Shown here: in pieces, positions 1 through 64,000 of the stretch
Numbering within the stretch: position 1 is the first letter of the stretch
How the letters are laid out: each line of letters starts with the position of its first letter
Assembly: GCA_900759015.1 (NCBI GenBank)
Contig: CAAEUE010000003.1
Coordinates: forward strand, 7,122-71,121
Reading direction: 5' to 3'
Origin: Clostridia bacterium
Lineage (GTDB): Bacteria; Bacillota; Clostridia; TANB77; CAG-508
Length of the DNA stretch: 64,000 nucleotides
Position numbers and translations under genes: made by a program
Notes under the pieces: generated by a model
Told to the model about the DNA's origin: nothing
The model's input: the letters and a program-made list of their open reading frames with translations, nothing else
The model's database searches: none

Positions 1-1
1 T

Positions 2-1954
2 TTAGCAATTATAGCACTTCTAATAATTATTATATGTATAAATAAGCCTGTGTTTATAATACCAGGAATAATTTTATTTATATTAATAATTATTTATTCT
101 TATTGGACAAATAGCAAACGTAATGCAGAATTATCAAGGCAGATACAAAATTTGACTATGACAATGGATGGAACTGCTAAAAAATCATTAATAAATTCAC
201 CTTTTCCATTAATAATTATAGAAACAACTGGTAATATTGTATGGAAAAGTTCTAAATTTGTTTATGAATTTGCAAATATAGATATAAACAATTATTTAAT
301 AGATATATTAGAAGAAATTAAAGAAGATATAGAATCACAACAAGATAAAAAACAAAAAACGATTACTAAAAAAGTTCAGATTGGTAATAAGATATATAGT
401 GTTTTAGGTGAATATATACGTTCAAAACAAAATGATAAATCTGAATACATAACAATATTGTACTTTTTAGATATAACTAAAATTATGAAAGAAAAGAAAA
501 AATATGAAGATTCTAAAACATGTGTTGGAATTCTAACTGTAGACAATTATGAAGAGATTATTCAAAGAATCGATGTAGAAAATAGACCACAAGTTGTTGC
601 CGAAATTGAGAAAGTTATTTATGATTGGGCAGCTTCTACAGGTGGAATTGTTGTTAAGAATGATAGAAATACATTTGTATATGTTTTTGAATATAAGTAT
701 TTAAAAGAAATTAAAGAAAATAAATTTGATATATTAGATCAAATTAAAGAAATAAATGTTGAAGCTGGAATCCAATTAACTTTAAGTATTGCAATATCAA
801 TAGATGGTGAGTCAAACTATGATAAATATAAAACAGCGCTAGAAAGCATGGATATTGTCCTTGGAAGAGGTGGAGATCAAGCTGTTATAAAAGAAAATGG
901 AAAATATACATTCTTTGGAGGAAGAACTGAAGAAGTAGAAAAGAGAACAAAAGTAAAAGCAAGAACTGTTGCACATGCTTTAGAAAATTTAATAAAAGAA
1001 TCAGACAATGTATTAATCATGGGTCATTCTAATGGAGATATAGATTCTATGGGATCAAGCCTTGGAATTTATAGGTTAGCAAAAACATTGGAAAAAGAAA
1101 CAAATATAGTAAATAATACTTATGGTATGACTTTAAGTAAATTCATAGAAGAACTTGAAAAAGATGATGAATATAAAGATGTTATTATAGGTAAAAGTGA
1201 AGCATTAAATAAAGCGACAAATAAAACTTTATTAGTAGTTACAGATACTCATAAGCAAAATTATGTAGAAGTACCAGAGTTATTAGATAAAGTTGGTCAA
1301 ATAGCTATAATAGATCATCATAGAAGAAGTACAGACTATATAGAAAATGCGACACTTACATTCCAAGAGGTATATGCATCTTCTGCTGCTGAATTAGTAA
1401 CAGAAATTTTACAATATACAGACGTAAAGATTAAATTAAAACCTATAGAAGTAGAAGGATTATATGGTGGAATTATGGTAGACACTAAAAACTTTACTTT
1501 TAAAACAGGTGTAAGAACATTTGAAGCAGCAGCATATTTACGTAGATGTGGTGTTGATATAATTAAAGTCAAAAAGTGGTTCCAAAGTGATTTAAATAGT
1601 TACAATGAAATTGCAAATATAGTTAAAAATGCAGAAATGTATGATAATTCTATTGCAATTGCTATATATGATAAAGAAGACAAAGATGCAAATCTAATTT
1701 GTGCTAAAGCTGCTGATGAATTATTAACTATTTCTGATATAACAGCATCATTTGTACTTGGAAATGTAGGAGATAAGGTATGTATAAGTGGTAGATCTAT
1801 AGGAGATGTAAATGTACAACTTATATTAGAAAAACTTGGTGGCGGTGGTCATATAACATTGGCAGGAGCACAAGTTGAAGGTATGACTTTAGAAGAAGTA
1901 AAACAAGAACTAATTAATAGAATAAATGAATATTTTTCAGAAATAGCAAATTAG
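2..1954 (+). CDS. gdpP: GdpP-like c-di-AMP phosphodiesterase (TM-PAS-degenerate GGDEF-DHH-DHHA1); 5' end lies outside the window
   Basis: Reading frame is open back to the window edge, with an N-terminal hydrophobic helix. DHH motif IIDHHRRS and DHHA1 GGGGH are present. 634 aa lie within the window. Confidence 0.65.
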   Translation, partial: LAIIALLIIIICINKPVFIIPGIILFILIIIYSYWTNSKRNAELSRQIQNLTMTMDGTAKKSLINSPFPLIIIETTGNIVWKSSKFVYEFANIDINNYLIDILEEIKEDIESQQDKKQKTITKKVQIGNKIYSVLGEYIRSKQNDKSEYITILYFLDITKIMKEKKKYEDSKTCVGILTVDNYEEIIQRIDVENRPQVVAEIEKVIYDWAASTGGIVVKNDRNTFVYVFEYKYLKEIKENKFDILDQIKEINVEAGIQLTLSIAISIDGESNYDKYKTALESMDIVLGRGGDQAVIKENGKYTFFGGRTEEVEKRTKVKARTVAHALENLIKESDNVLIMGHSNGDIDSMGSSLGIYRLAKTLEKETNIVNNTYGMTLSKFIEELEKDDEYKDVIIGKSEALNKATNKTLLVVTDTHKQNYVEVPELLDKVGQIAIIDHHRRSTDYIENATLTFQEVYASSAAELVTEILQYTDVKIKLKPIEVEGLYGGIMVDTKNFTFKTGVRTFEAAAYLRRCGVDIIKVKKWFQSDLNSYNEIANIVKNAEMYDNSIAIAIYDKEDKDANLICAKAADELLTISDITASFVLGNVGDKVCISGRSIGDVNVQLILEKLGGGGHITLAGAQVEGMTLEEVKQELINRINEYFSEIAN

Positions 1955-1959
1955 AAAAA

Positions 1960-1986
1960 GGGATTTGGGGACGTTCCTCAAATCCC
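1960..1986 (+). repeat. REP copy 1: GGGATTTGGGGACGTTCCTCAAATCCC, 6 nt after the gdpP stop and followed by a T-run
   Basis: 7-bp terminal inverted repeat GGGATTT/AAATCCC around a GGGGACGTTCC core, shared with the other copies listed below. Confidence 0.8.
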
Positions 1987-2114
1987 TTTTTTGTTATAGA
2001 AAATAAGTTATATTAATTTTGTTTTGTGGTGATATACAATAAATTGACAAATTATGTAAAGTGAATTATAATTAATATGTTATGTGTTGTTGGTATCCTA
2101 AGGAGGGAAATTTT

Positions 2115-2318
2115 ATGCTAGAATTATTTGTCATCATTGTGTTTTTCCTGTTAGTTTCTTTAGCATTTCTACCATATTTGGCAGTTATACTTTGGGTTCT
2201 CCAAATATGTAATGAAATGGACAATGCAGTGTCAAAAAAGGAACGGTTTAAAGGATATTTCTACATAGTTCTATTAATTGTAGGAATGCTTATACATGTT
2301 TGGTTAGTTTACTATTAG
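2115..2318 (+). CDS. small hydrophobic membrane protein (67 aa), unknown function
   Basis: AAGGAGGG RBS 8 nt upstream of the ATG; two predicted TM helices. Confidence 0.4.
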   Translation: MLELFVIIVFFLLVSLAFLPYLAVILWVLQICNEMDNAVSKKERFKGYFYIVLLIVGMLIHVWLVYY

Positions 2319-2358
2319 TGGACTAACAGAGATTATTTGTTTTTACAACACAGAACTG

Positions 2359-2384
2359 GAAGCCTCCTCGTGGAGGTCTTTTTC
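2359..2384 (+). terminator. putative rho-independent terminator (GC-rich hairpin CCTCC/GGAGG followed by T-run)
   Basis: Hairpin gaagcctcctcgtggaggtc followed by ttttt. Confidence 0.4.
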
Positions 2385-2520
2385 AGTTATAGAGTTATAG
2401 ATATGCGATGTTTTTGCAATGAAAGTATACATAAAGCAATTGTTAGATATGCACATGGCATTTTTGCTAATAGCTCTTTACTGGTTAAAAAATAAGGAAT
2501 TTTTCTTGTTGATAAAAATA

Positions 2521-2625
2521 TGTGGAAATTGTGGAATACACAAAAGTTATGTGGATAAAAAAAAGGTGGATAACACGAAACTGTTAATATAAAAGGGTGG
2601 ATAATGTGGATAACTGTGTGGATAA
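2521..2625 (+). promoter_or_regulatory. DnaA-box cluster: 3 exact TGTGGATAA, 2 one-mismatch and 2 two-mismatch boxes, all in one orientation, followed by a very AT-rich tract
   Basis: Exact boxes at 2550-2558, 2605-2613 and 2617-2625. GGTGGATAA at 2565-2573 and 2596-2604. TGTGGAAAT and TGTGGAATA at 2521-2538. Confidence 0.6.
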
Positions 2626-2753
2626 TTACAAAATAGACATAAAAACAACAAAAAACTACAAAAATTGATAAAATATTAAAATTATAAATTTAATATAAAA
2701 ATATTTGAAAAAATAATTAATATATGTTACTATGAAAAAAACGAGGTGATAAT

Positions 2754-2939
2754 ATGTCAGATGATAGAAAAATAGAAGTTATAAATGGAAATGGGGATGA
2801 TTTAGAAATATCACCAGTATATGACCATTTAGATATTGAAAAACCAAATACAGAGAAAAAGAAAGAAATAGTTATACCAAAGGAAAAGAAAAAAGAAGAT
2901 AAGGATGTAGAAGAAAAAGATTCTGATGAAGAAGAATAG
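2754..2939 (+). CDS. small acidic protein (61 aa), unknown function
   Basis: GAGGTG RBS 7 nt upstream of the ATG; K/E/D-rich product. Confidence 0.35.
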   Translation: MSDDRKIEVINGNGDDLEISPVYDHLDIEKPNTEKKKEIVIPKEKKKEDKDVEEKDSDEEE

Positions 2940-3053
2940 GCAACATTGCATTAAATGTTGCTATATTTTTTGATATTGTATACATATAAATACTGAAAAA
3001 TAAGCAAAAATTATAAATTATTAAAATTAATTTTAGTTTTTAATCTTAAACTA

Positions 3054-3082
3054 TTGACAGTTACTGACAAAAATGGTATTAT
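3054..3082 (+). promoter_or_regulatory. sigma-A-type promoter for the tRNA (TTGACA-17-TATTAT)
   Basis: TTGACA at 3054-3059, 17-nt spacer, TATTAT at 3077-3082, about 20 nt upstream of the tRNA 5' end. Confidence 0.5.
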
Positions 3083-3101
3083 ATATCTTGTCCGAAGAAA
3101 T

Positions 3102-3178
3102 GGGTCAGTAGCTCAGTTGGATAGAGCATTGGCCTTCTAAGCCAAGGGTCGGGGGTTCGAATCCCTCCTGGCTCACCA
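3102..3178 (+). tRNA. tRNA-Arg (anticodon TCT), CCA encoded
   Basis: Cloverleaf: acceptor stem GGGTCAG/CTGGCTC, D arm GCTCAGTTGGATAGAGC, anticodon loop CTTCTAA, T arm GGGGGTTCGAATCCCTC. Confidence 0.9.
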
Positions 3179-3185
3179 TTTCAAA

Positions 3186-3232
3186 AAAACTCTACAATGT
3201 TGAATATCAACGTTTGTAGAGTTTTAATTTTT
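3186..3232. terminator. bidirectional terminator (nested hairpins AACTCTACAA...TTGTAGAGTT) serving the tRNA (+) and the XRE gene (-)
   Basis: 10-bp stem with flanking A/T runs on both sides. Confidence 0.55.
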
Positions 3233-3235
3233 TTA

Positions 3236-3679
3236 TTAATTTTGTTCTTTAAATAAATAAGTTAGATAGCTAGTTAATTTATTTTTATTTTCTGGAGATA
3301 AAGAATTATATATCTCGATAACATTATTTAATTGTACATCTTTTGAATCTAAATTTTTAATTTTATTAGGATTATCAGTTAATCCCAATAAATAATCTGT
3401 AGAACAATTAAAATAATTTGCAAGTTTAATTAGATTAGGAATTGTTGGAAGACTTTTTCCTAGTTCATATTGTGAAATTAATTCTTGTGACACTTCAATA
3501 TCAACTGATAATTTTAATTGTGTGACTTTTCTTTTTTCTCGCATTTTTTTCAAATTTTTTAATTTCATAATATACCTCCAGAATTTTATAGAGTAATTAT
3601 ATAAATAGGAAATGTAGTCACAAGAAGTAGTACTTATAAAAGAAAAAAATAATACAAGTAACACTTGTAAAAGGTACAA
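3236..3679 (-). CDS. XRE-family HTH transcriptional regulator (Cro/cI-like)
   Basis: HTH motif LSVDIEVSQELISQYELGKSLPTIPNLIKLANYFNCSTDYLLGL. Confidence 0.6.
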   Translation of the reverse strand: MYLLQVLLVLFFSFISTTSCDYISYLYNYSIKFWRYIMKLKNLKKMREKRKVTQLKLSVDIEVSQELISQYELGKSLPTIPNLIKLANYFNCSTDYLLGLTDNPNKIKNLDSKDVQLNNVIEIYNSLSPENKNKLTSYLTYLFKEQN

Positions 3680-3808
3680 GTATATGTTATATTTAATGTG
3701 ATTAATATTATTAATATAAGGAGGGAAAATAGGGATAAATCAATAAAAATAGTATATGCAAAATAAATAATTTGATACAAAAGAATTAATAAGGGGGAAA
3801 TAAATGAT

Positions 3809-5341
3809 ATGAATTGTAAAAAATGTGGAAATGAAATAAAAGAAGGAGAAATGTTTTGTAGTAAATGTGGAGCAAAAATTAAACAAGAAAAAAACAAGAA
3901 AAGCAATAAAAAAATAATAATTATATCTATTGCAATAGTAGTATTAATTGCAATTGCTATTGGTATTATTCTTTATTTTAATCAAAATGTTGAACAAACA
4001 AGTAAGAATGAAAATACAGTAGCAGAAAATAATGAAATTGAACAAGCAAGTTCAAATATACAGGCTAATGGGACAGATAAAGTTAGTTTTACAAACATGA
4101 ATTCAGATGATGAAAATTTAAGTGAAGATGAGCAAGCAATTTTAAAATATTTTGATAATGATTATTTTGAGTTCTCTGTTGAATTTGCACAAAGATATCC
4201 TCAAATATTTAAAGATGCAAAAGTAGAAGCCGGACCAGCTCAAGTAATTAAAGTTATAAATTCTACAGATGAAGAATATGAGGCTGTAGTAAGTATAAAT
4301 GCATATGGATTAGGAATAACATCAATGGAAGAAGATCCAGATATTAAAGATTTTTTTGTGATAAGAGGGAAACAACTATCATCAAGAATAATTGCTGGTG
4401 ATGAAGTAACAATATATGGAAGATATGTAAATGTAGAAAATTTTGAGATTGATGGTAAGACTTACAACCTACCTGTTATAAATGTAATGAATATAATTAA
4501 ACCTAATTGGACTAACAAAGAAAATGATTCAAACTATAGATTTGGATTAGATACAATAAAGCCAGTAGCTGAATATATTTTTGGAAAGAACATAAAAATA
4601 TCAGAACCTGTCTTTGGAGAAGATTATGATTTAACAACTAATAATCCTGATGAATTCTTTTATATGGTAACTTTAGATAATCAATCAAATGCTAATTTTA
4701 AGGTATTTGATATGTCCAGAAGTAATGGAACCATAAGTTATAATATAAAGCATAATAATATTTCTAGCGGAACAAATAAGGAATTATTTGTATCAGCAGA
4801 TTTTCAACATTTTATTGTAACAACATATGATAAGAATTTGAAACATATTTATATTGATTATTATGATAGAAATTTGCAAAAACAATGGGGAAGAGAATTT
4901 GAGTATACTTCTAACAACGATATGCTTGAAAGTCCAATGGATTATACAGATACACAGATGGCAATAGTTATAGATAATGATTTACATTTAATTGATTTAT
5001 CTTCTGGAGAGGATATTATAGAACCTGTAATTGTGGGAAATAAGATAAGAGTTAATATGATGAATGATGGAATTATATTAATTGGAAATGATAACAAGGA
5101 TACAATTATGAAAGTAGATTATGAAGGAAAAATTATATTTAGAACAGATGCTGATACTCAGAACTTAACAACTATTAATTATGCATATACACAAATAGTA
5201 GATGGAAAAATGGTTATATGTTTACAAGGAACAAATGAAAATTTCGTAAACCAGATAGGAGCATCATATGATGATGCATATCCAACTAAATACATTGTAT
5301 TAAATTCTGATGGTACAGTAGAAGTTTCAACAGAAGGATAA
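3809..5341 (+). CDS. membrane protein with N-terminal zinc-ribbon (CxxC-x11-CxxC), one TM and a large extracytoplasmic domain; unknown function
   Basis: MNCKKCGNEIKEGEMFCSKCG motif, hydrophobic segment at residues 35-55, AAGGGGG RBS. Confidence 0.6.
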   Translation: MNCKKCGNEIKEGEMFCSKCGAKIKQEKNKKSNKKIIIISIAIVVLIAIAIGIILYFNQNVEQTSKNENTVAENNEIEQASSNIQANGTDKVSFTNMNSDDENLSEDEQAILKYFDNDYFEFSVEFAQRYPQIFKDAKVEAGPAQVIKVINSTDEEYEAVVSINAYGLGITSMEEDPDIKDFFVIRGKQLSSRIIAGDEVTIYGRYVNVENFEIDGKTYNLPVINVMNIIKPNWTNKENDSNYRFGLDTIKPVAEYIFGKNIKISEPVFGEDYDLTTNNPDEFFYMVTLDNQSNANFKVFDMSRSNGTISYNIKHNNISSGTNKELFVSADFQHFIVTTYDKNLKHIYIDYYDRNLQKQWGREFEYTSNNDMLESPMDYTDTQMAIVIDNDLHLIDLSSGEDIIEPVIVGNKIRVNMMNDGIILIGNDNKDTIMKVDYEGKIIFRTDADTQNLTTINYAYTQIVDGKMVICLQGTNENFVNQIGASYDDAYPTKYIVLNSDGTVEVSTEG

Positions 5342-5367
5342 ATAATAAAAAAATATATATTATATAG

Positions 5368-5420
5368 AAAACTCAAGATATAGTAAATTAGATAATTTGT
5401 CTATTTCTTGAGTTTTTTGT
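5368..5420 (+). terminator. rho-independent terminator (AAAACTCAAGA...TCTTGAGTTTTTT)
   Basis: 11-bp stem followed by T6. Confidence 0.5.
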
Positions 5421-5617
5421 AATTACTTTGAGGAGTTATAAAAGTCAGTTTTTAAATACGTTTAGTATAAATGTTGTTAGAAGAAATTTTATATGGTAAA
5501 ATTAACATATTATATGAAAAAATTTATAATATATTGAACTATCAACAAAAAATTTATTAGTTTTAATATAATATTTATGACATTAGGATAATAGAAAACA
5601 GAAAGAAGAGTGGTTAA

Positions 5618-6202
5618 ATGAAATTAACAGAGGAAGAAGCTTTAAAATTATTAGAGAATTTTAAAAACAAAGTAGAAAATATAAGTTGGATAGAACATTC
5701 AATTTGTGTAGGAAATACAGCAGGAAAAATTGCAGAAAAATTGGGTATAGATGTAGAAAAAGCAAAAGCTTGTGGATATATTCATGATATAGGTAAAGGA
5801 ACAGCAGACTTTGAAAATCATCCAATGCAGGGATATAAATTTCTAAAAGAGCTAGAATATGATGAGGAATATGCCAATATTTGTTTAACGCATTCATATT
5901 TAAATAATGATATCAATTGTGTTGCAGCTGAAATGCATCCAAAGGAGATATATTTTATAAAAAAATTCATAACAAAGTACGAATATACAATTTATGACAA
6001 ATTAATAACTTTATGTGATTTAATTTCTATGAATGTTAATGTAACATTAGAAAAAAGATTAATAGATATATATGATAGGCGAGGAGTGCATAAAAATACA
6101 GTATATAATCTTAGAGAATCAAAAAAATTAAAAAAAGAATTTGATAAAATGCTAGGATATAATGTGTATAAATTGTTTCCAAAAATAATTGAAAATTTAT
6201 AA
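5618..6202 (+). CDS. HD-domain (HDIG) phosphohydrolase
   Basis: H...HD motif (HSICV...GYIHDIGKG). Confidence 0.6.
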   Translation: MKLTEEEALKLLENFKNKVENISWIEHSICVGNTAGKIAEKLGIDVEKAKACGYIHDIGKGTADFENHPMQGYKFLKELEYDEEYANICLTHSYLNNDINCVAAEMHPKEIYFIKKFITKYEYTIYDKLITLCDLISMNVNVTLEKRLIDIYDRRGVHKNTVYNLRESKKLKKEFDKMLGYNVYKLFPKIIENL

Positions 6203-6389
6203 TATGATTAAAGAATGTGTATTAAACTGTATTAAAATTAGCATATAATCATTTATTTCCAAAATAAAATCGACATTTATTTACAAAAAATAAAAACTTT
6301 TCATGAATAAAGAGTATATAAAAAACGACATAATAATAGTAAACATATTAAAATTTAGAAAATATGCAATTATTTATGAGGAGGAAAAA

Positions 6390-7292
6390 ATGAAAAGTAA
6401 ATTATATATAAAAGCATTGTTAATAATATTATTAGTTATTTCTTTAATAACTATACCCAATATAAGTAATGCCACAGAAAGAACAGCAAATGATGAAAGT
6501 ACTTTAACAAGTGCAATAACAAGTGCTACAGATGGTGATGTTATTAATTTATCTCAAGATATTACAATAACAGCTCCAATTGAAGTTTCTGGTAAATCAA
6601 TTACAATAAATGGTAATGGACATAGTATTATTGCTGGTTATACAGGAACATCTGGAAACAAAACAATTTTATCAGCAGTTTCAACTGGAAGTGTTATTAA
6701 ATTAAAAAATATTACATTAAAAAACAGCCCTAAATATGGTGTACAAGCATATGATGGTGGAAAAGTAATTTTAAATCAAGTTACGCTTTCTAACAATGCT
6801 TATGGTGGAGTTTTAATAAATGGAGGAACTGCAGAAGTTATTAATTTATCATTGATAGGAAATAAGACAGGTATAGAGATTTCAAAATCTAAATCTATAA
6901 CATCTAATAATGAGCCAACATTAATAATGAATGGTAAATTAACTTCTGATGCGACAGATAATGTTATTTATCTAGCAAATGATCCAAACGATAATACTAA
7001 TAAGTTTGTGATAGAAAACACAGATAATACAGAAAATAAAATTTTAGCAAGTGGAAATAAAGTTGTAGTAACAGATGTAAATAATAATATTTTATACACA
7101 AGTAATGAGACAACAAAGCAAATAGATGTTGAGGATTATGAAGAAAATCATCCAGAAACAGATAAAAATAATACGAGTGAAAACGATAAAGTAGAAAATC
7201 CACATACAGGAGATTCAATTTTAGGATATGTTGCAACAGGAATAATAGCTGTAATGGGAATTGCAATTTTATCAAAGAAAAATAATAAATAA
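6390..7292 (+). CDS. secreted right-handed beta-helix (pectate-lyase-fold) surface protein with C-terminal sortase signal NPHTG + TM + KKNNK
   Basis: GAGGAGG RBS, signal peptide, repeated G/N/T/S-rich beta-helix rungs. Class-B-type sorting signal NPHTGDS followed by a hydrophobic stretch and basic tail. Confidence 0.65.
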   Translation: MKSKLYIKALLIILLVISLITIPNISNATERTANDESTLTSAITSATDGDVINLSQDITITAPIEVSGKSITINGNGHSIIAGYTGTSGNKTILSAVSTGSVIKLKNITLKNSPKYGVQAYDGGKVILNQVTLSNNAYGGVLINGGTAEVINLSLIGNKTGIEISKSKSITSNNEPTLIMNGKLTSDATDNVIYLANDPNDNTNKFVIENTDNTENKILASGNKVVVTDVNNNILYTSNETTKQIDVEDYEENHPETDKNNTSENDKVENPHTGDSILGYVATGIIAVMGIAILSKKNNK

Positions 7293-7326
7293 TAAAAAAA
7301 TAAGGTGGGAATAAAATTGAAGTGCA

Positions 7327-7373
7327 CCCCAAATGTTAGACAAAAAATCTAACATTTGGAGGTGTATTTTTTA
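7327..7373. terminator. bidirectional terminator between convergent genes (CACCCCAAATGTTAGA...TCTAACATTTGGAGGTG + T-run)
   Basis: About 16-bp imperfect stem followed by TTTTTT. Confidence 0.55.
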
Positions 7374-7383
7374 TGAGTAAATA

Positions 7384-8256
7384 TTATTCAGCAGGAATGA
7401 CATCTGTATCAGTAACTATATCTGGTTCAAGCAAAAATGTACGTTCAAAATAGTAACCATTAGAGTTATGTTGTAGTTCTCGAACAGGTAGCTTTGTTTC
7501 TTTATTTATCCATAATTCTCTGTAATCTGTACTTGAGTTATTAAGCTTTAAAACGTAACACTCTGCATTATTATAAGTGTCATTTAGTATATTTAATCCC
7601 AAAATACGAGAAAAATCATTTGAAATATAGTAGATGTCAGAAAAGACTTCAAAAATTTTACCTTTATCTGAATATAAATTTGAAATCTGAGATATAGAGT
7701 TAGTATTATTATCATGGTAAATAAATGTAGAATTATCAGAATTGGTTTCTCCATAAGTTGTTTTTATAATATCAGAATTTGCAGAAGCACTTTCGCTTTT
7801 ATATTTACCATTTTTATAATAGAAAGTATCTATAAATTCATATTTTTTCTGTGTGTCAGCTGTTATGTAATATTGATATGTAGTAAATTTATAATTGTTC
7901 AAATTAGTAATTTCTTGAATTTTGCCATAAGTTTCAGTTATTATAGATTTTTTTGGTATATATATAAATATATATAAAAATACTATACTTAATATTATAA
8001 TTATAAATCCTATTGAAGATAATGTTAAAATAAATTGTTTTTTTCTAAATTTTTTGATTTGCCTTATTTCAGCTTCTTTTTCTTTAATATCATTATCATA
8101 ATTAATATCATCTTTTTCTTCAATATTTTTTAAAATTGTATTACATTCTGAACATGTTTTTAAATGGTCTTTTATAAAATCTTTTGTTTGAGTTCCAACT
8201 AGGTTCTCAATGTAATTAGGAAGTAAATCTCTTACTATTTCACATTCTTTTTTCAT
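7384..8256 (-). CDS. membrane anti-sigma factor (N-terminal zinc-finger HC2-type, single TM, extracytoplasmic domain)
   Basis: CEIVRDLLPNYIENL...HLKTCSECN motif; 4-nt overlap with the upstream sigma-factor gene. Confidence 0.55.
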   Translation of the reverse strand: MKKECEIVRDLLPNYIENLVGTQTKDFIKDHLKTCSECNTILKNIEEKDDINYDNDIKEKEAEIRQIKKFRKKQFILTLSSIGFIIIILSIVFLYIFIYIPKKSIITETYGKIQEITNLNNYKFTTYQYYITADTQKKYEFIDTFYYKNGKYKSESASANSDIIKTTYGETNSDNSTFIYHDNNTNSISQISNLYSDKGKIFEVFSDIYYISNDFSRILGLNILNDTYNNAECYVLKLNNSSTDYRELWINKETKLPVRELQHNSNGYYFERTFLLEPDIVTDTDVIPAE

Positions 8257-8722
8257 TCTTTAATCTCTCCTTTAACTTTAATTTTGCTCTATAAAAGGTT
8301 GTTCGGGCCCAAACTTCACTTTTATTTAATATTTCTCCAATTTTTTTAAAAGATAAATCCCCATTAATTCTTAAAAGTACTACTTCACGTGTAATATCAT
8401 CAAATTTTTGAATTTCATTATGTATATCGTTAGAAGATAATATATCATCTTCTAAATTTGCATCTATAAGTTGATTAGATATGACTTCATCGAGTTGTAT
8501 AGTTTTTATCTTCCTATTTTTTATAAGGTGATTTATTAACTTGTTTTTTGCAATTTTACATAGCCAAGAATACATACTACATTCGCCTCTGAAATTATTT
8601 ATATTTTTTATAGCACTATAGAAAGTTTCTTGCATTATTTCTTCAGAAAGTTCATGATTTTGAGTTAAACTATATAAATATCTATATAACTGCTTAGAAT
8701 ATTTTTTATATATTTCTTCCAT
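8240..8722 (-). CDS. ECF-type RNA polymerase sigma-70 family factor
   Basis: Sigma-70 region 2 (YRYLYSLTQNHELSEEIMQETFY) and region 4 (VVLLRINGDLSFKKIGEIL). Start placed at the GGAGG-preceded ATG, not the longer ORF. Confidence 0.7.
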   Translation of the reverse strand: MEEIYKKYSKQLYRYLYSLTQNHELSEEIMQETFYSAIKNINNFRGECSMYSWLCKIAKNKLINHLIKNRKIKTIQLDEVISNQLIDANLEDDILSSNDIHNEIQKFDDITREVVLLRINGDLSFKKIGEILNKSEVWARTTFYRAKLKLKERLKNEKRM

Positions 8723-8814
8723 TATTACCTCCTCTATAATGTTAGACAAAATAAAGTCGAATTTCGTTACAAGAAATAAAGATTTTAAATTTAATAATAT
8801 AATTTTAATTAATA

Positions 8815-8841
8815 GGGATTTTATCACCGTCCCAAAATCCC
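8815..8841 (-). repeat. degenerate REP copy (GGGATTTTATCACCGTCCCAAAATCCC) followed by phased A-tracts
   Basis: Terminal GGGATTT/AAATCCC arms retained; core diverged. Confidence 0.5.
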
Positions 8842-8895
8842 AAATACTGTTTTCCAAAATTCCGAAAACTGTCCAAAAATCCTGAAAAGCCTATA

Positions 8896-9640
8896 CTATT
8901 TTATTAACTTACCATGCATAACCATTCTATCATTTAATCTATAACATGTAGATAAAGTAATGATTTGATCATCTTCGTTTATATCAATACCAAAATTAAA
9001 AACACTTCTATTTTTAATTAATTTTATATAAGAATTAAATTCAGTACTATCTTTAAATGAGGTGGCTAAATAATCTGTTGTATTTGGCAAGTGATATACG
9101 CTAAAAATTTGCCAAACGGTATCGCCAGCTTTTGTATAAAGATGAATTTCTCGATTTTCTGTATTATTAAACCAACTTTGTTTTAACGAATTTCTTAAAG
9201 AACCAAACATAGATGAATCATATCTAGAATGTCCATATATTATTGTGTTCTTATCCAAATTATTAATATTATTTCTATAATCTAAAAAAATCCAACCAGA
9301 TTTATTTTCTTCATTGTTAAATGTATGATTAAGATAATATGAGTTATCGGTTGTTTGCACAAAAGGATAATCAATATCTGTACCATCTACTTTTATCCAT
9401 CCGCACAACATCACTGTTAATTTGTTCTAATTCGGTAAAATTTACAGATGAATTTGAAGTTGGAGTGTTTTCATTTGATTCTGTAATTTGGGTATTACCA
9501 TTTGTTATAGTATTTAATATTTCTTCATTTTCTTTAGCAATACTATTTGAGTCATTAAACCAATTAAAAATATTAAATATAGAATATATAAGAAGTAATA
9601 TACTTAAGAATAAAAAAAAATTTTTCATATGCATCATCAA
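8896..9640 (-). pseudogene. srtB: class B sortase (SrtB) disrupted by a +1 frameshift near 9413
   Basis: The N-terminal ORF (TM + ...ELEQINSDVV) and C-terminal ORF (GWIKVDGTDIDYPFVQ...IYGHS...LITLSTC...R) are contiguous with the sortase B family but lie in different frames. The shift is caused by one extra C in GTG-C-GGATGG. Confidence 0.7.
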
Positions 9641-9691
9641 AATTAGTATAACTAATAATAAAAAAAATATGCTTTTTAGTAGATTTAGACC

Positions 9692-9720
9692 TTGAGAGGG
9701 TAGGAAAAATATGGTATAAT
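9692..9720 (+). promoter_or_regulatory. sigma-A promoter (TTGAGA-17-TATAAT with TGn extension) driving a ~135-nt leader upstream of scpB
   Basis: TTGAGA at 9692-9697, TATAAT at 9715-9720. Confidence 0.5.
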
Positions 9721-9869
9721 TAAGCCATCTTCGAAATCTTTGATTTCGCCCAGGTGTGCTATATGCGAAGAAAATTGAGGCTAAGATACCTTTGAAATCT
9801 TTGGTTTCGTTAGATTAAAATAAGAGATAAAAAAACAATATAAGCAAATTAACTTTACGAGGAGATATT

Positions 9870-10475
9870 ATGGATATAGAAGAAAAAAAAGCTGCAATAG
9901 AAGCAATATTATTTGCAGCAGGTAGAGAAGTTAAAGTAAGCGAGATTATGTCTAGTTTAGAAATAGGAGAAGAAGAAGCGATTACTATATTAAATAGTTT
10001 GGCTTCTGATTTTAATGAAAAAAAATCAGGATTAAAAATAATAAGAATGGATGATTCATACCAGATGGCAACAAAAACAGATTACTACCAATATATATAT
10101 CCAATAATAGATAAAAGAAATAAACCTAATTTATCTAATGCAGCATTAGAAACATTAGCAATAATTGCATATAATCCTAAAATAACAAGAGCTCAAATAG
10201 AGGAAATTAGAGGAGTTAATTCTGATGGTGCAATATATAAATTATTAGAATATGAGTTAATAGAAAATGCTGGTAAACTTAATGCACCGGGAAAACCTGT
10301 TACATATAAAACTACAAATGAATTCTTAAAGAAATTTGGATATAGTAGTTTAGCTGAATTACCAGAACTTCCAAAATACAAATTGGATGAAAACGAGCAA
10401 ATCGTTTTAGATGAGTTCGAAGATCCAGCAGAGGCACCAATGCCCGCTGAGGGTGAGGAAGGAGAAACTAAATAA
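9870..10475 (+). CDS. scpB: segregation and condensation protein B
   Basis: Winged-helix ScpB signature (AIEAILFAAG...LETLAIIAYNPKITRAQIEEIRGV). Confidence 0.75.
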   Translation: MDIEEKKAAIEAILFAAGREVKVSEIMSSLEIGEEEAITILNSLASDFNEKKSGLKIIRMDDSYQMATKTDYYQYIYPIIDKRNKPNLSNAALETLAIIAYNPKITRAQIEEIRGVNSDGAIYKLLEYELIENAGKLNAPGKPVTYKTTNEFLKKFGYSSLAELPELPKYKLDENEQIVLDEFEDPAEAPMPAEGEEGETK

Positions 10476-10503
10476 AAAGAAGATTAAATTTGGAGGTTAA
10501 ATA

Positions 10504-11943
10504 ATGGGAGATAATAAAAATTTTGTAAAAGATATAACAAATATAGAAGAGGATTTTGCTCAATGGTATACAGATATTGTATTAAAAGCAGAACTTGCAG
10601 ATTATACAAATGTAAAAGGATTTATAGCAATTCGTCCTTATGGATATGGAATATGGGAAAATATTCAAAATTATGCAGATAAAAAATTTAAAGAGTATGG
10701 TGTTAAAAATGTTTCTATGCCAGTTTTAATTCCAGAAAGTTTGTTAAATAAAGAAAAAGACCATGTAGAAGGTTTTGCCCCAGAAGTAGCATGGGTAACA
10801 CAAGGTGGAGGAAGCAAGCTAGAAGAAAGATTATGTGTAAGACCTACATCTGAAACAATATTCTGTGATATGTATTCTAAATGGTTAAGTTCATGGAGAG
10901 ATTTACCATTTTTGTATAATCAATGGTGTAGTGTTTTAAGATGGGAAAAAGAAACAAGACCATTTTTACGTTCAAGAGAATTTTTATGGCAAGAAGGTCA
11001 CACAATTCACGAAACAGCAGAAGAGGCAAAAGAATTTACATTAAAAATGTTAGATGTATATACAGATGTATTAGAGAACCTATTAGCTTTGCCTGTTTTA
11101 AGAGGACAAAAAACCGAAACAGAAAAATTTGCAGGTGCAGAAGCTACATATACAGTAGAAACATTAATGCATGATGGTAGAGCTTTACAAGGTGGTACAT
11201 CACATTATTTTGGACAAAATTTTGCTAAACCATTTAATGTAAAATTCCAAAATAGAGATGGAAAAGAAGAATATGCATACCAAACATCATGGGGAATAAG
11301 TACAAGACTAATTGGCGCAATAATAATGGCACATGGGGACAATAGAGGCTTAAAATTACCACCAAAAGTTGCACCAATACAAGTTGTTGTAGTCCCTGTG
11401 GCACAACAAAAAGAAGGGGTTGTAGAAAAGGCAACAGAACTTGCAAATAATTTAAGTAAAGAATTTAGAACAAAATTAGATGCAAGGGATAATTATACAC
11501 CTGGATATAAATTTAATTATTGGGAAATGAAAGGTGTTCCAGTAAGATTAGAAATAGGACCACGTGATATAGAAAATAACCAATGTGTGTTAGTAAGACG
11601 TGATACATTGGAAAAAGAAATAGTAAGCTTGGATAATGTTAATAAAAGAATAGAGGATTTATTAGAAGAAATACAAAAAAATATGTTTAAAATGGCAGAG
11701 GAAAACACAAAAAATAAAACAACAGTTGCTAAAACATTAGAAGAATTCGAAAAGAATATTAATGAAAACCAAGGCTATGTTAAAACAATGTGGTGTGGTA
11801 GTAGCGAGTGTGAAGAAAAAATCCATGATTTAACAGGAGCTAAATCAAGATGTATACCATTTAAACAAGAACATATTTCTGATACTTGTGTATGTTGTGG
11901 TAAACCAGCTAATAAAATGGTTGTATGGGGAAGACAATATTAA
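10504..11943 (+). CDS. proS: prolyl-tRNA synthetase, archaeal/eukaryotic-type class II with C-terminal zinc-binding domain
   Basis: Class II motifs plus C-terminal CxxC...CVCCG; 479 aa. Confidence 0.9.
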
Positions 11944-11957
11944 TATAAAATATTAAA

Positions 11958-11990
11958 ATAGCTGTACTTTTAAGTGTACAGCTATTTTTT
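11958..11990 (+). terminator. rho-independent terminator after proS
   Basis: TAGCTGTAC...GTACAGCTA followed by T6. Confidence 0.6.
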
Positions 11991-12082
11991 CACAGTTATT
12001 GTTTGACAAATTAAATACGTAAATAATTTATTAATTAGTATTACTATATATAAAACAAAAAATTAAACTTTATGAAGAATAA

Positions 12083-12907
12083 TTATCTACCTTCATCATC
12101 ATCAATTAATTTTGCATTGTCTAATACAGTTTTAGCAGAATCTACATATTGTTTATCTTTAGTAGTTTCTATATAAGTTTCAAGACCATTAGTCAAATCG
12201 GTTACATTTTTGTTGATTTTTAACCAATAAGATGCTTTTTCTTTTTCTTTATTTGTAGTTTCATGTGAAGTTTCACGTAAATCTTTATAAGGAAGATATA
12301 CTTTTTTTGCAAAATCTTTTGGTAGAGATACTATTACTGATTTTGCTGAATCTTTAGGATCTCTGCTAGTATAATTTAGTTTTAATTTAACATCTCCATC
12401 TAAAGGAGAAACAGTGTATTCTTTATAAGTGTCTAAATAATAACCAGTTAAATTTTCTTTTACTTCAGGCATATCTTTTATAAGTGTATCATCAGCCACT
12501 GTTTTAATTAAATTATTAGTACCATTAAACAAATCAGTAGGATTATATTCATCTAAAGAATATTCAATATTTCCCGTAGTATGGCTACCAACTTGATATC
12601 CAACCAAACCTCCTAAAGCTAGTGTAGCAGCTAATGTTCCAGTTACTATAGATCTCTTTATTTTTACATAATTTTTCTTTAATGATGAGTTATATTTTTT
12701 GTTTGTGTGATTATATGAATTACGTACATTTCTTTTTTCTCTAGAATTAGTAGAACGCCTTCTTTGTGTGGTAGATTTATCATGTGTATATTCTGAATTT
12801 CTAGAACTTCTACTAACTTGTGGGATAAAATCTATTTCTCTATTCTCTTTTTTATGTGCTCTAACAGCATTAAGATTTATAATATTTTTACCTTCATTAG
12901 GACTCAT
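12083..12907 (-). CDS. membrane-anchored protein with basic, disordered N-terminus; unknown function
   Basis: R/K/S-rich N-terminal region, one TM (IVTGTLAATLALGGLVGY), extracytoplasmic domain. Confidence 0.45.
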   Translation of the reverse strand: MSPNEGKNIINLNAVRAHKKENREIDFIPQVSRSSRNSEYTHDKSTTQRRRSTNSREKRNVRNSYNHTNKKYNSSLKKNYVKIKRSIVTGTLAATLALGGLVGYQVGSHTTGNIEYSLDEYNPTDLFNGTNNLIKTVADDTLIKDMPEVKENLTGYYLDTYKEYTVSPLDGDVKLKLNYTSRDPKDSAKSVIVSLPKDFAKKVYLPYKDLRETSHETTNKEKEKASYWLKINKNVTDLTNGLETYIETTKDKQYVDSAKTVLDNAKLIDDDEGR

Positions 12908-13070
12908 AAAATCATTCCTTTCATTTGTATGATTGTTGATTTATTGTACTACTAAATGTTAATGAAGTCAATTTTTTCTATACTTATAATATGCAAAGAA
13001 TAATTTTAAAAATAATGTTTACAATAAAAATTGCATATGATATAATTTTTTAGGTAAAGAGGTGAAGTAA

Positions 13071-14015
13071 TTGAACCAAATATTGGCAGTGGGAAATGAT
13101 CAAAAAAATAGTAAAAAAAGAAAAAATACTACAGCAGATATAAAAAAAGTAATAACTGTTTTTTGCGTAATTGCAATACTATTTGGAATTGCAATTACTG
13201 GGCAAGGTGTTTATGCTATTGTAAATAGTTTTAAAACAGATACAAGCCAAGAGCAAGTTGTTTCTATAGATAGTGATACTAATTCAGGAAAAGTAATAAT
13301 TTCAGGAACAGTTCCAAACGGTGTTCAAAGTATAAAATATAAGTGGAATGAGGAAGAAGAACAAACAATTGCAAAAAACGGAGAAACACAAATAAACGAA
13401 GAAATAGATTTACCAGTTGGTAATAATAAATTAAGTGTAACTATAATAGATATGAAAAATAGTTCGACACCATATACAAAGGAATTTACAGCAGATTCAA
13501 CATTACCACAGTTAGTATTAAGCTTAAGTGATGATGGATCAAAAATAAAAATAGTTGCAAAAGATACAGTGGCTTTATCATATATAACATATCAATGGGA
13601 TGACCAAGATGTTCAAACAATATATCCACAGGCTGGTTCAGAAGCTCAATTAGAAGCTGAAATAGATGGAATACCAGGAAAGCATACATTAACTGTAATT
13701 GCTGTAAATACAAGTAATAAGACAACAACAAAAACACAAGAGGTAGACGGTGTTGATGATTCATCAAAACCAACAGTTAGTGCTTCAATAGATTCAACAG
13801 ATAGGTCAAAGATAATATTCTCTGCTTCAGATACAAGTGGATTAAAGAATTTATCATTTACTATAAATGGACAAAGATATGAATTACCAGCAAATGAAAA
13901 TCAAACAGAATTACAATATACTTTCCAAGTTAAGGAAGGACATTATTCTATAACTGTTGAAGCAGAAAATATATATGGGCAAAAACAAGCTCAAAACTTT
14001 ATTTATGATTATTAA
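13071..14015 (+). CDS. membrane-anchored protein with repeated Ig-like/beta-sandwich segments; possible TTG start
   Basis: AGGTGA RBS, N-terminal TM, three ~90-aa repeats ending in ...YKW/YQW... motifs. Confidence 0.5.
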   Translation: MNQILAVGNDQKNSKKRKNTTADIKKVITVFCVIAILFGIAITGQGVYAIVNSFKTDTSQEQVVSIDSDTNSGKVIISGTVPNGVQSIKYKWNEEEEQTIAKNGETQINEEIDLPVGNNKLSVTIIDMKNSSTPYTKEFTADSTLPQLVLSLSDDGSKIKIVAKDTVALSYITYQWDDQDVQTIYPQAGSEAQLEAEIDGIPGKHTLTVIAVNTSNKTTTKTQEVDGVDDSSKPTVSASIDSTDRSKIIFSASDTSGLKNLSFTINGQRYELPANENQTELQYTFQVKEGHYSITVEAENIYGQKQAQNFIYDY

Positions 14016-14055
14016 TTATTGATTTTGTTTAATCTATATAAAACAAATAACAGTT

Positions 14056-14082
14056 TAAAAGACAGGAATATCCTGTCTTTTA
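14056..14082 (+). terminator. rho-independent terminator (AAAAGACAGGA-ATAT-CCTGTCTTTT)
   Basis: Perfect 11-bp stem followed by a T-run. Confidence 0.6.
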
Positions 14083-14101
14083 ACACATACGAGGAGAACT
14101 T

Positions 14102-14875
14102 ATGGAAAATGAAATAATTAAAATAATTTTCTACTTTTTCTTATATTCATTATTAGGCTGGGCAATGGAATCAGCTTATCTTTCTGTAGGACAAAGAAAA
14201 TTAATAAATACAGGATTTTTATATGGTCCTTTTTGTCCAATATATGGTTTTGGAGCAGTAGTATTATATTTATTTTTAAAAAATTTGCAAGGTAAGCCTA
14301 TTTTAATATTTTGTGTAGGATTCTTTGTATTATCAATTTGGGAATATTTTGTTGGATTTTTATTAGAAAAATTGTTTAAAACAAAATATTGGGATTATTC
14401 AAATAACAAATTTAATATTAACGGGAGGGTTTGTTTATTAAATTCTATATACTGGGGATTCTTAAGTGTATTCTTCATAGAAATATGGAATCCTTTAGTA
14501 GAAATGCAAATAAATAAAATACCTCAAGATATAATTTTATATATTGATATAATTTTGGTTGCATATATAATAATAGATATGATTGTAAGTTCTATAAAAA
14601 CTTCAAACTTAGCTAAAAGAATAAGAAAATTGATACAATTAGGTGATTCATTAAAGGAAAAATTAGAAGAATTGAAAAAGACTTCTTCAGAAAAACAAAA
14701 AGTTGCTTTACAAAAAATAATAGATGATTTAAAATTAAGACAAAAGATAATGAGGTTAAAGATAGATAAACAGGTTGTAAAATTAAAAAATGCATTTCCA
14801 TCTGTTCAATCAGAGCACATTAAAGAATATTTAAAACTAAAAGTAAATGAATTAAAAAATAAAACGAAGGAGTAA
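14102..14875 (+). CDS. polytopic membrane protein with C-terminal coiled-coil; unknown function
   Basis: 4-5 TM helices followed by a K/E-rich coiled coil. Stop is 4 nt before the next start, indicating an operon. Confidence 0.5.
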   Translation: MENEIIKIIFYFFLYSLLGWAMESAYLSVGQRKLINTGFLYGPFCPIYGFGAVVLYLFLKNLQGKPILIFCVGFFVLSIWEYFVGFLLEKLFKTKYWDYSNNKFNINGRVCLLNSIYWGFLSVFFIEIWNPLVEMQINKIPQDIILYIDIILVAYIIIDMIVSSIKTSNLAKRIRKLIQLGDSLKEKLEELKKTSSEKQKVALQKIIDDLKLRQKIMRLKIDKQVVKLKNAFPSVQSEHIKEYLKLKVNELKNKTKE

Positions 14876-14878
14876 ATT

Positions 14879-15805
14879 ATGATACAAGATATATATATTA
14901 TTGATGATGATAAATATTCACTACAAGATTTAAAAGATTTATTTGCAGATAATGCAGAATATAGATTTGTAAATGTTTCAACAGAAGAAATAAATAAAGC
15001 GCTAATAAACATTCCTTCGCTTATTATAATAAATGAAGATAATGTTGATAGAGATATAGAAGAGTTATGTTCAACAATTAGGAAAAATGAAGATAATAGT
15101 ATAACTCCAATAATAGTTATATCTTCTAATTCAGATAAAGAGCATAGATTAAATGTATTAAAAAAAGCAGTAGAATATTATATAAGAAAGCCAGTAGATC
15201 AAGATTATTTGTATTATACAATTAAAAATTTAATGAGATTAATGTATACAAATAGACGTGTAAGTCCATTAACTGGATTGCCTGGTAATGTACAAATTCA
15301 TGCAGAACTAAAAAAGAGATTGTTTAATAAGGAAGAGTTTGGAGTATTATATTTAGATTTAGATAATTTTAAAGCATATAATGATGTATATGGATTTATA
15401 AAAGGTGATGAAATTATTAAATTTACAGCTAGAACAATTGTGAAAAATGTACATGCTATAAAAAATAATGATTGTTTTGTTGGTCACATTGGTGGTGATG
15501 ATTTTGTAGCAATAGTATCTAGAACGAATTATGATGAAGTTTGCCAAAATATAATAAATGATTTTGATTCTGAAATATTAAGTTACTTTACTGAAGAAGA
15601 CAGGAAAAGAGGATATATAGAAGTTGCAAATAGAAGAGGAATATTAGAAGATTTTCCACTTACAGCAATTTCTATAGGTGTAGTTGACGTAGAACCAAAT
15701 AAATTTAATAATATATTAGAAATTGGTGAGGTTGGTGCACAAGTTAAACATTTAGCTAAAACAATTCTTGGTAGCAGCTATGTAATAGATAGAAGAAAAG
15801 AATAA
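14879..15805 (+). CDS. REC-like receiver + GGDEF-domain protein (signature GGDDF)
   Basis: N-terminal CheY-like fold. GGDEF domain with YNDVYGFIKGDEII...GHIGGDDFVAIV. Confidence 0.65.
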   Translation: MIQDIYIIDDDKYSLQDLKDLFADNAEYRFVNVSTEEINKALINIPSLIIINEDNVDRDIEELCSTIRKNEDNSITPIIVISSNSDKEHRLNVLKKAVEYYIRKPVDQDYLYYTIKNLMRLMYTNRRVSPLTGLPGNVQIHAELKKRLFNKEEFGVLYLDLDNFKAYNDVYGFIKGDEIIKFTARTIVKNVHAIKNNDCFVGHIGGDDFVAIVSRTNYDEVCQNIINDFDSEILSYFTEEDRKRGYIEVANRRGILEDFPLTAISIGVVDVEPNKFNNILEIGEVGAQVKHLAKTILGSSYVIDRRKE

Positions 15806-15807
15806 GA

Positions 15808-17019
15808 ATGGAGGGGCTTAAGATGGAAGAGCTAAAAAATGAAAGCCTAATTGAGGCTATAAATAACTTAAGAAAGAGTAAAGGTAAAGGTTGGAAAGAA
15901 AAAAATTATTGTTATGCACGCTTTATTGGAGCTTTATTCAATTCTAGAGTTTATTTCCCAATGAAACATGAAACTCCTATAAAGTTAAAAAATTATATTG
16001 CAGAAATAGATAAAGATGGTGAAAACAAAATATATGATGTATGTTTTACTAGTATAGATGAATATGAAAAATATAAAGCTGATGTAAAAGAAATAATTCC
16101 TGCAAAAGAATATAGTTTTATAAAAATGTTAATGGAAATAGAACATTCTACAGAAAGATTAGATGGAATTATTATTGATCCTAATGGAATATGTGAGACA
16201 ATAGAACTAAATGAATTAAAAGGAATTTTTTCTTATTATCAAAATGCAGTAGATAAAATAAAACAAGAAAATGAAGATAAAATAAATTCGTGGTTTGGTG
16301 AAATTACGAAAATATATAAAGAAGAAGGAATAACTCAAGAATTATTAAGAAAAATTGTAAAACCAATAGGATTATTATTAAAAAATACAGGTGATGTAAT
16401 ATTAAAAGTACAATTAGAAGATTTTTTTGCATTATTAATAATTGCTAATTTATTAGATAAAGGAAGTATCAATTTTGATATGATTTCTGAACAAAAGAAA
16501 TATCCTATGGAAATTAAAAAATTACTAAATGATTATAACGACAGATTAAATGATATTTCTTTAATAAAAAGTAAATTAAGTATAATACGATATATTAATA
16601 GTGATGATAATCTATTAGAAACTCTTGTTAAAAATATTAGTATGGCATTATTACAGTATGATATTAATGAGCAAGAAGAATACAATATCGTAGAAAGTAA
16701 TGAAGAAAATGATATTAAATGTTTTATAAAATTATTATCAAATACCTTAATATCTTTTCCAATACAGATTGTTGATGGAAATAATTGTATTGTTGAATTT
16801 TCTGGAGAAGAGTACGAAAACAAATTTGTATTGGCTTTTACTACTAATAGTGAAAAAGAAAAATGGGGAGATTTTGATAAATATAATGAAGAAGTTATGA
16901 CAGTTAAAGAATATGCTAGTATATTATCAAATATAGGAAATTATTATATAATTATTAATTATTTTGGAAATAAATTAGTTGTAGAAGACCATTTTATGAA
17001 AGAGCTTTTAAATCAATAG
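15808..17019 (+). CDS. unknown-function protein (403 aa), translationally coupled to the GGDEF gene
   Basis: Start is 3 nt after the preceding stop, with a GGAGGGG RBS. Confidence 0.5.
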   Translation: MEGLKMEELKNESLIEAINNLRKSKGKGWKEKNYCYARFIGALFNSRVYFPMKHETPIKLKNYIAEIDKDGENKIYDVCFTSIDEYEKYKADVKEIIPAKEYSFIKMLMEIEHSTERLDGIIIDPNGICETIELNELKGIFSYYQNAVDKIKQENEDKINSWFGEITKIYKEEGITQELLRKIVKPIGLLLKNTGDVILKVQLEDFFALLIIANLLDKGSINFDMISEQKKYPMEIKKLLNDYNDRLNDISLIKSKLSIIRYINSDDNLLETLVKNISMALLQYDINEQEEYNIVESNEENDIKCFIKLLSNTLISFPIQIVDGNNCIVEFSGEEYENKFVLAFTTNSEKEKWGDFDKYNEEVMTVKEYASILSNIGNYYIIINYFGNKLVVEDHFMKELLNQ

Positions 17020-17151
17020 TATAAAATATTAAAACATATATGCATATTTATATTAAAGCTTAATTATAAAAAGCCTAATAAAACTTTAAGTTCTAATACA
17101 ACCCCTAAATGAATACATTTTAACAAAAGTATTCACATGGGGGTTTTCTTT

Positions 17152-17421
17152 ATGAGAAATCTATCAATAGAAAAACGTGCAATAGAACTTGCACATTATA
17201 TTATAAATTCAAAAGATACAGTAAGAGGTGCAGCTTCTAAATTTGGAATAAGTAAAAGTACAGTGCACAAAGACTTAAGTGAAAGATTACTAAAGATAAA
17301 CCCGGTTTTAGCAAAGGAAGTAAGAAAAATTTTAGATAAAAATAAAGCAGAAAGACACATAAGAGGTGGAATGGCCACAAAACTTAAATACAGTCATATA
17401 AGAGAAGACAAAGTAGGGTAA
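17152..17421 (+). CDS. spoIIID: stage III sporulation transcriptional regulator SpoIIID
   Basis: 89 aa with the SpoIIID signature: GISKSTVHKDLSERL...NPVLAKEV...RGGMATKLKY. Confidence 0.85.
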   Translation: MRNLSIEKRAIELAHYIINSKDTVRGAASKFGISKSTVHKDLSERLLKINPVLAKEVRKILDKNKAERHIRGGMATKLKYSHIREDKVG

Positions 17422-17512
17422 TAAAACATTTTTTTACACATGAATACGATGTCAACAGAGATAATTAATTTATATTTGTTGAATCTGTAAAAATGGTGAT
17501 TCTATCTATATA

Positions 17513-17539
17513 AAAAGCGCTAATATATGGCGCTTTTTT
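17513..17539 (+). terminator. rho-independent terminator (AAAAAGCGC...GCGCTTTTTT)
   Basis: GC-rich 9-bp stem followed by T6. Confidence 0.6.
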
Positions 17540-17622
17540 CTTATAAATTTATTTATATTATACCAAATAAAATTAATATCACAGGCATGTTTACATTTAC
17601 ATAAAATATACTAGGTGATATT

Positions 17623-18423
17623 ATGAACAGAATAAAAAAAGGCAGTGCTGTTATAAAAAAGACAGATAAGAATGAAATTATATTTGTAGTGGAAAAAATT
17701 ACTTCTGAAAGAAAAAGAAAAATAGCAATTTTAAAAGGATTATATATTAGAATAATAGAGAGAATACCAGTAGATGAATTAGAATTGGTTGATAGGAAAT
17801 ATGTTAATAAATATATAGATGAAAGAAATAAGGTATTAGAAAAACTAATTTATAGTAGAAAAAATTCTTATAGTAATATGAAGCCTGGAAGAATAGTACA
17901 TTTAGATGGTGATAGAAGGTATATGGAAAAATCTTATAAATATTACAAAAAATTAGGGTTAAATGCTATAGTTAAATATGTTCCAGAAGAGAAGCAAGAA
18001 TATATTATAAAAGATTTAATTTCAAGATATAAGCCAGATATACTAGTTATAACAGGACATGATGGAATGATAAAAAAAGGAAGAAATTATAGTGATATAT
18101 ATAATTATATGAATTCTAGATTTTTTGTAAATACAGTAAGACGAGCGAGAGAACATGAAGATGGAAAAAATTTAGTTATATTTGCAGGTGCTTGCCAAAG
18201 TTATTTTGAAGCTTTAATTTCTGCAGGAGCAAATTTTGCATCATCACCTGCAAGAGTATTAATAGATTTTGCAGACCCATTAATTGTGGCAGAAAAAGTT
18301 GCTACAACAGATAGCGATTATTATGTTACAATGAATGATATTGTAGACGATTTAAGAGATGGAAAAGATGGAATTGGAGGAATTGGTGCTAGAGGAAAAA
18401 GGCACAAAGTAACCGTATCGTAA
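17623..18423 (+). CDS. yabG: sporulation-specific protease YabG
   Basis: Conserved core DILVITGHDG...FAGACQSYFE, and conserved synteny yabG-veg. Confidence 0.65.
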   Translation: MNRIKKGSAVIKKTDKNEIIFVVEKITSERKRKIAILKGLYIRIIERIPVDELELVDRKYVNKYIDERNKVLEKLIYSRKNSYSNMKPGRIVHLDGDRRYMEKSYKYYKKLGLNAIVKYVPEEKQEYIIKDLISRYKPDILVITGHDGMIKKGRNYSDIYNYMNSRFFVNTVRRAREHEDGKNLVIFAGACQSYFEALISAGANFASSPARVLIDFADPLIVAEKVATTDSDYYVTMNDIVDDLRDGKDGIGGIGARGKRHKVTVS

Positions 18424-18517
18424 CTAAAATGTAATACAAATGTAACATTAACAAGATGAAAGCTAAAATTTGCTTATATATGAGGCAAAACCGTTGCTAG
18501 ACATGAGGTACGCCATT

Positions 18518-18546
18518 TTGACACCGTTCGACAAAACTGATATAAT
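18518..18546 (+). promoter_or_regulatory. consensus sigma-A promoter for veg (TTGACA-17-TATAAT)
   Basis: TTGACA at 18518-18523, 17-nt spacer, TATAAT at 18541-18546. Confidence 0.6.
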
Positions 18547-18575
18547 TAATTCAGTTTTGAAAAGTAGGTGATAAA

Positions 18576-18875
18576 ATGATTTGTAGAGATGATATAACAA
18601 ATCTAAAAACAGATATTGATGGAAAAGTTGGTCAAAAGATTATTGTGAAAGGATCTTTAGGACGAAGCAGGACTTTTGAAAAGGAAGCCACAATAGAAAA
18701 AGCCTATCCAAATATATTTATAGTAAAATACGAAGAAAATGATAGAAATGTAACATATAGTTACACAGATATCTTAACTAGAACTGTTGAAGTTCAAGTT
18801 TTTGATGGGCAAGAATATAGTCCATTAATACCACCAGCAGAAGATAAAAAGCCAAGTAAAAAGATGGATTTATAA
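18576..18875 (+). CDS. veg: Veg (biofilm/sporulation-associated small protein)
   Basis: Veg family similarity (LKTDIDGKVGQKIIVKG..GR.RT.E...IEKAYPNIFIVKYE...SYSYTDILTRTVEVQVF). Confidence 0.85.
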   Translation: MICRDDITNLKTDIDGKVGQKIIVKGSLGRSRTFEKEATIEKAYPNIFIVKYEENDRNVTYSYTDILTRTVEVQVFDGQEYSPLIPPAEDKKPSKKMDL

Positions 18876-18900
18876 AATAGCTTGGTTTGATAATAAACTA

Positions 18901-18929
18901 AAATTCCTAGAAATAGGAATTTTTTTTTG
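18901..18929 (+). terminator. rho-independent terminator (AAATTCCTAG-AAA-TAGGAATTT + T9)
   Basis: Perfect stem followed by a long T-run. Confidence 0.6.
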
Positions 18930-18968
18930 CCTCTTTCATATAAATATAAAAAGAAAAGGAGGTAAAAA

Positions 18969-20513
18969 ATGAGTATAGAAGTTTTGCAAGACAATATATG
19001 TATTAATAGATTAGTAGAAAGGAAGAAAAAAGAAATTACATTAGAAAGTTCTATTATAGTTCCAGATGTTAAACCAGATATTGTAAAACCTATAGATTTA
19101 AGTGGAAATGTTTGTATATATAAAAAAGAAATAATAAATGGAAGAGTAAAAATTGATGGGACAATAGATTGTAACATCATATATTTAGTAGATAGTGTAG
19201 ATGAAAGTATAAGGGGGCTTAATAGTAATATAGATTTTTCCGAGTTTTTAGAGATTGATAGCAATATTTCTGAAGCTGATATTGACGCAAATATAGTTAT
19301 AAAAAATATGGAATGTGAAGTTCTAAATGGAAGAAAAGTTAATTTAAAAGCAACTATAGAGTTAAGTGCTAGACTATATTCAAATGATGGTATAAACGTA
19401 TTGAAGGATATAAATGGTTCAAGAGGAATACAAAAACTTAATAAAATAGTTCAATTAAATTCTATGGTTGGAAAAAATACTACTAAATCTATTGCAAAGG
19501 AGAATATAATAGTAAACCAAGAAGAACATATTGTAGAGATACTGAAGAAAGAGATAAGAATAATAAATAAAGATTTTAAAATTAGTTATAACAAAGTTGT
19601 AGCAAAATCAGAAATTAGTGCTAAAATTCTTTATCTAACGGACGATGGAAAGATAAATTATGTAGAAAAAGTTATTCCTATTATGGGATTTATAGATATG
19701 GAAAATGTTACAGAAGAGAATATATGTGATGTAAAATACTGTATGAAAAATATATTAGTAAAATTAAATAATACGGACGAAAATTCTATATATGTAGAAA
19801 TAGAAGTTGAGATTAGCTGTTATTCATACGAGACAAAAGATATAGAGCTAATACAAGATGTTTATACTCCTTTTTCTAATATTGAATACAATCGAAAAAC
19901 TATAAAAGCAATGGTAGGGCTACAAAATATAAATGATAAATACACAATAAATGAACAGATATTAAGTCCAGAGATTAGCAATAGTAGAATTTATAATGTT
20001 AGTACTACCACAAATATAAATAATATAAAAATAGTAGGAAGTAAAGCAATTTATGAAGGAGAAGCTTTCGTCAATATATTATATGAAAGTACAGAAGTAA
20101 CTCGTATTGATAAGAAAGAATTTAAATTTCCAATTAATTATGAAATAGATATTTTGGAAGGCATGAACGAAGAGAATTTAGATATCATGTTAGAATTAGA
20201 AAATTATAATGTATCATCACAAGGTGATAATATTCAGGTAAATATAGAACTAAATATTAGCACTAAAATGTTTAAAACCATAGAACTTAATATAATTGAT
20301 AATGTAGAAGAAAAAGAACTAGAAAATCAAGAAGAATATAGCATTATAGTATATTTTGTTAAAGATGGTGACACTTTGTGGAATATAGCTAAAAAATATA
20401 GAAGTACTGTAGAAAATATAAAACAAATTAATAATATTGAAGATGAAGACAAATTAGAGATAAATCAACAATTATTTATTCCAAGATATGTAGAAAAAGT
20501 TAAGGCTATGTAA
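18969..20513 (+). CDS. sporulation-associated protein with repeated DUF3794-like region and C-terminal LysM domain (SipL/SpoVID-like)
   Basis: C-terminal LysM (YSIIVYFVKDGDTLWNIAKKY...LFIP). 514 aa; sits in the sporulation neighbourhood. Confidence 0.45.
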   Translation: MSIEVLQDNICINRLVERKKKEITLESSIIVPDVKPDIVKPIDLSGNVCIYKKEIINGRVKIDGTIDCNIIYLVDSVDESIRGLNSNIDFSEFLEIDSNISEADIDANIVIKNMECEVLNGRKVNLKATIELSARLYSNDGINVLKDINGSRGIQKLNKIVQLNSMVGKNTTKSIAKENIIVNQEEHIVEILKKEIRIINKDFKISYNKVVAKSEISAKILYLTDDGKINYVEKVIPIMGFIDMENVTEENICDVKYCMKNILVKLNNTDENSIYVEIEVEISCYSYETKDIELIQDVYTPFSNIEYNRKTIKAMVGLQNINDKYTINEQILSPEISNSRIYNVSTTTNINNIKIVGSKAIYEGEAFVNILYESTEVTRIDKKEFKFPINYEIDILEGMNEENLDIMLELENYNVSSQGDNIQVNIELNISTKMFKTIELNIIDNVEEKELENQEEYSIIVYFVKDGDTLWNIAKKYRSTVENIKQINNIEDEDKLEINQQLFIPRYVEKVKAM

Positions 20514-20515
20514 GT

Positions 20516-21178
20516 ATGGAAAAGATATATTCTAGAAAAAAGATAAATCTTCCAAAAAAGTATAGAATGATAATATTAGTATTAGTAACTGCATTATTTA
20601 CAGTATGTTATTTAATAAATACGATTAGTCCCGTATTTAATCAATTATGCTTAAGCGAAGCAAAATCAACAGCAACGCAAATTGTACATGAAACTATAGA
20701 TGAGGTAATGGAAAAATACGGGTATAATGATTTAATTACAACAATAAAAGATAAAGATGGAAAAATAGTATCTATGCAAGCAAATATTGCAGTAATGAAT
20801 AAAATCGTTTCTCAAATTGCACTTAAGATACAAGAGAAAATAGATAATAAAGATAGTAGGGATATATCTATTAGATTAGGAACTTTTACAGGAATAACAT
20901 TGTTATCTGGTAGAGGTCCAAAAGTTCCAATTAGAATATCTAGCATAGGTAATTTGGATACAAAATTAAGTAGTGAATTTACATCAGCAGGAATTAATCA
21001 ATCTATACATAGAATATTTGCTAATATTAATTGTAAAATTGATGTCTTAACACCTTTCAACACTATAAGTAGCCAGATAGAAGAAAAGATTATATTAGCC
21101 GAAAATGTAATTATAGGAGAAATTCCAGAAAACTATTTAGATTTAGGAAATTTATTAAATGCAAATAAAAATAATTAG
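20516..21178 (+). CDS. yunB: sporulation protein YunB-like
   Basis: N-terminal TM plus conserved ...GTFTGITLLSGRGPKVPIRISSIG...GEIPENYLD core. Confidence 0.5.
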   Translation: MEKIYSRKKINLPKKYRMIILVLVTALFTVCYLINTISPVFNQLCLSEAKSTATQIVHETIDEVMEKYGYNDLITTIKDKDGKIVSMQANIAVMNKIVSQIALKIQEKIDNKDSRDISIRLGTFTGITLLSGRGPKVPIRISSIGNLDTKLSSEFTSAGINQSIHRIFANINCKIDVLTPFNTISSQIEEKIILAENVIIGEIPENYLDLGNLLNANKNN

Positions 21179-21318
21179 TTAACATATTAAATTTCGAAAA
21201 AATTCAAAAAAAACTCCCCAAAACCCGAAAAACGTGTTATAATGTGGTCGAAGTGTTATATTTATATAAAATACCTAGTAATATATTATTGAAATATAAT
21301 AAATAAAGGAGATAATAT

Positions 21319-22266
21319 ATGGATAAATTAAATGTAAAGAATTTAATTAATATTAAAGTAATTGGAATTGGCGGAGCCGGTAACAATGCTGTTAACAGAA
21401 TGATTGAAGATGGAATAGACGGGGTAGAATTTTATGAGTTTAACACAGAAGTAAAAGTTCTTGAGGAAGCAAAAACAAAGAATGTTATGCAAATCGGGAA
21501 AGAAATCACAAAAGGATTAGGTGCTGGCGGAGATGTATCCATAGGTGAAAGAGCAGCAATGGAAAATAAGGAAGAAATCAAGAATATATTACAAGGTACA
21601 GATTTATTGTTCTTAACTGCCGGAATGGGTGGAGGAACAGGAACTGGAGCAATTCCTGCAATAGCACAATTTGCAAAAGAAATGGGAATATTAACAGTAG
21701 GTATAGTTTCTAAACCATTTTCTTTTGAAGGAAAAGTACGAATGGCAAGAGCAGAAAGAGGAATAGATGAATTACGTGAAAATGTTAATTCATTAATTGT
21801 TGTTCTAAATGACAACTTATTAAAAGGGAATTCTAGAATCACATTACAAAATGCATTTAAAGAAGTAGATTTAGTTTTAGAAAAAGGTATAAAAGGAATA
21901 ACAGACCAAATTGCAACACCTGGATTAGTAAATATAGACTTTGCAGATATAAGAACAATTATAGGTTACAAAGGAAATGCATACATGGGTATAGGAAGAG
22001 GTAAAGGTGAACATAGAAACGAAATGGCTGTAAAAGAAGCCATTGGAAATCCTTTAACAGAAACTATGATACAAGGTGCAAAAGGTGTAATTGTAAATAT
22101 TGCAGGTAGTGCAGAAATGCCATTAGATGAAATTAATGCAATAATGACTGTAATTGGAGACAAAGTAGATAATCCAGAAGCAAATATTATCTTTGGAACA
22201 ATAATAGATGACTCTTTAGAAGATGAAATAATAATTACTGTTATAGCGACAGGAATAGATAAATAA
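21319..22266 (+). CDS. FtsZ-family tubulin-like GTPase, core domain only (315 aa; no C-terminal linker or conserved tail peptide)
   Basis: GIGGAGNNAVNRM, GGGTGTGAIPAIA and the NIDFADIRT T7 loop align along the whole core. The NTDAQAL motif is replaced by NTEVKVL. The ORF ends right after the core. Confidence 0.7.
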   Translation: MDKLNVKNLINIKVIGIGGAGNNAVNRMIEDGIDGVEFYEFNTEVKVLEEAKTKNVMQIGKEITKGLGAGGDVSIGERAAMENKEEIKNILQGTDLLFLTAGMGGGTGTGAIPAIAQFAKEMGILTVGIVSKPFSFEGKVRMARAERGIDELRENVNSLIVVLNDNLLKGNSRITLQNAFKEVDLVLEKGIKGITDQIATPGLVNIDFADIRTIIGYKGNAYMGIGRGKGEHRNEMAVKEAIGNPLTETMIQGAKGVIVNIAGSAEMPLDEINAIMTVIGDKVDNPEANIIFGTIIDDSLEDEIIITVIATGIDK

Positions 22267-22282
22267 AATTAAAACTAAAATA

Positions 22283-22310
22283 GGGATTTTGGGGACGTTC
22301 CTTAAATCCC
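22283..22310 (+). repeat. REP copy 2: GGGATTTTGGGGACGTTCCTTAAATCCC, 17 nt after the ftsZ-like stop
   Basis: Same palindromic family. Confidence 0.8.
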
Positions 22311-22460
22311 TATTTGATATATATAAGATTATAGATTTTTATAATATATTAATGACGAATATAACTAAAAAGCAAAACACCCAAATGTAAAAAAAATAAC
22401 ATTTAGAGGTGTTTTTTCTTGTGCAAATATGATAAGATTTAGCATATATGAGGTGAGCAG

Positions 22461-25400
22461 ATGAGTTTAAGATTAATATATGGAAAGTCTGGATGTGGAA
22501 AAAGCGAATATTGTTTTAACGAGATAGCAAAAAATATTAATAAAGAAAAAATATATATGATTGTGCCAAATCAAATGGCTTTAATGGCAGAAAAGCGATT
22601 AATGGAAAAAGCTGATAATTTGGCATTGGTAAATACAGAAGTAATTACATTTAGCAGAATGGCATTTAGAGTAAGAAATGAAATTGGTGGAGCTAAAAAG
22701 ACTGACTTAAGTAAAAGCGGTAAAGCAATGCTTATTTATGACATCTTAAGTAAGTGCAAAGACAATTTAAATTTTTTAGGAAAAAATGCAGAAAATGTTG
22801 ATATTATAGGAAATTCAATTACAGAATTTAAAAAGCATAGAATTAATATAGAAAACTTAAAAGAAGAAGCTAATACAACTGAAGATATGTATTTAAAGTT
22901 AAAACTAAATGATATGATTACTATGTATGAAGAATTCGAAAAAAGTATACAAAATAAATTTTTAGATGAAAATGATGTGTTAGATATTTTAAATACACAA
23001 ATTTTAGAAAGCAATCAGTTTAAAGATACAATAATTTATATTGATGAATTTGTTGGATTTACAACACAGGAATATGAGATTATAACAAAATTAATGCAAC
23101 TTGCAAAAGAAGTAAATGTTACGATATGTACAGATAATTTGATTCAACAGGAAGATGCAGATAAAGATATTTTTCACGCTAATAAAAATACAGGAATTAA
23201 ACTAATTAATTTAGCAAAAGAATATGGAATAGAAATAAAAGACGATATAAAACTTACAGAGTTACATAGATTTAAGAATGAAGAGTTAAAACATTTAGAA
23301 GAATATTTTTATGCAGTGCCATATAAAACATATAAGGAAGAGCCAAAAAACATAAAAATGTTTTTAGCTAATAACCAATATACAGAGATAGAACATGTAG
23401 CTGCTGAAATAGTAAAATTAGTTAGAAACGAAAATTATAGATATAAAGATATATCTGTTATAACTAAAAATTTAAACTTATATTCTAGCTTAATAAAAGT
23501 TATTTTTGCGGGCTATAATATTCCAGTTTTTATAGATGAGAAAAAAGAATTAAGCGAAAACATATTAGTAAAATTTTTAATAGCAGTTTTAGAAATTTGT
23601 AATAAAAATTGGTCATATGAAGCAGTGTTTAATTATTTAAAAACTGGTTTTGTAGATATAGATAAAGAAGAAATCTTTAAATTAGAAAACTACTGTATAA
23701 GATGGGGAATAAAAGGTAATAAGTGGTATAAAGAAGATTGGAATTATATAGGAAAAGATGAATATACAGAAGAGGAACTAGCAAGATTAAATGAACTTAG
23801 AAGAATGATTGTTATACCAATTAGAAAATTGCAAGAAAAAGCTAGAAAAGATAATAGTTTTATAAATTTAACTAAAATTTTATACGAATTTTTAGAAGAT
23901 ATGAAGATAGAAGAAGTTATAACTTCTAAAATAGAAAAACTAGAAGAGAAAGGTTTTATAGAGATTGCAAATGAATATGAAAGTAGTTTTAAGGTACTTA
24001 TAGAATTATTTGATGAAATTGTATTAGTTTTTGGAGAAGAAAAAACTACTTTTGATAAATATATGAGCATATTAAAAATAGGTTTAAAAAATACGGGACT
24101 TGGAAAAATCCCAGCAACACAGGATCAAGTTATTGTTGGAGATGTAAATAGATCTAGAAGTCACAAAGTTAGAGCAGTATTTATTATAGGAATAAACGAT
24201 GGAGAATTTCCAAGTATCTATAAAGATGAAGGATTTTTTAATGACAAGGATAGAGAATATTTAAAAGCACAGGGCTTTGAGTTAGCAAATGGAAGTTTAG
24301 AAAATTTATATGAGGAAAATTTTAATATATATAAAGCATTTACAATTGCAGAAGAAAAATTGTTCTTATCATATGCTTCATCAGACAATGAAGGAAGAAC
24401 ATTAAGACCTTCTATATTAATTACTAAATTAAAGAAAATCTATCCAAAGTTAAAAGAAACAAGTGACATAATTACTCAAGAAAAAGAAATTATTACTACG
24501 AATAATACCTTTGATAACTTAATAGAAAAATTAAATGCATATCAAGAAGGAGAAGAAATAGAAGATATTTGGTTTGATGTCTTTAAATATTACGAAAATA
24601 ATCCAATATGGAAAGGTAGATTACTAAAAAGTTTAGAGGGAGTAAAATATACAAATGTTCCAGAAAAGATTAAACCGGAATTTATTAAGAAATTATATGG
24701 GGAGACATTACACACAACAATTTCAAGGTTAGAAAGATATAGAAGTTGTCCGTTCTCATTCTATCTAGAATATGGACTAAAATTAAAAGAAAAGAAATCA
24801 TTAAAGTTACAACCAATAGATACAGGATCTTTTATGCATGAGATTATAGATGAATTCTTTGAGGAAGTTTCAACTAAAAGTATAAGTATAAAAGACATTG
24901 ATAAAGCAGAAATAGAAAAAATAGTAAAAAAAATAATAGAAGAAAAATTAAATTTAAAAGCTAATTATATTTTTAAAAGTATTCCAAAATTTATGGTACT
25001 TACAAATAGATTATGCAGATTAGTAACTTTATCTATAATATATATAGTTCAAGGACTACAAACTACTGATTTTGAAGTTGTAGGAAATGAGATAGAATTC
25101 AAAAATGGAAAAGAGTATAAGCCAATAGAAATTACTACAGAAGATGGAAGAAAAGTAGAAATAACAGGTAAAATAGATAGAATTGATTTAGCAAAAGATG
25201 AAACTGGAAAATATATAAGAATAATAGATTATAAGTCATCAGCAAAAGATATAAACTTAAATGAGGTATTAGCTGGTTTACAATTGCAATTAATTACATA
25301 TTTAGATGCAGTATGTGAAGAAAAGGATGTAATACCAGCAGGAGTGCTATATTTTGGCTTAACAGAGCCTAAGTTAGACAAAGTAAAGAATGCTAAAAAC

Positions 25401-25829
25401 ATCACAGATGAAGAGATAGAACAAAAAATAAGAGAACACTTTAGAATGAATGGGCTAGTATTAGCAGAAATGAATGTAATTAATATGATGGACAATAACT
25501 TAAAAGATGGTGAGAAGTCTACAACTATTCCAGTTAAACTAAAGAAAGACGGAAGTATGGATAAAACATCTAAAGTGGTATCAAGAAAGGAATTCGAAAT
25601 ACTACAAAAATATGTAAAGAAAACTTTAGGAGATATTTCTAAAGAGATTTTAGATGGAAATATAGACATAAAGCCATACTATAATGTTAAAAATAAAAGA
25701 AAACCATGTGAATATTGCGTATATGAATCAATATGTAATTTTAAAAAGGGCTTTTATGGCAATGACTATAATTATATAGACAGCTTAGAAAAAGAGTATA
25801 TACTAGAATGCATGAAACATGAACTTTAG
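22461..25829 (+). CDS. addB: ATP-dependent helicase/nuclease AddAB subunit B (RexB) with C-terminal Fe-S nuclease domain
   Basis: N-terminal GKSGCGKS Walker A motif. C-terminal IIDYKSS...LQLQLITYLDAV and the Cys cluster CPFSF...CEYCVYESICNF. Confidence 0.8.
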   Translation: MSLRLIYGKSGCGKSEYCFNEIAKNINKEKIYMIVPNQMALMAEKRLMEKADNLALVNTEVITFSRMAFRVRNEIGGAKKTDLSKSGKAMLIYDILSKCKDNLNFLGKNAENVDIIGNSITEFKKHRINIENLKEEANTTEDMYLKLKLNDMITMYEEFEKSIQNKFLDENDVLDILNTQILESNQFKDTIIYIDEFVGFTTQEYEIITKLMQLAKEVNVTICTDNLIQQEDADKDIFHANKNTGIKLINLAKEYGIEIKDDIKLTELHRFKNEELKHLEEYFYAVPYKTYKEEPKNIKMFLANNQYTEIEHVAAEIVKLVRNENYRYKDISVITKNLNLYSSLIKVIFAGYNIPVFIDEKKELSENILVKFLIAVLEICNKNWSYEAVFNYLKTGFVDIDKEEIFKLENYCIRWGIKGNKWYKEDWNYIGKDEYTEEELARLNELRRMIVIPIRKLQEKARKDNSFINLTKILYEFLEDMKIEEVITSKIEKLEEKGFIEIANEYESSFKVLIELFDEIVLVFGEEKTTFDKYMSILKIGLKNTGLGKIPATQDQVIVGDVNRSRSHKVRAVFIIGINDGEFPSIYKDEGFFNDKDREYLKAQGFELANGSLENLYEENFNIYKAFTIAEEKLFLSYASSDNEGRTLRPSILITKLKKIYPKLKETSDIITQEKEIITTNNTFDNLIEKLNAYQEGEEIEDIWFDVFKYYENNPIWKGRLLKSLEGVKYTNVPEKIKPEFIKKLYGETLHTTISRLERYRSCPFSFYLEYGLKLKEKKSLKLQPIDTGSFMHEIIDEFFEEVSTKSISIKDIDKAEIEKIVKKIIEEKLNLKANYIFKSIPKFMVLTNRLCRLVTLSIIYIVQGLQTTDFEVVGNEIEFKNGKEYKPIEITTEDGRKVEITGKIDRIDLAKDETGKYIRIIDYKSSAKDINLNEVLAGLQLQLITYLDAVCEEKDVIPAGVLYFGLTEPKLDKVKNAKNITDEEIEQKIREHFRMNGLVLAEMNVINMMDNNLKDGEKSTTIPVKLKKDGSMDKTSKVVSRKEFEILQKYVKKTLGDISKEILDGNIDIKPYYNVKNKRKPCEYCVYESICNFKKGFYGNDYNYIDSLEKEYILECMKHEL

Positions 25830-25904
25830 AGACAGAAATAAAAGTTAATAGGTATATATAAATAATGTTCAAAGCAGAATCTATAATATAGAAAGGAGAG
25901 CCTA

Positions 25905-26684
25905 ATGGATTTAAGTAATGAAAGCATAATACATGTCAAAAAGGGTAATGTTGAATATTTACAATTTAAAGAATTGCTAAAATATGCAGATAAATTGCAA
26001 CATGCATATTCTTTAAAACCATTGCAATTTAGTGATAAGAATGACCAGGCACCAGCAAATTATGAAAAAATATGTCGAGAATTGGAGATAGATTCTAACA
26101 AAATAATTAAGTCAGCACAAAAACATACAGATATTGTTAAAGATATAAAAGAATATACAGATGAAAAATTTGAATTTGTAGATGGATTTATAACAAATAA
26201 GAAGAATATACCATTAGTTACAAAATATGCAGATTGCACGCCAATAATCTTATATGATAAAATGAAAAATGTTATAGGAAATGTACATTCAGGCTGGAGA
26301 GGAACTTTGCAAAGAATAAGTGTTAAAGCAGTTAAATTGATGATAGAAAAATATAATTGTAATCCAGCAGATATAGTAGTGTGTATAGGCCCATGCATAA
26401 AACAGTGTCATTTTCAGGTAGAAGAGGATTTTATAGATAAATTTAAGCAAGAATTTGGAAATATAAACAAATATTATAAAATAGGAGAAGTCATAGAAGG
26501 AAAACAAAAATATTATTTTGACACAACAAATTTAATAATAGATTATTTAACCGAAATAGGAATAAAGAGAGAAAATATATTTGATAGCAATATTTGTAGT
26601 GTTTGCAATGCAGATAGTATGTCTTCATATAGAGCAGAAAAAGAAAAGGCAGATAGAAATATGAATATCGTAATGCTTAAATAG
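25905..26684 (+). CDS. pgeF: YfiH/PgeF (YlmD) family purine-nucleoside phosphorylase / peptidoglycan editing factor
   Basis: DUF152 motifs ADCTPIIL, HSGWRGT, CSVCNADSMSSYR. Confidence 0.7.
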   Translation: MDLSNESIIHVKKGNVEYLQFKELLKYADKLQHAYSLKPLQFSDKNDQAPANYEKICRELEIDSNKIIKSAQKHTDIVKDIKEYTDEKFEFVDGFITNKKNIPLVTKYADCTPIILYDKMKNVIGNVHSGWRGTLQRISVKAVKLMIEKYNCNPADIVVCIGPCIKQCHFQVEEDFIDKFKQEFGNINKYYKIGEVIEGKQKYYFDTTNLIIDYLTEIGIKRENIFDSNICSVCNADSMSSYRAEKEKADRNMNIVMLK

Positions 26685-26693
26685 GAATTTATA

Positions 26694-26744
26694 GGGATTT
26701 GGGGCTGTTCCTACGGTGGGATTTGGGGACGTTCCTTAAATCCC
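26694..26744 (+). repeat. REP copy 3: partial unit (26694-26712) fused to a full unit (26718-26744)
   Basis: GGGATTTGGGGCTGTTCCT-ACGGT-GGGATTTGGGGACGTTCCTTAAATCCC. Confidence 0.8.
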
Positions 26745-26849
26745 GATTGACTATAAATATAATGAATTTTAGGTATAGAAGTAAAAAAAGCTTAACAAAA
26801 AATTTGAATGTTAAGCTCCATCCCTAAAGTTCAGAAGGGAGAAAAACAC

Positions 26850-27767
26850 ATGATACCAGCTAGGTTAAGGAAGGGTGATACATTAGGAATTATTGCACCT
26901 TCAGATAGTGTCACAGAGAAAAATTTAGAAGAGTTTAACAATTCCATTTTATTGATGGAAGCTTCTGGATATAAATTAAAGATAGGAAAAAATGTTTTCG
27001 CAAATCCAACAGGATATGGCGCAACAGCAGAGCAAAAAGCAGAAGATTTAAATAAAATGTTTGCAGCTGATGAAGTGAAAATGGTTTGGTGTGCAAAAGG
27101 TGGATTTAATTCTAACTCTATTTTTGATTTAATTGATTATGAATTAATCAAAACAAATCCTAAAATATTATGTGGATATAGTGATACTACAGCTATAGCA
27201 AATATAATATATGAAAAAACAGGATTAGTTACATTTTCTGGTCAGACTTTTAAAGGACTTTCAGCTTGTGAAACAGAATATTGCTATAAAGAAATTATAA
27301 AAAGATTTCAAGATGGAAGTTTAGAATTAGGAACAAAAGATGATGAATATAGAGTAATTAATCAAGGACAAGCAGAAGGAATTATGATTGGTGGAAACTT
27401 AAATATTATGTCTAATTTAATAACAGGAAAATATAATGTAGATGTTACTGATAAAATTTTATTTTTAGAAGAATTTTGGTTAGAATCTCCACCTGAAGCA
27501 GTAAGTTCATATTTTTATAGGATGAAACAAAATGATGTATTTAGCAAAATTAAAGGAATTTGGCTTGGTGGATATAAACACGAATCTGGAATAACACTTG
27601 CACAAGTTTTAAAAGATACAATAGGAAATGAATATGATTTCCCAATAATTCAATCAGATAATTTTGGGCATATAGATCCAAAGACAGTTATACCAATTGG
27701 TGCTAGAGTAAGAATAGATACAGATGATAAAGTAAAAATAAAATTATTAGAAGAGTGTGTAAAATAG
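26850..27767 (+). CDS. LD-carboxypeptidase (peptidase S66, LdcA/MccF-like)
   Basis: GDTLGIIAPS nucleophile region and GYSDTTA motif; start placed at the RBS-preceded ATG. Confidence 0.65.
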   Translation: MIPARLRKGDTLGIIAPSDSVTEKNLEEFNNSILLMEASGYKLKIGKNVFANPTGYGATAEQKAEDLNKMFAADEVKMVWCAKGGFNSNSIFDLIDYELIKTNPKILCGYSDTTAIANIIYEKTGLVTFSGQTFKGLSACETEYCYKEIIKRFQDGSLELGTKDDEYRVINQGQAEGIMIGGNLNIMSNLITGKYNVDVTDKILFLEEFWLESPPEAVSSYFYRMKQNDVFSKIKGIWLGGYKHESGITLAQVLKDTIGNEYDFPIIQSDNFGHIDPKTVIPIGARVRIDTDDKVKIKLLEECVK

Positions 27768-27785
27768 TTTAAAGAGGTGTAAGAA

Positions 27786-28352
27786 TTGTACGACAATTGG
27801 GAGGATTTAGAAAAATCAATAATAGGTTGCCAAAAATGTAAATTATGTACTAATAGGACTAATATAGTATTTGCAGATGGAAATAAAAATGCAAATGTAA
27901 TGCTTATAGGTGAAGGCCCTGGAGCAGACGAAGATAGGCAAGGGGTACCTTTTGTGGGTAGAGCAGGTCAATTAATGAATAAAGCATTTGAAGGGTTAGG
28001 GATAGACAGAAAAAAATTATATATAGCTAATATAGTAAAATGTAGACCACCAAACAATAGAGTTCCAGAAGAAGATGAAGCTAGGGCATGTTTAGATTAT
28101 TTAAGGAATCAAGTAATATTAGTAAAACCACAAATAATAGTGCTTATGGGAAGTACAGCACTTCAAAATATATTAGGAAAAGAATATAAAATTACAGCAA
28201 GCAGAGGACATTGGATAGAAAAAAAAGGAATTATGTATATGCCAACATGGCACCCAGCAGCACTTTTAAGAGATGAAAACAAAAAGATAGACTTTTGGCG
28301 TGATTTCAAAAAAGTAATTGCAATGTGTGAAGAACTAAAAATAGGAATTTAG
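27786..28352 (+). CDS. uracil-DNA glycosylase, family 4
   Basis: GEGPGADEDRQGVPFVGRAGQLM and CRPPNNR motifs. Confidence 0.75.
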   Translation: MYDNWEDLEKSIIGCQKCKLCTNRTNIVFADGNKNANVMLIGEGPGADEDRQGVPFVGRAGQLMNKAFEGLGIDRKKLYIANIVKCRPPNNRVPEEDEARACLDYLRNQVILVKPQIIVLMGSTALQNILGKEYKITASRGHWIEKKGIMYMPTWHPAALLRDENKKIDFWRDFKKVIAMCEELKIGI

Positions 28353-28360
28353 GAATAGGA

Positions 28361-28386
28361 GGGATTTAGAGACGTTCCTAAAATCC
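28361..28386 (+). repeat. REP copy 4 (degenerate): GGGATTTAGAGACGTTCCTAAAATCC
   Basis: 9 nt after the UDG stop. Confidence 0.6.
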
Positions 28387-28391
28387 ATATA

Positions 28392-28997
28392 ATGATGATT
28401 AATGTTTTCATGAAAATATATGAAGCAAAACAAATATTGGAGGCTAAAATGGAAAAATATTTTAAAGATATGGACTATGAAAAAATAAGTGAAGAAGAAG
28501 CTTTTAATGGAAGAAGAGTAAAAGTAAAAATAGAAAAATATTATAATAAAAGAGATAATAAAGAAGTATATCGTGAACACATAAAAGCAGGAAATGGTGC
28601 TGTTATAATGCCTTTTTTAGATGATAATACATTAATAATGATAGAAGAAATAAGAACACCAATTGGAAAAAGTATATTGGCATTTCCTGCTGGACTAATA
28701 GAAAAGGGAGAAGATCCAGCAACAGCAGCCAAAAGAGAATTAGAAGAAGAAACTGGATACAGAGCAGGAGAAATTGAACAAATAATATATGAATATCCAG
28801 CAGTAGGATATTCTGATGAAAAAGTATATATTTTTAAAGCAAAAAATTTAACAAAAACACAGAGACATTTAGATCCTACAGAAGATATTAAAGTACATAA
28901 AATATCTGTAGATGAACTAAAAGAATTATATAGAAATGGAGAAATACATTCTTCAGCAGAACTTATAGCGATATTAAGTTATTTTTCGAAAATATAA
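28392..28997 (+). CDS. NUDIX hydrolase (ADP-ribose pyrophosphatase-like); true start may be an internal ATG
   Basis: Nudix box GLIEKGEDPATAAKRELEEETGY. Confidence 0.65.
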   Translation: MMINVFMKIYEAKQILEAKMEKYFKDMDYEKISEEEAFNGRRVKVKIEKYYNKRDNKEVYREHIKAGNGAVIMPFLDDNTLIMIEEIRTPIGKSILAFPAGLIEKGEDPATAAKRELEEETGYRAGEIEQIIYEYPAVGYSDEKVYIFKAKNLTKTQRHLDPTEDIKVHKISVDELKELYRNGEIHSSAELIAILSYFSKI

Positions 28998-29029
28998 TTT
29001 GGAAAGAGAATATATTAAAATACAAAATA

Positions 29030-29056
29030 GGGATTTAAAGAACGTCCCCAAATCCC
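29030..29056 (-). repeat. REP copy 5 (inverted orientation): GGGATTTAAAGAACGTCCCCAAATCCC
   Basis: Exact reverse complement of the TTCTTT variant. Confidence 0.8.
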
Positions 29057-29143
29057 GAGAAAGCCAAAATCCAAAGGAAGGCCCAAAGCCAAAGAAAGGC
29101 TTGAACCCCGAGAAAGGACAAAGAATCCCGATAGGAGGAAAAA

Positions 29144-30397
29144 GTGGAAAATATAATAGATGAAGCAAATAGATGTTTAAATTGTAAAGTTAAACCATGT
29201 CAAAAAGCATGCCCATTAGGAAATGATATTCCAAGTTTTATAAAGCAAGTAAAAGAAAATAATTTAGAAGAAGCTTTTAAAATTTTAACTAAAACTACAG
29301 TTTTAGGTGCAATATGTGGAAGAGTGTGTCCTCATTTTAAACAATGTATGGGTAGCTGTGTAAGAGGAATTAAGTCTGAGCCAATTAATATTGGAAATTT
29401 AGAAACTTATGTTTTTGATAATGCTTTACAAGAAAACTATATAATAGAAACAACTAATAAACTAGAAGGAAAGAAAGTTGCAGTAATTGGTGGAGGTCCT
29501 TCTGGACTTACATGTGCAGCATTTTTAAGTATAAATGGTGCTAAAGTTACAATTTATGAAAAACAACCAAAACTTGGCGGAATTACAAGATATGGTATTC
29601 CAGATTTTAGATTACCAAGAGAAGTTATAGATAAAACAGTAGAGAAAATATTAAGTTTAGGAATAGAAGCAAAATGTAATCAAACTTTAGGGAAAGATTA
29701 TGAATTAGTAGATATAGAAAAGCAATATGATGCTGTATATTTAAGTTTTGGAGCAAATGTATCATCAAAAATGAATATACCAGGTGAAGATTTAGATGGC
29801 GTATATGGAGGAAATGAATTATTAGAAACAGGAATTCATCCAGATTATACAGGTAAATCTGTTGCTGTAAGTGGTGGTGGAAATGTGGCAATGGATGCTG
29901 CAAGGACTATAAAAAGATTAGGTGCTAAAAATGTATATGTAATATATAGAAGAGCAAGAGAACAAATGCCAGCAGAAGATTACGAAGTAGAAGAAGCAAT
30001 GAAAGAGGGAGTAGAGTTTTTATTTCAAAATAATATTGTTAAAATAATAGGAAATAAAAAAGTAGAAAAATTAGAATGTATAAAAACAGAGCTTGTACAA
30101 AAAGAAGGAGAAAAAAGATTAGTTCCTGTGAATATTGAAGGTTCTAACTATACATTAGATATGGATTATATTGTAATGGCTGTTGGTTCTAAAGCAAATA
30201 AGGAAGTTGTAGAAAAAACAGGATTAGAAACAACTGAATATGGAAATATAAAGGTAGATGAAAAATATATGACATCTAGAAAAGGAGTTTTTGCTGGAGG
30301 AGATTTAATAGGAACTAAAGCAACTGTTGCTTGGGCTGCACGTTCTGGAAGAAATGCTTCAGAGGAAATACAAAAATATTTATTAGGAGAAGAATAA
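29144..30397 (+). CDS. NAD(P)H-dependent FAD/Fe-S oxidoreductase, GltD/NfnB-like glutamate-synthase small-subunit family; GTG start
   Basis: Cys-rich N-terminus (CLNCKVKPCQKACP) plus FAD/NAD Rossmann motif VAVIGGGPSGLTCA. Confidence 0.65.
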   Translation: MENIIDEANRCLNCKVKPCQKACPLGNDIPSFIKQVKENNLEEAFKILTKTTVLGAICGRVCPHFKQCMGSCVRGIKSEPINIGNLETYVFDNALQENYIIETTNKLEGKKVAVIGGGPSGLTCAAFLSINGAKVTIYEKQPKLGGITRYGIPDFRLPREVIDKTVEKILSLGIEAKCNQTLGKDYELVDIEKQYDAVYLSFGANVSSKMNIPGEDLDGVYGGNELLETGIHPDYTGKSVAVSGGGNVAMDAARTIKRLGAKNVYVIYRRAREQMPAEDYEVEEAMKEGVEFLFQNNIVKIIGNKKVEKLECIKTELVQKEGEKRLVPVNIEGSNYTLDMDYIVMAVGSKANKEVVEKTGLETTEYGNIKVDEKYMTSRKGVFAGGDLIGTKATVAWAARSGRNASEEIQKYLLGEE

Positions 30398-30852
30398 TGG
30401 AAATTAGAAGAATAAAAAAAGAGGATATTCCAGAACTATTAAGCTTAAGAATAGAACAACAAAAAGAATATCACGAATGTTTAAATGAAGAAGAAAAACA
30501 TATAATAGAATATACTAAGGACTACATAAATGAAAATTTAGATAAAGATTTGTTTATGTTTGGAGTTTTTGAAAATAATGAAATGGTTGCAATATGTGGA
30601 TATAATGTGTGGAATGGTTTCCCATCACTTACTAATCATTCTGGAAAAATTGCATATCTGTGTAGTGCCTATACAAAGCAAGAGTATAGAGGACAAGGTA
30701 TTATGAAAGAACTATTAAATAAAAGCATTAATGCAATAAAAGAAGAAGGAATAACTAGAATAAAACTTAATTCAAGTAAAGAAAATGCAATTAGAATTTA
30801 TTCAAGACTTGGATTTATAAAAGATGAAACAGCAATGATACTTGATTTATAA
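30397..30852 (+). CDS. GNAT-family N-acetyltransferase
   Basis: TAATG overlap with the upstream gene; GNAT motif A region QGIMKELLN. Confidence 0.6.
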   Translation: MEIRRIKKEDIPELLSLRIEQQKEYHECLNEEEKHIIEYTKDYINENLDKDLFMFGVFENNEMVAICGYNVWNGFPSLTNHSGKIAYLCSAYTKQEYRGQGIMKELLNKSINAIKEEGITRIKLNSSKENAIRIYSRLGFIKDETAMILDL

Positions 30853-31013
30853 ATAAAGAGTTATAAATATATTTATTAAATAATGGAAATTGTAATTTAG
30901 TATTTGGGGGATATTAAAACGTTATATAATTTGTATTAACATAAGATTTATGATATAATATTAATTGTAACAAGCAGTAGATTCACCCATTAAATGGGAG
31001 AAAGGGCACAATA

Positions 31014-31247
31014 ATGAAATTAAGCCTTAAAAATCCGTCAGATTACGGACGGTATTACATGCAGGACATAGCAGCAAGCTATGGACTGGAATGTGTCGAA
31101 GAAGCAGATAGTATTTCCATTTTTTCTTCTGACAGTGGTCTTCTCGAAGCATTAAGCTATGAAATTGAAATGGAAGTTGGAACCGGAGAATTTGAAGACC
31201 GGTTGGAAAAATACTATGATGACGATGACGACGATGATGAATGGTAA
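31014..31247 (+). CDS. small acidic protein (77 aa, poly-Asp tail), paralogue A
   Basis: Own promoter, leader and terminator. Locally elevated GC. Product ends DDDDDDDEW. Confidence 0.4.
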   Translation: MKLSLKNPSDYGRYYMQDIAASYGLECVEEADSISIFSSDSGLLEALSYEIEMEVGTGEFEDRLEKYYDDDDDDDEW

Positions 31248-31406
31248 ATGCCATGTCCAAAAACAACTCCATACGGAGTTGTTTTTGGATTATATAAAGC
31301 ATTTGGGTATAGAACAATATTTATTCATGTTGACATAATGAAAAGATATGATATAATATTTACCGTAACAAGCAGTAGATTCAGCCGAAAGGCAGAAAGG
31401 GACACT

Positions 31407-31610
31407 ATGAAACTCATAGTAACAATAGTCTCAGGCGAAGCAGTGAGCTACCTGCACGAGGTTGCAACAAAAGAGGGATTAGCTATTTATAAAAATGGTA
31501 GCGATATCACTCTTACAGGGGAAGACGAACATACCCTAGAAACCTTGGAGGAGGAGATTAGGGCAAAACTTTGCGAAGGTCTGGATTATGATATCATCTA
31601 CTTTGAGTAG
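31407..31610 (+). CDS. small acidic protein (67 aa), paralogue B
   Basis: Promoter, 5' leader and AGAAAGGGNCAC-N-ATGAAA start context conserved with paralogue A. Confidence 0.4.
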   Translation: MKLIVTIVSGEAVSYLHEVATKEGLAIYKNGSDITLTGEDEHTLETLEEEIRAKLCEGLDYDIIYFE

Positions 31611-31742
31611 ATGACATAAACAGAGAAGCAACTCGCACGAGTTGCTTTTCTGTTTTTTATATACATGTACTTAAATATGTTTACTTTTTCCATTTTTTGA
31701 TATATAATGCTTGCAAATGCAAAGAATGAAGGGATGAAGGTT

Positions 31743-34160
31743 ATGTACAATTTTAAAGAGGTAGAGAAAAAATGGCAAGATAAATGGTATGCAGAAGGTA
31801 CCTTTAATGCAAAAGATGATTATTCAAAAGAAAAATGGTATGGTTTAATAGAATTCCCATATCCATCAGGACAAGGTTTACATGTTGGACATCCAAGAAG
31901 CTATACAGCACTTGATATAATAGCAAGAAAAAGAAGAATGCAAGGATATAATGTATTATTCCCAATTGGATTTGATGCATTTGGTCTTCCAGCAGAAAAC
32001 TATGCAATAAAAAATCATGTTCATCCTAAAATAACAACAGAAAAGAATATAAATCATTTTAGAGAACAATTAAAATCTATTGGTTTCTCTTTTGACTGGT
32101 CAAGAGAAGTAAACACAACAGATCCTAATTATTATAAATGGACACAATGGATTTTTATTCAATTATATAAACATGGACTAGCATATAAAGCAACTATGCC
32201 AATCAATTTCTGTACAGGTTGTAAAGTAGGTCTAGCAAATGAGGAAGTTGTAAATGGTGTTTGTGAAAGATGTGGAAGTCCAGTTGTTCAAAAAGAAAAG
32301 AGTCAATGGATGCTAAGAATTACAAAATATGCACAAAGACTAATAGATGATTTAGATGATGTAAATTTCTTAGATAAAATTAAAGCACAACAAATAAATT
32401 GGATAGGAAGAAGTGAAGGAGCAGAGGTTAATTTTAAAATAAGCGGAACAGATGATAATCTTCTTATTTACACAACTAGACCAGATACAATATTTGGTGC
32501 AACATATATGGTTGTAGCTCCAGAACATAAATTAATAGAAAAATATAAAGATAGAATTACAAATCTTGATGAAGTAGAAGAATATAAGAGAAAAGCAGCT
32601 TTAAAATCTGATTTTGAAAGAGCAGAATTAAATAAAGAAAAAACAGGTGTAGAGATAAAAGGAATAAAAGCTGTAAATCCATTAACAAATGAAGAAATAC
32701 CAATTTGGATTTCTGACTATGTATTAATAACATATGGAACAGGTGCTATTATGGCTGTTCCAGCACATGATACAAGAGATTTTGAATTTGCTAAAAAGTT
32801 TAATTTACCAATTAAACAAGTTATAAAAGATAAAAATGCAACAAGCGAATCTAAAGAGTTAGAAGAGGCTTTTACAGATGTTAACAATGGAATTGCAATA
32901 AATTCAGATTTCTTAAATGGATTAGAATCTAAAGATGCTATAAACAAAGCAATAGAATATATAGAAGAACACAAATTAGGAGAAAGAAAAGTAAATTACA
33001 AACTTCGTGATTGGGTATTTTCTAGACAACGTTATTGGGGAGAACCAATACCAATGGTATATTGCGAAAAATGCGGTTGGGTTCCAATTCCAGAAGAAGA
33101 ATTACCATTAAAATTACCAGATGTTGAAGATTATGAACCAGGAGAAAATGGGGAATCTCCACTTGCAAAACATGAAGAATGGATTAATACTACATGTCCA
33201 CATTGTGGTGGAAAAGCAAGAAGAGAAACAGATACAATGCCACAATGGGCTGGTTCATCTTGGTATTATTTAAGATACATGGATCCACATAATGATAAGG
33301 CTCTAGCTTCAAAAGAAGCATTGGAATATTGGTCACCAGTAGATTGGTATAATGGTGGTATGGAACATACTACATTACATTTACTATATTCAAGATTTTG
33401 GCATAAATTCTTATATGATATTGGTGTAGTACCAACTAAAGAACCATATGCAAAACGTACATCTCATGGAATGATACTAGGAAGCAATGGTGAAAAGATG
33501 TCTAAATCAAAAGGAAATGTAATAAATCCAGACGAAATAGTAGATGAATTTGGAGCAGACGCATTCAGAGTTTATGAAATGTTTATGGGACCTTTTGATC
33601 AAACAGCACCATGGTCTATGGAAAGTATTAGAGGATGTATGAAGTTCTTAGATAGAGTATGGAATATGCAAGACTTCTTGATAGATGGAGAAGAATATTC
33701 AGAAAAATTTGAAAAGATGATGCATAAAGCAATAAAGAAGATTTCATCAGATATAGAAGAAATGAAATTTAATACATCTGTTGCTACATTTATGACAATG
33801 GTAAATGAATTCTATAAAGAAAAACAAATTAATAAAGCTGAATTTGCAACATTTTTACAATTATTAAATCCATTTGCACCACATATGACAGAAGAATTAT
33901 ATCAAAAAATAGGTGGTAAAGAAGAGTTAGCATATAAAGCATGGCCAACATATGATGAGGCTAAAACTATAGAAGATGAAATAGAAATTCCTGTACAAAT
34001 AAAAGGAAAAGTTAGAGCTACAATTACTATTAAAAAAGACGAAGATGAAGAAGTAGTAAAACAAAAAGCTAAAGAGGCAGTAGCAAGTCAAATAGAAGGA
34101 AAGAAAATAATAAAAGAAATATATGTTAAAAATAAAATATATAATATAGTAATTGGTTAA
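31743..34160 (+). CDS. leuS: leucyl-tRNA synthetase
   Basis: HVGH and KMSKS motifs; full-length class I LeuRS; RBS-preceded ATG at 31743. Confidence 0.9.
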
Positions 34161-34165
34161 AGAAG

Positions 34166-34209
34166 AACATTACAGTTATGTTTTGTAACATGGCTGTAAT
34201 GTTTTTTTA
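34166..34209 (+). terminator. rho-independent terminator after leuS
   Basis: AACATTACAG...CTGTAATGTT followed by T7. Confidence 0.55.
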
Positions 34210-34283
34210 ACAATAATGTTATAGAACTTTTGGGCTAATGTAGTATAATATAATTATCTATAGGTATACCAAGGAGAATAAAT

Positions 34284-35408
34284 ATGGGGATTGAATCAAA
34301 TTTAAGAAAAGAAGGAATCAAAGTTACAGAAGAACTTGATAAAATAAAAGTTAATACTATTGCAAAGAATGTTGCTCAAAAGATTGTGGCTGCATTCCCT
34401 GAACTTGACTTTAAACTAGGTGAAGTATTTATAAAACTTTCTCAATTGAAGATGTATTATGCAGAAGTGCCAAAGGGGTTTTCAGAAGCTAATTACTTTT
34501 ACAAAAACACTTCAATTTATTTTAACCAAGAAGTCCCTATAGATAAAATAGAAAATTATGCTGTTCATGAATGTATTCATTACTTACAAGAAAGAAAAGA
34601 TAAAGCAGGATTTTTATTAAGGCTAGGCTTATGTGACTTAACACAATATAAAGTTCATGGTTTAGCACTAAATGAAGCAGCAGTACAGTATGCAACTGCT
34701 AAAGCAACAAAAGAACCAAAAGATAATGTGAAATATTATGGAATTTCTTTCGATACAATTAGTCCTACTTGCTATCCATTAATTTGTAATTTGATTGCAC
34801 AAATGGCCTATGTAACGGGGGAAAAAATTCTTTTTGATAGTACCTTTAATAGCAATAATAATTTTAAAGAAGCTTTTATAAAGAAGACTTCTGAAGAAGC
34901 ATTTTATACATTAGAAAAAAATTTTGATAAGATATTAAAGCTTGAAGAAGATTTATTAAAATTAAATAATAAAATGGAACTTTCAGATAATTTGAATTCA
35001 GGACTTAATAAAAAGAGACTTAAAATAAAGAATAATATTCAAAGTACATTTATGGAATCTCAAAATTTAATAATAACTTCTTACTTTGATACAGCTTTTG
35101 AGAAAATTACTAACTTAGAAGAAGTAGAAAATTACAGAAGATCATTATACAATTACAAAGATTTAGTTGGATATGTTGATGGAATAGATACATTTAATGA
35201 ATATTATATTAAAACTATGAATAAATTAGAGAATAAATATAATGAACTAGAAAGTGGAGCTATAGATAAAAATATAGAACAAGAGAAGGCTGGCTTACCA
35301 ATTGAAAGAAAAAATAAATTTCAAGTAATATGGCAAACAATAAAGAATTTCTTATTTAAATCAGGAGATGAATATAGAAAAGAAACTCAGCAGGAGATAA
35401 ATAAATAA
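34284..35408 (+). CDS. unknown-function protein with HExxH motif (HECIHYLQE) and C-terminal coiled-coil
   Basis: AAGGAG RBS; single HEXXH zincin-like motif. Confidence 0.45.
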   Translation: MGIESNLRKEGIKVTEELDKIKVNTIAKNVAQKIVAAFPELDFKLGEVFIKLSQLKMYYAEVPKGFSEANYFYKNTSIYFNQEVPIDKIENYAVHECIHYLQERKDKAGFLLRLGLCDLTQYKVHGLALNEAAVQYATAKATKEPKDNVKYYGISFDTISPTCYPLICNLIAQMAYVTGEKILFDSTFNSNNNFKEAFIKKTSEEAFYTLEKNFDKILKLEEDLLKLNNKMELSDNLNSGLNKKRLKIKNNIQSTFMESQNLIITSYFDTAFEKITNLEEVENYRRSLYNYKDLVGYVDGIDTFNEYYIKTMNKLENKYNELESGAIDKNIEQEKAGLPIERKNKFQVIWQTIKNFLFKSGDEYRKETQQEINK

Positions 35409-35445
35409 AAAGATCTAAATTATTTAGGTCTTTTTATTTTATGTA

Positions 35446-35656
35446 TTGACAATAATGGAAAAACATGTTATTATATATGAGCGATTAAAGAAGAAGGTAA
35501 CCACTTCCACCTTGTCTATAATAATAGAAAGGTAAATAATTAAATATAAATAAATATATTGTAATTATTTTAGTGGGTTAACTTGTGTCTTTAAGTTAAT
35601 TCATTTTTTTATTGTCTAAAATAAAATTAGACGAAAATATATGGAGGTGTTTTAGA
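35446..35656 (+). promoter_or_regulatory. infC operon promoter (TTGACA-17-TATTAT) and ~175-nt structured leader (L20 autoregulatory leader type)
   Basis: Position upstream of infC-rpmI-rplT; leader contains GC-rich pairing segments (GGTAACCACTTCCACC). Confidence 0.45.
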
Positions 35657-36166
35657 ATAAAACAGGATTTACCTATTAACGAAAAAATTAGAGCCAAAGA
35701 AGTCAATCTAATAGACGAAAATGGTCAAAAATTAGGAGTAATGTCACTTAATGAAGCACTTAATATTGCTTCAGAGAAAAATTTGGATGTAGCTTTAGTT
35801 TCTCCAAATACTGTACCACCTGTTTGCAAAATTATGAATTATGGAAAATATAAATTTGAGCAAGCAAAAAGGGAAAAAGAAGCAAAGAAAAAACAAAAAG
35901 TGTTCGAATTAAAAGAAATTAGAGTAACACCTAATATAGAAGAGCATGACTTTGGTTTTAAATCTAAAAATGCAAGAAAATTCCTAGAAGATGGGGCAAA
36001 AGTAAAAATTACAGTTAGATTTAGAGGAAGAGAAGTTAATAATGTTAAATTAGGAGAAGCAGTTATCAACAAATTTATAGAGGAATTAAGCGATATAGCA
36101 TCTCCAGAAAAGAAACCTTTATTAGAAGGTAGAAATATGTTTGTAATTTTATCAAAAAAAGCATAA
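35657..36166 (+). CDS. infC: translation initiation factor IF-3, non-ATG (ATA) start
   Basis: IF-3 N- and C-domain similarity; GGAGGTG RBS 9 nt upstream of the in-frame ATA. Confidence 0.75.
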   Translation: MKQDLPINEKIRAKEVNLIDENGQKLGVMSLNEALNIASEKNLDVALVSPNTVPPVCKIMNYGKYKFEQAKREKEAKKKQKVFELKEIRVTPNIEEHDFGFKSKNARKFLEDGAKVKITVRFRGREVNNVKLGEAVINKFIEELSDIASPEKKPLLEGRNMFVILSKKA

Positions 36167-36185
36167 ATAGAAAGGAGCAATTAAA

Positions 36186-36383
36186 ATGCCAAAATTAAAA
36201 ACAAATAAAGCTGCAAGCAAAAGATATGGTTTTACAGCAAAAGGAAAAGTAAAGAGAACATCTGCAAATGCAAGACACAGATTATCTACAAAAACAAGTA
36301 GACAAAAAATGTCTAGAAAACAAAATTCTTATGCAGACAAAACATGTGTTGAAGGAATTAAAAAATTATTACCTTATGGTTAA
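36186..36383 (+). CDS. rpmI: 50S ribosomal protein L35
   Basis: MPKLKTNKAASKRY... L35 signature. Confidence 0.9.
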   Translation: MPKLKTNKAASKRYGFTAKGKVKRTSANARHRLSTKTSRQKMSRKQNSYADKTCVEGIKKLLPYG

Positions 36384-36415
36384 TAAAAAGAACGAAGAAT
36401 GAGGAGGAATAGAAA

Positions 36416-36766
36416 ATGGCAAGAGTAAAAACAGCAAGAATTACTCGTAAAAAACATAAAAAAGTATTAAAACAAGCAAAAGGATATTTTGGTGCAAAAA
36501 GATACAGATTTAGAATGGCTAAACAAGCTGTTATGAAATCTGGAATGTATGCATATATAGCTAGAAAAGATAAAAAGAGTAATTTTAGAAAATTATGGAT
36601 AGCAAGAATAAATGCAGCTGCAAGAATGAATGGAATTTCTTATAGCAAATTAATAGCTGGATTAAAGAAAGCTAATGTAACAATAAACAGAAAAATGTTA
36701 GCAGATATCGCTATAACAGATCCAAAAGCATTCACAGAAATTGCTGAAATTGCAAAAAAAGCATAA
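36416..36766 (+). CDS. rplT: 50S ribosomal protein L20
   Basis: [16 protein letters not shown]... L20 signature. Confidence 0.9.
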
Positions 36767-36780
36767 TAAAATAAAATTCT

Positions 36781-36813
36781 AAAATACTAGTTTGTTAAAA
36801 ACTAGTATTTTTG
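36781..36813 (+). terminator. rho-independent terminator after rplT
   Basis: AAAATACTAGTT-TGTTAAAA-ACTAGTATTTTT. Confidence 0.55.
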
Positions 36814-36913
36814 CGCATAAAAAAGCATAGTATATAATAAGAAATCTATATATTTGCGATTATTGTCTTTTATTGTCTCAATAAACTAAAAATAGGAAGG
36901 GGGGAATATTTTA

Positions 36914-37411
36914 ATGGTAGAAGAGCAAAAAATATTATCAATTATAGATTATATAAATCAAAATAATATTTGTGATAAATATTTAAATAAATTGAAGAAT
37001 ATAATCGGTAATAATGCAGAAATAATATCAAGAGTAAAAGAAAAACAATCTGCAATAGACAAAATGAAAATAAGACATTTTGTTTCTGCAAATCAAATAA
37101 GTGATTTTATTGGATATATGATAATTACAGATACAGTAGAAGATGTTTATAAAATAAAAAATAGAATAGAAAATAACTTGGGAAATTGTTTAGAGGAAGA
37201 TTATATAAAAAATCCAAAGAATGGTTATAAAAGTATACATTTAAACTATTTAGTAGAAAAAAATATTCCTCTAGAGATTCAAATAAAAACAAAGCAAATG
37301 AAGGCAGCACAAGATATAGTGCATGATAAAATATATAAGAATTTTAATTTATCAGAAGAATTAAGAAATGTGCTTAGCAATTTAGTGTTTTTAAAAGTTC
37401 TAAAGCAATAA
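36914..37411 (+). CDS. small RelA/SpoT-synthetase-domain protein (SAS-like, 165 aa)
   Basis: Synthetase-fold motifs SRVKEKQSAIDKMKIR, DFIGYMIIT, GYKSIHLNY and EIQIKTKQM...H. Confidence 0.55.
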   Translation: MVEEQKILSIIDYINQNNICDKYLNKLKNIIGNNAEIISRVKEKQSAIDKMKIRHFVSANQISDFIGYMIITDTVEDVYKIKNRIENNLGNCLEEDYIKNPKNGYKSIHLNYLVEKNIPLEIQIKTKQMKAAQDIVHDKIYKNFNLSEELRNVLSNLVFLKVLKQ

Positions 37412-37423
37412 AGATTTTAATCT

Positions 37424-37834
37424 TTATTGCTTTTTCATTTTAGGTTTTGCAATTAAAGAAGCTAAATAACCAAAGAATATTGCAGCAGCAATTCCACCTG
37501 CTGCATTTTTTATACCACCAGTAAAAGCACCAAGAAGCCCAGAAGTTTTAACGCCTTCTATTGCACCTTTTGCTAAATTGTATCCAAAACCAGTAAGAGG
37601 AACAGTTGCACCAGCGCCTGCAAAATCAACTAAATATTTATATAAACCAAGTCCACCTAAAATAACACCAGCAGTTACAAAAGTAACTAATATTCTAGCA
37701 GAAGTTAGTTTAGTTTTATCAATTAAAATTTGTCCTATTACACATATTAATCCACCAACGACAAAAGCTTTTAAAAGTGTAGACCATTCAAAAACAGCTG
37801 ACCAATCAATATTACTCATGAAATCTCCTCCCAA
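37424..37834 (-). CDS. spoVAEb: stage V sporulation protein AEb
   Basis: SpoVAC/SpoVAEb family signature VGGLICVIGQIL...DFAGAGATVPLTGFG. Confidence 0.75.
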   Translation of the reverse strand: MGGDFMSNIDWSAVFEWSTLLKAFVVGGLICVIGQILIDKTKLTSARILVTFVTAGVILGGLGLYKYLVDFAGAGATVPLTGFGYNLAKGAIEGVKTSGLLGAFTGGIKNAAGGIAAAIFFGYLASLIAKPKMKKQ

Positions 37835-37885
37835 GGATTTAGAAACGTTCTTTTTATAGAGATTTCAAAGAACGTTTCTTAATCT
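37835..37885. repeat. two degenerate REP halves in inverted orientation forming a 13-bp-stem hairpin (AGAAACGTTCTTT / AAAGAACGTTTCT)
   Basis: GGATTTAGAAACGTTC... and GATTTCAAAGAACGTTTCTTAATC; lies between spoVAEb and the divergent 660-aa gene. Confidence 0.5.
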
Positions 37886-37998
37886 CGAATTATTTTATAC
37901 TAATATTTTGTGCACGAATTGATAATTTTATACAGTTTTGGAATATTGAATGCTAGAAAAAGTTATGATAAAATTATTAAAAAATTGATTTTTAAAGG

Positions 37999-39981
37999 AT
38001 GCAAAAGATGATAGAAAGTGAAGTTTTTAAGAGGTATCAATTACCAATAGAAGAATTACGACCAAAAATAATTGATACAATAGTAGAAGTTTATGGAGAA
38101 AGACACAGGGAGCAAATAGAAGATAGATTAAATAATTTGTATATAAATGCATATGTTACAGCCGAGGATGTTCAAAATGATTATAATACAAAAAATAGCC
38201 ATTTTGTATCAATGCTATCAGTAAAATTTTTACGAAATATAGGAATAGAGGTTTCAAAAGAAACAGAAGATGAAGTGTATAAAAGAGGAACTTTTGCTTT
38301 GACAGAGGAACATAAAGATGTTTTAAAACAATATTTCGGAACTTCTAATTATACTGACTATGGAAAAATTTTTTCATTTGATGATGAATTAATAAATTCG
38401 GAAAACGAATATAAAAATAAAATGCATAAATCCAATAGATGTGAAATTTTAAAAGCTATGGGTTTAGAAATTTCACCAGAAAACTATGATGAAGTTATAC
38501 AAACTAAGCAAGGTCAAGAATGCTTAAATAGGGCAATAAATATATACAAAGTAGCTACAGACTGTAGAGGCGATTTTGATAAATTTCAAGAAGAAAATAA
38601 GGATTATATAGAATATTTAGAAAAAGTAAAAAAATATGAACAAGAATTAAAATTTAAATACATGAAGCAATATGCAACACAAATAGTGCCTTATTGTGAT
38701 AAAGAACTTGGAGCTAAAATAGAAGAGGCATTAGCTAAAAATTATACTTCAGATTATAGATTTACACAAGATGTAGATAAAGATGGAATATATATTGCAA
38801 GATATGGAGATCCGTTAATTTTTTCTTTTTCAGATGATGCAGAAGAAAAATTAGCTAAAGATAACTTTGAGTCTATGCGAGTAAAATCAGCTAGAATAAA
38901 ATATTTTAAAGCCAAAGGATTAGATTTAGGTAATAATTATGAGGATTATGAAAATAGCGAGGAAGCAAAAAAATTATTGCCTGACAAAGAACTGGTAGAA
39001 ACATTATATAAAATAAAAAAAGACGATGACAAAGAAATGGATATGGAGTTCTTTTTAAATACTGGAAATTACGAATCTTGTAAAAAGAATATATTATCAC
39101 AAGGTATAAAAATACAAGATAGTTTTAGTAAAGAATTTGTCGAAAATGGTGTAACATGTATAGTTCCGAATGTTAGACAAGATGACAATGGAAATTACCA
39201 ACTGTTTAATATAGTTCATCTTCCATTAGTTAAAATTTTAAGGGATTATAAAGATGTGCAGATAATACATGAATTATTACATACTGTAGAATCTAGCATG
39301 AAACAACTTTCGAAAGATGAAATATATTTTAAATTTGGTTTTGATGAAGCAGTAGAACCGATATGCCATAATGAAGATGAACTAATTGTAGACGATAGGA
39401 AAAGTGATCCAAATGAGCCAAGAAGAATATATGAATTATTATCTGAAAATTTACATCAAGAATTAGCAATTGAAGTTACCAGAAAACTACATGAAAAAGG
39501 AATATATTTGTATGGAGACCAAAAACTGGCTAGAGAAACTGGAGCGACTACGTACGAGCGTTATAATGTTATAACTATAAATTTTCAAAAAAAATATAGA
39601 GAAGAAATAATTGATGGAATGATGGAACCTACTAGAGATGGAATAATAGATGTTGTTGGAAAAGAAAATTTTGAAAATTTAAATTCAACTGTAAATGAAT
39701 ATGCTGGGTTACCATATTATAATATGATGGATGACGTTTTGGCTAAAAGAGACACAGACCTAACAAGGAAAAGGATAGAACTTGCTAATAGAGGTAAACA
39801 AATAGTAGTAGAAGACATGAAAGCATATGAACAAACTAGAGAAAAATATAGAATATCTGTCCAAAAAATAGGTAAAACAACAGTACATAGGTCGCTACAA
39901 AATAAAAGAAATGCAATGCAAGCACTTACATATGATGAGACTAAAGTTTTGGAAGGAGAACAATTAAGAAATGAACAATAA
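37999..39981 (+). CDS. unknown-function protein (660 aa) with HExxH motif (IIHELLHTVE)
   Basis: Long ORF, AAAGGATG start context, zincin-like HELLH. Confidence 0.5.
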   Translation: MQKMIESEVFKRYQLPIEELRPKIIDTIVEVYGERHREQIEDRLNNLYINAYVTAEDVQNDYNTKNSHFVSMLSVKFLRNIGIEVSKETEDEVYKRGTFALTEEHKDVLKQYFGTSNYTDYGKIFSFDDELINSENEYKNKMHKSNRCEILKAMGLEISPENYDEVIQTKQGQECLNRAINIYKVATDCRGDFDKFQEENKDYIEYLEKVKKYEQELKFKYMKQYATQIVPYCDKELGAKIEEALAKNYTSDYRFTQDVDKDGIYIARYGDPLIFSFSDDAEEKLAKDNFESMRVKSARIKYFKAKGLDLGNNYEDYENSEEAKKLLPDKELVETLYKIKKDDDKEMDMEFFLNTGNYESCKKNILSQGIKIQDSFSKEFVENGVTCIVPNVRQDDNGNYQLFNIVHLPLVKILRDYKDVQIIHELLHTVESSMKQLSKDEIYFKFGFDEAVEPICHNEDELIVDDRKSDPNEPRRIYELLSENLHQELAIEVTRKLHEKGIYLYGDQKLARETGATTYERYNVITINFQKKYREEIIDGMMEPTRDGIIDVVGKENFENLNSTVNEYAGLPYYNMMDDVLAKRDTDLTRKRIELANRGKQIVVEDMKAYEQTREKYRISVQKIGKTTVHRSLQNKRNAMQALTYDETKVLEGEQLRNEQ

Positions 39982-40405
39982 TTATTCTAAAGCATATGTA
40001 GAAGTATTAGAAATTTTAAAATATATTCCAAAAGAAGACTTAAAAAAAATTCCAAAAGATATAATATTTACTTTAGAAAAATGTGCAGATAAGGAGCATA
40101 TCTTTAGAATTAATAAAAGTATTCCTTTTGAAGAACAGAATTTAATGGAAGAAACAAAAGATATACTAGCAAACTTTTTTAGAGATTATTGGGCAACTGA
40201 TTTTCAAAGAGAGCAAATTTTGATAAAAGAAAAACAAGATGAGTATGAATTAGAAGAGAATAAGATAAAAATTAATTATGATGAAGTATTTAAGAATAAA
40301 AAGACAGAAGAAAAACCAAAAACAGAATTAACAGTACTACCAGAAAAAAAGTGGTATGAGAAGTTTTTGGATTATATAAAAAAAGTATTTAAATTAAAAA
40401 AATAG
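39971..40405 (+). CDS. unknown-function charged/coiled protein (144 aa), overlapping the upstream gene
   Basis: ATG overlaps the stop of the 660-aa gene by 11 nt. Confidence 0.4.
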   Translation: MNNNYSKAYVEVLEILKYIPKEDLKKIPKDIIFTLEKCADKEHIFRINKSIPFEEQNLMEETKDILANFFRDYWATDFQREQILIKEKQDEYELEENKIKINYDEVFKNKKTEEKPKTELTVLPEKKWYEKFLDYIKKVFKLKK

Positions 40406-40483
40406 AGATTTTGTTTAAACAAAATCTCTATTTTTAAGAATTAGCACCTAAGCTAATAGATTTATTACAAATACATATTAAGG

Positions 40484-40569
40484 AAAAAAGAATGTCTCTA
40501 AATCACGAGTGCAAAAAAAGAATGTTCCTAAATACAGAGGAAAAAAAGAAACGTTCCTCAATCCTTAAT
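40484..40569 (+). repeat. tandem triplet of ~28-bp units derived from the REP right half (AAAAAAGAA-t/c-GTTCCT-c/a-AAT-c/a-C...)
   Basis: Units at 40484-40512, 40513-40540 and 40541-40569, ending 3 nt before the spoVAD stop. Confidence 0.55.
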
Positions 40570-40571
40570 AA

Positions 40572-41576
40572 TTAAATTTCTATGCTAACTGCGTGTGCGA
40601 TTCCAGGAATGCTTTCACCTTGCTGAGTAGAAGTAGAATTCATTAAAGCTCCAGTTGCAATTAATAATATTTTTTTGTATTTTTTAGTTTGTAACATATT
40701 AAATAAATAACCAGAAAATACTGTACCACAACAAGCGCATCCACTTCCACCAGCATGTGTATCTTGGGTCGCCTTGTCAAAAATTAAAACTCCACAATCA
40801 TTGTAGTTAGATTTTATATTGAATCCTTTAGTCTGTGCAAGTTCAATTAATATTTCTTTACCAACATGTCCAAGGTCACCTGTTATAATTGCATCATAAT
40901 AACTTGGCTTTCTACCAGTATCACTAAAATGTGTAATTAAAGTATCTAAAGCAGCAGGAGCCATCGCAGCACCCATATTATTACCATCTTTAATTCCCAT
41001 ATCTATAATTCTACCAGGAGTAAAATGTGTTACAAAAGGTCCTGTTCCAGCAGAAGATAAAATTGCAGCACCAGAGCCAGTAACCGTCCATTGTGAAGAT
41101 TGAGGTCTCTGGTTTCCAAGTTCCAATGGAAATCTAAATTGTTTTTCTGCACTACAAAAATGACTAGAAGCAGCACAAATAACATTATCAGCAGCACCAC
41201 CATCAATAAATACAGAACCTAATCCTAAACCTTCAACAAAAGTAGAACAAGCACCAAAAATTCCTATAAATGGAATGTTTGAATCTCTAAGACCAAAACT
41301 AGAAGAAATACATTGGTTTAATAAATCACCAGCAAAACAATAATCTATGCTAGAAATTGGAAGATTAGATTTTTTTACCGCAGAATAAACAGTTTCTTTT
41401 AATATTTTACTTTCGGCTTTTTCCCAAGTCTTTTCTCCCCAGAATTCATCTTCTAAACATTTATCAAAATATTTAGCAAGTGGACCTTCTGCTTCTTTTG
41501 GACCAACAATACTTGCTGTATCTAAAATAGTAGGAGGCTTAGTAAATTTAATAGTTTGTTTCCCTAATTTTTCCAA
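40572..41576 (-). CDS. spoVAD: stage V sporulation protein AD
   Basis: 334 aa with thiolase/KAS-III-like fold. Confidence 0.75.
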   Translation of the reverse strand: MEKLGKQTIKFTKPPTILDTASIVGPKEAEGPLAKYFDKCLEDEFWGEKTWEKAESKILKETVYSAVKKSNLPISSIDYCFAGDLLNQCISSSFGLRDSNIPFIGIFGACSTFVEGLGLGSVFIDGGAADNVICAASSHFCSAEKQFRFPLELGNQRPQSSQWTVTGSGAAILSSAGTGPFVTHFTPGRIIDMGIKDGNNMGAAMAPAALDTLITHFSDTGRKPSYYDAIITGDLGHVGKEILIELAQTKGFNIKSNYNDCGVLIFDKATQDTHAGGSGCACCGTVFSGYLFNMLQTKKYKKILLIATGALMNSTSTQQGESIPGIAHAVSIEI

Positions 41577-41588
41577 AAAATCATCTCC

Positions 41589-42053
41589 TTATGCTAAAGT
41601 AATACCTTGTGTATTAAAAATAAGATATATGATACCAACAATAATAGAACTACAAATTCCAAAAACTAATACAGGCCCAGCAATAGTAAACATTTTGCTA
41701 CCAACACCCATAACATAACCTTCAGATTTAAATTCTATTGAAGGTGCAACAATAGAGTTAGCAAATCCGGTAATAGGAACTAAAGAACCTGCACCTGCGA
41801 ATTTGCCTATTTTATTAAACATATTTAAACCTGTTAAAAAGGCGCTAATAGCTATTAAGATAATAGAAACGATTGTACCAGAAGTTGCTTCGTCTAAACC
41901 ACGAGCTTTACATATAAGAGAGATAATTTGACCAAAAGTACAAATTAAACCTCCAACCCAAAATGCATTAAAACAATTTTTAAAAATCGGCGAATTAGGA
42001 GATTTTTTATCTACATATTCCTGATATTTTTTTTGAGTTTCTATAGGTTGCAT
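41589..42053 (-). CDS. spoVAC: stage V sporulation protein AC
   Basis: SpoVAC family (VGGLICTFGQI...GAGSLVPITGFAN). Confidence 0.75.
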   Translation of the reverse strand: MQPIETQKKYQEYVDKKSPNSPIFKNCFNAFWVGGLICTFGQIISLICKARGLDEATSGTIVSIILIAISAFLTGLNMFNKIGKFAGAGSLVPITGFANSIVAPSIEFKSEGYVMGVGSKMFTIAGPVLVFGICSSIIVGIIYLIFNTQGITLA

Positions 42054-42066
42054 ACAATACTCCTTT

Positions 42067-42321
42067 CTACATAGAAGAATGGTCTATATAAAATGTTAAC
42101 TCTATTTCTGCAAAATATTCAGAAATTTTACCATCCTGAATACTTGCTGTTTGATCAATTACCTTTACTTCTGATATATAATTAATTGTTTTTGAAGCTT
42201 CACTAATAGTTTGCACAATTGCATCTTTCCAAGAAATGTTAGAAGAACCTCTAACACGAATATGTTTTTCTACAGTCATTACACTACCTCCTATAAATAA
42301 AATTAATAATATTTTTTCCAT
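42067..42321 (-). CDS. dodecin-family small protein; true start probably the internal Met (MTVEKHIRV...)
   Basis: Dodecin-like motifs HIRVRGSS..SWKDA...ASKTI.NI..V.V......I.DGKI.EY...IELTF. Confidence 0.4.
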   Translation of the reverse strand: MEKILLILFIGGSVMTVEKHIRVRGSSNISWKDAIVQTISEASKTINYISEVKVIDQTASIQDGKISEYFAEIELTFYIDHSSM

Positions 42322-42395
42322 TTAATTTAATTTTATACAGATGGATGATATAATATAAAAAAGAATTGGGAGGGACGCTCCTTTTTTCCTTTTTC

Positions 42396-42422
42396 GGGAT
42401 TTGGGGACGTTCCTTAAATCCC
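42396..42422 (+). repeat. REP copy: GGGATTTGGGGACGTTCCTTAAATCCC, preceded by a partial unit (GGGAGGGACGCTCC)
   Basis: Exact consensus. Confidence 0.8.
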
Positions 42423-42452
42423 GAAAAACATGAAGTGAAAGGAATACATATA

Positions 42453-43754
42453 ATGAAAATTGATTTTGCGCGAAATATTGCATTAAGAATTCTGTATGAA
42501 ATAAATACAAAACAAGCTTATTCAAATATAGTTTTGGATAAATATATAAATTCAAATAGGGAAAAATTAAACAAGCTAGATATAAATTTTATATCAGAAT
42601 TAGTTTATGGTGTTGTAACTTGGAAATTATCATTAGAGTATATAATTCAAAAATATTCAAAAATAAAAATAAAGAAAATGTCTGATTGGGTAAAAAATAT
42701 TTTATATTTAGGCGGTTATCAAATAATATTTTTAGATAAAGTACCAAAATCAGCAGCTGTAAATGAATGTGTTAATTTATGTAAGAAATATAATTTTAAA
42801 TCAGTTGGATTGGTTAATGCAATTTTAAGAAAAATAGATAAAAATGATTATGAAGAAATTGATCATATAACTAATATTATTACAAGAATAAGTTTAAAAT
42901 ATTCTATGCCAGAATGGATTGTAAGAAAATTTTATGAAGAATATGGAGAAGAACAAACAGTTAATATTTGCCAAAATTTAAATTTAAGACCTAATATAGC
43001 GGTTAGGGTAAATAGGATGAAAAATAAAATCGAAATAGGAGAAAAAGGAATATTAGATGATTTTAGAATAATTACAGGAACAAAAAATATTACCAAAACT
43101 AAAGAATATATAGAAGGATATATAACTATTCAAGATGAAGCAGCAGGTTTAAGTAGTTTTATTTTAGATCCAAAAGAGGGTGAAAATGTTTTAGATGCAT
43201 GTAGTGCACCTGGTGGAAAAACCACTTATTTGGCAGAGATTATGAACAATAAAGGATGTATTATAGCATGGGATATTTATGAAGAAAGATTAAAACAAGT
43301 AAATCAAAATGCTAAAAGATTAGGCATTGATATTATACAAACAGAAGTAAATGATGCTACAAAATTAAAAGAAGAATATATAAATAAATTTGATAAAATA
43401 TTGTTAGATGTTCCATGTTTGGGCTTAGGAGTAATTAGAAGGAAGCCAGATATAAAATGGAACAGACAAGAAAGTAATATAGAAGAAATTTCTAATATCC
43501 AATTTAACATATTAAAAATATGTTCTAAATATTTAAAAGATGATGGTGTTTTAGTATATTCTACTTGTAGTATGCTAAAAGAAGAAAATGAGAAAATAAT
43601 TGAGAAATTTATAAACGAAGAGGACTTTGAAACAATTAATGTAGATCAAAAGATTCCAAGTGAATTTTCTAAAATAACTACTAATAATATGGTTCAATTT
43701 TTACCAAGTAAAAATCATGATGGATTTTTTATAACAAAGTTAAAAAGAATATAA
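42453..43754 (+). CDS. rsmB: 16S rRNA (cytosine967-C5)-methyltransferase RsmB/Sun (NusB-like N-domain + SAM methyltransferase)
   Basis: DACSAPGGKT SAM motif and PCLGLGVIRRKPD catalytic region. Start trimmed so the REP element is not translated. Confidence 0.7.
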   Translation: MKIDFARNIALRILYEINTKQAYSNIVLDKYINSNREKLNKLDINFISELVYGVVTWKLSLEYIIQKYSKIKIKKMSDWVKNILYLGGYQIIFLDKVPKSAAVNECVNLCKKYNFKSVGLVNAILRKIDKNDYEEIDHITNIITRISLKYSMPEWIVRKFYEEYGEEQTVNICQNLNLRPNIAVRVNRMKNKIEIGEKGILDDFRIITGTKNITKTKEYIEGYITIQDEAAGLSSFILDPKEGENVLDACSAPGGKTTYLAEIMNNKGCIIAWDIYEERLKQVNQNAKRLGIDIIQTEVNDATKLKEEYINKFDKILLDVPCLGLGVIRRKPDIKWNRQESNIEEISNIQFNILKICSKYLKDDGVLVYSTCSMLKEENEKIIEKFINEEDFETINVDQKIPSEFSKITTNNMVQFLPSKNHDGFFITKLKRI

Positions 43755-43765
43755 GGGGATATAAA

Positions 43766-45730
43766 ATGAAAAAAAGGATACTTAAAATATTTATATTTTT
43801 AATTGTTATACTAGTATTTTATATAATATTTCCAAAGGACAGTTTTGCAGCAAGTGCAGTTTTAAATAAATTAACTTTTAATGCAGAATTAACAGAGCAT
43901 GGCGATATGACAGTTGTAGAAGATTGGGATGTTACATTAAGTGATGCAACAAGTATATATAAAAGTTTTAAAAAAGATATGTCAAAATATTTTGGAGTAG
44001 GAGGTTTTCAGGTATACGAAATAAAAGATGGACAGCAAATACCATTAAATAAAGGTTATGCTGGTCAAGAAGGATATTATCAGATAATAGAAAATAGTGA
44101 TAGTACAGAAGTGTCATGGGGAACTGGAACAGTAGGTAAAAAGGTAAGAAAGAAATATAGATTAGCATATAATGTTAAAAATATTATTACTAAATATAAT
44201 GATTGTGCAGAATTATATTGGCAATTTCTAGGAGATGGTTTTTCTATTCCCGCCAAAAAAATTACTGGAACAATATCGATTCCAGATAAAATAGACCATA
44301 AGTCACAAATAAAAGCTTGGGGGCATATAAATAGTATGACTGGTTCAATTAGAATAAAAAACAAAAATACAATAACATTTAATGTTTCTCATTATAGTGC
44401 AAATCAATTTTTGGAAGTAAGATTATTATTACCACCTAATATAGTACAAAATGAAAATAGATATCAAAATATAGCAATGAAAGATAAAATAATAAACGAA
44501 GAAAAAGAATTTGCAAATGACTCAAACAAATATAGAATTTTAAATACTATTTTATTAATTGGAATAATTGCATTATATGTATATATTATCATATATGAAA
44601 TTAAAAAAATAAGAAAATTAAGAAATAAATTAAAACAAATAAAATTATACAATACTAAATATGAATATTTTAGAGAAATTCCAAATGAAGATTCTTCTCC
44701 AGGAAGAGCTGCTTTTTTATTAAATTCTAGTTTTCAAGTTGAACATGGAGACTTTAATAAAATATTTGCAGCAACAATATTAGATTTAAAATATAAAGGA
44801 TATATAGATATAAAAGAAAAAGTATTAAAAAATGAAACAATTCAGTACATAGAATTATTAGATAATACTAAAACATATAAAGGAAAACAAAAATATATAA
44901 AAACAGAAATTAAAGAATTATCAAAAGATGAAAATATGATTTTAGATTATATAATTAGTCTTACAAATGAAGAAGGAATTTTACCGATAACAGATATAAA
45001 TGGACACATTAATTATAATGATGCAAATAAAAGTGAATTTATAGAATTAGCTAGTAGTGTATATAGTAAAATAGAAGTTATAGAAACATTAAATGGAAAT
45101 GTAAGAAAAGTGAATAGTGAAAAAAGAAAAAGAATTCATGGTGAATATTCATGGGACATTAGTGTTAACATAGGAATAATTATATTAGTATTTGCTTTAA
45201 CATGGTTTTTCTTAAATTTATTATTTATGATTATTGCAATTTTACCAATTATTTCTTTAGTTTTATTATATAGAATTAAGAGAGTAACATATTACTTAAG
45301 TGAAAAGGGATTAGAAGAAAGTCAGAAATGGCAAGGATTAAAAAAATATTTAGAAGACTATTCTTTATTAAATGAAAAAAGAACTAGAGATTTAGGGTTA
45401 TGGGAACAATTTTTAGTTTATGCAACAGCTTTTGGAATTTCTGATAAAGTAATAGAAGAAATAAAAACAGAAATTAAACAAAATGATGATAAAAAAGATG
45501 ATGATTCAATTAGTATATATGAAATAAAGAGTGATTTAAGAATGCTAGAAAATTTGGTACTAAATATAAATATAGATTTTTCACAAATAATATCAGAATT
45601 GTATTTGAATTCATCAATTGATTTAGCTTCAGCAAGTTCTTTTATAATGTCATCTGGTTTAGGTCTTGGTGGAGGATTTTCTCGTGGAGGAGGAAATGGT
45701 GCTGGAGGAGGCTCTGGTGGCGTAAGATAA
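43766..45730 (+). CDS. DUF2207-like membrane protein with C-terminal Gly-rich tail
   Basis: Signal peptide, large extracytoplasmic domain, TM helices, GGGFSRGGGNGAGGGSGG terminus. Confidence 0.5.
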   Translation: MKKRILKIFIFLIVILVFYIIFPKDSFAASAVLNKLTFNAELTEHGDMTVVEDWDVTLSDATSIYKSFKKDMSKYFGVGGFQVYEIKDGQQIPLNKGYAGQEGYYQIIENSDSTEVSWGTGTVGKKVRKKYRLAYNVKNIITKYNDCAELYWQFLGDGFSIPAKKITGTISIPDKIDHKSQIKAWGHINSMTGSIRIKNKNTITFNVSHYSANQFLEVRLLLPPNIVQNENRYQNIAMKDKIINEEKEFANDSNKYRILNTILLIGIIALYVYIIIYEIKKIRKLRNKLKQIKLYNTKYEYFREIPNEDSSPGRAAFLLNSSFQVEHGDFNKIFAATILDLKYKGYIDIKEKVLKNETIQYIELLDNTKTYKGKQKYIKTEIKELSKDENMILDYIISLTNEEGILPITDINGHINYNDANKSEFIELASSVYSKIEVIETLNGNVRKVNSEKRKRIHGEYSWDISVNIGIIILVFALTWFFLNLLFMIIAILPIISLVLLYRIKRVTYYLSEKGLEESQKWQGLKKYLEDYSLLNEKRTRDLGLWEQFLVYATAFGISDKVIEEIKTEIKQNDDKKDDDSISIYEIKSDLRMLENLVLNINIDFSQIISELYLNSSIDLASASSFIMSSGLGLGGGFSRGGGNGAGGGSGGVR

Positions 45731-45874
45731 AATTTAATGTTACGATAATATTACATTAATATTATGTTTAAATTAAACACCTTGACTTTTTTACATAAAC
45801 ATATAAAATATTGTTAGAAGAAAAATGCACAAGTGTTACGCAAAATACTTTTACAAAAGAAGGGAGACGTTTAT

Positions 45875-46294
45875 ATGTTAAATAAAGTAAGAGAAGAAAA
45901 GGGAATAACATTAGTGGTCTTAATAATAACAATAATTGTATTACTATGCTTAGCAGGAGTTATAGTATATTTAGTATTTGGTCAAGATGGATTAACAGGT
46001 AAAGATAATGCATTAGAGGCAGAAAGAGATAAAGCATATGCTAAAGATATCGTAACAATGGCACTAAAAATAGTTGAAAAAGATCAAGAACAAGCTCAAA
46101 TGAATGTTAATGGATTAGTTCAAACAAATAATACAAATCCAGATATTATAGATGAAGTTGTAAAGGCAATAGATAAGTCTTCAAACTTTAAAGAAGGAGC
46201 AGATGGAAGTTCTGTAGAATATGTTACAAATAATGGAGATAAATATGTAGTTACAATAGATACACAAAATTTAAAAGTAAAAGATGTAAATTAA
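45875..46294 (+). CDS. small secreted/membrane-anchored protein with prepilin-like N-terminus (KG-ITLVVLII) but no +5 Glu
   Basis: AGGGAG RBS; class-III-signal-like hydrophobic N-terminus. Confidence 0.35.
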   Translation: MLNKVREEKGITLVVLIITIIVLLCLAGVIVYLVFGQDGLTGKDNALEAERDKAYAKDIVTMALKIVEKDQEQAQMNVNGLVQTNNTNPDIIDEVVKAIDKSSNFKEGADGSSVEYVTNNGDKYVVTIDTQNLKVKDVN

Positions 46295-46397
46295 AATTTT
46301 GTGTGAACTATTATAATTAAAATTGTCAAGTAAATATTTATGTGATAGAATAGGCATATACGTTAGTATATGCCTATAAAAATGTTAGGAGAAAAAA

Positions 46398-46889
46398 ATG
46401 GTTAATTTAATATTTAGTATAATATATTTATTAGTTTTAATAGGTATTGCTATTATAGATAAAAAAGAACATAAAATTTCGAAAAGAATATTATTAATAG
46501 GTTTTGTTGTAGAAGCAATACAAATAATTTATTTATATGTAAATAATAGATTTCATTTACTTGAATACCTAATTTATTTAATAATTTTTATTATATTATT
46601 AATAATAGATACAATTATTATTAGGAAAAAAGGAGAATCATTATATGTACTTCAAGTATTAATGCTTTGTATGTATATGGCAATATTTACAGATAAATAT
46701 ATTTTTGCAATGACTGTTATATTTATGCTAATAACTATAGGTTTATATATTTTAATCGGAAGAATTTCTACAATAAGAAAAAGACGAGTAATTAAAAAAC
46801 AAAATTCTAAAGAACTTGCAAAACTACCAATCGGTTTTTATTTATGCGTAGCTGATATAATTGTTTTAATATATAGTATAATTGCCTAA
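46398..46889 (+). CDS. polytopic membrane protein, possibly a small A24-family (TadV/CpaA-like) prepilin peptidase
   Basis: 5 TM helices; AIIDKKEHKISKRIL resembles the first catalytic-Asp region of A24 peptidases. Confidence 0.3.
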   Translation: MVNLIFSIIYLLVLIGIAIIDKKEHKISKRILLIGFVVEAIQIIYLYVNNRFHLLEYLIYLIIFIILLIIDTIIIRKKGESLYVLQVLMLCMYMAIFTDKYIFAMTVIFMLITIGLYILIGRISTIRKRRVIKKQNSKELAKLPIGFYLCVADIIVLIYSIIA

Positions 46890-46908
46890 CTAGAAAGGAG
46901 CAATAGAT

Positions 46909-47820
46909 ATGAATATAGGAATAGATATAGGTGGAAGTCATATAGGAGTAGGAATTGTAGGTTCAAGTGGAAAGATAATAAATAAAAAAGAAGTAGATAT
47001 TACAGAAAAAGATAAAAAAAATATAGAAAAAATGATTATAAATACAATTATAGATTTTATCAAATCAATTTTAAAAGAGCAGGATATACAGATAAAAGAA
47101 ATTGGATATATAGGTATTGCATCACCAGGAACTATAGAAAATAATTGTATATATAATGTTGTGAATTTAGGACTAGATAAATTAGATATAGCAAAATCTT
47201 TAAAAAAAGAATTTGATTTAGAAATTAAAATAAAAAATGATGCTAAATGTGCTGGAATTGCAGAAAGTATGTATGGTAGTACAAAATCAGCACAAGATAA
47301 TATATATTTATGTTTAGGTACTGGAATAGGTGGAGCTGCATTTTTAAATAACAAATTAGTTGAGCCAAAATATAGATCTGGTATGGAATTTGGGCATATG
47401 ATCATAGAGAAAGATGGTAGAGACTGTAAATGTGGTAGCAAAGGATGTTTTGAAACATATTGTTCAATGAAAGTTTTAAAAAGAGAAATAATAGAAACTT
47501 TGGAATTAGATGAAAATGAAACAAGTGCCAATATTGTAAATGAAATTAGAAAACATATAAATGATTTAAGAATAAAACCTTTAATGCAGGAATACATAGA
47601 GTATTTAGCAATTGGAATATCTAATTTAATAAATATATTTGAGCCCGAAATTGTATGCATTGGTGGAAGTTTTGTTTTTATTGGGGATTTAATTATTCCA
47701 AGATTAAAAAAAGAAATTAATGACAAAGGATTATTATTTAATTCAAGAAAAGATATTGAGATAGTACTTGCAAGTTTAGGTAATGATGCTGGAATTATTG
47801 GAGCCGCAAGCTTATTATAG
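46909..47820 (+). CDS. ROK-family sugar kinase (glucokinase-like)
   Basis: IGIDIGGSHIG N-terminus and ROK zinc motif CKCGSKGCFETYCS. Confidence 0.75.
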   Translation: MNIGIDIGGSHIGVGIVGSSGKIINKKEVDITEKDKKNIEKMIINTIIDFIKSILKEQDIQIKEIGYIGIASPGTIENNCIYNVVNLGLDKLDIAKSLKKEFDLEIKIKNDAKCAGIAESMYGSTKSAQDNIYLCLGTGIGGAAFLNNKLVEPKYRSGMEFGHMIIEKDGRDCKCGSKGCFETYCSMKVLKREIIETLELDENETSANIVNEIRKHINDLRIKPLMQEYIEYLAIGISNLINIFEPEIVCIGGSFVFIGDLIIPRLKKEINDKGLLFNSRKDIEIVLASLGNDAGIIGAASLL

Positions 47821-47904
47821 AAAAAAATTACTTAAATACTTGTACAAATTTTAAGATTGTGATATAAATTATGTATGGAATTTTATAAGAAAGGTGGAAC
47901 ATTT

Positions 47905-48633
47905 GTGGAAGGCGAAACAAATAGCGATAAAAAAACAATATTAATTGTGGATGATGAACAGCCAATAATTGATATGCTAGTATATAATTTGGAAAAAGAA
48001 GGATATAACACATTAGAAGCGACAGATGGGGAAAAAGCTGTAGATATAGCTTTAAATAACACACCTGACTTAATATTATTAGATATTATGATTCCTAAAA
48101 TGGACGGATTATCTGTTTGCAAAAGAATAAGACATACTCTAAATGTTCCAATTATAATGCTAAGTGCAAAAGGTGAAGAAATAGATAAAATATTAGGATT
48201 AGAATTAGGAGCAGATGATTATATTACAAAGCCTTTTAGCATAAGAGAGCTAATGGCAAGAATAAAAGCTAACTTAAGAAAAGGTAAAGGTAGCTATGAA
48301 GATGGCAAAATAGAAGCAAACACTAATAAAATAATTGTAGGAGACTTACAATTAGATGTAGATAAATTCGAAACAAGAGTTAAAAATAAAGTTATAGATT
48401 TAACATTAAGAGAATTTGAAGTATTAAAATATTTAGCAAATCAATTAGGACAGGTTGTAACAAGAGAGACTTTATTAGAAAAAGTATGGGGATATGAATA
48501 TTTTGGAGATATTAGAACAGTAGATGTAACTGTAAGAAGAATAAGAGAGAAGATAGAAGAAGATACATCAAATCCAAAAATATTAATAACTAAAAGAGGA
48601 GTAGGTTATTATATAGCTACAGGTGATAAGTAA
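47905..48633 (+). CDS. OmpR-family response regulator (WalR/YycF-like); GTG start
   Basis: REC domain (ILIVDDE...LDIMIPKMDG) plus winged-helix output domain; AAGGTGG RBS. Confidence 0.7.
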   Translation: MEGETNSDKKTILIVDDEQPIIDMLVYNLEKEGYNTLEATDGEKAVDIALNNTPDLILLDIMIPKMDGLSVCKRIRHTLNVPIIMLSAKGEEIDKILGLELGADDYITKPFSIRELMARIKANLRKGKGSYEDGKIEANTNKIIVGDLQLDVDKFETRVKNKVIDLTLREFEVLKYLANQLGQVVTRETLLEKVWGYEYFGDIRTVDVTVRRIREKIEEDTSNPKILITKRGVGYYIATGDK

Positions 48634-48876
48634 AAATAAAATAAACCCAAAATTAACTGAGGGTTAGTTGCAATAATTACAAATGAGTAAACAAAAAATC
48701 GTCGGTCAAAATATACAAGTATGTAGTCTATTTTAACTGGCGATTTTATTAGTATAATAAGAAATTTAGTAATCTGCACATAATTAATTAGCAAGAAATA
48801 CAGAAAATGTAGGCTGATTTGTTAGTTTTTATAAAAATATGAAATAACTTAAAAGTAGTGTGGCGAGGAGTAATAA

Positions 48877-50379
48877 ATGATAAAGAATATACAATTAAAA
48901 ATAGTATTAATATTTTTTATATTAGGAATGTTGATAATTATAGGTTTAGGCTTCTTTTTTACAAATTCATTGGAAGCTATAAATACAGCTATTAATACTG
49001 CAGAAATTACAGATGTAATAGTAGAAGAAGTTAATAATACTAAAATAATATCTATAATATCTTTAGTTTTATTAGGAATTATCAGTATTATTGTTGGAAT
49101 TTTCTTATCTAAAACTGTAGTTAAGCCAATAGATAAATTAATAAAAAATGCAGAAAAATTAACCTCAAAAGAAAAAACAGAACATGTAAAAAATAAAAAT
49201 GAAATAGACAATTTAGCGGATACTTTTGATGAAATGACAACAAAATTACAAGCTAATTTATCAGAAATTTCTACACAAAAAAAGCAAATGGAAACAATTC
49301 TTTTACATATGAGTGATGGTATAATTGCATTTAATATTAAAGGAAAAGTTATACTAATAAATCCAGCAGCTACAAGGGCATTGTGCATAATGGATGAAGA
49401 TGCAGATTTTGAAACAATATTTAAAAATGTTAATATAGATATAAATATGGAAAAAATAATTTATCTAGAAGATTGGACATCATCAGAGCAAAAAGTAAAA
49501 GTAAAAGATAGATATCTAAATTTAGCTTTTGAAATATTAAAAGATGATCAAGACAGACCATCAGGAGTAATGGTTCTTATACAAGATATAACAGAACATG
49601 TAAAATTAGATAATATGAGAAAAGAATTTGTAGCTGATGTGTCACATGAGCTAAAAACACCAATAACTTCAATAATGGGCTATGCAGATACTTTATTAGA
49701 AACAGAGCATGATAAAGCAATAGAAACTAAATTTTTAGGAGTAATATCTTCAGAAGCAAAAAGAATGTCAAAATTGGTTACAGATTTATTATCACTTTCT
49801 AGATTTGATAGTAATAAGGTAAATATAGTAAAAGAGGAGTTTGATTTAGGTGAACTTGCTAAAAAATGCCAAGAAAAGCTTCAAATAGAAATAGATAAAA
49901 AGCATTTACAAGTACATTGTTTAGTTACTGCAAATGTACCACCTGTATATGCTGAAAAAGATGGAATAGAAAGGGTAATTATAAACATATTATCAAATAG
50001 TATTAAATATACAAATGAAAATGGAACAATTAATATTTATGTAGGTTTTGTATATAATGATGCATATATAAAATTTATAGATACAGGAATAGGTATTCCA
50101 GAAGAAGATTTAGAGAGAATATTTGAAAGATTTTATAGAGTAGATAAAGCAAGAACTAGAGAAATGGGAGGAACAGGTTTAGGTCTTTCTATTGCAAAAG
50201 AAATTTTAGATAGAAATAATGGAACAATAGATATAAAAAGTAAGCTTAATGAAGGAACAGAAGTTGTAATAAGAATACCTACAAAAACAAACAATAAATT
50301 TATCCTAAAGGAGGAAGAAAATTCAAATGATGAAAAAGCTAGACAACAATCAAATATCCAGGAGCAAGAAAATAATTAA
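48877..50379 (+). CDS. sensor histidine kinase (TM-HAMP-PAS-HisKA-HATPase; WalK/VicK-like)
   Basis: H-box EFVADVSHELKTPITSI and G-box GGTGLGLSIAKEI. Confidence 0.7.
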   Translation: MIKNIQLKIVLIFFILGMLIIIGLGFFFTNSLEAINTAINTAEITDVIVEEVNNTKIISIISLVLLGIISIIVGIFLSKTVVKPIDKLIKNAEKLTSKEKTEHVKNKNEIDNLADTFDEMTTKLQANLSEISTQKKQMETILLHMSDGIIAFNIKGKVILINPAATRALCIMDEDADFETIFKNVNIDINMEKIIYLEDWTSSEQKVKVKDRYLNLAFEILKDDQDRPSGVMVLIQDITEHVKLDNMRKEFVADVSHELKTPITSIMGYADTLLETEHDKAIETKFLGVISSEAKRMSKLVTDLLSLSRFDSNKVNIVKEEFDLGELAKKCQEKLQIEIDKKHLQVHCLVTANVPPVYAEKDGIERVIINILSNSIKYTNENGTINIYVGFVYNDAYIKFIDTGIGIPEEDLERIFERFYRVDKARTREMGGTGLGLSIAKEILDRNNGTIDIKSKLNEGTEVVIRIPTKTNNKFILKEEENSNDEKARQQSNIQEQENN

Positions 50380-51004
50380 AGAAATTGTTGGCTGGATTAT
50401 TTGTATAGTAATTGCAGTTATATTAGCTTTATTAATAAAATATTTTGTATTAACTCCAACAGTTGTAAAACAAGAATCGATGTATCCAACTTTAGAGGAG
50501 AATCAAAGACTAATTTTAAGTAGACTTGGTAGAACATTTAAACAATTACCTAAAAGAGGTGATATAATAACATTTGAGGCACCAACAGTTACGTATAGAA
50601 CAGAAGAGGATACAGATATCTCTAATCCAGTAGCAATTTATGAAGAAGAAGACAGAAATATTTTGGAGAATTTTAGCTATAATGTTTTAGAAATTGGTAA
50701 GACAAGTTATATTAAAAGAGTTATAGGATTACCAGGAGATCATGTTCAAATAAAAAATAGTAAAGTATATATAAATGATGAAGAGCTAAAAGAAGATTAT
50801 TTACAGTCTGGAATTGTTACAGATGATGCAGAGGGAATATTTTCAGATATTATAGTTCCAGAAAATACAGTCTTTGCAATGGGAGATAATAGAAATTCAA
50901 GTGTTGATTGTAGAGCTTTTGGTTGTATTCCATTAGAAAGAATAGAAGGAAAAGTTTTAATTAGATTCTGGCCATTAAATGAATTTGGAAAAGTGAGAAA
51001 ATAG
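50327..51004 (+). CDS. lepB: signal peptidase I
   Basis: SMYPTL Ser motif and GDNRNSSVDCRAFG box. Confidence 0.75.
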   Translation: MMKKLDNNQISRSKKIIKEIVGWIICIVIAVILALLIKYFVLTPTVVKQESMYPTLEENQRLILSRLGRTFKQLPKRGDIITFEAPTVTYRTEEDTDISNPVAIYEEEDRNILENFSYNVLEIGKTSYIKRVIGLPGDHVQIKNSKVYINDEELKEDYLQSGIVTDDAEGIFSDIIVPENTVFAMGDNRNSSVDCRAFGCIPLERIEGKVLIRFWPLNEFGKVRK

Positions 51005-51009
51005 GAGGA

Positions 51010-51942
51010 ATGGACTTGTTCGAAAATATTACAGGTCATGAAAATATTAAAAATATATTAGAAAATAACATAAATACAAAAAATATATTGCATAGCTATC
51101 TATTTATAGGAGAAGAAGGAATTGGCAAAAAGATGTTAGCAAAAGAATTTTCTAAAGCGATTTTATGTACATCTGAAAATAGTAAGCCATGTGAGATTTG
51201 TAAGTCATGTGTAGAATTTAATTCAAATAATAATGTAAATTTTAATTTAATAAATGAAGAAAGCACAGCAATTAAAATTGATCAAATAAGAAATATGCAA
51301 GTTAAAATTGCAGAAAAACCAATAAATTCAGACTATAAAGTTTATTTAATAAATGATGTAGAACTTATGACAGTTGAGGCACAAAATTGTTTGTTAAAAA
51401 CATTAGAAGAACCACCAGAGTATATCGTAATAATACTTATAACATCTAATGAAAACAAAGTTCTAAATACTATAAAATCAAGATGTATGAAATTATATTT
51501 TAATAATTTAACTAATAATGATATTGCAAAAGTATTAAAAGAACAATTTGGTATGAATGATATAAATGATTCTTTTTTAGATGCTGCAAGTGGTAGCATA
51601 AAAAAAGCATTATTAATAAAAGAAAAATCTTCAGAATACGAGCAAATAAATAAATTATTTGATATAATAGATAAAGAAAATCTAGTAAATTTTATAAACT
51701 CAGCAAGTATTATATATGAAAATAAAGATGATATTTATAATATATTAGATTATATAAATATATTATTGGATATAAAAATGAGGTCAAATTCCAATAATTC
51801 TTTTAAATTTGCAAATTGTATTTTTACGGTAGAAGAAGTTAAAAAAAGATTAAGAGCAAATAGTAATTATGATATGTCTATAGACTATCTATTAATGAAT
51901 ATGTGGAAGGAGATTAATAGTGAAAGAAGTAGTAGGTATTAA
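51010..51942 (+). CDS. holB: DNA polymerase III delta' subunit
   Basis: AAA+ clamp-loader fold with zinc module CEICKSC and conserved holB-yaaT synteny. Confidence 0.7.
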   Translation: MDLFENITGHENIKNILENNINTKNILHSYLFIGEEGIGKKMLAKEFSKAILCTSENSKPCEICKSCVEFNSNNNVNFNLINEESTAIKIDQIRNMQVKIAEKPINSDYKVYLINDVELMTVEAQNCLLKTLEEPPEYIVIILITSNENKVLNTIKSRCMKLYFNNLTNNDIAKVLKEQFGMNDINDSFLDAASGSIKKALLIKEKSSEYEQINKLFDIIDKENLVNFINSASIIYENKDDIYNILDYINILLDIKMRSNSNNSFKFANCIFTVEEVKKRLRANSNYDMSIDYLLMNMWKEINSERSSRY

Positions 51943-52834
51943 ATTTAAAAAGCCAGGTAAAATATATTTTTTTGACCCAGCAGGATTAAAATTAAATTTG
52001 CAAGATATGGTTATAGCTGATACTGCAAATGGTGAAGAATTTGCTAAAATAGCTATGGCAAATAAATTAATGCCTGATGAGAAAATAGTAGAACCTTTAA
52101 GAAAAGTAATAAGATTGGCTAATAAAAAAGACATAAGGCAAAATGAAGAAAATAAAGAAAAAGAGAAAGAAGCTTTTAAGATAGCATTAGATAAAATAGC
52201 AAAGCATAAATTACCAATGAAGCTTATAGATGTAGAATATAAATTTGATAGATCAAAAATATTATTCTATTTTACAGCAGATGGTAGAATAGATTTCAGG
52301 GAATTGGTAAAAGATTTGGCAGCTATTTTTAAAACTAGAATAGAGCTTAGACAAATAGGGGTTAGAGACGAAGTTAGAAGAATGGGTGGAAACGGAGTTT
52401 GCGGAAGAGAATTATGTTGTTGTAGTTTTTTAAACAACTTTGATGCAGTTTCTATAAAAATGGCTAAAGAACAAAACATGTCACTAAACCCATCTAAAAT
52501 ATCTGGAGTATGTGGTAGACTAATGTGCTGTTTAAAATATGAACAAGAAGCTTACGAGGAAAAATTAGAAAGATTACCAAAAGTAGGCTCAATTGTAGAA
52601 ACAGTAGATGGAGAAGGAACAGTAGATAGTGTAGAAATATTAAAAGAAAATGTAAGAGTAAAATTTGAAGATGATGATGGATATCATTATAAGAAATATA
52701 AAGCAGAAGAAGTCAAATTAATAAGAGCAAGTGAAACAGAAGAAATCGATCCAGAAGAAAAGGAAAACAAAAAAGAACTAGAAGAACTTGAAAATTTAGC
52801 AAAAAATGATATATTAGTAGATGATGATATGTAA
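51920..52834 (+). CDS. ricT: PSP1-domain protein YaaT/RicT
   Basis: PSP1 C-terminal domain with the Cys cluster GVCGRELCCCSF...CGRLMCCLKYE. Confidence 0.75.
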   Translation: MKEVVGIKFKKPGKIYFFDPAGLKLNLQDMVIADTANGEEFAKIAMANKLMPDEKIVEPLRKVIRLANKKDIRQNEENKEKEKEAFKIALDKIAKHKLPMKLIDVEYKFDRSKILFYFTADGRIDFRELVKDLAAIFKTRIELRQIGVRDEVRRMGGNGVCGRELCCCSFLNNFDAVSIKMAKEQNMSLNPSKISGVCGRLMCCLKYEQEAYEEKLERLPKVGSIVETVDGEGTVDSVEILKENVRVKFEDDDGYHYKKYKAEEVKLIRASETEEIDPEEKENKKELEELENLAKNDILVDDDM

Positions 52835-52926
52835 TAAATGATATTATATAACATATAATGAACTAATATATTATAGCAAAAAAATAGAAGTAGCAAAATT
52901 GGTAGAAGGAAATATAGTACTGAAAG

Positions 52927-53109
52927 GTGGTGAAAAATATGGCATATAAAATAACAGATAAATGTATAAGTTGTGGAGCTTGTGCAGCAGAATGTCCAGT
53001 AGGATGCATTTCACAAGGAGATGATAAATTCGTAATAGATCCAGAAGCATGTATATCTTGTGGTACATGTGCGGGAGTTTGTCCTGTTGAAGCTCCAGAG
53101 GAAGCATAA
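52927..53109 (+). CDS. 2x[4Fe-4S] ferredoxin
   Basis: Two CxxCxxCxxxCP motifs in 60 aa. Confidence 0.8.
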   Translation: MVKNMAYKITDKCISCGACAAECPVGCISQGDDKFVIDPEACISCGTCAGVCPVEAPEEA

Positions 53110-53135
53110 AAATATAATATACATATTATTGGATA

Positions 53136-53162
53136 GGGATTTGGGGACGTTCTTTAAATCCC
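53136..53162 (+). repeat. REP copy (left flank of the RAYT gene): GGGATTTGGGGACGTTCTTTAAATCCC
   Basis: Exact reverse complement of the copy at 54140-54166. Confidence 0.85.
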
Positions 53163-53327
53163 TAAATTATTTTAAAGAATGTCCTATATATAATTAAGTA
53201 TTTTTATATCTTTAGAATTTTTATAATCATTTTTTTCCTATAATTAAAAATTAATTTTTTTTATTATTATCTAATTTATTATTAATTCCAAAATTATATC
53301 CAAATTAGTAAAATAAAAGGAGGGCTG

Positions 53328-54110
53328 ATGTCTAGAATTGCTAGAAAAAATATAGTATCTAAATTTGTACATATTGTTGCAAAAGGTATAAAGAGTGAAT
53401 TTATTTTTTATAAACAAGAATACAAAGAAAAGTATATTTTTTTGTTAAAAAAATGTATTAAAGAGTTAGAGGGGATAGATTTAATAGCATATTGTGTTAT
53501 GGATAATCATGTACATTTATTGATACATATCGAGGAAATAAATAAAGCTGAAACACTTATGCGAAAAATAAATACAGCATATGCTATATTTTATAACTTA
53601 CAAGAAGAGAGATCTGGATATGTTTTTTTCAATAGATATCATTCTGAAATAATAGAAAATGGTATTCATTTGCTTTCTTGTATAAAATATATTCATGAAA
53701 ATCCGGTGAAAGCAGGAATAGTAGAAAGAGGTCGTTTTTATCAGTATTCTTCATGTAAAGCTTTTATAGAGGAAGAGAGGAGTAATGATATTTTATGTTC
53801 GATTTTTGGAAATAATTTTAAATATGAATCTAATGAGATAGATGAAAGAATTGAATATCATTTTATTGATGAAGATGAGAGATTGGAAAAAATTGAAAGA
53901 CAAAGTGTAGAAATAATTATCAAAGAATTTTGTAATAAGTATAATACATCTATAACTGAAATTAGAAAATCTAATAGCTTAATAATAGAGTTCAAAAATT
54001 ATTTAAAGGTAAAATATAAAATAAGTAATAAAAATATTTGTGCTATGTTAGGAATAGGTAAAAATAGAATTTCGATAATTGAGAAAAAAGCTAAAAAAAT
54101 AAATAGATAA
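53328..54110 (+). CDS. REP-associated tyrosine transposase (RAYT, IS200-like Y1 HuH) with C-terminal DnaA-domain-IV-like HTH
   Basis: HuH motif DNHVHLLIH; Tyr motif YIHENPVKAG; C-terminal ICAMLGIGKNRISIIEKKAKK resembles the DnaA C-terminal HTH. Confidence 0.7.
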   Translation: MSRIARKNIVSKFVHIVAKGIKSEFIFYKQEYKEKYIFLLKKCIKELEGIDLIAYCVMDNHVHLLIHIEEINKAETLMRKINTAYAIFYNLQEERSGYVFFNRYHSEIIENGIHLLSCIKYIHENPVKAGIVERGRFYQYSSCKAFIEEERSNDILCSIFGNNFKYESNEIDERIEYHFIDEDERLEKIERQSVEIIIKEFCNKYNTSITEIRKSNSLIIEFKNYLKVKYKISNKNICAMLGIGKNRISIIEKKAKKINR

Positions 54111-54139
54111 GGATTTATAATAAAAAAAGTAGTGAAAGT

Positions 54140-54166
54140 GGGATTTAAAGAACGTCCCCAAATCCC
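54140..54166 (-). repeat. REP copy (right flank of RAYT): GGGATTTAAAGAACGTCCCCAAATCCC
   Basis: Perfect inverted partner of 53136-53162. Confidence 0.85.
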
Positions 54167-54182
54167 TAAAGGAGATATACAA

Positions 54183-54506
54183 ATGAAAATAACTTGGCTA
54201 ACTAGAAGGAAAAGTTTCGAAGAAATTAAGCCAAATAGAAAGGTAAGATATGAACAGATATTAGAAAGTTTGTGCTTAGGAAATAAAACAGCTAAAGAAA
54301 TTGCTGTTGAACTGTATAAACAAAAATTAACCAATACTGATGAACGTAATACAACAGCACCAAGATTAACAGAATTGGAAAAAATGGGTTTTGTAGAAGC
54401 AACTGCGAAAAAAACATGTAAATATACAGGAAAAACAGTTACAGTTTATAAAATAACAAGATTAGGATTTAAAATTATAGATAATAATATAAATAGAAAG
54501 AGTTAA
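54183..54506 (+). CDS. small winged-helix-like DNA-binding protein (107 aa) lying between two same-orientation REPs
   Basis: AAAGGAG RBS; wHTH-like ILESLCLGNKTAKEIAVEL...RLTELEKMGFVE...VTVYKIT. Confidence 0.4.
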   Translation: MKITWLTRRKSFEEIKPNRKVRYEQILESLCLGNKTAKEIAVELYKQKLTNTDERNTTAPRLTELEKMGFVEATAKKTCKYTGKTVTVYKITRLGFKIIDNNINRKS

Positions 54507-54586
54507 GATAAAGAAATCTTAACTCTTAAAAATTTAAGTTATAAAAGAAAAAATATCATAGATTTGTAACTTAAGTATATTGAAAA

Positions 54587-54619
54587 AGAGGGAAAAAAGG
54601 AACGTCCCCAAATCCCTCT
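54587..54619 (-). repeat. REP variant (AGAGGG-AAAAAAGGAACGTCCCCAAATCCCTCT)
   Basis: Right half identical to the consensus; left arm replaced, giving an extended AGAGGG/CCCTCT stem. Confidence 0.6.
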
Positions 54620-54628
54620 TTCACTATT

Positions 54629-55582
54629 TTATTCTTTATTTGTCATTTCTTCTAATTGTAGCAATTCATTCCATCTCTTATCAACTATTCTTTGGAATTC
54701 TTCTATCATCCACTCATTTCCTGGTTTAAACATATGTCTAAAACGTTTTTGTGGTTTTAAGAATTCTTCTACTGGAAGTTTTTTAGCAGGTTTATATGTT
54801 ATTTTATATTTACCATCTACAACTTCATATAATGGCCAATAACATGTATCTGCAGCTAATTTGTTAATTTGCATTAAGTCTTCTGTTGGGTATCCCCATC
54901 CTCTTGGGCAAGGAGCCATTACATTTAAGAATGTTGGTCCTTCTGTATATATGGCTTTTTCTGCTTTTTCATATAAATCTTTAAAATTAGTCATAGCAAG
55001 AGTTTGTGCAACATATGGTAAATGATGTGATACCATTATTTCTGTTAAGTCTTTTCTTTCTTGTGCTTTACCTGGGATAACTGTTCCAGCAGGTGAAGTT
55101 GTTGTATCTGCAAATTTTGGTGTTGCAGAAGAACGTTGAATACCTGTGTTCATATATGCACCATTATCGTAACATACATAAACCATATCATGACCTCTTT
55201 CCATAGCACCTGAAAGTGATTGTAAACCTATATCATAAGTTCCACCATCTCCACCAAATGCGATGAATTTTGTATGTGTATCTTCTTTTAATTTTCCTTG
55301 TTTCTTTAAAGATTTGTATGCAGCTTCAACACCAGATAGTGTACTTCCAGCATTTTCGAAAGCTGTATGAATAAATGAATCTGTCCAAGATGTATATGGG
55401 TATGTAAATGTAGAAACTTCCATACATCCAGTAGCTGTAGCAATTACAGCATGATCTTCTGGCTTTAATGCACGTAAAACCATTCTAGCAACTGGTGGAG
55501 CTCCACAACCTGCACACATTTTATGTCCTTCAGAAAATCTTGAAGGCTTATTTGCGACTACTTCTTTTAAATTATATGGCAT
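54629..55582 (-). CDS. porB: 2-oxoacid:ferredoxin oxidoreductase beta subunit (TPP-binding)
   Basis: TPP motif GDGG...YDIG and the CxxC pair. Confidence 0.8.
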   Translation of the reverse strand: MPYNLKEVVANKPSRFSEGHKMCAGCGAPPVARMVLRALKPEDHAVIATATGCMEVSTFTYPYTSWTDSFIHTAFENAGSTLSGVEAAYKSLKKQGKLKEDTHTKFIAFGGDGGTYDIGLQSLSGAMERGHDMVYVCYDNGAYMNTGIQRSSATPKFADTTTSPAGTVIPGKAQERKDLTEIMVSHHLPYVAQTLAMTNFKDLYEKAEKAIYTEGPTFLNVMAPCPRGWGYPTEDLMQINKLAADTCYWPLYEVVDGKYKITYKPAKKLPVEEFLKPQKRFRHMFKPGNEWMIEEFQRIVDKRWNELLQLEEMTNKE

Positions 55583-56778
55583 TATTTTTCAGCTCCTTTC
55601 GTTCTTAATCCTAAATGTCTATAAGGATTATCAATTTTTCCTGTTTCTACGATTTCTAATAAATCATTATAAACTTTTTCGATGTCATCAGATTTTGTAT
55701 CTCTACCACCAATTCCATAGATATAACTTACTGTAGGTACGTGGATATTATTTACATACATACCAGATGTAACATCTGTAAATAATGCACCACCTGCAGC
55801 ATTTAAAGAATCTGCTTTATCTAATACTGCAACTGCTTTTACATTTTCTAAAGCTTTTGCAATTTCCTCTGCAGGGAATGGTCTAAATACACGAACCTTT
55901 AATAATCCGGCTTTAACACCTTTACTACGTAAATCATCTACTACGAATTTTGCAGTTCCTGCTGTAGAGTTCATACAAACAATAGCAACATCTGCATCTT
56001 CTAATCTATATTCTTCGAATAAACCATATTTTCTACCTGTTAATTTTTCAAATTCTTCTGCTACTTCTAAAATAACTTTTTTAGCATTTTTCATAGCTTG
56101 TGATTGCTGAGCTTTATGTTCAAATAAGAAACCTTGTAAATCTAGAGGTCCCATAGAAATTGGCTCTTTACTATTTAATAAGTAATGTTCTGGTTTATAT
56201 GTACCAACAAATTCTTTTACTTTATCATCTTCTACTAAATCTATTGTTTCTATAGAATGTGATGTAATAAATCCATCTTGGCAAACCATTAATGGTAATA
56301 AAACATCTTTATGTTCTGCAATTCTATGAGCCATTAATAAGTTATCATATGCTTCTTGATTACTTTCTGAAAATAACATTATCCATCCAGCATCACGAAC
56401 ACCCATTGCATCAGAGTGATCATTGTGGATATTTAATGGTCCAGATACAGCACGATTTACAAGTGACATTACTATAGGTAAACGTAATGATGAAGCTATG
56501 TATATCATTTCCCACATGAAAGATAATCCGTTTGAAGATGTAGCTGTCATAGCTCTAGCACCTGCAGCTTCTGCACCAACACAGGCACTCATTGCACTAT
56601 GTTCACTTTCTACTGCAACGAATTCTGTATCAACAGCACCATTGCTAACAAAAGTAGAAAAATATTGTGGTATTTCTGTTGATGGTGTAATAGGGAAGGC
56701 AGCAACAACGTCTGGATTTATTTGCTTCATAGCTGTAGCTGCAGCTTCATTACCACTTAAACGTTCTCTAATACTCAT
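55582..56778 (-). CDS. porA: 2-oxoacid:ferredoxin oxidoreductase alpha subunit
   Basis: POR/KOR alpha family; ATG overlaps the upstream stop. Confidence 0.8.
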   Translation of the reverse strand: MSIRERLSGNEAAATAMKQINPDVVAAFPITPSTEIPQYFSTFVSNGAVDTEFVAVESEHSAMSACVGAEAAGARAMTATSSNGLSFMWEMIYIASSLRLPIVMSLVNRAVSGPLNIHNDHSDAMGVRDAGWIMLFSESNQEAYDNLLMAHRIAEHKDVLLPLMVCQDGFITSHSIETIDLVEDDKVKEFVGTYKPEHYLLNSKEPISMGPLDLQGFLFEHKAQQSQAMKNAKKVILEVAEEFEKLTGRKYGLFEEYRLEDADVAIVCMNSTAGTAKFVVDDLRSKGVKAGLLKVRVFRPFPAEEIAKALENVKAVAVLDKADSLNAAGGALFTDVTSGMYVNNIHVPTVSYIYGIGGRDTKSDDIEKVYNDLLEIVETGKIDNPYRHLGLRTKGAEK

Positions 56779-57083
56779 TATTCAATTCCCTCCTCTACCA
56801 TTGAGATTGCTTTGAAAGGACAAACTTTGGCACAAACGCCACATCCTTTACAATAATCATAATTAAAATCTGTTCTTTTCATATCTTTTCCAACTGGAAT
56901 AGCGTTTTCTGGGCAAACAGGGAAACATAAACCACATTGTTTACATTTTTCGCTATCAAATATAGGTTTCATGCTTCTCCAATCTCCAGTTTTAACTTCA
57001 CGAGAATTTCCAGCATTATATATTGTTCCTCCAATTGTCATATCTTCCATTGGAGTTGAGTTATTTATATTTGTCTTATCCAT
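56778..57083 (-). CDS. porD: 2-oxoacid:ferredoxin oxidoreductase delta subunit (2x[4Fe-4S])
   Basis: CKQCGLCFPVCP and CKGCGVCAKVCP. Confidence 0.75.
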   Translation of the reverse strand: MDKTNINNSTPMEDMTIGGTIYNAGNSREVKTGDWRSMKPIFDSEKCKQCGLCFPVCPENAIPVGKDMKRTDFNYDYCKGCGVCAKVCPFKAISMVEEGIE

Positions 57084-57177
57084 TTTTAAACTCCTTTCTC
57101 GATTTTTAACTTTGTATATGGTTATTAAATTTTAGTTTGATGAATTTATTTGACCATAACTACTTTAAAGTATTTTA

Positions 57178-57204
57178 GGGATTTTAGGACCGTCCCCGAA
57201 TCTC
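57178..57204 (-). repeat. degenerate REP copy inside the por operon (between gamma and delta genes): GGGATTTTAGGACCGTCCCCGAATCTC
   Basis: Same family; right arm mutated. Confidence 0.55.
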
Positions 57205-57230
57205 TATATGAATTCATATTTAAATTCATA

Positions 57231-57812
57231 TTATTGTACTTTTACAACTTTTTGTAATGCTATTTCTAATGCTTTCATATTTCCACCTATAACTTCTGGT
57301 TTCTTTGCAAATTTGTGTTTAAAAGAACCTTCCATATCTTGTAAGAATTCTTTTTCAGGAATAATTCCTGTTACTTTAACAACTGCAGCAAGCATAGGAG
57401 TATTTGGAAAATACTTTCCTAAAGCTTCGATGGAAACAGTTCTTGCATCTATTGTATATATGTGTCCTTTATATCCTTTTAATAATCTTTTTAGTGTTTC
57501 ACCATCTTTTGTAGTATTAATAATAATTGCTCCAGATTCTTTTAAACCTGCAGTAACATCTACAGAATTTAATAAAGTGTCATCAACAACTACTACATAA
57601 TCTGGATTGTAAATATTACAATGTATTCTAATAGGTGTTGTACTAATTCTGTTATAAGCTGTGATTGGTGCGCCCATTCTTTCAGCTCCGTATTCAGGAA
57701 ATCCTTGTATATATTTTCCTGTATTAAATGCTGCATCAGCTAATAACAAAGAAGCTGTTTTTGCACCTTGACCACCTCTACCATGCCATCTAATTTCAAT
57801 TAAATCGTTCAT
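57231..57812 (-). CDS. porG: 2-oxoacid:ferredoxin oxidoreductase gamma subunit
   Basis: POR gamma family (WHGRGGQGAKTASLLLA). Confidence 0.75.
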   Translation of the reverse strand: MNDLIEIRWHGRGGQGAKTASLLLADAAFNTGKYIQGFPEYGAERMGAPITAYNRISTTPIRIHCNIYNPDYVVVVDDTLLNSVDVTAGLKESGAIIINTTKDGETLKRLLKGYKGHIYTIDARTVSIEALGKYFPNTPMLAAVVKVTGIIPEKEFLQDMEGSFKHKFAKKPEVIGGNMKALEIALQKVVKVQ

Positions 57813-58015
57813 TGGTTTGAAATTACCTCCTTTTAAGTAAATTTACGTATAAATATACACTTAAAGTATATTCTTAAAAGCCGTAAGTGTCAAGGCAATT
57901 TGTTAGAATAAATGGTCATAAAAAAATAAAAAACTTAAGTAGACATAATCTATGAAAAGTGATATACTATAAAGGCTGGAAGCAAGTTGAAAAAAAGAAG
58001 AGGAGGAATTTTTGA

Positions 58016-59662
58016 ATGATTATTCGGAAAAAATTAAGACCAAAGGAATTACAAGAGTTTGATTTGTACTTTGGAAATTTAAAGAAACTTGTGGCGAAAG
58101 ATTTTAGAGAGGAGGAATTAAGGGAGTTAAAATTTTCAGCAATGAATTTGAATCGGTTTTATAGGGTAAATCACGATGAACCAACAAGAAAAGATACTGC
58201 TATGATGCTATGGGACAGAGTGCAGCAGATATTCTATAATGAGATGAATGAATTTCAAAGAGAACGAGTTGAGGAATATGAGTTGTTAACAAAAATAGCA
58301 TTAGCCATTTCCGGAAAGACAATTCATATAAAAGATGCATACATGAAATTGGCAAGAAGTCATACGATAGATATAATTCTTGAAGCTTTTAACGACAAAA
58401 CTTTCCTTGAAAACGTATTCATAGAAGTAAAAGCAGAAGCTTATCTGCCAATAATTCGTATGATTGACCTATATGGGGTTAATGATTTTGAGATAACAAA
58501 AGGAACAGATTTGTCAAGAATAATATTGCCAGATCAAATTTTAAGTAAAATAGAAAATATAGCTGGCAGATATGCGGAACAATTAGCAAACCGCATAACT
58601 TATTACATAATTATAATACTTGATATTCTTGACAAGGGCTGGGAGAGTGTACCCTTACTTTGGGTGGTAATGGAAAATAGAATTTTTAGAGAAATGCTGT
58701 TTGACAATATTATGATGAAATTGCCTAAAGAAAGAGTAGCTTTCTGGAAGGAATTAACAATAGATAGTAGGCATTGGCTATATGATTGCGGGTTATTTAG
58801 CGCTTCTAAAATACAAGACATGGAAAAATATGTAATAGACATAAAGACTGAATGTAATGGAAAGCATTTGCAAGATGAAAATTTATATTTTAATCTTGCT
58901 CAAGCAATTATTGTACATGATGAAAATTTACTTGCAATTTATTTCACTCTAACAAAAGAGGAGAAGAATATTGTAAGGAATGAAGCCGTTGTAATGGCAC
59001 GGAAAATAAAAGAAATTTTATTGGAAGTGCTAGAAGATTTTGATGTGAATTATGTGTATAAGAATCCAGTCGCAAATGAAGATATACTAAATGTCATCAG
59101 CTTTTTTTTCCAAATGTTTTATTTTACAAGACCAATTATGGCTAATGAGATGGAAAAGAGAGGTGTAGATAAAGCGGACTGGAAGTTCATAGAGAGCTTA
59201 TTATTATTAAAAATTAAGGAAGATAAAACACCATTTATTACAGATAAAAAGGAGCAAAAACTTAAAGAAGCTGTTGAGGAAACTTTGTTTGAGATAACAA
59301 TTAATGATATAAAGCAACTAGACTCAAAAGTTAAAACAGCCAAAAATAAAATGGAAGCTCTGAACGCATTACTAGGGTATGCATCTATACAAAAAGAAAA
59401 ACATAGTTCTCCGGAATTATTAAAAGAAGTAACAGAAACTTCGATGAAGACTTATAAGGAAGGCATCAGAAGAGAAGTAATGCAATTCTCTCTCAATAAT
59501 CTTTCAACAAAAAATGCTGATTTGGATAAATCTCTAAAGGTGCTAGAGGCCTTAGATAATGGTTTTATAAGCAAAGCAGAATTTTCCAAGGCACAGCAAA
59601 AAATGGGAGTAAAAGAGAAATATATAGAAATGTTTTTTTACTTTTATTTGCCATATTTCTAA
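58016..59662 (+). CDS. unknown-function cytoplasmic protein (548 aa); locally higher GC than its neighbours
   Basis: GGAGGA RBS; no recognisable motifs; sits where minC is expected, upstream of minD. Confidence 0.5.
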   Translation: MIIRKKLRPKELQEFDLYFGNLKKLVAKDFREEELRELKFSAMNLNRFYRVNHDEPTRKDTAMMLWDRVQQIFYNEMNEFQRERVEEYELLTKIALAISGKTIHIKDAYMKLARSHTIDIILEAFNDKTFLENVFIEVKAEAYLPIIRMIDLYGVNDFEITKGTDLSRIILPDQILSKIENIAGRYAEQLANRITYYIIIILDILDKGWESVPLLWVVMENRIFREMLFDNIMMKLPKERVAFWKELTIDSRHWLYDCGLFSASKIQDMEKYVIDIKTECNGKHLQDENLYFNLAQAIIVHDENLLAIYFTLTKEEKNIVRNEAVVMARKIKEILLEVLEDFDVNYVYKNPVANEDILNVISFFFQMFYFTRPIMANEMEKRGVDKADWKFIESLLLLKIKEDKTPFITDKKEQKLKEAVEETLFEITINDIKQLDSKVKTAKNKMEALNALLGYASIQKEKHSSPELLKEVTETSMKTYKEGIRREVMQFSLNNLSTKNADLDKSLKVLEALDNGFISKAEFSKAQQKMGVKEKYIEMFFYFYLPYF

Positions 59663-59671
59663 AATTTACAA

Positions 59672-59701
59672 AAAGGAGCAGGATAGTATCCTGCTCTTTT
59701 T
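59672..59701 (+). terminator. rho-independent terminator (GGAGCAGGA-TAGTA-TCCTGCTC + T-run)
   Basis: Perfect 9-bp GC-rich stem followed by TTTTT. Confidence 0.65.
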
Positions 59702-59762
59702 CCTTTCTAAAAATATAGAGTAAAAAAACGTATAAATCTTACGCAAATAAGCTTTCTAAGAT

Positions 59763-59791
59763 TGACTTTTTATACTTTTTCATATATTATA
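59763..59791 (+). promoter_or_regulatory. putative sigma-A promoter for minDE (TTGACT-16/17-TATTAT)
   Basis: TTGACT at 59763-59768 with an AT-rich -10 at about 59785-59791. Confidence 0.35.
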
Positions 59792-59851
59792 GTAATGTCA
59801 AATTTTATGTATAAATGAGATATGAAAGCACTAGCTTAAGGAGGAAGATTT

Positions 59852-60646
59852 ATGGGAGAAGTAATAGTTATAACATCTGGTAAAGGAGGAGTAGGAAAAA
59901 CAACTACAACAGCTAACTTAGGTTCTGCCCTAGCATTAGAAGGAAAAAAAGTAGTATTAGTAGATACAGATATTGGACTTCGTAACTTGGATGTCGTAAT
60001 GGGACTAGAAAATAGAATTGTTTACGATATCGTAGATGTTGTAGAAGAAAAATGTAAATTAAGACAAGCATTAATAAAGGACAAGCGTTTTCAAGAATTA
60101 TTCCTATTACCTGCTGCCCAAACAAGAGATAAAAGTGCAATAACAGAAGAACAAATGAGAGATTTAACAAAACAATTAAAAGAAGAATTTGACTATATTT
60201 TAATAGACTGTCCAGCAGGAATAGAGCAAGGTTTTAAAAATGCAATCGTAGGGGCAGATAAGGCAATAGTTGTAACAATGCCAGAAATTTCAGCTATAAG
60301 GGATGCTGATAGAATAATAGGATTATTAGAATCATCTGACATAAAAAATCCACAATTAATTATAAATAAATTAAGACCAGAAATGGTTAGAAAAGGTAAA
60401 ATGATGGATGTTGATGATATAGTAGATTTATTATCAATAGAACTTTTAGGAGTAGTACCAGATGACGAATATGTAATTACTCAAACAAATAAAGGGGAAC
60501 CTGTTATATCTAACAGAAAAGCGCCTTCAGGTAAAGCATATATGGAAACTGCTAAGCGTATTCTAGGGGAAGATATAGAAGTAACAATACCAGGAAGAGA
60601 AAAAGGATTCTTGGCAGCTTTAAAAAGATTTTTTAAAAGAAAATAA
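59852..60646 (+). CDS. minD: septum site-determining ATPase MinD
   Basis: Deviant Walker A GKGGVGKTT and C-terminal amphipathic helix (KRFFKRK). Confidence 0.9.
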   Translation: MGEVIVITSGKGGVGKTTTTANLGSALALEGKKVVLVDTDIGLRNLDVVMGLENRIVYDIVDVVEEKCKLRQALIKDKRFQELFLLPAAQTRDKSAITEEQMRDLTKQLKEEFDYILIDCPAGIEQGFKNAIVGADKAIVVTMPEISAIRDADRIIGLLESSDIKNPQLIINKLRPEMVRKGKMMDVDDIVDLLSIELLGVVPDDEYVITQTNKGEPVISNRKAPSGKAYMETAKRILGEDIEVTIPGREKGFLAALKRFFKRK

Positions 60647-60665
60647 ATAGCATTGGAGGTAAAAT

Positions 60666-61469
60666 ATGTTCGAAAATATAGTAGGTTTCTTCAAAAAGTT
60701 ATTAAAAAAAGAAGAGGAAGAAGAAAACAATAAAGATATGGCAAAAGAAAGATTACATCTAGTTTTAATGCAAGATAGAGCTAATGTTTCAGCAGACTTT
60801 TTAGAAATGATGAAACAAGAAATTATAGATGTAATTAAAAAATATATAGATGTAGATGAAAAAGAAATAGATGTTCATTTAACAAGTAAGACAAATGAAG
60901 ATGGTACATCTTCAGCTCCAGCGTTATATGCGAATATTCCAATTGTTAGTATTAAACATACTGGGGAAATGGATGAGGAAGTAGTAGAAAAAGTTCAAGA
61001 ACAAGAAATAGAAGAGAAAAAAGATAATAAGCAAGATGCTCAAAATACAAAAACAGATAAAGAAACAGCTAATAAAACAGAAATCAAAAAGGAAGAAAAT
61101 AAGGAAGAAACTACAGTAGAAGCTAAAAAAGAAGAAGTAAAGGTAGAAGAAATTAAAATAGAAAAACAAAATGAAGAAACGAAAGAAATTCAAAAAAATG
61201 AAAAAGTAAAAATAGAAGTAGAAAATACAAATAATATAGAAGCCAGTACTGTAAATGAAGATTCTAAAACAGATACTGATACAAAAAATGACGTAACAGG
61301 AAATAAGAAAATAGAAGAAAAAGAGAATTCACAAAGTAAAAATAAAGTAAGTACAAACAATGTAAAAAATGAAAACAATAATTTAACAACAAATTCACAA
61401 GTAAAACAAGAACCTGTGATACATAATAATAGAAAAAGAAGAAATAAGAAAAGAAAAGGTAGAAGATAA
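60666..61469 (+). CDS. minE: MinE topological specificity factor with ~170-aa K/E-rich low-complexity C-terminal extension
   Basis: N-terminal ~95 aa match MinE (KERLHLVLMQDRANVSADFLEMMKQEIIDVIKKYIDVDEKEIDVHL); remainder is KEE/EIKK repeats. Confidence 0.65.
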   Translation: MFENIVGFFKKLLKKEEEEENNKDMAKERLHLVLMQDRANVSADFLEMMKQEIIDVIKKYIDVDEKEIDVHLTSKTNEDGTSSAPALYANIPIVSIKHTGEMDEEVVEKVQEQEIEEKKDNKQDAQNTKTDKETANKTEIKKEENKEETTVEAKKEEVKVEEIKIEKQNEETKEIQKNEKVKIEVENTNNIEASTVNEDSKTDTDTKNDVTGNKKIEEKENSQSKNKVSTNNVKNENNNLTTNSQVKQEPVIHNNRKRRNKKRKGRR

Positions 61470-61511
61470 GGGATGTATAACTAATAAAAATAAATACGTA
61501 AAGGATGAAAA

Positions 61512-62618
61512 ATGAAGAAGAAAATTTTAAAAAATATAGACTGGGGAATTTTTATATGTTGTATTATTCTATCAGTTATAGGAATGGTAGCATTATTTTC
61601 TGCAACTTATGATTCAGAAGACACTAGTTTACAAAGACAAATAATATGGTTTGTTATCTGCATACCTATAGTTTTCATAATAATATTTATAGATTATGAA
61701 GCTATTGCAAAAATATCACCTATCCTCTATGGAATAGTTCTGCTACTATTAATTGGCGTTTTATTTACAGATTCAGTAAATGGAGCTACAAGCTGGTTTA
61801 ATTTTGGTATATTTTCTTTTCAACCGGCTGAATTTGCAAAAATAGCAGTAATATTATTTCTTGCACTGGTATTGTGTAAGATACAAGAAAAAGATAAAAA
61901 CGAAATAAATAGACCTACTAAATTGCTAATATCTTTAGCAGTAGTAGCTGTACCTGTATTATTAATAATAAAACAACCTGACTACGGTACAGCAGCAGCA
62001 TTTTTAGTTGCAACCGTAATGATTTTATTTACAGCAGGAATAAATAAAAAATATATTATAGGAACTATTTTATTAGTGGTTATAGCAGTTCCATTATTAT
62101 ATTTCTTTGTATTACCAGATCATGCTAAAGACAGAATAGAGGTATTTTTAAATCCAGAGTCAGACCCACGTGGTTCAGGATATAATTTAACACAATCAAA
62201 ACTTGCAATAGGAGCGGGTCAATTAACAGGTATGGGATTGTTAAAAGGTAACCAAACTCAATTAGGTTTTTTATATCCAAAGACAACAGACTTTATTTTC
62301 TCTGTTATTGGAGAAGAAATGGGATTTATAGTTGCAGGTTGTGTAATAATAATATATGTAATACTCATAACCAAAGCGATATATGTGGCAAAAACAGCAA
62401 AGGATGATCTTGGAACATATATTGCAATAGGAATTGCAGGAATATTTTTATTCCATATGGTTGAAAATATAGGAATGACAATGGGCTTATTACCAATAAC
62501 TGGTGTACCATTACCGTTTGTAAGTTATGGAGGAAGTTCATTATTAACTAATTTTATTTTAATAGCATTATTATTAAATATAAGTGGTAGAAGGCAAAAA
62601 GCAATATTTATAGAGTAA
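61512..62618 (+). CDS. rodA: SEDS-family peptidoglycan glycosyltransferase RodA
   Basis: 10-TM FtsW/RodA/SpoVE fold; min-rodA synteny. Confidence 0.75.
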   Translation: MKKKILKNIDWGIFICCIILSVIGMVALFSATYDSEDTSLQRQIIWFVICIPIVFIIIFIDYEAIAKISPILYGIVLLLLIGVLFTDSVNGATSWFNFGIFSFQPAEFAKIAVILFLALVLCKIQEKDKNEINRPTKLLISLAVVAVPVLLIIKQPDYGTAAAFLVATVMILFTAGINKKYIIGTILLVVIAVPLLYFFVLPDHAKDRIEVFLNPESDPRGSGYNLTQSKLAIGAGQLTGMGLLKGNQTQLGFLYPKTTDFIFSVIGEEMGFIVAGCVIIIYVILITKAIYVAKTAKDDLGTYIAIGIAGIFLFHMVENIGMTMGLLPITGVPLPFVSYGGSSLLTNFILIALLLNISGRRQKAIFIE

Positions 62619-62764
62619 TATAAAAGTTGAAAGTATATTGGATGATCCAATTTATAGCTAAATGTATTAAAATCTTTGATTATAATACAAGCTAATGCTT
62701 TCAACTTTTGTAGCTTAAAAAAATAAAGAATATTATTAGAATAAAAATTAAGGAGAGAAAAAAT

Positions 62765-63748
62765 TTGTATTTAAAAAGTATAAAGATTGGAAATTTAGAA
62801 TTAGAAAATAATGTGTTTTTGGCACCTATGGCAGGAATTACTGATAAAGCATTTAGAATTTTATGTAAAGAAATGGGCGTAGGGCTTACTACAACAGAAA
62901 TGGTAAGTGCAAAAGCAATTTATTATCATGATAATAAAACTAAAAAATTATATAATTTAGATGAAGAAAAAAGACCAATTAGTATTCAATTATTTGGTAG
63001 CGATTTAGAGGCAATAAAATATGCAACCCAAGAAGTAGATAAAATTGCTGATATTATAGACTTTAATATGGGATGTCCTGCGCCAAAAATAGTAAAAAAT
63101 GGTGATGGCAGTAACTTATTATTAAATTTGGATTTGATAGAAAAAATAGTTATAGCAATAAGAGAGAATACCGATAAACCAATTACTTTTAAAATAAGAA
63201 AAGGTTGGGATGAAAATAATATTGTAGCAGTTCAAGCAGCACAAATAATAGAAAAAGCAGGTGCTTCTGCAATTACAATTCATGGTAGAACTAGAAAAGA
63301 ATTTTATTCTGGAAAAGCAGATTGGGATATTATAAAAGAAGTGAAAAAAAGTGTTAAAATCCCAGTAATAGGTAATGGAGATATAGTAGATGAAGAAACA
63401 GCAGAAGAAATGTTTAAATATACAAATGTAGATGGAATAATGATAGGAAGAGCTGCTTTTGGAAATCCTTGGATCTTTAGAGAGATAATACATTATTTAA
63501 AAACAGGGAAAAAATTAGAAAAGCCAACTTTAGATGAAAGATATAATACTATGGTAAGACATATAAATATGGAAATAGAAGAAAGAGGAGAAGAAGTAGC
63601 TATAAAAGAAATGAGAAAACAATTAAGTTGGTACATAAAGAATTTAAAAGATGCCAGTCAAATGAGAGATAGGATAAATAAAATTATAGATAAAGATGAA
63701 TTGTTAAATGAAATAAAAACATATTTCGAATATCTACAAAAATATTGA
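62765..63748 (+). CDS. dusB: tRNA-dihydrouridine synthase (DusB-like), TTG start
   Basis: LAPMAGITD and FMN-binding TIM-barrel motifs (IDFNMGCP, ITIHGRTR). Confidence 0.75.
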   Translation: MYLKSIKIGNLELENNVFLAPMAGITDKAFRILCKEMGVGLTTTEMVSAKAIYYHDNKTKKLYNLDEEKRPISIQLFGSDLEAIKYATQEVDKIADIIDFNMGCPAPKIVKNGDGSNLLLNLDLIEKIVIAIRENTDKPITFKIRKGWDENNIVAVQAAQIIEKAGASAITIHGRTRKEFYSGKADWDIIKEVKKSVKIPVIGNGDIVDEETAEEMFKYTNVDGIMIGRAAFGNPWIFREIIHYLKTGKKLEKPTLDERYNTMVRHINMEIEERGEEVAIKEMRKQLSWYIKNLKDASQMRDRINKIIDKDELLNEIKTYFEYLQKY

Positions 63749-63761
63749 ATAAAATTAGAAA

Positions 63762-63790
63762 AAGAATAGTATTTATACTATTCTTTTTTT
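63762..63790 (+). terminator. rho-independent terminator after dusB
   Basis: AAGAATAGTA-TTTA-TACTATTCTT followed by T7. Confidence 0.55.
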
Positions 63791-63824
63791 AATTTTAGAT
63801 TAGTCAACTCATTAGGAGGTTTTT

Positions 63825-64000
63825 ATGAAAAAAAATAAATTAATTATTTTTTTGATTTTTACTATAATAATAATTTCTTTAATAATTTTTTTTGCTGTAA
63901 ATAATAAAAAAATCGAAATTGGGAATAATGATAGTAATCAAATTTTAAATATGAACTCGTATAAAGCAAAAATAGAAGTAACTGTAGTAAGTAATAAAAA
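63825..64000 (+). CDS. N-terminally anchored hypothetical protein; 3' end outside the window
   Basis: AGGAGG RBS, signal-anchor MKKNKLIIFLIFTIIIISLIIFF. Confidence 0.35.
   Translation, partial: MKKNKLIIFLIFTIIIISLIIFFAVNNKKIEIGNNDSNQILNMNSYKAKIEVTVVSNK

Follow-up and report, generated by a model that had tools for sequence, protein, structure and literature searches.

This locus raises the question of what kind of repeat family a short palindrome dispersed through its intergenic DNA belongs to, and what spreads it. A preliminary description of the window (the whole stretch of 64,000 nucleotides analyzed here) had proposed a REP-like family of at least 13 copies acting as terminators or mRNA stabilisers. 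A pattern search for the 27-mer consensus GGGATTTGGGGACGTTCCTTAAATCCC of GGGATTTGGGGACGTTCCTTAAATCCCC, allowing up to three mismatches, returned eight matches (1960+, 22284+, 26718+, 29030-, 42396+, 53136+, 54140- and 54590-), compared with none in 100 shuffles, and a covariance model trained on 112 distinct copies identified 11 full copies (E <= 5e-8) and a weaker twelfth at 40537-40567 on the minus strand (E 1e-4). Additionally, a position-weight scan with the left 20 nt gave a half unit at 26694-26713 a score of 25 bits, the best of 560,000 shuffled positions reaching 9.6 bits. The family is thus real, and the window holds 13 units (11 full, one weaker and one half) besides several remnants, at positions that had been given correctly to within 3 nt. 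The features are as follows.

1958-1988, plus strand: REP copy, 5 nt past the gdpP stop and followed by TTTTTT (covariance model and Pfam)
8813-8843, minus strand: degenerate REP copy between sortase and sigma-factor genes, both on the minus strand (36.3 bits)
22281-22312, plus strand: REP copy 17 nt past the ftsZ stop, its left arm longer by one T (covariance model)
26694-26746, plus strand: left half unit (26694-26713), then a full REP (26716-26746), after pgeF
28359-28389, plus strand: degenerate REP copy, 8 nt past the udg stop (covariance model)
29028-29058, minus strand: REP copy past the nudix gene and antisense to the plus-strand genes on either side
37837-37888, no strand assigned: two degenerate units facing each other (remnants), upstream of the minus-strand, spoVAC/spoVAEB-type gene 37424-37819 (E 0.5-0.8)
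40480-40567, minus strand: tandem array of three degenerate units past the spoVAD stop (E 1e-4, 0.66 and 2.8)
42360-42424, plus strand: remnant TTTT-type unit (42360-42392), then a full REP (42394-42424), 30 nt ahead of the rsmB start and between divergent genes
53134-53164, plus strand: REP copy flanking the RAYT gene on its left, 24 nt past the ferredoxin stop (50.9 bits)
53328-54110, plus strand: RAYT / TnpA_REP-like HUH Y1 transposase gene, 260 aa (Pfam, NCBIfam, structure)
54138-54168, minus strand: REP copy flanking the RAYT gene on its right, 29 nt past the stop of that gene and abutting the RBS of ORF 54183-54506 (45.7 bits)
54588-54618, minus strand: REP copy of the TTTTCCC subfamily, 12 nt past the stop of a minus-strand TPP-enzyme gene
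57176-57206, minus strand: degenerate REP copy between POR-gamma and ferredoxin genes of a minus-strand operon (39.8 bits)

Taken singly, the remnants at 37837-37888, 40480-40533 and 42360-42392 do not reach significance with the covariance model (E 0.5-7), and 40537-40567 is the one significant unit in the array past the spoVAD stop. When aligned with a related species, the sites at 40484-40569 and 42367-42385 showed unit-sized indels. The remnant suggested at 21210-21235 has a loose resemblance only. In alignments of the same kind, the spoVAD-stop site has one unit in a related species and the ftsZ-stop site has one or three. The gene names previously assigned (GdpP, FtsZ, PgeF-type Cu-oxidase_4, UDG, NUDIX, ferredoxin and RsmB) agreed with Pfam, and the sequence and ORF list confirmed that the repeat is translated as GIWGRSLNP and that ORFs 42366..43754 and 53999..54334 include it in frame.

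The repeat is an imperfect palindrome of 27-31 nt, (TA)GGGATTT-GGGGACGTTCCTT-AAATCCC(TA), whose asymmetric core defines its orientation, as had been claimed: the covariance model scored the called strand 19-35 bits above the opposite one. A sharp logo of 171 distinct copies showed A12, C13 and G14 to be essentially invariant, and the motif GGGACG is invariant at the hairpin apex; the terminal GTAG tag read by E. coli-type TnpA_REP is absent from the same logo. The terminal arms of the consensus are 7 bp long; the copy at 54590 belongs to a subfamily of about 30 whose right arm, TTTTCCC, does not pair with the left, and which folds no better than shuffles. Within the family, arm pairing was not better than in column shuffles (82.3% versus 81.6%), so it is the comparison across lineages that carries the hairpin structure.

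The family is not restricted to the window. The exact 27-mer was found in 92 stretches from about eight related gut MAG species (the 'Clostridium sp. CAG:354' group), with conserved arms in these other copies. In the listed 80 of these 92 stretches, each species representative had 10-21 exact copies, and the genomic copy number thus appears modest, well below that of classical REP families. A copy was kept in 180 of 185 site-by-orthologue comparisons, and between species the 27-mer was 95% identical and its 40-nt flanks 61% and 78%; these conservation figures carry an ascertainment bias, as the loci were fetched by exact 27-mer match. Comparison of orthologous sites in related species yielded no clean filled-versus-empty site from which insertion boundaries and a target could be read. 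Altogether, the 27-bp repeat is a REP-type hairpin family dispersed in the genomes of one group of low-GC gut Clostridia.

The copies are extragenic and biased toward gene 3' ends. Only 3 of 188 lie inside genes of at least 100 aa, and the intergenic copies comprise 34 in convergent, 7 in divergent and 121 in co-directional regions, where the examined loci offer 60, 53 and 440 such regions, respectively. The 3'-end location reported earlier stands as a general bias, with the copy at 42396, in the divergent region upstream of rsmB, as an exception; the copies at 29030 and 54140 do follow a gene, but in antisense orientation to it. Between co-directional genes, 79 of 121 copies are sense and 42 antisense (p ~0.001, with orthologous sites being non-independent). 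Amongst the sense copies, 80 of 113 have a stop codon no more than 40 nt away, and in the three lagging-strand gene contexts the copies are all sense.

These distributions are what would be expected if the hairpins were host-evolved terminators or 3' mRNA stabilisers, spread by selection and unrelated to the adjoining transposase. Such an origin could also accommodate the stability of the forward-orientation RNA (-18.8 kcal/mol, z -4.7, versus -13.0 in reverse) and the T-run that follows the forward side in 53% of 171 copies, compared with 20% on the other side and a background of 23%. We nevertheless consider it unlikely. A terminator scan was passed by only 2 of 12 window copies, one antisense to its neighbouring genes, about a third of the copies between co-directional genes are antisense, and the TTTTCCC subfamily does not fold. 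Ordinary terminators of unrelated sequence exist elsewhere in the window, termination does not need an apical GGGACG that is invariant across lineages with differing arms, and in all the lineages studied a gene of the RAYT type lies between perfect inverted copies. The terminator or stabiliser role proposed in the preliminary description is thus consistent with the fold and the T-runs, but not with all copies.

The repeats could instead be double-stranded operator sites that define a regulon, bound by the HTH of the Y1 protein described below or by the small HTH-like ORF 54183-54506. The invariant core and near-palindromic arms would suit such a role, as would the HTH-like C-terminal domain of the Y1 protein, the Bac_DnaA_C or HTH Pfam domains of its homologues, and the 13 of 49 copies that have a start codon no more than 25 nt away and touch the RBS. 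Operators are nonetheless very improbable here, given that divergent promoter regions are avoided (7 of 162 copies compared with 53 of 553 intergenic regions), that the majority of copies sit directly past stop codons, that the neighbouring genes are functionally unrelated, and that half units in degenerate tandems are what decaying repeats, rather than operators, typically show.

The product of ORF 53328-54110 is, on sequence and a structural model, an HUH/Y1 tyrosine transposase of the REP-associated class (RAYT/TnpA_REP). It scored 32.6 bits with Pfam Y1_Tnp (cut-off 23) and 61.5 bits with NCBIfam REP_Tyr_transpos (E 8e-17), which is below the NCBIfam trusted cut-off of 80 bits for the RAYT equivalog, and 16.8 bits with the IS200 model (E 0.006). 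All of 27 homologues have the same residues at H61, H63, Y121, N125 and P126, which correspond to the HUH motif, the catalytic Y and the Y---NP signature, the latter defined as that of class 2 (PMC6006769). The best match of the family profile in the PDB was the TnpA_REP structure 4er8 (E 4.5e-7; ISDra2, 0.024), and 4er8_A was also the top Foldseek match of the AF2 model (pLDDT 84.7; E 2.6e-7, TM 0.69), in which a helical, HTH-like extension forms the C-terminus. Homologues are named RayT or REP-associated tyrosine transposase in JGI and NCBI. Those at 56%, 54% and 40% identity occupy the same slot between PSP1/ferredoxin and TPP-POR genes. The gene is single-copy, vertically inherited and syntenic down to 40% protein identity. 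The preliminary description had overlooked this gene, although it lies between two of the copies listed there.

The two repeats around the gene (53134-53162 and 54140-54168) form a perfect 29-bp inverted repeat, 100% complementary. The RAYT gene also lies between inverted copies in four related species, at one locus each, and homologues of 31-56% identity have inverted hairpins on their flanks in at least seven further lineages, with genomes of 28-50% GC and Neobacillus cucumis among them. The arms of these hairpins vary by lineage (GGGATTTT, GAAACATTT, CAGGCAA, GCGACA, AGCATG) and, although different in sequence, remain mutually complementary, while the apical core GGGACGG/T is common to all. 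This is the arrangement of REPtrons and TIRtrons, a kind of system already known, and a REP-type family whose cognate RAYT is encoded in the window and bracketed by two repeats is probably the correct explanation.

TA is the commonest flank on either side of the repeat, and this, together with the inverted terminal arms, could point to miniature inverted-repeat elements of a TA-targeting DDE transposon (Tc1/IS630-like), with the Y1 gene lying between two of them by accident. However, TA stands on both sides in only 28 of 171 copies and merely extends the palindrome, 27 bp is too short for two transposase-binding ends and an interior, and the window showed no DDE transposase whose ends match. 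Moreover, Y1 genes are bracketed by core-sharing hairpins in at least eight independent lineages. We regard this reading as hardly credible.

REPtrons combine REPs or BIMEs with TnpA_REP (RAYT), for example in E. coli, Pseudomonas and Stenotrophomonas (Nunvar 2010, PMC2817692; Ton-Hoang 2012, PMC3333891; Messing 2012, PDB 4ER8; Corneloup 2021, PMC8266576). The system described here shares with them short, imperfect, extragenic palindromes enriched between co-directional and convergent genes, a single-copy and vertically inherited HUH/Y1 gene between inverted copies, co-variation of enzyme and repeat across lineages, and a protein whose best sequence and fold match is 4ER8. It differs in having an invariant apical GGGACG instead of an unpaired GTAG at the hairpin foot, a protein that exceeds theirs by about 95 aa and ends in a helical domain, apparently tens rather than hundreds of copies, and a low-GC Firmicute as host. 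Additionally, close pairs (within 60 nt) are direct in 56 of 63 cases and form head-to-tail arrays with truncated upstream units, so that the BIME or inverted-doublet organisation suggested earlier was not found. This also sets the family apart from REPINs (Bertels and Rainey 2011, PMC3116915), which are defined by the inverted REP doublet, here not the usual unit, and are otherwise similar in being RAYT-associated, vertically persisting repeats at sites mostly common to the species.

IS200/IS605 elements (IS608, ISDra2) share the HUH/Y1 fold, the catalytic motifs and the use of hairpins as DNA signals, their ends carrying sub-terminal hairpins read as single-stranded DNA. Unlike these multi-copy elements with distinct left and right ends, the gene here is syntenic and single-copy, its flanks are identical inverted copies, and the IS200 model scores it poorly.

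The protein resembles class 2 of TnpA_REP and, above all, its HTH-bearing 'TIRYT' or subclass 2.1 group; the TIRtrons (Di Nocera 2013, PMC3733652) have been equated with that subclass (Quentin 2018, PMC6006769). Common to both are a RAYT-like protein that is extended at the C-terminus by an HTH-type region and has a conserved serine motif following the catalytic Tyr, repeat families of moderate abundance that are in some cases self-complementary, and a G-rich motif in the flanking inverted repeats, GGGGWSAS in the literature and GGGGACGK here (7 of 8 positions agree if K = G, and 6 of 8 in the window's family, where K = T). In contrast to TIRtrons, the flanking repeat here itself forms a compact hairpin of 27 nt and recurs at dozens of sites outside genes, and Quentin et al. 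found no REP-like structures adjoining subclass 2.1 genes.

By analogy with E. coli TnpA_REP and IS200/IS605 transposases, the enzyme may recognise the hairpin on single-stranded DNA, with sequence and strand specificity coming from the invariant apical GGGACG and conserved G-T mismatches. It would then bind, cut and rejoin DNA, by which copies would be seeded and homogenised in intergenic DNA. Copies survive at low-harm sites, downstream of genes and seldom in divergent promoter regions, and expand and contract locally as head-to-tail arrays. At some sites the forward-orientation RNA hairpin and its T-rich tail probably serve as a terminator or 3' stabiliser, a role at the RNA level that would be secondary and co-opted.

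Neither PMC3733652 nor PMC6006769 gives Firmicute examples, the word 'Firmicutes' being absent from both main texts, and the supplements of PMC3733652 include no Clostridium. The repeats and their RAYT gene represent a system of the REPtron/TIRtron type in an under-described phylum.

The window carries a family of REP-type repeats and the REP-associated tyrosine transposase (RAYT) that goes with it, in a Firmicute lineage for which systems of this kind are barely described. To our knowledge, work on REP/RAYT systems has been confined almost entirely to Proteobacteria. Firmicutes are not mentioned in the main texts of the surveys by Di Nocera (2013; PMC3733652) and Quentin (2018; PMC6006769). 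The preliminary description had listed the repeat family and overlooked the transposase gene, which lies between two of the copies that it named:

53328-54110, + strand: transposase ORF, 260 aa, between repeat copies 53134-53162 and 54140-54168

The two flanking copies were reported by a repeat finder as 100% complementary over 29 nt.

A pattern search with the consensus GGGATTTGGGGACGTTCCTTAAATCCC returned 8 matches (≤3 mismatches) in the window and 0 in 100 shuffles, and the same family was picked up by an independent repeat finder. A covariance model built on 112 distinct copies recovered 11 full copies in the window at E ≤ 5e-8 and a twelfth, 40537-40567 (- strand), at E 1e-4, along with weak remnants at places already named in the preliminary description. 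The half unit 26694-26713 was added by scanning with a weight matrix for the left 20 nt, and the window thus has 12-13 copies in 64 kb. The coordinates first assigned to the copies were correct to within 3 nt; strand assignments were clear (19-35 bits over the opposite strand), and the names given to the neighboring genes held as well. The G+C content of the window is 24-31%, with GC skew positive throughout.

The anatomy of the repeat was derived from 171 distinct copies (≤6 mismatches) pooled from the window and from numbered loci fetched from other genomes (L001-L092, carrying the exact repeat; L093 and up, surrounding more distant transposase homologues). Conservation is highest over positions 1-20, GGGATTTRGGGACGKTCCTT, where A12, C13 and G14 show next to no variation; outside the unit, T-A (or C) is favored on the left side and T/G-A-T-T-T-T on the right side. 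Two forms were distinguished: a palindromic one with a terminal AAATCCC (about 130 copies), and one of about 30 copies that ends in TTTTCCC, where only GGG/CCC can pair and folding is no better than in shuffles. The unit of 27-31 nt is an imperfect palindrome within the 20-40 bp expected of a REP. Folded as RNA, the forward strand forms an uninterrupted stem of 14 bp, G-U pairs counted (-18.8 kcal/mol), and the stem of the reverse strand is broken by a 2x2 internal loop (-13.0 kcal/mol). As DNA, both strands fold alike (-8.8 kcal/mol, z -4.4, and -8.0 kcal/mol), and G-T mismatches are conserved at pairs 10-22 and 11-21.

The repeat lacks the GTAG tag of the REP super-families (Di Nocera 2013), as its positions -3 to 0 read WTA or WTC. 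The opposite strand does contain CGTC, though this lies at the hairpin apex and not at an end, and the repeat does not fit the stem, loop and tail rules of the CGTC families (Di Nocera 2013). A scan of the window at Rfam gathering thresholds returned only a tRNA, so the repeat corresponds to no described RNA family, and a literature string search for the core sequence yielded only unrelated primer sequences. Readings as a G-quadruplex (there are only two G-runs per unit), as a DNA-uptake sequence (there is no competence context) and as a CRISPR-like element (there are no spacer arrays) were dropped.

The transposase matched Pfam Y1_Tnp above cut-off and, amongst NCBIfam models, the REP-associated tyrosine transposase model at 61.5 bits versus 16.8 bits for the IS200 model; its score is below the trusted cut-off of equivalog NF047646 (61.5 vs 80 bits), and only residues 44-141 were matched. 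An alignment of 27 homologues (26-88% identity) showed H61 and H63 (HUH), Y121, N125 and P126 to be invariant. The full motifs, H61-V-H63 and Y121-IHE-N125-P126, contain Y---NP, the signature of class 2 (TnpA_REP) proteins according to Quentin et al. (PMC6006769). A single-sequence search of the PDB gave nothing useful and a profile of homologues was needed, with which the top solved relative was 4er8, E. coli TnpA_REP with a bound REP hairpin, at E 4.5e-7, and ISDra2 followed at 0.024. An AlphaFold model (pLDDT 84.7) likewise had 4er8_A as its top Foldseek match, with IS608 and ISDra2 behind. By all three comparisons, NCBIfam, PDB profile and Foldseek, the protein is closer to TnpA_REP than to the IS200/IS605 transposases.

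Residues 192-259 form a predicted helical domain (pLDDT 84-95). Some homologues carry Bac_DnaA_C (PF08299) or HTH Pfam domains, and S141 and S142 are conserved; Pfam and profile searches found no significant HTH match in the window transposase itself. Subclass 2.1, which Quentin et al. (PMC6006769) equate with the TIRYTs of Di Nocera, is described by them as having an HTH-type extension at the C-terminus and a serine motif that follows the catalytic Tyr.

Two further observations concern the vicinity of the gene. The left repeat is separated from the start of the transposase gene by an AT-rich spacer of 163 nt (53165-53327). Part of the reverse core is conserved in it at 53170-53184, as TTTTAAAGAATGTCC in the window, AAAGAACGTTC in the three species most closely related and AAAGAACGTCT in L013; this element may be a regulatory or binding site. 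The gene is directly followed by a 107-aa ORF (54183-54506, + strand) with only weak PadR/Csa3-type HTH matches, whose RBS begins 3 nt past the reverse-oriented repeat 54140-54166; this ORF is conserved beside a 54%-identical transposase homologue (L093, 10963-11277) and absent in L095 and L098.

By tblastn, the window has one transposase locus, and the ~690 kb of fetched loci have one for each related species that they cover (L031, L046, L070/L009, L013). Inverted repeat copies surround the gene, an arrangement known as a REPtron, in the window and in the fully covered loci L013, L031 and L046; L070 and L009 each contain part of the gene and together represent the fourth species. Homologues at 56%, 54% and 40% identity keep the same chromosomal slot, with PSP1/ferredoxin genes on one side and a TPP/POR oxidoreductase operon on the other. 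Judging from these comparisons, the gene is single copy within the fetched loci and vertically inherited, because its slot is constant down to 40% identity. Vertical inheritance has been reported for RAYTs (PMC5581495).

The preliminary description had named restriction of the copies to the window as an outcome that would count against it, and such restriction was not observed. In a species-representative genome collection, 92 stretches on many contigs contain the exact 27-mer (position 18 either C or T), all of them from about 8 uncultured gut MAG species with labels such as Clostridium sp. CAG:354 and UMGS1570. Segments of the window align to CAG:354/UMGS1570-type MAGs at 88-98% identity, and the window thus comes from a close relative. 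Counted over the 80 listed stretches, a species representative has 10-21 exact copies, a figure that would put the genome total in the tens and not above 100. Of the ~21 exact-consensus copies of UMGS1570, 4 lie in the region orthologous to the transposase-bearing 64-kb window (loci L006, L027 and L046), and copies may cluster near the transposase gene.

Core-sharing hairpins also flank distant homologues of the transposase in five loci (L093, L096, L099, L101 and L103). These inverted repeats have different arms and a constant apex:

Flanking hairpins of distant transposase homologues (arm-core-arm)
L093: GGGATTTT-GGGGACGTACCTT-AAAATCCC
L096: GAAACATTT-GGGGACGGTCTT-AAATGTTTC; AAAT/TTTT dimorphism also present
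L099: CAGGCAA-GGGGACGGTTCTT-TTGCCTG; 50% GC
L101: GCGACA-GGGGACGGTTCTCCCT-TGTCGC
L103 (Neobacillus cucumis): AGCATG-GGGACGGTTCT-CATGCT; abundant, often inverted doublets

GGGACG is invariant in all eight lineages aligned. MAFFT placed the 3' arms out of register between lineages, whose loop lengths differ, and each lineage was therefore folded separately; GGGACG was at the apex of the fold in 8 of 11 sequences tested, and L095, L100 and L102 gave no clear hairpin. Within the family, pairing was 82.3% versus 81.6% in shuffles, a test that is uninformative because the copies are near-identical, and at positions 0 and 28, the pair that flanks the unit, A-T versus C-G counts were close to independence. 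The change of arms across lineages around a constant apex is the actual covariation evidence, whereas pairing within the family is no better than in shuffles. On this pattern, the element that is recognized is likely to be the conserved motif at the apex.

In many cases a copy has a truncated or decayed left half in front of it. Neighbors that lie ≤60 nt apart make up 56 head-to-tail (direct) pairs, 7 convergent pairs and no divergent pair. The inverted doublets or BIMEs that the preliminary description proposed to look for were thus not borne out, and the organization is head-to-tail, unlike the inverted doublet of a REPIN or the alternating units of a BIME. The longest regular array seen, at L032 2530-2622, consists of three tandem units of a TTTC-variant repeat with a perfect 33 bp period, GGGATTTAAGGACGTTCCTTTCTTCCCCCATTC. 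The Neobacillus cucumis locus L103 (PGVE01000058.1) is very dense, with ~12 repeat sites in 20 kb, and its core-sharing hairpins, GGGGACGGTTCTCATGCTTCnnnnGAAGCATGAGAACCGTCCCC, are arranged in inverted doublets, so that in a relative of Bacillus this enzyme family is accompanied by doublets like those of REPINs. In L005, L026, L064, L084 and L085 (ERR9465714_bin.18), another short repeat, GGGACTAGGGGACAGTCC, with variants, adjoins the main one and fits the published TIRYT motif GGGGWSAS, an indication that this genome has a second pair of repeat and enzyme.

With genes called by a simple ORF-based method that is imperfect for small genes, 3 of 188 copies fell inside genes of at least 100 aa. 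Amongst 162 copies with two neighbors, 121 lay between co-directional genes (79 sense, 42 antisense), 34 between convergent genes and 7 between divergent genes, compared with 440, 60 and 53 intergenic regions of these kinds in the loci; this mostly co-directional and convergent placement is that of extragenic REPs. The GGGATTT end is the gene-abutting end: it lies ≤40 nt from a co-directional stop in 80 of 113 copies, and ≤25 nt from the start of a gene pointing away in 13 of 49, versus 1 of 86 for the other end. On the mRNA strand, the reverse-oriented repeat ends 1-6 nt before the Shine-Dalgarno sequence in 13 of 49 cases (for example window 54140-54182; L014 5113; L092 178; L034 5998). Since the repeat is translated as GIWGRSLNP, it inflates ORF starts, a point for annotators to watch.

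The proposal that copies act as terminators or mRNA-stabilizing hairpins is partly supported. The consensus forward copy fits it, and a T-run follows the forward side in 91 of 171 copies (53%; other side 20%, background 23%), but only 2 of 12 window copies passed a terminator scan, and one of these, copy 29030, is antisense to its neighbors. Such a role is plausible, on sequence grounds, for forward copies with T-runs. The scan also located conventional hairpins:

31618-31655, + strand: conventional terminator-like hairpin, unrelated to the repeat
37402-37433, + strand: conventional terminator-like hairpin, unrelated to the repeat
40398-40435, - strand: conventional terminator-like hairpin, unrelated to the repeat
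54498-54527, - strand: conventional terminator-like hairpin, unrelated to the repeat, ~60 nt past repeat 54590 and downstream of the same TPP-enzyme gene
59676-59696, - strand: conventional terminator-like hairpin, unrelated to the repeat

By GC skew, genes are on the leading strand in 113 of 116 co-directional repeat contexts in the window and loci, which makes gene direction and replication direction inseparable; the 2:1 orientation bias could therefore reflect either selection at the RNA level or strand-specific insertion. The gene-strand bias itself is extreme across the window and loci. The window also carries spoVAC/spoVAD genes, and the organism is thus probably a spore former.

A copy was retained at the orthologous place in 180 of 185 site-by-orthologue comparisons, and unit numbers vary locally between related species. 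Between species the 27-mer is 95% identical and the 40-nt flanks 61% and 78%, values biased by how the loci were fetched. The 5 comparisons without a partner were decayed copies or a 51-nt indel and not clean insertions, and no clean empty site appeared among the 185.

We infer from the anatomy of the repeats and from homology to E. coli TnpA_REP that the enzyme would act on these hairpins. The pair differs from textbook REPs in that the conserved motif is apical and not terminal, the arrays run head-to-tail and the enzyme is of the HTH-bearing type. It appears to sit closest to the TIRYT/subclass 2.1 group. TIRYTs are flanked by the motif GGGGWSAS, and the core described here, GGGGACGK, is similar but not identical to it, with a mismatch at position 7 (G for A) and also at position 8 when K = T, as in the window's own family.

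The general picture of REPs is unchanged by these results. HTH-bearing subclass 2.1 has been stated to have no REP-like partner (Quentin 2018, PMC6006769). We regard it as possible, if somewhat doubtful, that a hairpin with a GGGACG apex is the general DNA signal of the large HTH-bearing subclass 2.1/'TIRYT' branch of REP-type tyrosine transposases across Firmicutes. If so, enzymes of this subclass would maintain true REP populations, in head-to-tail arrays; recognition would be determined by the conserved apex rather than by a GTAG foot, possibly read by the C-terminal HTH; and copies would have been taken over by the host, both as strand-specific terminators and as hairpins that sit right up against ribosome-binding sites. 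The window provides a clean and compact example from uncultured low-GC gut Clostridia, since its 64 kb hold the enzyme, the two copies beside it and a dozen that are dispersed, and its apical motif offers a testable handle on the DNA choice of the subclass.

Follow-up and report, generated by a model that had tools for sequence, protein, structure and literature searches.

A probable accessory FtsZ paralogue, lacking the C-terminal tail, in small-genome uncultured gut Clostridia

The window (the whole 64-kb stretch of DNA analysed here; GC 27%) encodes an FtsZ of 315 aa that ends with its globular core. We regard it as probable that this is an accessory, tail-less paralogue specific to one lineage, the CAG-354 / TANB77-like small-genome uncultured gut Clostridia, and kept there alongside a housekeeping ftsA-ftsZ. 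To our knowledge, work on truncated FtsZ paralogues has centred on Alphaproteobacteria and plastids; our searches of the open literature turned up none from Clostridia or other Firmicutes, whether described as a second FtsZ or as a tail-less one. The short FtsZ clade is therefore a new case of a kind already known elsewhere, a truncated paralogue that evolved independently and bears an unusual active-site signature.

The short clade abounds in gut metagenomes, both human and animal, is kept in genomes of only about 1.3-1.85 Mb, and takes us into TANB77, an uncultured order of clinical interest. It also amounts to a natural experiment at two residues of the catalytic interface, SaFtsZ D46 and Q48, whose mutation alters filament stability. 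Annotation pipelines label the short protein 'cell division protein FtsZ', so analyses of single-copy markers or of division genes may take the wrong gene.

Results and Discussion

A complete FtsZ core

The features of the locus are collected in Table 1. Two Pfam domains cover most of the product, the Tubulin/FtsZ GTPase domain (PF00091; residues 11-169, E = 1e-45) and FtsZ_C (PF12327; residues 219-314, E = 1.5e-29), and the NCBIfam ftsZ equivalog TIGR00065 scored 361.7 bits against a cut-off of 295.2, with model positions 11-325 of 353 aligned. Solved crystal structures of FtsZ cores align with residues 9-314 (E = 1e-93). The AlphaFold model, for which a 39-sequence alignment was the input, has a pLDDT of 89 and matches the FtsZs of S. 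aureus, B. subtilis and M. tuberculosis in Foldseek with TM scores of 0.87-0.93. The protein is thus a complete core, confidently FtsZ-folded.

Its motifs are those of an FtsZ (GGAGNNAVNRM, GGGTGTGAIPAIA, NIDFADIRT), except that NTEVKVL replaces NTDxQAL. The G-box GIGGAGNN and the tubulin signature GMGGGTGTGA are both invariant columns in the alignment, and the T7 synergy loop VNIDFADI is intact, with N205, D207 and D210 invariant. Across the short clade the R143-equivalent, the G-box and the T7 residues N, D and D are all retained.

Table 1. Features of the tail-less ftsZ locus, in coordinates of the window
Feature	Position	Strand	Remarks
spoIIID, yabG, veg, sipL-like, yunB	17152..21178	+	neighbours only; no sign of co-transcription
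extended -10 element TGTTATAAT	21235..21243	+	predicted promoter, found by eye; invariant but for one base in 1 of 17 sequences
second extended -10-like element TGTTATATT	21254..21262	+	opens a highly conserved leader of ~65 nt
ribosome-binding site AAGGAG	21306..21311	+	7 nt before the ATG; seen in the sequence, conserved across aligned relatives
tail-less ftsZ paralogue	21319..22266	+	ATG to TAA; 315 aa; globular core complete, no C-terminal linker or peptide
strong hairpin	22278..22315	+	12 nt past the stop; -18.7 kcal/mol, z -3.8; weak U-tract
second hairpin, then UUUUUUCUU	22374..22421	+	terminator-like; upstream of the addB start at 22461

A clade with its own active-site signature

In a first search of 5.8 billion proteins, the matches at about 60% identity were nearly all 311-338 aa long. 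A library of 1.84 billion representatives held few 50%-clusters of the tail-less type, the remaining top matches being full-length FtsZs at 45-53% identity. We compared 106 short sequences with 136 canonical FtsZs and with the E. coli and B. subtilis proteins, these last two serving only for numbering and as extra canonical rows. Seven positions set the short sequences apart (Table 2), and five of the canonical residues concerned (D45, Q47, P164, S246 and L249) are retained in 136/136 canonical sequences. In the window the T2 loop reads NTEVK against the canonical N-T-D-x-Q, which contains SaFtsZ D46 and Q48. In the replacement of NTDAQAL by NTEVKVL that had been picked out in the initial annotation, the glutamate is shared by the whole clade, and the loss of the glutamine is universal there.

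Table 2. Residues that distinguish the short clade from canonical FtsZ (E. coli numbering)
Position	Canonical	Short clade (106 sequences)	Window
45	D	E 106/106	E
47	Q	G 98, K 5, Q 0/106	K
74	P	E 100, V 5	V
164	P	L 105	L
194	Q	T 96, K 8	K
246	S	N 106/106	N
249	L	T 106/106	T

The suggested phylogeny of the two paralogues gave a clear answer. A neighbour-joining tree was built from 103 core sequences, 20 of them tail-less and including the divergent 50%-cluster representatives P0287 and P0289; the tail-less sequences were monophyletic in 100/100 bootstraps. The mean distance to diverse FtsZs was 0.80 for the short clade and 0.58 for the canonical FtsZ of the lineage, and the short clade was nearer to that canonical FtsZ (0.66) than to the diverse set. 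Such distances would fit an accelerated paralogue that originated within Clostridia. The short gene has a dN/dS of 0.04-0.06 against five sister species, and its product keeps 92-93% identity across species in which SipL and YunB show only 60-80%. The tail-less clade is thus monophyletic and under strong purifying selection.

A proposed mechanism

FtsA, SepF and other partners dock on the FtsZ tail, and a protein that has no tail cannot tether itself by that route. We would expect the 315-aa protein to bind GTP and to assemble head-to-tail, but not to bind FtsA, SepF, EzrA or MinC by the usual route. Because the tail is absent, it would reach the membrane or the Z-ring only through co-assembly with canonical FtsZ, for which co-polymerisation in other systems is the analogy, or through an unknown adaptor.

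The T2 loop gives some idea of what such a subunit might do. In filament structures of SaFtsZ, D46 and Q48 of the nucleotide-bearing subunit touch the Mg2+ site and, in the next subunit, hold K+ locked in the T7 loop (PMC8936486). The Q48A mutant of SaFtsZ assembles, with about 6-fold lower GTPase activity and with stabilised, straighter filaments, and D46A does not assemble (PMC8936486); in E. coli, FtsZ Q47K neither complements nor supports division without a suppressor (PMC5405962). Across the Clostridia clade these positions carry natural changes, the glutamine being lost and the adjacent aspartate having become glutamate, so that each subunit would be expected to hydrolyse its own GTP slowly when presenting it to the next one. 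Where the engineered SaFtsZ mutants have A at positions 46 and 48, the natural proteins have E at the first and K or G at the second, together with compensating changes elsewhere. Since D45E is a conservative change and the loss of the glutamine may be offset in part by K47, the slow GTPase is a prediction only. One might speculate that the lysine found at this position (47/48) in the CAG-354 genus mimics the bound cation.

A tail-less subunit of this kind could add to FtsZ filaments and, by its intact T7 loop, activate hydrolysis in the subunit below. With its own hydrolysis slow and with no tether of its own, its role may be to stabilise or tune the dynamics of the Z-ring; incorporated subunits would stabilise the filaments and dilute the membrane tethers, tuning the ring and not building it.

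Truncated FtsZ paralogues elsewhere

The closest parallels are alphaproteobacterial. In A. tumefaciens FtsZ1, the related truncated paralogues of Hyphomicrobiales and S. meliloti FtsZ2, the core likewise ends after the globular domain, with neither linker nor peptide, and the genes of the alphaproteobacterial truncated paralogues lie, as here, outside the dcw cluster and exist beside a canonical FtsZ, as is very likely for the short gene too. A. tumefaciens FtsZ1 is dispensable, needs canonical FtsZ for its localisation and co-polymerises with it (10.1101/412759); its overexpression stops division, and truncated FtsZ paralogues are reported to have emerged on five or more occasions (10.1101/2025.09.29.679267). 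Unlike these paralogues, the Clostridia clade is an independent duplication in another phylum that forms a clade of its own, and it carries its own signature, known here from sequence (D45E, loss of Q47, and changes at P74 and P164, S246N and L249T).

FtsZm of M. gryphiswaldense is described as truncated, dispensable for division, able to polymerise alone in vitro and probably interacting with the generic FtsZ; it is encoded in the magnetosome island and tied to biomineralisation (cited in 10.1101/412759). The short ftsZ of Clostridia, unlike FtsZm, has no organelle context. The FtsZ1 and FtsZ2 of chloroplasts, of cyanobacterial derivation, resemble the present case as a two-FtsZ system of which one member is without the C-terminal peptide. 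The plastid protein without the peptide modulates ring dynamics and the other forms the backbone (PMC3494859). Plant FtsZ1 raises turnover, whereas the T2-loop changes in Clostridia predict slower hydrolysis, and the lineages are unrelated.

The precedents also bear on a different reading, in which the short FtsZ forms an independent cytoskeletal filament, with homopolymers of its own, a dedicated unknown adaptor and a job other than division. Its clade-specific substitutions lie on both sides of the longitudinal and lateral surfaces, and some adjoin E250, a residue on the side of the protofilament; those on the nucleotide face (T2, T3), together with those near the lateral E250, could favour homotypic filaments. 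The long branch in the neighbour-joining tree points the same way, as does FtsZm, as a truncated protein with a non-division role. A candidate adaptor might even be seen in a 227-aa protein that is conserved in two lineages at about 60% identity, is encoded there directly or closely downstream of the short ftsZ, and whose N-terminus, by eye, resembles a hydrophobic membrane anchor. However, the window has no homologue of this protein, its sole match being a low-complexity stretch of 34 residues; no partner gene is conserved across the whole short clade; and the known precedents still interact with canonical FtsZ. We therefore consider a fully independent filament unlikely, and retain the accessory paralogue acting with canonical FtsZ as the better account.

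A bolder version would combine the two lines of thought. With Lys or Gly at the glutamine position that locks K+, and with all tail contacts lost, a 'slow' FtsZ could give TANB77-type bacteria a second, long-lived scaffold for some specialised task. Septation at the pole or in sporulation would be one such task; another would be a cytoskeleton outside division, held to the membrane by an adaptor of its own, for which the 227-aa protein is a candidate. We hold this to be improbable; if true, it would be a two-FtsZ division of labour new for Firmicutes.

Gene neighbourhood and transcription

The short ftsZ lies between yunB and addB, and not after ftsA at the end of a dcw cluster. Upstream are spoIIID, yabG, veg, a gene for a SipL/LysM protein and yunB, and downstream are addB and a pgeF of the YlmD family; these neighbours are as first named, and the ORFs scanned in the window include no ftsA, sepF or divIVA. 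On the strength of this company, the initial annotation had proposed that the protein is dedicated to sporulation; it would then be a product of sporulating cells, with a part in building or moving the polar septum or in engulfment. Within the genus the adjacency is strict, the order yabG-veg-sipL-yunB-ftsZ(short)-addB-pgeF being constant in 10/10 places listed and in the sister genomes compared, so that in CAG-354 the short ftsZ always follows the spoIIID to yunB block. Genomes of family members, moreover, look spore-forming, with spoVA genes in the window and a spore photoproduct lyase near the relative P0040.

This synteny, however, holds within the CAG-354 genus only, and is lost in relatives at about 60% identity. 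Among these, P0055 has ileS/rluD on one side and a two-component system on the other; P0040 follows a miaB-like gene and precedes the 227-aa protein, a radical-SAM enzyme, thyA and folA; and L023 lies between genes of the acetyltransferase type and an insertion sequence. Of the adjacent genes in the window, veg, addB and pgeF are in any case not specific to sporulation.

The upstream region may tell against a sporulation role as well. The spacer between yunB and the short ftsZ is 140 nt, and we aligned that of the window with those of 16 sister genomes. Apart from one base in one of these 17 sequences, a single promoter element is invariant, the extended -10 TGTTATAAT, of sigma-A type; the sequence at its -35 position, TCCCCA, is a poor match. 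A scan with the sigma-70 consensus listed other sites, not the conserved extended -10, and gave fewer matches than in shuffled sequences. Candidate Spo0A boxes and motifs for sigma-E/K/F/G, sought by eye in the same alignment, are not conserved between species. The leader folds no better than its shuffles (z -0.12) and matches no Rfam family. Because the extended -10 is invariant, the leader conserved and the sporulation motifs not conserved, the short ftsZ looks like its own sigma-A-type transcription unit, apparently with its own terminators. The proposed dedication to sporulation was thus not upheld, the tie amounting, weakly, to adjacency in one genus and to nothing further, and we now think such a role rather doubtful.

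The canonical ftsZ of the lineage

The nearest genomes are MAGs of uncultured Clostridia or Clostridium sp., with 'Clostridium sp. CAG:354_28_25' at 99% identity. GTDB places the genus CAG-354 in the family CAG-508 of the order TANB77 (10.1101/2021.05.11.441322), which is reported to be an uncultured order with reduced genomes (PMC11680825); we infer that the NCBI name 'Clostridium sp. CAG:354' denotes this same genus. The short-ftsZ locus is carried on contigs of 1.3-1.85 Mb.

A second ftsZ first came to light through assembly errors. Several misassembled proteins in the first search are chimeras in which the short FtsZ is joined to a canonical one that ends NDLDIPSFLRKKQK. The junctions fall at GMGGGTGTG and AKEMGILT, where the two genes share their only long identical stretches (24-26 nt). 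A composite query put together from the canonical parts matched, at 99% identity, a protein of 368 aa in a cluster of 192 members. The commonest canonical sequence of that cluster, P0253 (368 aa, with a DIPSFLRK tail), occurs on 388 contigs of up to 1.72 Mb, some of them of 1.6-1.7 Mb, and in all places listed its locus reads murA-ftsQ(POTRA)-DUF881-DUF881-sbp-ftsA-ftsZ-spoIIGA-sigE-sigG-PRC, followed by about 5.5 kb free of genes. A locus of the type ftsQ-ftsA-ftsZ-spoIIGA-sigE-sigG is the standard Firmicute arrangement. P0253, P0157 and P0148 all lie in ftsA-ftsZ loci of closely related contigs. A look-up of P0148, which sought both genes on one contig, led to an unrelated MAG.

Codon bias is equally extreme in the two genes (GC3 0.11 in the canonical and 0.15 in the short gene). 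In the BRZ_PP assembly, of a sister species, NODE_3038 (coverage about 5; MAG BRZ_PP bin61) carries the short gene and NODE_1595 (coverage 6.2; also deposited at NCBI) the canonical P0157. The synonymous divergence of these two genes from the reference lineage is congruent, with dS values of 0.69 (short pair) and 0.66 (canonical pair). We looked up contigs for the exact short protein, a common variant of it, P0253 and the neighbouring Veg protein, with 10 kb around each gene shown; among the contigs of more than 1 Mb listed (seven with the short gene and three others with P0253), none carries both ftsZ genes. The search for a canonical ftsA-ftsZ that had been called for thus succeeded for the lineage and for the BRZ_PP assembly, but not for any single listed contig. 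Taken together, it is very likely that the short and canonical ftsZ co-occur in one genome.

That the short gene is a paralogue and not the housekeeping copy, as first suspected, is consequently supported. The opposite reading, a short housekeeping FtsZ that is the sole copy in its genome, could draw on the score above the TIGR00065 equivalog cut-off, on the label 'cell division protein FtsZ' in the sources, and on the 64-kb window, which contains no second ftsZ. It is nevertheless very improbable in the face of a canonical ftsA-ftsZ locus in the same lineage and the same assemblies, of the loss of the Q47-equivalent, whose change to lysine is non-complementing in E. coli (PMC5405962), and of the want of any tail for membrane tethering.

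The missing tail

The absence of the tail is genuine. The protein ends ...VIATGIDK, where crystallised FtsZ core constructs stop, and contains neither the linker nor the conserved C-terminal peptide (D-I/L-P-x-F-L-R/K) that binds FtsA and SepF; the initial description of an FtsZ core deprived of both agrees with the Pfam, TIGR00065 and structural matches and with the downstream stops. Some relatives have short acidic C-terminal extensions, and these contain no FtsA-binding motif. A sequencing frameshift concealing a normal C-terminus, raised at the outset as an objection, is excluded, because a hidden tail sought in the three downstream frames (22267-22460) met stops in all of them, two hairpins follow the stop codon, and both the stop position and the length of 315 aa are kept in 16 species-level genomes. 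That the gene is a truncation artefact or a decaying pseudogene, for which its shortness is the sole argument, has a negligible chance of being right, given a length and stop shared by 16 species and by over 100 clusters, the low dN/dS reported above, and an identical protein found in 38 blocks of assemblies.

Gene neighbourhood of the short ftsZ and its possible origin

In different lineages, the surroundings of the short ftsZ, the gene for the tail-less paralogue, hold genes whose B. subtilis counterparts are found in the dcw/ylm region, distal to ftsZ: the gene for a YlmH-like S4 protein together with mreB in one case, ileS with rluD in another, and ylmD/pgeF in the window. The presence of such genes beside the short ftsZ in several lineages gives a hint that the paralogue may have arisen by duplication near that region. 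Within the window, addB (TIGR02773, 1064 bits) is followed not by addA but by pgeF/YlmD, and the usual addB-addA pair is absent at this locus.

A conserved protein of 227/228 aa is encoded near the short ftsZ in two lineages (about 60% identity). Its copies in L064 and L023, two stretches of other genomes, share 50% identity, and in both a radical-SAM enzyme gene comes next; in L064, 18 nt separate ftsZ from the gene for the 227/228-aa protein. Judged by eye, the protein starts with what looks like a hydrophobic membrane anchor, and it is a possible dedicated partner of the short FtsZ. No homologue of it was found in the window.

Coordinates of features in the window and in stretches of other genomes around the short ftsZ or its relatives (L-numbers)
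Feature	Stretch	Positions	Strand
YlmH-like S4 protein gene and mreB	L065	473-4333	
ileS and rluD	L067	2488-6654	
addB, then pgeF/YlmD	window	22461-26684	
ylmD/pgeF	window	25905-26684	
227/228-aa protein gene	L064	7987-8670	
227/228-aa protein gene	L023	7999-8685	
Unbroken spoIIID	window	17152-17421	
Split spoIIID and recombinase	L002	4025-5768	
Split spoIIID and recombinase	L003	3784-5527	
Split spoIIID and recombinase	L061	3268-5011	
FHA-domain ABC transporter and alpha/beta hydrolase insertion	L001	2310-6140	
FHA-domain ABC transporter and alpha/beta hydrolase insertion	L053	5074-8902	
spoVAC-spoVAD-spoVAE(B)	window	37424-42053	-
minD, MinE-domain ORF and RodA/FtsW-family gene	window	58016-62618	
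IS200/Y1-type transposase ORF	window	53328-54110	
Single tRNA gene	window	3102-3175	

Sporulation and min genes

The spoVAC-spoVAD-spoVAE(B) set confirms that the genotype is that of a spore-former. Some strains have a broken spoIIID, the remnant (codons 36-89 only) directly abutting the 3' end of the gene for a 535-aa large serine recombinase with Resolvase, Recombinase and Zn_ribbon_recom domains, which is accompanied by several small ORFs. From this arrangement, spoIIID at about codon 35 looks like the insertion point of a skin-like intervening element or prophage. The spoIIID-yabG interval also carries a strain-variable insertion, an FHA-domain ABC transporter (779 aa) with a divergent alpha/beta hydrolase (478 aa), which is found in most long contigs and is missing from the window (17421-17623), L004, L006 and L058.

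At the min locus, minD, identified by its match to TIGR01968, is followed by the gene for a 267-aa protein in which the MinE domain spans residues 23-93 only, the matched MinE profiles being 68-87 positions long; a RodA/FtsW-family gene comes next. As the 548-aa ORF 5' of minD gives no MinC match, nor any other domain match, minC is missing from its expected site.

Anomalous FtsZ database entries

Public metagenome assemblies contain FtsZ "proteins" that are internally duplicated or are paralogue chimeras (P0002, P0008, P0009, P0010, P0012, P0015, P0016, P0021 and P0032 among the homologues from database searches). The chimeras arise because both ftsZ genes share identical stretches of 24-26 nt, and users of such entries should be cautious. 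P0289 (403 aa) belongs to the same clade as a divergent member, also tail-less, whose nucleotide-face T2 loop reads VDTNAIS; its gene call joins about 95 N-terminal residues to the FtsZ. By eye these residues look similar to the start of undecaprenyl-diphosphate synthase (UppS), and they are probably a gene-calling run-on rather than part of a real fusion.

Follow-up and report, generated by a model that had tools for sequence, protein, structure and literature searches.

Strain-variable cassettes encoding small acidic proteins, with a common leader, upstream of leuS in a gut Clostridia bacterium

Organization of the GNAT-leuS locus

Two units of about 399 bp lie in tandem between a GNAT acetyltransferase gene and leuS, unit A at positions 30902–31288 and unit B at 31301–31661 of the window, by which we mean the whole 64,000-nucleotide stretch of DNA that was analyzed. 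The host is an uncultured, AT-rich gut Clostridia bacterium. The surrounding genes are housekeeping genes: ftsZ, addB, UDG, NUDIX, GNAT, leuS and infC. Each unit consists of an extended −10 promoter, a leader of 42–47 nt, a small acidic ORF and a terminator hairpin. The features of the site are as follows.

30397–30852, + strand: GNAT acetyltransferase gene (Pfam Acetyltransf_1, E 8e-16), the left border of the variable site
30902–30950, + strand: unit A upstream homology (ATTTGGG...), which aligns with 31301–31348 of unit B
30931–30936, + strand: unit A weak −35, TTGTAT, read from the sequence
30951–30959, + strand: unit A extended −10, TGaTATAAT, identical or near-identical across all A-type cassettes
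30967–31013, + strand: unit A leader, with the 19-mer GUAACAAGCAGUAGAUUCA, a hairpin and a Shine-Dalgarno sequence (covariance-model match of 44 bits, E 4e-8)
30982–31002, + strand: unit A leader hairpin, UUC-A-CCCAU-UAA-AUGGG-A-GAA (RNAfold)
30999–31006, + strand: unit A extended Shine-Dalgarno sequence, AGAAAGGG
31014–31247, + strand: ORF-A, 77 aa, pI 4.05, net charge −18, with the C-terminal end DDDDDDDEW
31257–31288, + strand: unit A terminator, core CAACUCC-AUAC-GGAGUUG followed by UUUUU; pairing of the A-run with the U-run extends the stem
31301–31357, + strand: unit B upstream homology and consensus promoter (alignment; promoter scan 12/12 with TG)
31330–31335, + strand: unit B −35, a perfect TTGACA, with a 16-nt spacer to the −10
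31349–31357, + strand: unit B extended −10, TGaTATAAT
31365–31406, + strand: unit B leader, with the same 19-mer, a hairpin and a Shine-Dalgarno sequence (covariance-model match of 76 bits, E 1e-15)
31380–31397, + strand: unit B leader hairpin, UUC-A-GCC-GAAA-GGC-A-GAA (RNAfold)
31394–31401, + strand: unit B Shine-Dalgarno sequence, AGAAAGGG
31407–31610, + strand: ORF-B, 67 aa, pI 4.36, net charge −10
31618–31661, + strand: unit B intrinsic terminator, a 17-bp stem around CAACUCGCACGAGUUG with a U run after it (terminator scan, MFE)
31680–31708, + strand: leuS own promoter, TTTACT-17-TATAAT, which would leave leuS a leader of about 28 nt; right-hand border of the variable site
31743–34160, + strand: leuS, 805 aa, start MYNFKEV, with tRNA-synt_1 and Anticodon_1 domains

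All of the promoter, leader, ORF and terminator elements named in the original prediction are present in the sequence. Both terminators are built on CAACTC..GAGTTG; that of unit A folds as a 16-bp stem in the MFE structure and is kept in A-type cassettes. The leader 19-mer, GTAACAAGCAGTAGATTCA, occurs exactly twice in the window, at 30967 and 31365 on the + strand, where about 0.02 matches would be expected by chance at up to three mismatches. Each copy begins 7 nt 3′ of TGaTATAAT, and no antisense partner for it was found in the window. With a predicted promoter, an ORF and an intrinsic terminator of its own, each cassette has the makeup of an autonomous transcription unit. In each, a strong sigma-A promoter with an extended −10 box would drive a single gene, and transcription would start at the G of GTAAC. 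The units do not fit integron gene cassettes, which are promoterless ORFs flanked by attC sites beside an integrase: each has its own promoter, and an integrase is absent nearby. Genes for small proteins of this kind are systematically mis-annotated: gene callers stretch ORF-B to 120 aa (P0017) by starting at 31248 and reading through the terminator and the promoter.

A conserved leader with a hairpin at the ribosome-binding site

When the two units are aligned, the promoter, the full leader and the terminator are all similar, as are some 45 nt on the 5′ side of the −35, so the resemblance between the leaders is not limited to the promoter. Leaders are conserved more strongly than the ORFs that follow them: among alignable core cassettes the 19-mer is at least 79% conserved, with protein identity as low as 28%. 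In both units the leader hairpin abuts the ribosome-binding site. Because MAFFT placed the hairpins out of register, leaders were aligned by covariance model. In this alignment, which had been fitted to the model before pairs were counted, pairing is kept in 75 of 75 cells across 13 distinct leaders, compared with 43–71% of cells in slid controls. Two of the six pairs change on both sides, with one independent flip, from G-C to C-G, in the core family. Distant homologs have hairpins at the same position, against the ribosome-binding site, but these are GNRA-capped and unrelated; a single member (L093) has a degenerate hairpin. The hairpin differences had originally been interpreted as compensatory. 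Pairing in every leader variant and the two-sided changes bear this out, but the independent flip is a single event. Judged from these comparisons, the leader hairpin appears to be under structural constraint, with thin support from covariation.

A covariance-model search with the leader, as originally proposed, returned these cassettes only. No Rfam family matched the leaders, either at E ≤ 10 in 29500–33000 or at the gathering threshold in the 64-kb window, and the 19-mer is absent from viral contigs. Searching genome contigs with a degenerate leader pattern gave 76 loci, five of them true (L014, L017, L031, L052 and L083) and the remainder chance matches. The idea that the leader is a portable module for other ORF families was discarded, as it always precedes family-1 ORFs, the family to which ORF-A and ORF-B belong. 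Inspection by eye found no cre-, CodY- or Spo0A-type operator in the 19-mer.

These features point to the leader being a common cis-regulatory module of the cassettes. An unpaired, sequence-conserved 5′ segment of about 15 nt would be followed by a hairpin of variable sequence, whose lower stem (UUC/GAA) would overlap the 5′ edge of the extended ribosome-binding site AGAAAGGG. Like Firmicutes leaders such as STAB-SD, ermC and aprE, the cassette leader is short and combines a hairpin with a very strong, extended Shine-Dalgarno sequence complementary to the 3′ end of 16S rRNA; unlike them, its hairpin lies away from the extreme 5′ end, a conserved 19-mer precedes it, and there is no Rfam match. 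At about 15 nt from the putative 5′ end, the hairpin is not ideally placed for a 5′ stabilizer, judged by mRNA decay in Bacillus subtilis. The most likely role of the module is to set mRNA stability and translation initiation so that expression is high; it probably also provides the cassettes with one site that a single trans-acting regulator would recognize.

The cassettes encode a small family of acidic ferredoxin-like proteins

BLASTP finds no similarity between ORF-A and ORF-B, yet profile comparison shows that they are homologous (hhalign probability 97.9%, E 4e-13), which argues for an ancient duplication and not a recent one. The AF2 model of ORF-B (pLDDT 90.5) has a beta-alpha-beta-beta-alpha-beta, ferredoxin-like fold by DSSP. 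That of ORF-A (pLDDT 78.7) has identical topology, with a disordered poly-Asp tail below 50; A-type members in general have disordered tails rich in Asp and Tyr. The two small acidic ORFs are therefore paralogs, as expected of the tandem duplication first proposed, and the duplication is an ancient one.

The ORFs are not confined to the window. Homologs occur in several MAG species, with 94–100% identity to ORF-A and 65–88% to ORF-B. Family-1 proteins are 65–84 aa long, with a pI of 4.0–5.3, and are predicted to be globular. The family comprises 25 clusters at 90% identity, with eight representatives among 1.84 billion (1.84e9) clusters. dN/dS is 0.17–0.41 for cassette proteins and 0.24–0.37 for ORF-B; by this measure the cassette ORFs are evidently real protein-coding genes under purifying selection.

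No credible match was found in Pfam, PHROGs, PADLOC, NCBIfam or a profile search of PDB sequences (best PDB E 0.42). Foldseek returned only generic fold matches, at E values of about 0.02 or worse (best 0.019). PII-like/PstA, CutA, ACT and RRM proteins share the topology and size of the ORFs (Foldseek TM 0.5–0.7, probability up to 1.0). However, these matches have E values of 0.02 or worse and 10–24% identity, and the ORFs are extremely acidic and lack a T-loop or ligand-binding motif. The ferredoxin-like matches reflect a common fold and not family membership. Homology and structure prediction thus place the two proteins in one shared fold and in no known family: the family of ORF-A and ORF-B is tiny and undescribed, and its small proteins are very acidic and ferredoxin-like.

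We also considered whether the proteins are RiPP precursors, in which a folded leader domain would precede a variable, Tyr/Asp-rich C-terminal core of the YxD cyclophane type. Their variable C-termini are rich in Y-x-D and F-E-D motifs, the copies are tandem and divergent, and there is a weak match to the NCBIfam model RiPP_phane_YxD (E 0.057). That match (NF041709) is spurious: it scores 13.4 bits where the cutoff is 55, comes from one member, and covers residues 20–31, outside the tail. A gene for a radical-SAM or other maturase is absent among the neighbors, and in B-type proteins the C-terminal YxIY segment is predicted to be strand beta-4 of the globular fold. A RiPP precursor role is extremely unlikely.

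Cassette content varies among closely related strains

Between the GNAT gene and leuS, closely related strains have one to four cassettes from two orphan families. The configurations are A+B; A+B+C+D; D alone; family 2 + B′; C+120+B′; and C+B″. leuS in these strains is 95–99% identical to that of the window at the nucleotide level in an ungapped comparison, in which the D-only loci are not comparable. Identity to locus L001 along the region forms a mosaic (72%, 98%, 80–88% and 97%). The 3′ two-thirds of the GNAT gene fall within the mosaic zone, with about 72% identity to L001 over 30500–30800 compared with about 95% in the flanks. Two loci, L052 and L096, are recombinant, and in both the crossover falls within the leader. 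Synonymous divergence of unit A (dS 0.023) is low relative to its flanks (about 0.21), suggesting that unit A has spread recently. The non-synonymous rate of the cassettes is about nine times that of the flanking genes.

These patterns are consistent with the islet being a strain-variable accessory insertion in a housekeeping stretch of the chromosome, reaching from the GNAT gene to leuS. Homologous recombination through the conserved promoter, leader and terminator modules would add, remove and reshuffle cassettes, yielding the one to four per strain, drawn from the two orphan families.

In relatives, genes for basic family-2 proteins (pI 9.7) lie directly 5′ of acidic family-1 genes, an arrangement reminiscent of toxin-antitoxin modules. 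The cassettes could be a type I system, with a small toxin ORF and an antisense RNA in tandem repeats, or the acidic family-1 proteins could neutralize the basic family-2 proteins. At type I loci such as ldr and ibs the number of tandem units varies; every unit has a promoter of its own, a small ORF and a structured 5′ UTR that is conserved. The cassettes resemble them in being strain-variable in number and in having their own promoter, a structured, conserved 5′ UTR and a small ORF. In contrast to the short hydrophobic toxins of ldr/ibs, family-1 proteins are acidic, soluble and globular at 65–84 aa. Family-2 genes are absent from the window, and in some strains a single family-1 gene stands alone. 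Promoter and terminator are separate for every gene. Nor is an antisense RNA evident, and no convincing antisense promoter was seen; the promoter scan gave a weak (9/12) promoter-like site on the minus strand at 31617–31588. We regard a toxin-antitoxin module as improbable.

Relation of the cassettes to leuS

The leuS start codon (ATG at 31743) is about 82 nt past the unit B terminator. A cmscan search for the T-box (Rfam RF00230) found none at E ≤ 10 in 29500–33000 and none at the gathering threshold in the 64-kb window. The short upstream region and the missing T-box are thus as the original prediction described them, but its reading of the islet as a replacement for a T-box leader is unsupported. 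Displacement of an ancestral T-box by the islet would have rewired leuS regulation, and leuS is one of the genes for which T-box control is most widespread in Firmicutes (PMC2494555). No remnant was detected at these thresholds, either locally or in the whole window, and leuS has its own promoter, in a region that is conserved 3′ of every islet variant, from one to four cassettes. T-box use in Firmicutes is also phylogenetically patchy (PMC2494555), so its absence at leuS needs no special explanation. Displacement is very unlikely.

Alternatively, the units could be structured small RNAs or cis elements that tune leuS transcription by promoter occlusion or by read-through from the two strong promoters that precede it, with the ORFs incidental or secondary. 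The folding z-scores of the whole units are −5.7 and −6.6, leader conservation exceeds that of the ORFs, and in this lineage the units are always directly upstream of leuS. The z-scores, however, come mostly from the terminators; the coding sequences alone give −1.8 and −2.8, too weak a signal for a structured RNA within them. The ORFs are under purifying selection and have confident predicted folds. Distant family members, which have the same cassette architecture as the window units, lie between gmk and uvrA, away from leuS. The predicted terminators are strong, and the leuS promoter is unchanged while the cassette number ranges from one to four. Together, these observations make a role centered on RNA distinctly unlikely, and we continue to read the units as protein-coding cassettes.

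Composition and origin of the islet

The islet has a GC content of 0.34–0.43, compared with 0.27 for the window. In the ORFs, GC is 0.40–0.42, compared with 0.30–0.32 expected from their amino-acid content, and GC3 is 0.34 in ORF-A and 0.42 in ORF-B against a background of 0.13 ± 0.03. Atypical codons are used, with CTG at 20% compared with 1%, and also CGG, ACC, GTC and AGC. The raised GC3 is persistent and family-wide, and is also found in members at another chromosomal site; it could reflect selection on the mRNA instead of foreign origin. The earlier proposal that the GC-rich islet was acquired is therefore consistent with its foreign composition and codons, but "recent" acquisition is too simple given the family-wide GC3. 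No relatives were found in phage and plasmid sets by tblastn, or in IMG/VR by a protein-pattern scan.

Phage morons (PMC3594210) similarly have a promoter and a factor-independent terminator for their ORF; they lie between unrelated genes and differ in composition from their surroundings, as the cassettes do in GC3 and codons. Unlike morons, the cassettes are not in a prophage, have housekeeping flanks, lack phage or IMG/VR relatives, and form tandem arrays of paralogs with a common leader. On balance, we favor the interpretation that the region is made up of autonomous, "moron-like" cassettes for small proteins, which were acquired horizontally and have a common cis-regulatory leader.

Discussion

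What might the cassette proteins do? They are acidic, small, fast-evolving and variable, and they occur as tandem paralogs. By analogy, we tentatively suggest that they may be accessory factors that bind or inhibit other proteins in the cytoplasm, as immunity, anti-toxin or decoy proteins do, and act in strain-level conflict or competition. Orphan immunity genes and acquired interbacterial defense arrays (bioRxiv 10.1101/471110) are comparable: these are strain-variable sets of small, divergent, fast-evolving genes, horizontally acquired, with repeated intergenic non-coding sequences, in gut bacteria. The islet differs in having no match to a known immunity family in Pfam, PADLOC or NCBIfam, and in its Gram-positive Clostridia host. 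Near the cassettes, genes for a toxin, a secretion system or a recombinase were not found, nor was any phage gene, and an immunity function is putative.

The leaders of both orphan families contain GUAACAA and place a hairpin against the ribosome-binding site, with conservation far above that of the ORFs. It is conceivable, if rather unlikely, that the GUAAC-initiated leader and hairpin form the recognition element of a dedicated regulator, protein or RNA, that coordinates a two-family repertoire of conflict proteins. If so, the islet would be a recombinase-free cassette array driven by homologous recombination in uncultured gut Clostridia. It would be a functional analog of the acquired interbacterial defense arrays found in Bacteroidales, with components unrelated to theirs.

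If our reading of the cassettes holds, the locus contributes an undescribed family of small proteins and an undescribed 5′ leader motif, and it is a compact hot spot of strain-level variation in gene content in an abundant group of uncultured gut Clostridia. Islets of this kind often encode determinants of strain competition or phage resistance. Non-coding modules much more strongly conserved than their ORFs, with two unrelated families side by side, may serve as a signature for finding cassette arrays elsewhere.

Architecture of the two cassettes

The sequence features named in the original prediction were all found in the window. The two tandem units, with a period of ~399 bp, resemble each other beyond the promoter, as the upstream stretch, the leader and the terminator also align.

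Features of the two units
30902-31288: unit A, with ORF-A at 31014-31247 (77 aa)
31301-31661: unit B, with ORF-B at 31407-31610 (67 aa)
both units, from the unit-unit alignment: common upstream stretch ATTTGGG...
30951-30959 (A) and 31349-31357 (B): extended -10 promoter TGaTATAAT
starts at 30967 (A) and 31365 (B), 7 nt after the -10: leader 19-mer GTAACAAGCAGTAGATTCA, identical in A and B
after the 19-mer: short hairpin, extended Shine-Dalgarno sequence AGAAAGGG, then ATGAAA and the small ORF
end of both units: terminator built on CAACTC..GAGTTG

The 19-mer occurs at these two sites and at no others in the window, where the chance expectation is ~0.02 even at three mismatches. A promoter scan predicts a 12/12 match with TG for unit B; in unit A the -35 is weak (TTGTAT) and the TG extension is kept. 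Using RNAfold, both leaders adopt the same predicted shape: a lower stem UUC/GAA, a 1x1 A/A internal loop, and an upper stem of CCCAU-UAA-AUGGG in unit A versus GCC-GAAA-GGC in unit B. The lower-stem GAA is the 5' edge of the Shine-Dalgarno sequence in both units. The start codon of unit B also lies inside a predicted 6-bp hairpin, CUAUGA-AAC-UCAUAG (31404-31418), present in the B-type cassettes of the related locus L001 and absent from D-type cassettes.

Public gene calls lengthen ORF-B to 120 aa (protein clusters P0017 and P0019; window 31248-31610) or 90 aa (P0012, P0013), forms that run across the unit A terminator and the unit B promoter and leader. The ATG at 31407, with a Shine-Dalgarno sequence upstream, is the credible start and gives the 67-aa protein.

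The leader hairpin is structurally conserved

At least 15 of the 19 positions are kept in the alignable core leaders (cassette types A, B, B', D, A' and locus L093). The proteins of these cassettes are 28-48% identical; the leader is more conserved than the ORFs. The three most distant members (L086, L090, L091) have only the initial GTAAC in common with the 19-mer. When seven B-type leaders were made into a covariance model and 16 loci were searched with it, all cassettes of family 1 (the acidic small proteins that include ORF-A and ORF-B) and nothing else were found; the A-type leaders, left out of model building, were recovered at 44-46 bits.

The proposal that the hairpin is under structural constraint with compensatory changes is supported by the pair counts. 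In an alignment fitted to the model, and among related sequences, all 75 of the 75 cells of six pairs hold standard pairs, compared with only 43-71% in slid alignments. The observed covariation score was reached by 1 of 500 shuffles. In two pairs both partners changed: three distinct sequences show G-C replaced by C-G, and one shows C-G replaced by A-U. Within the core family this amounts to little more than a single independent flip, together with differences in stem length and loop. The distant members support structural conservation independently: their hairpins are unrelated in sequence (CUUAAGA-GAUA-UCUUAAG, GUUGAGG-GAUA-CCUUAAC and CUGAGA-GGUAUA-UCUCAG) and occupy the same position as the core hairpins, partly covering the Shine-Dalgarno sequence. 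The leaders match no Rfam family, and no complementary partner for the 19-mer was found in the window. Whole-transcript folding z-scores are -5.7 (A) and -6.6 (B) versus -1.8 and -2.8 for the coding sequences alone, indicating that the terminators dominate the whole-transcript signal.

ORF-A and ORF-B are paralogs of a small protein family

BLASTP detects no similarity between ORF-A and ORF-B. Their residues 1-58 align without gaps at 27-28% identity, and profile-profile comparison of the B-type and A-type alignments gives a probability of 97.9% (E 4e-13). The AlphaFold2 model of ORF-B (pLDDT 90.5) has a beta-alpha-beta-beta-alpha-beta topology; that of ORF-A has the same fold plus a disordered acidic tail (residues 68-77). 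The two are paralogs and real genes, and the suggested tandem duplication of small acidic ORFs stands on this profile comparison and common predicted fold. Pairwise dN/dS among family-1 homologs is 0.17-0.41 (Nei-Gojobori), indicating purifying selection, and dN exceeds the value for the gltD-like and leuS genes in the flanks about ninefold (0.098 vs 0.011). Most members are extremely acidic, with a net charge of -10 to -19.

The poly-Asp tract of ORF-A (31212-31241), encoded by GAT/GAC repeats, varies among strains in length and make-up: DDDDDDDEW in the window, DDDDEW in L001-L004 and L083, DDCDDDDEW in L005 and DDGDDDDEW in P0003. This variation suggests either slippage at the repeats or a loosened constraint on this disordered stretch.

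Conservation in other genomes was confirmed by homologs in related Clostridia. The family is tiny. Clustering at 90% identity puts it in 25 of 5.8 billion clusters, and of 1.84 billion representatives searched exhaustively with a HMMER profile, 8 scored E<=1e-3. All carriers are uncultured Clostridia MAGs or contigs of roughly 27-31% GC, whose record names point mostly to gut metagenomes. No match was found in Pfam, PHROGs, PADLOC, NCBIfam or PDB sequences, and no relatives in phage, plasmid and IMG/VR collections. A weak match to a RiPP family was spurious on inspection. Foldseek against the PDB and viral models gave only generic ferredoxin-like matches (E >= 0.02), including CutA, PstA/PII-like, ACT, RRM and designed proteins.

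The cassettes are compositionally foreign

The GC content of the islet, the variable site between the GNAT gene and leuS, is above background as claimed. Background codon usage would give a GC of 0.32 for ORF-A and 0.30 for ORF-B; the observed values are 0.40 and 0.42, so amino-acid content does not account for the difference. GC3 is 0.34 and 0.42, compared with 34 long ORFs of the window that lie at 0.13 +/- 0.03 and reach at most 0.28. The maximum belongs to a 548-aa ORF at 58016-59662, about twice background. Codon usage is foreign-like for C-ending and G-ending codons alike.

Codon usage in ORF-A and ORF-B together, followed by background
CTG: 20%; 1%
CGG: 2 of 3 Arg codons; 1%
ACC: 43%; 3%
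GTC: 33%; 2%
AGC: 42%; 8%
TTA: 20%; 70%

GC3 is 0.25-0.45 in every family-1 member examined, with flanks at 0.13-0.17, and this holds in members only 28% identical and in those at a gmk/uvrA site. The signal is thus persistent across the family. The proposed acquisition is supported in its compositional part, but the high GC3 cannot be put down to a single recent transfer alone. Either the cassettes circulate from an unsampled higher-GC reservoir, or selection acts on synonymous sites, for example for mRNA stability.

Islet content differs among close relatives

In this lineage, every relative carries cassettes between the same GNAT gene (30397..30852) and leuS (31743..34160), with differing content.

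Cassettes in the islet, by locus
A + B: window, L001-L004, L083
A + B + C + D: L005
D alone: L006-L009, L097
120-aa gene + B': L017
B': L094 (120-aa gene unconfirmed there)
A' + 113-aa gene + B': L014
C + 120-aa gene + B': L095
C + B'': L096

The leuS genes of L017, L094, L095 and L096 are 97.5-99% identical to that of the window at the nucleotide level; several strains with differing islets are therefore very close to it. In two recombinant loci the crossover falls within the family-1 leader: ORF-B follows the A promoter and leader in L052, and in L096 a B'-type ORF stands behind the D promoter and leader. Identity to L001 along the region is a mosaic.

Window-L001 identity
gltD: ~95%
GNAT 3' part (30500-30800): ~72%
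unit A: 97-98%
unit B: 80-88%
leuS: ~97%

As the GNAT 3' part is divergent and gltD and leuS stand at about 95-97%, the recombination or mosaic zone starts inside the GNAT gene (dS 0.73, dN 0.18). The dS of 0.023 in unit A versus ~0.21 in the flanks points to recent spread of the A cassette among diverged strains.

The distant members P0028-P0030 are located elsewhere, in the gap that separates the housekeeping genes gmk and uvrA. Their architecture matches the window (TTGACA-17-TGnTATAAT, leader from GTAAC, CAACT..AGTTG-type terminator) and includes a hairpin with a GNRA cap that abuts or overlaps the Shine-Dalgarno sequence.

A second orphan family (family 2), made up of the C gene and the genes of 113 and 120 aa, encodes helical proteins of 103-120 aa, of which the 113- and 120-aa members are basic (pI 9.7).

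Family-2 sites
L005, 2385-2820
L017, 4245-4730 (-)
L014, 729-1200 (-)
also L095 and L096

BLASTP aligns the 104-aa C gene product with the 120-aa protein at 29% identity over 58 aa (E 2e-5). The family-2 leader, ~93% identical between C and 120-aa cassettes and distinct from that of family 1, contains GTAACAA as well as a palindromic hairpin that abuts AGGAGG (AUAGUUAAUUAACUAU). GTAACAA occurs 12 times in the 64-kb window, both strands together. The L014 hairpin, AAAGUUA..UAACUUU, looks like a compensatory change. In L005, a 17-bp unit, AAAAAAACTTAGAGCAT, stands in three tandem copies between the B terminator and C promoter (2340-2392).

The islet and leuS regulation

In Firmicutes, leuS is among the genes most widely under T-box control, yet the phylogenetic distribution is patchy (PMC2494555). 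The idea that the islet stands in place of a leuS T-box leader is not supported: Rfam shows no T-box or remnant at E<=10 around the islet and leuS (29500-33000), nor at gathering threshold in the whole window, and the short leuS promoter region stays the same whichever cassettes precede it. As all compared relatives carry the islet, replacement is unsupported rather than disproved. At the gathering threshold, Rfam finds one tRNA (3102-3175) in the 64 kb and nothing else; the lack of cis-regulatory RNA, for example upstream of infC (35612) or leuS, is unusual for a Firmicute. Directly downstream of leuS (34284-35408) is a conserved 374-aa protein (369-374 aa in all relatives) with an HExxH motif (HECIH) and no Pfam match.

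Possible function of the cassettes

We propose that the near-consensus promoter of each cassette drives strong transcription from GUAAC onward, and that the leader would act post-transcriptionally. The hairpin and the 8-nt complement to the 16S rRNA 3' end may set mRNA stability and initiation rate, and the conserved unpaired 5' segment could be what one trans-acting factor recognises in all cassettes, at the DNA or RNA level. The conserved non-coding modules may also serve as homology arms for cassette exchange, duplication and deletion.

For the family-1 proteins our preferred reading, at low confidence, is that they act in the cytoplasm as binders or inhibitors, in the manner of immunity, anti-toxin or decoy proteins. 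It is chosen because the proteins are small, globular, highly acidic and fast-evolving, and because their genes form tandem, diversified sets that are specific to strains and foreign in composition. Neither a toxin nor a secretion system nor a phage was found linked to the cassette site. The cassettes resemble phage morons (PMC3594210) as autonomous promoter-ORF-terminator units of atypical composition, the elements here being predicted, but lie outside a phage context. They share variability and tandem diversification with the arrays of orphan immunity genes in gut bacteria (bioRxiv 10.1101/471110), but have no homology or linkage to such systems. Membership tests speak against their being RiPP precursors, integron cassettes or type I toxin loci, and against the leaders being T-boxes. 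The family-1 proteins and their leader motif are undescribed; as a kind of thing, a small, hypervariable, horizontally acquired accessory islet is familiar.

Follow-up and report, generated by a model that had tools for sequence, protein, structure and literature searches.

The locus described here raises the question of how a spore operon whose products must act together can be divided by other genes, what became of its expression afterwards, and what the intervening genes encode. SpoVAC, SpoVAD and SpoVAEb constitute the minimal machine that loads dipicolinic acid (DPA) into spores and releases it at germination (PMC9186386). In the window, by which we mean the whole 64,000-nt stretch of clostridial DNA analysed, spoVAD and spoVAEb are separated by a 2.7-kb insert on the opposite strand that includes a likely terminator hairpin. 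The explanation that we consider probable is that an accessory gene pair, here called the cargo and encoding a zinc-metallopeptidase-like protein, entered the operon long ago and was inherited vertically, that the split operon is now read as two units, and that the REP-like repeats found at the borders arrived later.

The five open reading frames named in the preliminary description were all recovered at their positions in an ORF check, and the operon begins with a sixth gene, for a dodecin. The anatomy of the locus is as follows:

37424..37834, minus strand: spoVAEb (PF03862, E=1.7e-37; TIGR02839, 154 bits against a cutoff of 131)
37999..39981, plus strand: large cargo gene, a 660-aa ORF with a likely start at ATG 38008, giving 657 aa
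39971..40405, plus strand: small cargo gene, 144 aa, overlapping the large cargo gene by 11 nt
40398..40435: 17-bp hairpin between an A-run and a T-run, a likely bidirectional terminator for the cargo and spoVAD
40572..41576, minus strand: spoVAD (PF07451, E=1.3e-152)
41589..42053, minus strand: spoVAC (TIGR02838, 178 bits against a cutoff of 164)
42067..42279, minus strand: dodecin gene, the first gene of the operon, 70 aa (PF07311)

Corrected starts for spoVAEb, the large cargo gene and the dodecin gene were judged from ribosome-binding sites and homologue lengths. The spoVAEb frame reaches a TTG at 37834, but the likelier start is ATG 37819, which is preceded at 7 nt by GGAGG and yields 131 aa, the length at which its orthologues are called. 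Similarly, the dodecin ORF as listed extends to 42321 and overruns its promoter; the likely start is 42279, and the orthologues, 70 aa long, are found at this position in the outgroups as well as in the clade. All three spoVA genes thus have orthologues in the window scoring above the cutoffs of their models (TIGR02838, PF07451 and TIGR02839), and no second set of spoVA paralogues was found within it. A search of positions 30000-48000 against Rfam at the gathering threshold gave no match.

That the pair was inserted into a formerly contiguous operon, as had been proposed, is borne out by comparison with three outgroup loci (L022-L024), in which SpoVAD is 81-84% identical. There, dodecin, spoVAC, spoVAD and spoVAEb lie contiguously in the same neighbourhood, with a spoVAD-spoVAEb gap of only 15-40 bp, with rplT-rpmI-infC adjoining and without the cargo. 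The split arrangement is common to at least 12 species-level MAGs with the same gene order, which indicates that the insertion is an old, stable rearrangement passed on by vertical inheritance. Recent horizontal arrival was rejected, since the cargo resembles its surroundings in GC content and, in the closest pairs, has a dS (0.28-0.29) similar to or below that of the flanking genes (0.25-0.5). An inversion was rejected as well, because the spoVA genes retain their ancestral order and strand. The locus has no transposon hallmarks and no transposase ORF; neither target-site duplications nor terminal repeats were found at the borders in relatives free of REP copies, and in three of these (L009, L017 and L010) the borders share no 8-mer or longer word. 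The preliminary description had counted against itself the case of relatives having the same arrangement with cargo of known function; arrangement and cargo are indeed conserved, which is half of that case. Taken together, these observations suggest that the uncultured low-GC gut clostridia of this clade descend from an ancestor in which dodecin, spoVAC, spoVAD and spoVAEb made up a single forespore operon of four genes, convergent with infC-rpmI-rplT. An accessory module of two genes would then have been inserted between spoVAD and spoVAEb, oriented against the operon, and passed on vertically from that time.

With the insert and its terminator hairpin in place, spoVAEb has very probably lost co-transcription with spoVAC and spoVAD, as was suspected from the outset. 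In relatives free of REP copies, the spacer measures about 35 bp and contains one hairpin corresponding to this terminator. Three promoters are predicted at the locus:

37904..37933, minus strand: forespore-type (sigma-G/F-like) promoter of spoVAEb, GTATA-N18-CAAAATA, predicted from conservation
37946..37974, plus strand: sigma-A-type promoter of the cargo pair, TTGAAT-17 nt-TG-n-TAAAAT
42310..42338, minus strand: forespore-type (sigma-F-like) promoter of dodecin-spoVAC-spoVAD, GTATA-N14-GGAAAAAATA

The pattern GTATA-N17/18-CAAAATA occurs just upstream of spoVAEb in all 13 loci compared, with GTATA and CAAA(A)TA invariant while the flanks diverge, and it is absent at the spoVAD-spoVAEb junctions of the outgroups; in the window it has three matches against 0.75 expected. 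The cargo promoter block is likewise conserved in 13/13 loci, with CAATAT and TTTTAnCAT invariant on the minus strand. Both of these predicted promoters are consensus matches in AT-rich DNA, for which the support is their conservation. Upstream of the dodecin gene, G[TC]ATA-N14/15-GGAAAA.ATA is conserved in the clade and the outgroups, the outgroup equivalent being G[TC]ATA-N15-GGAAAATATA. From these patterns we infer two units for the former operon. Dodecin, spoVAC and spoVAD would be read from the old forespore-type promoter up to the bidirectional hairpin common with the cargo, and spoVAEb, which appears to have a spore-type promoter of its own, would be read from within a new 165-bp divergent spacer. 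The cargo would be transcribed from its sigma-A-like promoter, back to back with that of spoVAEb. Given a forespore-type promoter for spoVAEb, the forespore should continue to make all three subunits of the channel. The concern that the split alters the stoichiometry of the DPA channel is weakened by this predicted promoter and by the strong conservation of spoVAEb itself, which shows 88-97% amino acid identity. The dN/dS values of 0.01 for spoVAD, 0.03 for spoVAC and about 0.05 for spoVAEb (spoVA range 0.01-0.06) indicate that these genes are under strong purifying selection.

The large cargo protein does contain the HELLH motif noticed earlier, H424-E425-L-L-H428. A profile search returned 823 cluster representatives of its family, and H424, E425, H428, E431, G447 and E483 are invariant in the 127 that were aligned (127/127), with D419, R476, E479 and Y519 nearly so. 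In the AF2 model (pLDDT 90, pTM 0.83), the HExxH motif is carried on a helix at 415-430 that follows strands 387-394 and 400-408. Candidates for a third zinc ligand are the invariant E431 and E483 and the nearly invariant E479, of which E483 belongs to the downstream helix 479-499. No transmembrane segment was found. The protein is therefore most likely, as far as the model and the conserved residues allow, a cytoplasmic HExxH..E zinc-metallopeptidase-like protein of an unnamed family; it would be a soluble gluzincin-type enzyme in which a downstream Glu completes the zinc site, and a large, fast-evolving helical N-domain would precede the HExxH domain. The view that the pair has no recognisable family also stands, in that neither protein matches Pfam, NCBIfam, PADLOC or PHROGs. 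Eight distant members of the large-protein family gave no Pfam match above cutoff and received no family name from any source checked, sequence-profile searches of the PDB with both cargo families gave no significant match, and a Foldseek search of the PDB with the large protein gave no match with E < 1. An upstream protein with a HECIH motif (34284-35408) was considered as a paralogue of the large protein and rejected, BLASTP and hhalign being negative (hhalign probability 6%).

The small protein is predicted to be helical (pLDDT 80). Its features are an invariant RDYWAT motif, a charged linker and, at the C-terminus, an amphipathic helix of hydrophobic moment 0.74. The two genes co-occur in six other genomic contexts, and a C-tail of about 45 aa on the large protein, with the motif Y.I....IGK.T, is present only in the subfamily having the small partner and, besides, in an unrelated protein encoded upstream of a distant small-protein homologue. 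These patterns suggest that the small protein is most likely a binding partner or regulator of the large one, which may dock on the subfamily-specific C-tail and bring the amphipathic helix with it. The wider family instead keeps a different small protein as conserved neighbour (Up, about 105 aa, encoded upstream). Since Up is absent from the window, the pair found here is not the core module of the family.

As to the role of the cargo, one reading is that the pair is a conflict module, either toxin-antitoxin-like or anti-phage, in which the large protein acts as protease effector, with the small one as regulator or antidote, and which landed in the spoVA operon by chance. This would agree with the tight overlap of the gene pairs, their several genomic positions and their fast evolution, cargo amino acid identity being 38-87% against 88-99% for the flanks with a cargo dN/dS of 0.22-0.27. 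It would also agree with variable copy number and decay: two loci (L001 and L002) have tandem cargo paralogues, one (L016) has a deletion and two (L012 and L013) have frameshifts, and the decay in these three indicates that the cargo is dispensable. Furthermore, a serine recombinase, RhuM and a Zot-like ATPase occur in the vicinity of distant small-protein homologues, the ATPase being adjacent to the single IMG/VR match of the small protein, on a viral contig. However, no PADLOC model was matched, searches of IMG/VR, INPHARED phages and PLSDB plasmids gave no relative of the large protein, housekeeping genes and not defence islands predominate around members of the wider family, and the dN/dS is well below 1, so that we regard a conflict module as rather unlikely. 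A broader possibility, which we put forward tentatively as an unlikely one, is that the large HExxH protein and its small partners form a new regulated cytoplasmic zinc-protease system, widespread in uncultured gut clostridia. Such a system may be a conflict or quality-control module with the N-domain setting its targets; through the control region shared with spoVAEb, its expression could be tied to assembly of the DPA channel, or the system could interfere with that assembly.

Alternatively, the position of the cargo might reflect its function, the pair serving sporulation or germination together with SpoVA, for example as a protease acting on the DPA channel or SpoVAD. The position between spoVAD and spoVAEb is stable in at least 12 species, and the divergent control region is common with spoVAEb. 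Nevertheless, the pair is found elsewhere beside an alaS-like gene, HIT, DUF1294, rhodanese and lepA genes, beside phosphonate genes or hemN-like and NUDIX genes, and after ligA, recG or a UvrD-type helicase gene. The cargo promoter looks sigma-A-type and not sporulation-type, the cargo decays in two of the loci already mentioned (L012 and L016), and the dN/dS of the spoVA genes is 5-20 times lower than that of the cargo. We thus consider a link to sporulation unlikely and give the specific proposal of a factor working with SpoVA little chance.

The preliminary description had attributed the insertion to REP elements. The border repeats are real, being degenerate copies of a family of REP-like hairpins:

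37835..37885: REP-derived inverted pair in the spoVAEb 5' UTR (minus-strand RNA hairpin, -20.5 kcal/mol, z = -3.6)
40484..40569, minus strand: three degenerate REP half-units in tandem, downstream of spoVAD
42396..42422, plus strand: intact REP-like hairpin between the operon promoter and rsmB, with 0 mismatches to the 27-mer consensus

The tandem array (40484-40563) has a period of 30 nt and 2.7 copies, the inverted pair contains a perfect 13-bp match (37841-37853 / 37867-37879), and both align to the 5' two-thirds of the REP-like 27-mer GGGATTTGGGGACGTTCCTTAAATCCC. At up to 3 mismatches, this 27-mer has 8 copies in the window, against 0 in 100 shuffles, in addition to degenerate copies. If REP elements had mobilised or captured the cargo, the border repeats would be scars of the event. 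In keeping with this, the window and its closest relatives have REP-derived sequence at each of the two borders, and the 10-mers common to both borders of the insert in the window are those of the REP core only. Border copies are confined, however, to the window and these closest relatives (L004, L005, L006 and L008), two of which (L004 and L005) have intact copies at orthologous positions, including downstream of spoVAD. In such carriers the copies form a 65-75 bp insert within the spoVAEb 5' UTR, with further copies in the convergent spacer. Seven relatives (L003, L007, L010, L017, L009, L001 and L016) carry the insertion with both borders free of REP and, as noted, with no repeats shared between the borders or transposase where these were sought. 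Many other intergenic spacers of the window also hold REP copies, including the 8 intact ones, which makes any new spacer a likely target. A REP origin of the insertion is thus largely refuted already and we hold it to be highly improbable; the distribution of the copies indicates that they are later arrivals and not the agent of insertion, and the hairpins would have colonised the two new intergenic spacers in one subclade. Finally, the window appears to derive from an uncultured organism, all relatives found being metagenome-assembled or uncultured-isolate records, but a chimeric join in a metagenome-assembled contig can practically be discounted, as over a dozen assemblies, made independently in different studies and from different samples, have the identical gene order.

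The locus is thus a natural case of a DPA operon that was severed and, it appears, mended by the gain of a forespore-type promoter, and it is suited to asking how subunit balance survives the loss of co-transcription. The cargo also brings to light an unannotated protein family, of about 820 clusters at 50% identity, whose zincin-type signature is fully conserved, and the large protein, with a confidently predicted fold that lacks a close structural relative, is a reasonable biochemical target. Insertions that split operons and new HExxH families both have precedents, and neither point overturns current understanding.

Among known systems, the gluzincin metallopeptidases (MEROPS clan MA(E)), especially DPP III (M49) and the M1 aminopeptidases, are closest to the large protein, which has the HExxH of clan MA on a predicted alpha-helix (127/127 representatives; model). 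DPP III is characterised by a hexapeptide, HExxGH, and a second motif, EExR(K)AE(D). The present family differs from it in both motifs, having the pentapeptide HE[LN]xH and a second block RxxE[LI][LF][SN]E. The cargo resembles overlapping toxin-antitoxin and defence pairs in combining a small protein with a large enzyme and in its fast evolution, variable copy number and multiple sites, but differs from them in having no match to a known defence model, no mobile-element genes and mostly housekeeping neighbours. The repeats are similar to REP/BIME elements in being short imperfect palindromes of 27 nt, present in many copies and both orientations; the copies inspected are intergenic, several of them in convergent spacers or 5' UTRs, while the border copies of the window differ in being degenerate half-units. 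The closest counterpart of the locus as a whole is the clostridial spoVAC-spoVAD-spoVAE operon, which is tricistronic in C. difficile (CD0773-0775, sigma-G dependent) and in C. botulinum/C. sporogenes (PMC3789822, PMC5083711). The window agrees with it in the three genes, their order and their common strand, and in the forespore-type promoter, here a predicted one, that lies upstream, but a dodecin gene leads the operon in the window, and spoVAEb, detached by 2.7 kb of opposite-strand DNA, has a conserved predicted forespore-type promoter of its own.

The genes of the split spoVA operon, identified with Pfam and NCBIfam equivalog models, occupy exactly the ORF positions given for spoVAC, spoVAD, spoVAEb and the cargo pair in the preliminary description:

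41589-42053, minus strand: spoVAC (TIGR02838, 178 bits), adjacent to spoVAD
40572-41576, minus strand: spoVAD (PF07451, E=1e-152)
37424-37834, minus strand: spoVAEb (TIGR02839, 154 bits), 2.7 kb beyond spoVAD
37999-39981, plus strand: large cargo ORF, 660 aa
39971-40405, plus strand: small cargo ORF, 144 aa, with an 11-nt overlap with the large ORF
42067-42338, minus strand: dodecin gene (PF07311) together with its predicted promoter, the gene lying immediately 5' of spoVAC

Ribosome-binding sites and homologue lengths place the likely true starts at ATG 37819 for spoVAEb (131 aa) and at ATG 38008 for the large cargo gene (657 aa), while the most likely dodecin start is 42279 (70 aa). The gene for the flavin-binding dodecin heads the spoVA operon in the window's clade and in the outgroup loci L022-L024 alike. 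No second spoVA gene set is present within the 64-kb window.

Relatives' loci were collected by a degenerate-pattern scan of species-representative genomes and by exact-protein look-ups. Thirteen of them, all from uncultured gut Clostridium or Clostridia MAGs, share a gene order that includes the cargo: infC-rpmI-rplT, a small RelA/SpoT-like gene in some, spoVAEb (minus), the large and small genes (plus), spoVAD, spoVAC and dodecin (minus), and rsmB (plus). The more distant L022, L023 and L024 (SpoVAD 81-84% identical) have a contiguous dodecin-spoVAC-spoVAD-spoVAEb operon without cargo, with only 15-40 bp between spoVAD and spoVAEb, and this operon is likewise convergent with rplT-rpmI-infC. 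The four-gene operon is therefore ancestral. The synteny comparison thus bears out the earlier proposal of an insertion into the spoVA operon, with spoVAC-spoVAD-spoVAEb contiguous in the three outgroups and split in the 13 loci, and it points to a single cargo insertion that had taken place by the time of the carriers' common ancestor. A chimeric contig is ruled out by more than 12 independent assemblies. Across the 13 loci SpoVAD is 88-99% and SpoVAEb 88-97% identical, the large cargo protein only 38-87%. In the closest pairs the dS of the cargo (0.28-0.29) does not exceed the 0.25-0.5 of its flanking genes, and its GC content is like that of its surroundings, so that neither measure gives a signature of recent transfer. 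Between rplT and spoVAEb (36914-37411, plus strand) lies a gene for a 165-aa RelA_SpoT-domain protein resembling small alarmone synthetases. It is found in some relatives only, being missing from L003, L007, L010 and the outgroups, and this patchy presence therefore marks it as a second insertion next to the operon, of later date than the first.

The insertion had also been described as REP-associated. A 27-nt imperfect palindrome, GGGATTTGGGGACGTTCCTTAAATCCC, has eight window copies at ≤3 mismatches, versus none in shuffles, plus degenerate copies:

1960, 22284, 26718, 29030, 42396, 53136, 54140 and 54590: REP-like 27-mers of the GGGATTTGGGGACGTTCCTTAAATCCC family
near 8810, 28360 and 57177: degenerate REP-like copies

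The inner stem of the palindrome is G-U paired in one orientation, so its folding as RNA is strand-dependent. At the two borders, the sequences 37835-37885 and 40484-40569 align with the 5' two-thirds of the 27-mer, and intact copies occupy the orthologous border sites in the close relatives L004 and L005; the border repeats are indeed REP-derived. Their association with the insertion itself does not stand, as seven relatives (L003, L007, L010, L017, L009, L001 and L016) carry the cargo with REP missing at both borders. When the spacers of the 13 loci are aligned, the REP pair appears as an insert of 65-75 bp that separates the spoVAEb promoter from the ribosome-binding site, and it is found in the spacer between spoVAEb and the large gene only in the window and its closest relatives (L004, L005, L006 and L008). 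In the REP-free relatives the spacer from the small gene to spoVAD is a single hairpin of ~35 bp and, as compared in L009, L017 and L010, no 8-mers are common to both borders; no transposase is present at the locus. From the REP-free carriers, the lack of common border 8-mers and the lack of a transposase it follows that REPs colonised the new spacers after the insertion. Taken together, these comparisons indicate that the insertion is not accounted for by REP-like repeats. The REP pair of the window's subclade is predicted to form a hairpin (-20.5 kcal/mol, z = -3.6) in the spoVAEb 5' UTR, with 5 nt between its end and the Shine-Dalgarno sequence. Elsewhere in the window, two 40-nt direct repeats starting TATGATATAAT (30949-30988 and 31347-31386) are 90% identical and 398 nt apart.

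Several predicted signals bear on how the split operon may be expressed:

42338-42310, minus strand: predicted dodecin-operon promoter, GTATA-N14-GGAAAAAATA, kept across the clade
40398-40435: hairpin of 17 bp flanked by an A-run and a T-run, in the spacer where the small gene and spoVAD converge
37933-37904, minus strand: predicted spoVAEb promoter, GTATA and CAAA(A)TA 17-18 nt apart
37946-37974, plus strand: predicted cargo promoter, TTGAAT, 17 nt, TG-n-TAAAAT, a conserved block

The element upstream of dodecin, whose outgroup equivalent is G[TC]ATA-N15-GGAAAATATA, fits the forespore sigma-F/G consensus, and the position of dodecin as first gene behind this conserved sigma-F-like promoter would imply forespore co-expression of dodecin and the dipicolinic-acid (DPA) channel genes. 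The hairpin should terminate the transcripts of both the small gene and spoVAD. Upstream of spoVAEb, GTATA and CAAA(A)TA are kept in 13/13 loci, with the remaining spacer diverging; the pattern has three matches in the window versus 0.75 expected, and no such element was found at the outgroup spoVAD-spoVAEb junctions. Back to back with it, the cargo promoter has the features of a sigma-A-type promoter with an extended -10. As judged from these elements, spoVAEb would have gained its own forespore promoter and would still be made in the right compartment. The conserved promoter, together with strong purifying selection, speaks for restored expression of spoVAEb, and the low dN/dS of spoVAD (0.01), spoVAC (0.03) and spoVAEb (0.05) agrees with this. 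The stoichiometry of the channel, a concern of the preliminary description, could still be altered.

One sublineage shares a 1-nt insertion in spoVAD (ACT-C-GGACC vs ACA-GGACC in the window) at codon 178/179, outside any homopolymer; the orthologous window site lies at ~41043, in an intact gene. The affected genes are as follows:

L001:12471-13473: frameshifted spoVAD
L002:5924-6926: frameshifted spoVAD
L009:3903-4905: frameshifted spoVAD
L016:7227-8229: frameshifted spoVAD

In three species-level MAGs both halves have a dN/dS of 0.00-0.04 at a dS of 0.14-0.34. Such very strong purifying selection on both halves disfavours a dead gene, and it suggests either that the protein is split yet functional or that a +1 frameshift is programmed at the CGG codon, which is probably rare at the prevailing GC content.

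A word-indexed search with the large cargo protein returned only 118 clusters, all unnamed, and a full profile search returned 823 cluster representatives at E<=1e-3 (264 at <=1e-30). Most members are 570-670 aa long, and no Pfam domains or names were found among them, in keeping with the cargo having been called unrecognised. In 127 aligned representatives H424, E425, H428, E431, G447 and E483 are invariant, and D419, R476, E479 and Y519 nearly so. The AlphaFold model, built from 26 sequences (pLDDT 90, pTM 0.83), has an N-terminal helical domain of ~370 aa and strands at 387-394 and 400-408, followed by the HExxH helix (415-430), three further strands and the E483 helix (479-499). The protein has no hydrophobic segment, and on our reading it is probably a soluble zinc peptidase that resembles gluzincins and belongs to a new family. 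Membership of M49, whose motif is HExxGH, is ruled out by the pentapeptide HExxH. At 34284-35408 (plus strand), between infC and a leuS-like tRNA synthetase gene that was placed by orthologous position in L001/L003, lies the gene for a 374-aa protein that has an HECIH motif. This protein is highly conserved (74-95% identity) in relatives where found, matches nothing in Pfam, NCBIfam, PADLOC or PHROGs, and was rejected by hhalign (probability 6%) as a relative of the large cargo protein.

The family of the 144-aa protein comprises 529 clusters; invariant in it are Y9, E11, E14, L16, K26, P28 and a block R-D-Y-W-A-T. The protein is modelled as helical, with a charged linker (pLDDT 80), and its hydrophobic moment peaks at 0.74 in the C-terminal helix (127-140); the search for structural relatives found none. 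Outside spoVA, too, the large and small genes are found as a pair, and the wider large-protein family has a conserved neighbour of its own, an unannotated protein of ~95-116 aa (Up) that in most members is encoded directly upstream and often overlaps the large-gene start:

L011, L014, L015 and L019: pair, adjoined by an alaS-like gene, HIT, DUF1294, rhodanese and lepA
L021: pair, adjoined by phosphonate genes
L013: pair, adjoined by hemN-like and NUDIX genes
L013:5632-5976, L018:3962-4309, L020:3-251 and L021:5677-6015: Up, found also in L034-L050

Up was detected in L013, L018, L020 and L021 and in 12/22 metagenome loci, and those metagenome loci have no small downstream protein. The window's clade has the downstream 144-aa partner alone and lacks Up. 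The genes that flank wider-family members are of the housekeeping kind, and several serve DNA repair (ligA, addAB, recG, a UvrD-type helicase gene and mfd). Distant small-protein homologues follow unrelated genes, near a serine recombinase, RhuM or, on a viral contig, a Zot-like ATPase. An extra C-tail of ~45 aa (low model confidence, Y.I....IGK.T) occurs only in the large-protein subfamily with the small downstream partner, and an unrelated protein, encoded upstream of a distant small-protein homologue, finishes in a similar motif; as a lead, the tail may be a docking site for the small protein.

In unsaturated comparisons the large gene has a dN/dS of 0.22-0.27 and the small gene one of 0.16-0.26, so the cargo is under purifying selection that is 5-20 times more relaxed than that on the spoVA genes and ~2 times more than that on rsmB. 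Within the stable spoVA frame the cargo itself turns over. The large gene is tandem-duplicated at L001:7992-12007 and L002:1445-5460 (paralogues 42% and 56% identical to the window protein), internally deleted at L016:6001-6719, and frameshifted at L012:6001-7925, where the small gene is lost. Away from spoVA, the cargo of L013 also has frameshifts. Given purifying selection in most lineages and decay in some, the cargo is therefore mostly functional yet dispensable. An accessory role would fit it better than a core sporulation role; the main live alternative is a conflict-type module, and a direct link to sporulation is unlikely. Set against known systems, the split spoVA operon with its putative compensating promoter is a new variant on a well-known operon, and the cargo would add a new family of considerable size to a known kind of protein, the HExxH zincins.
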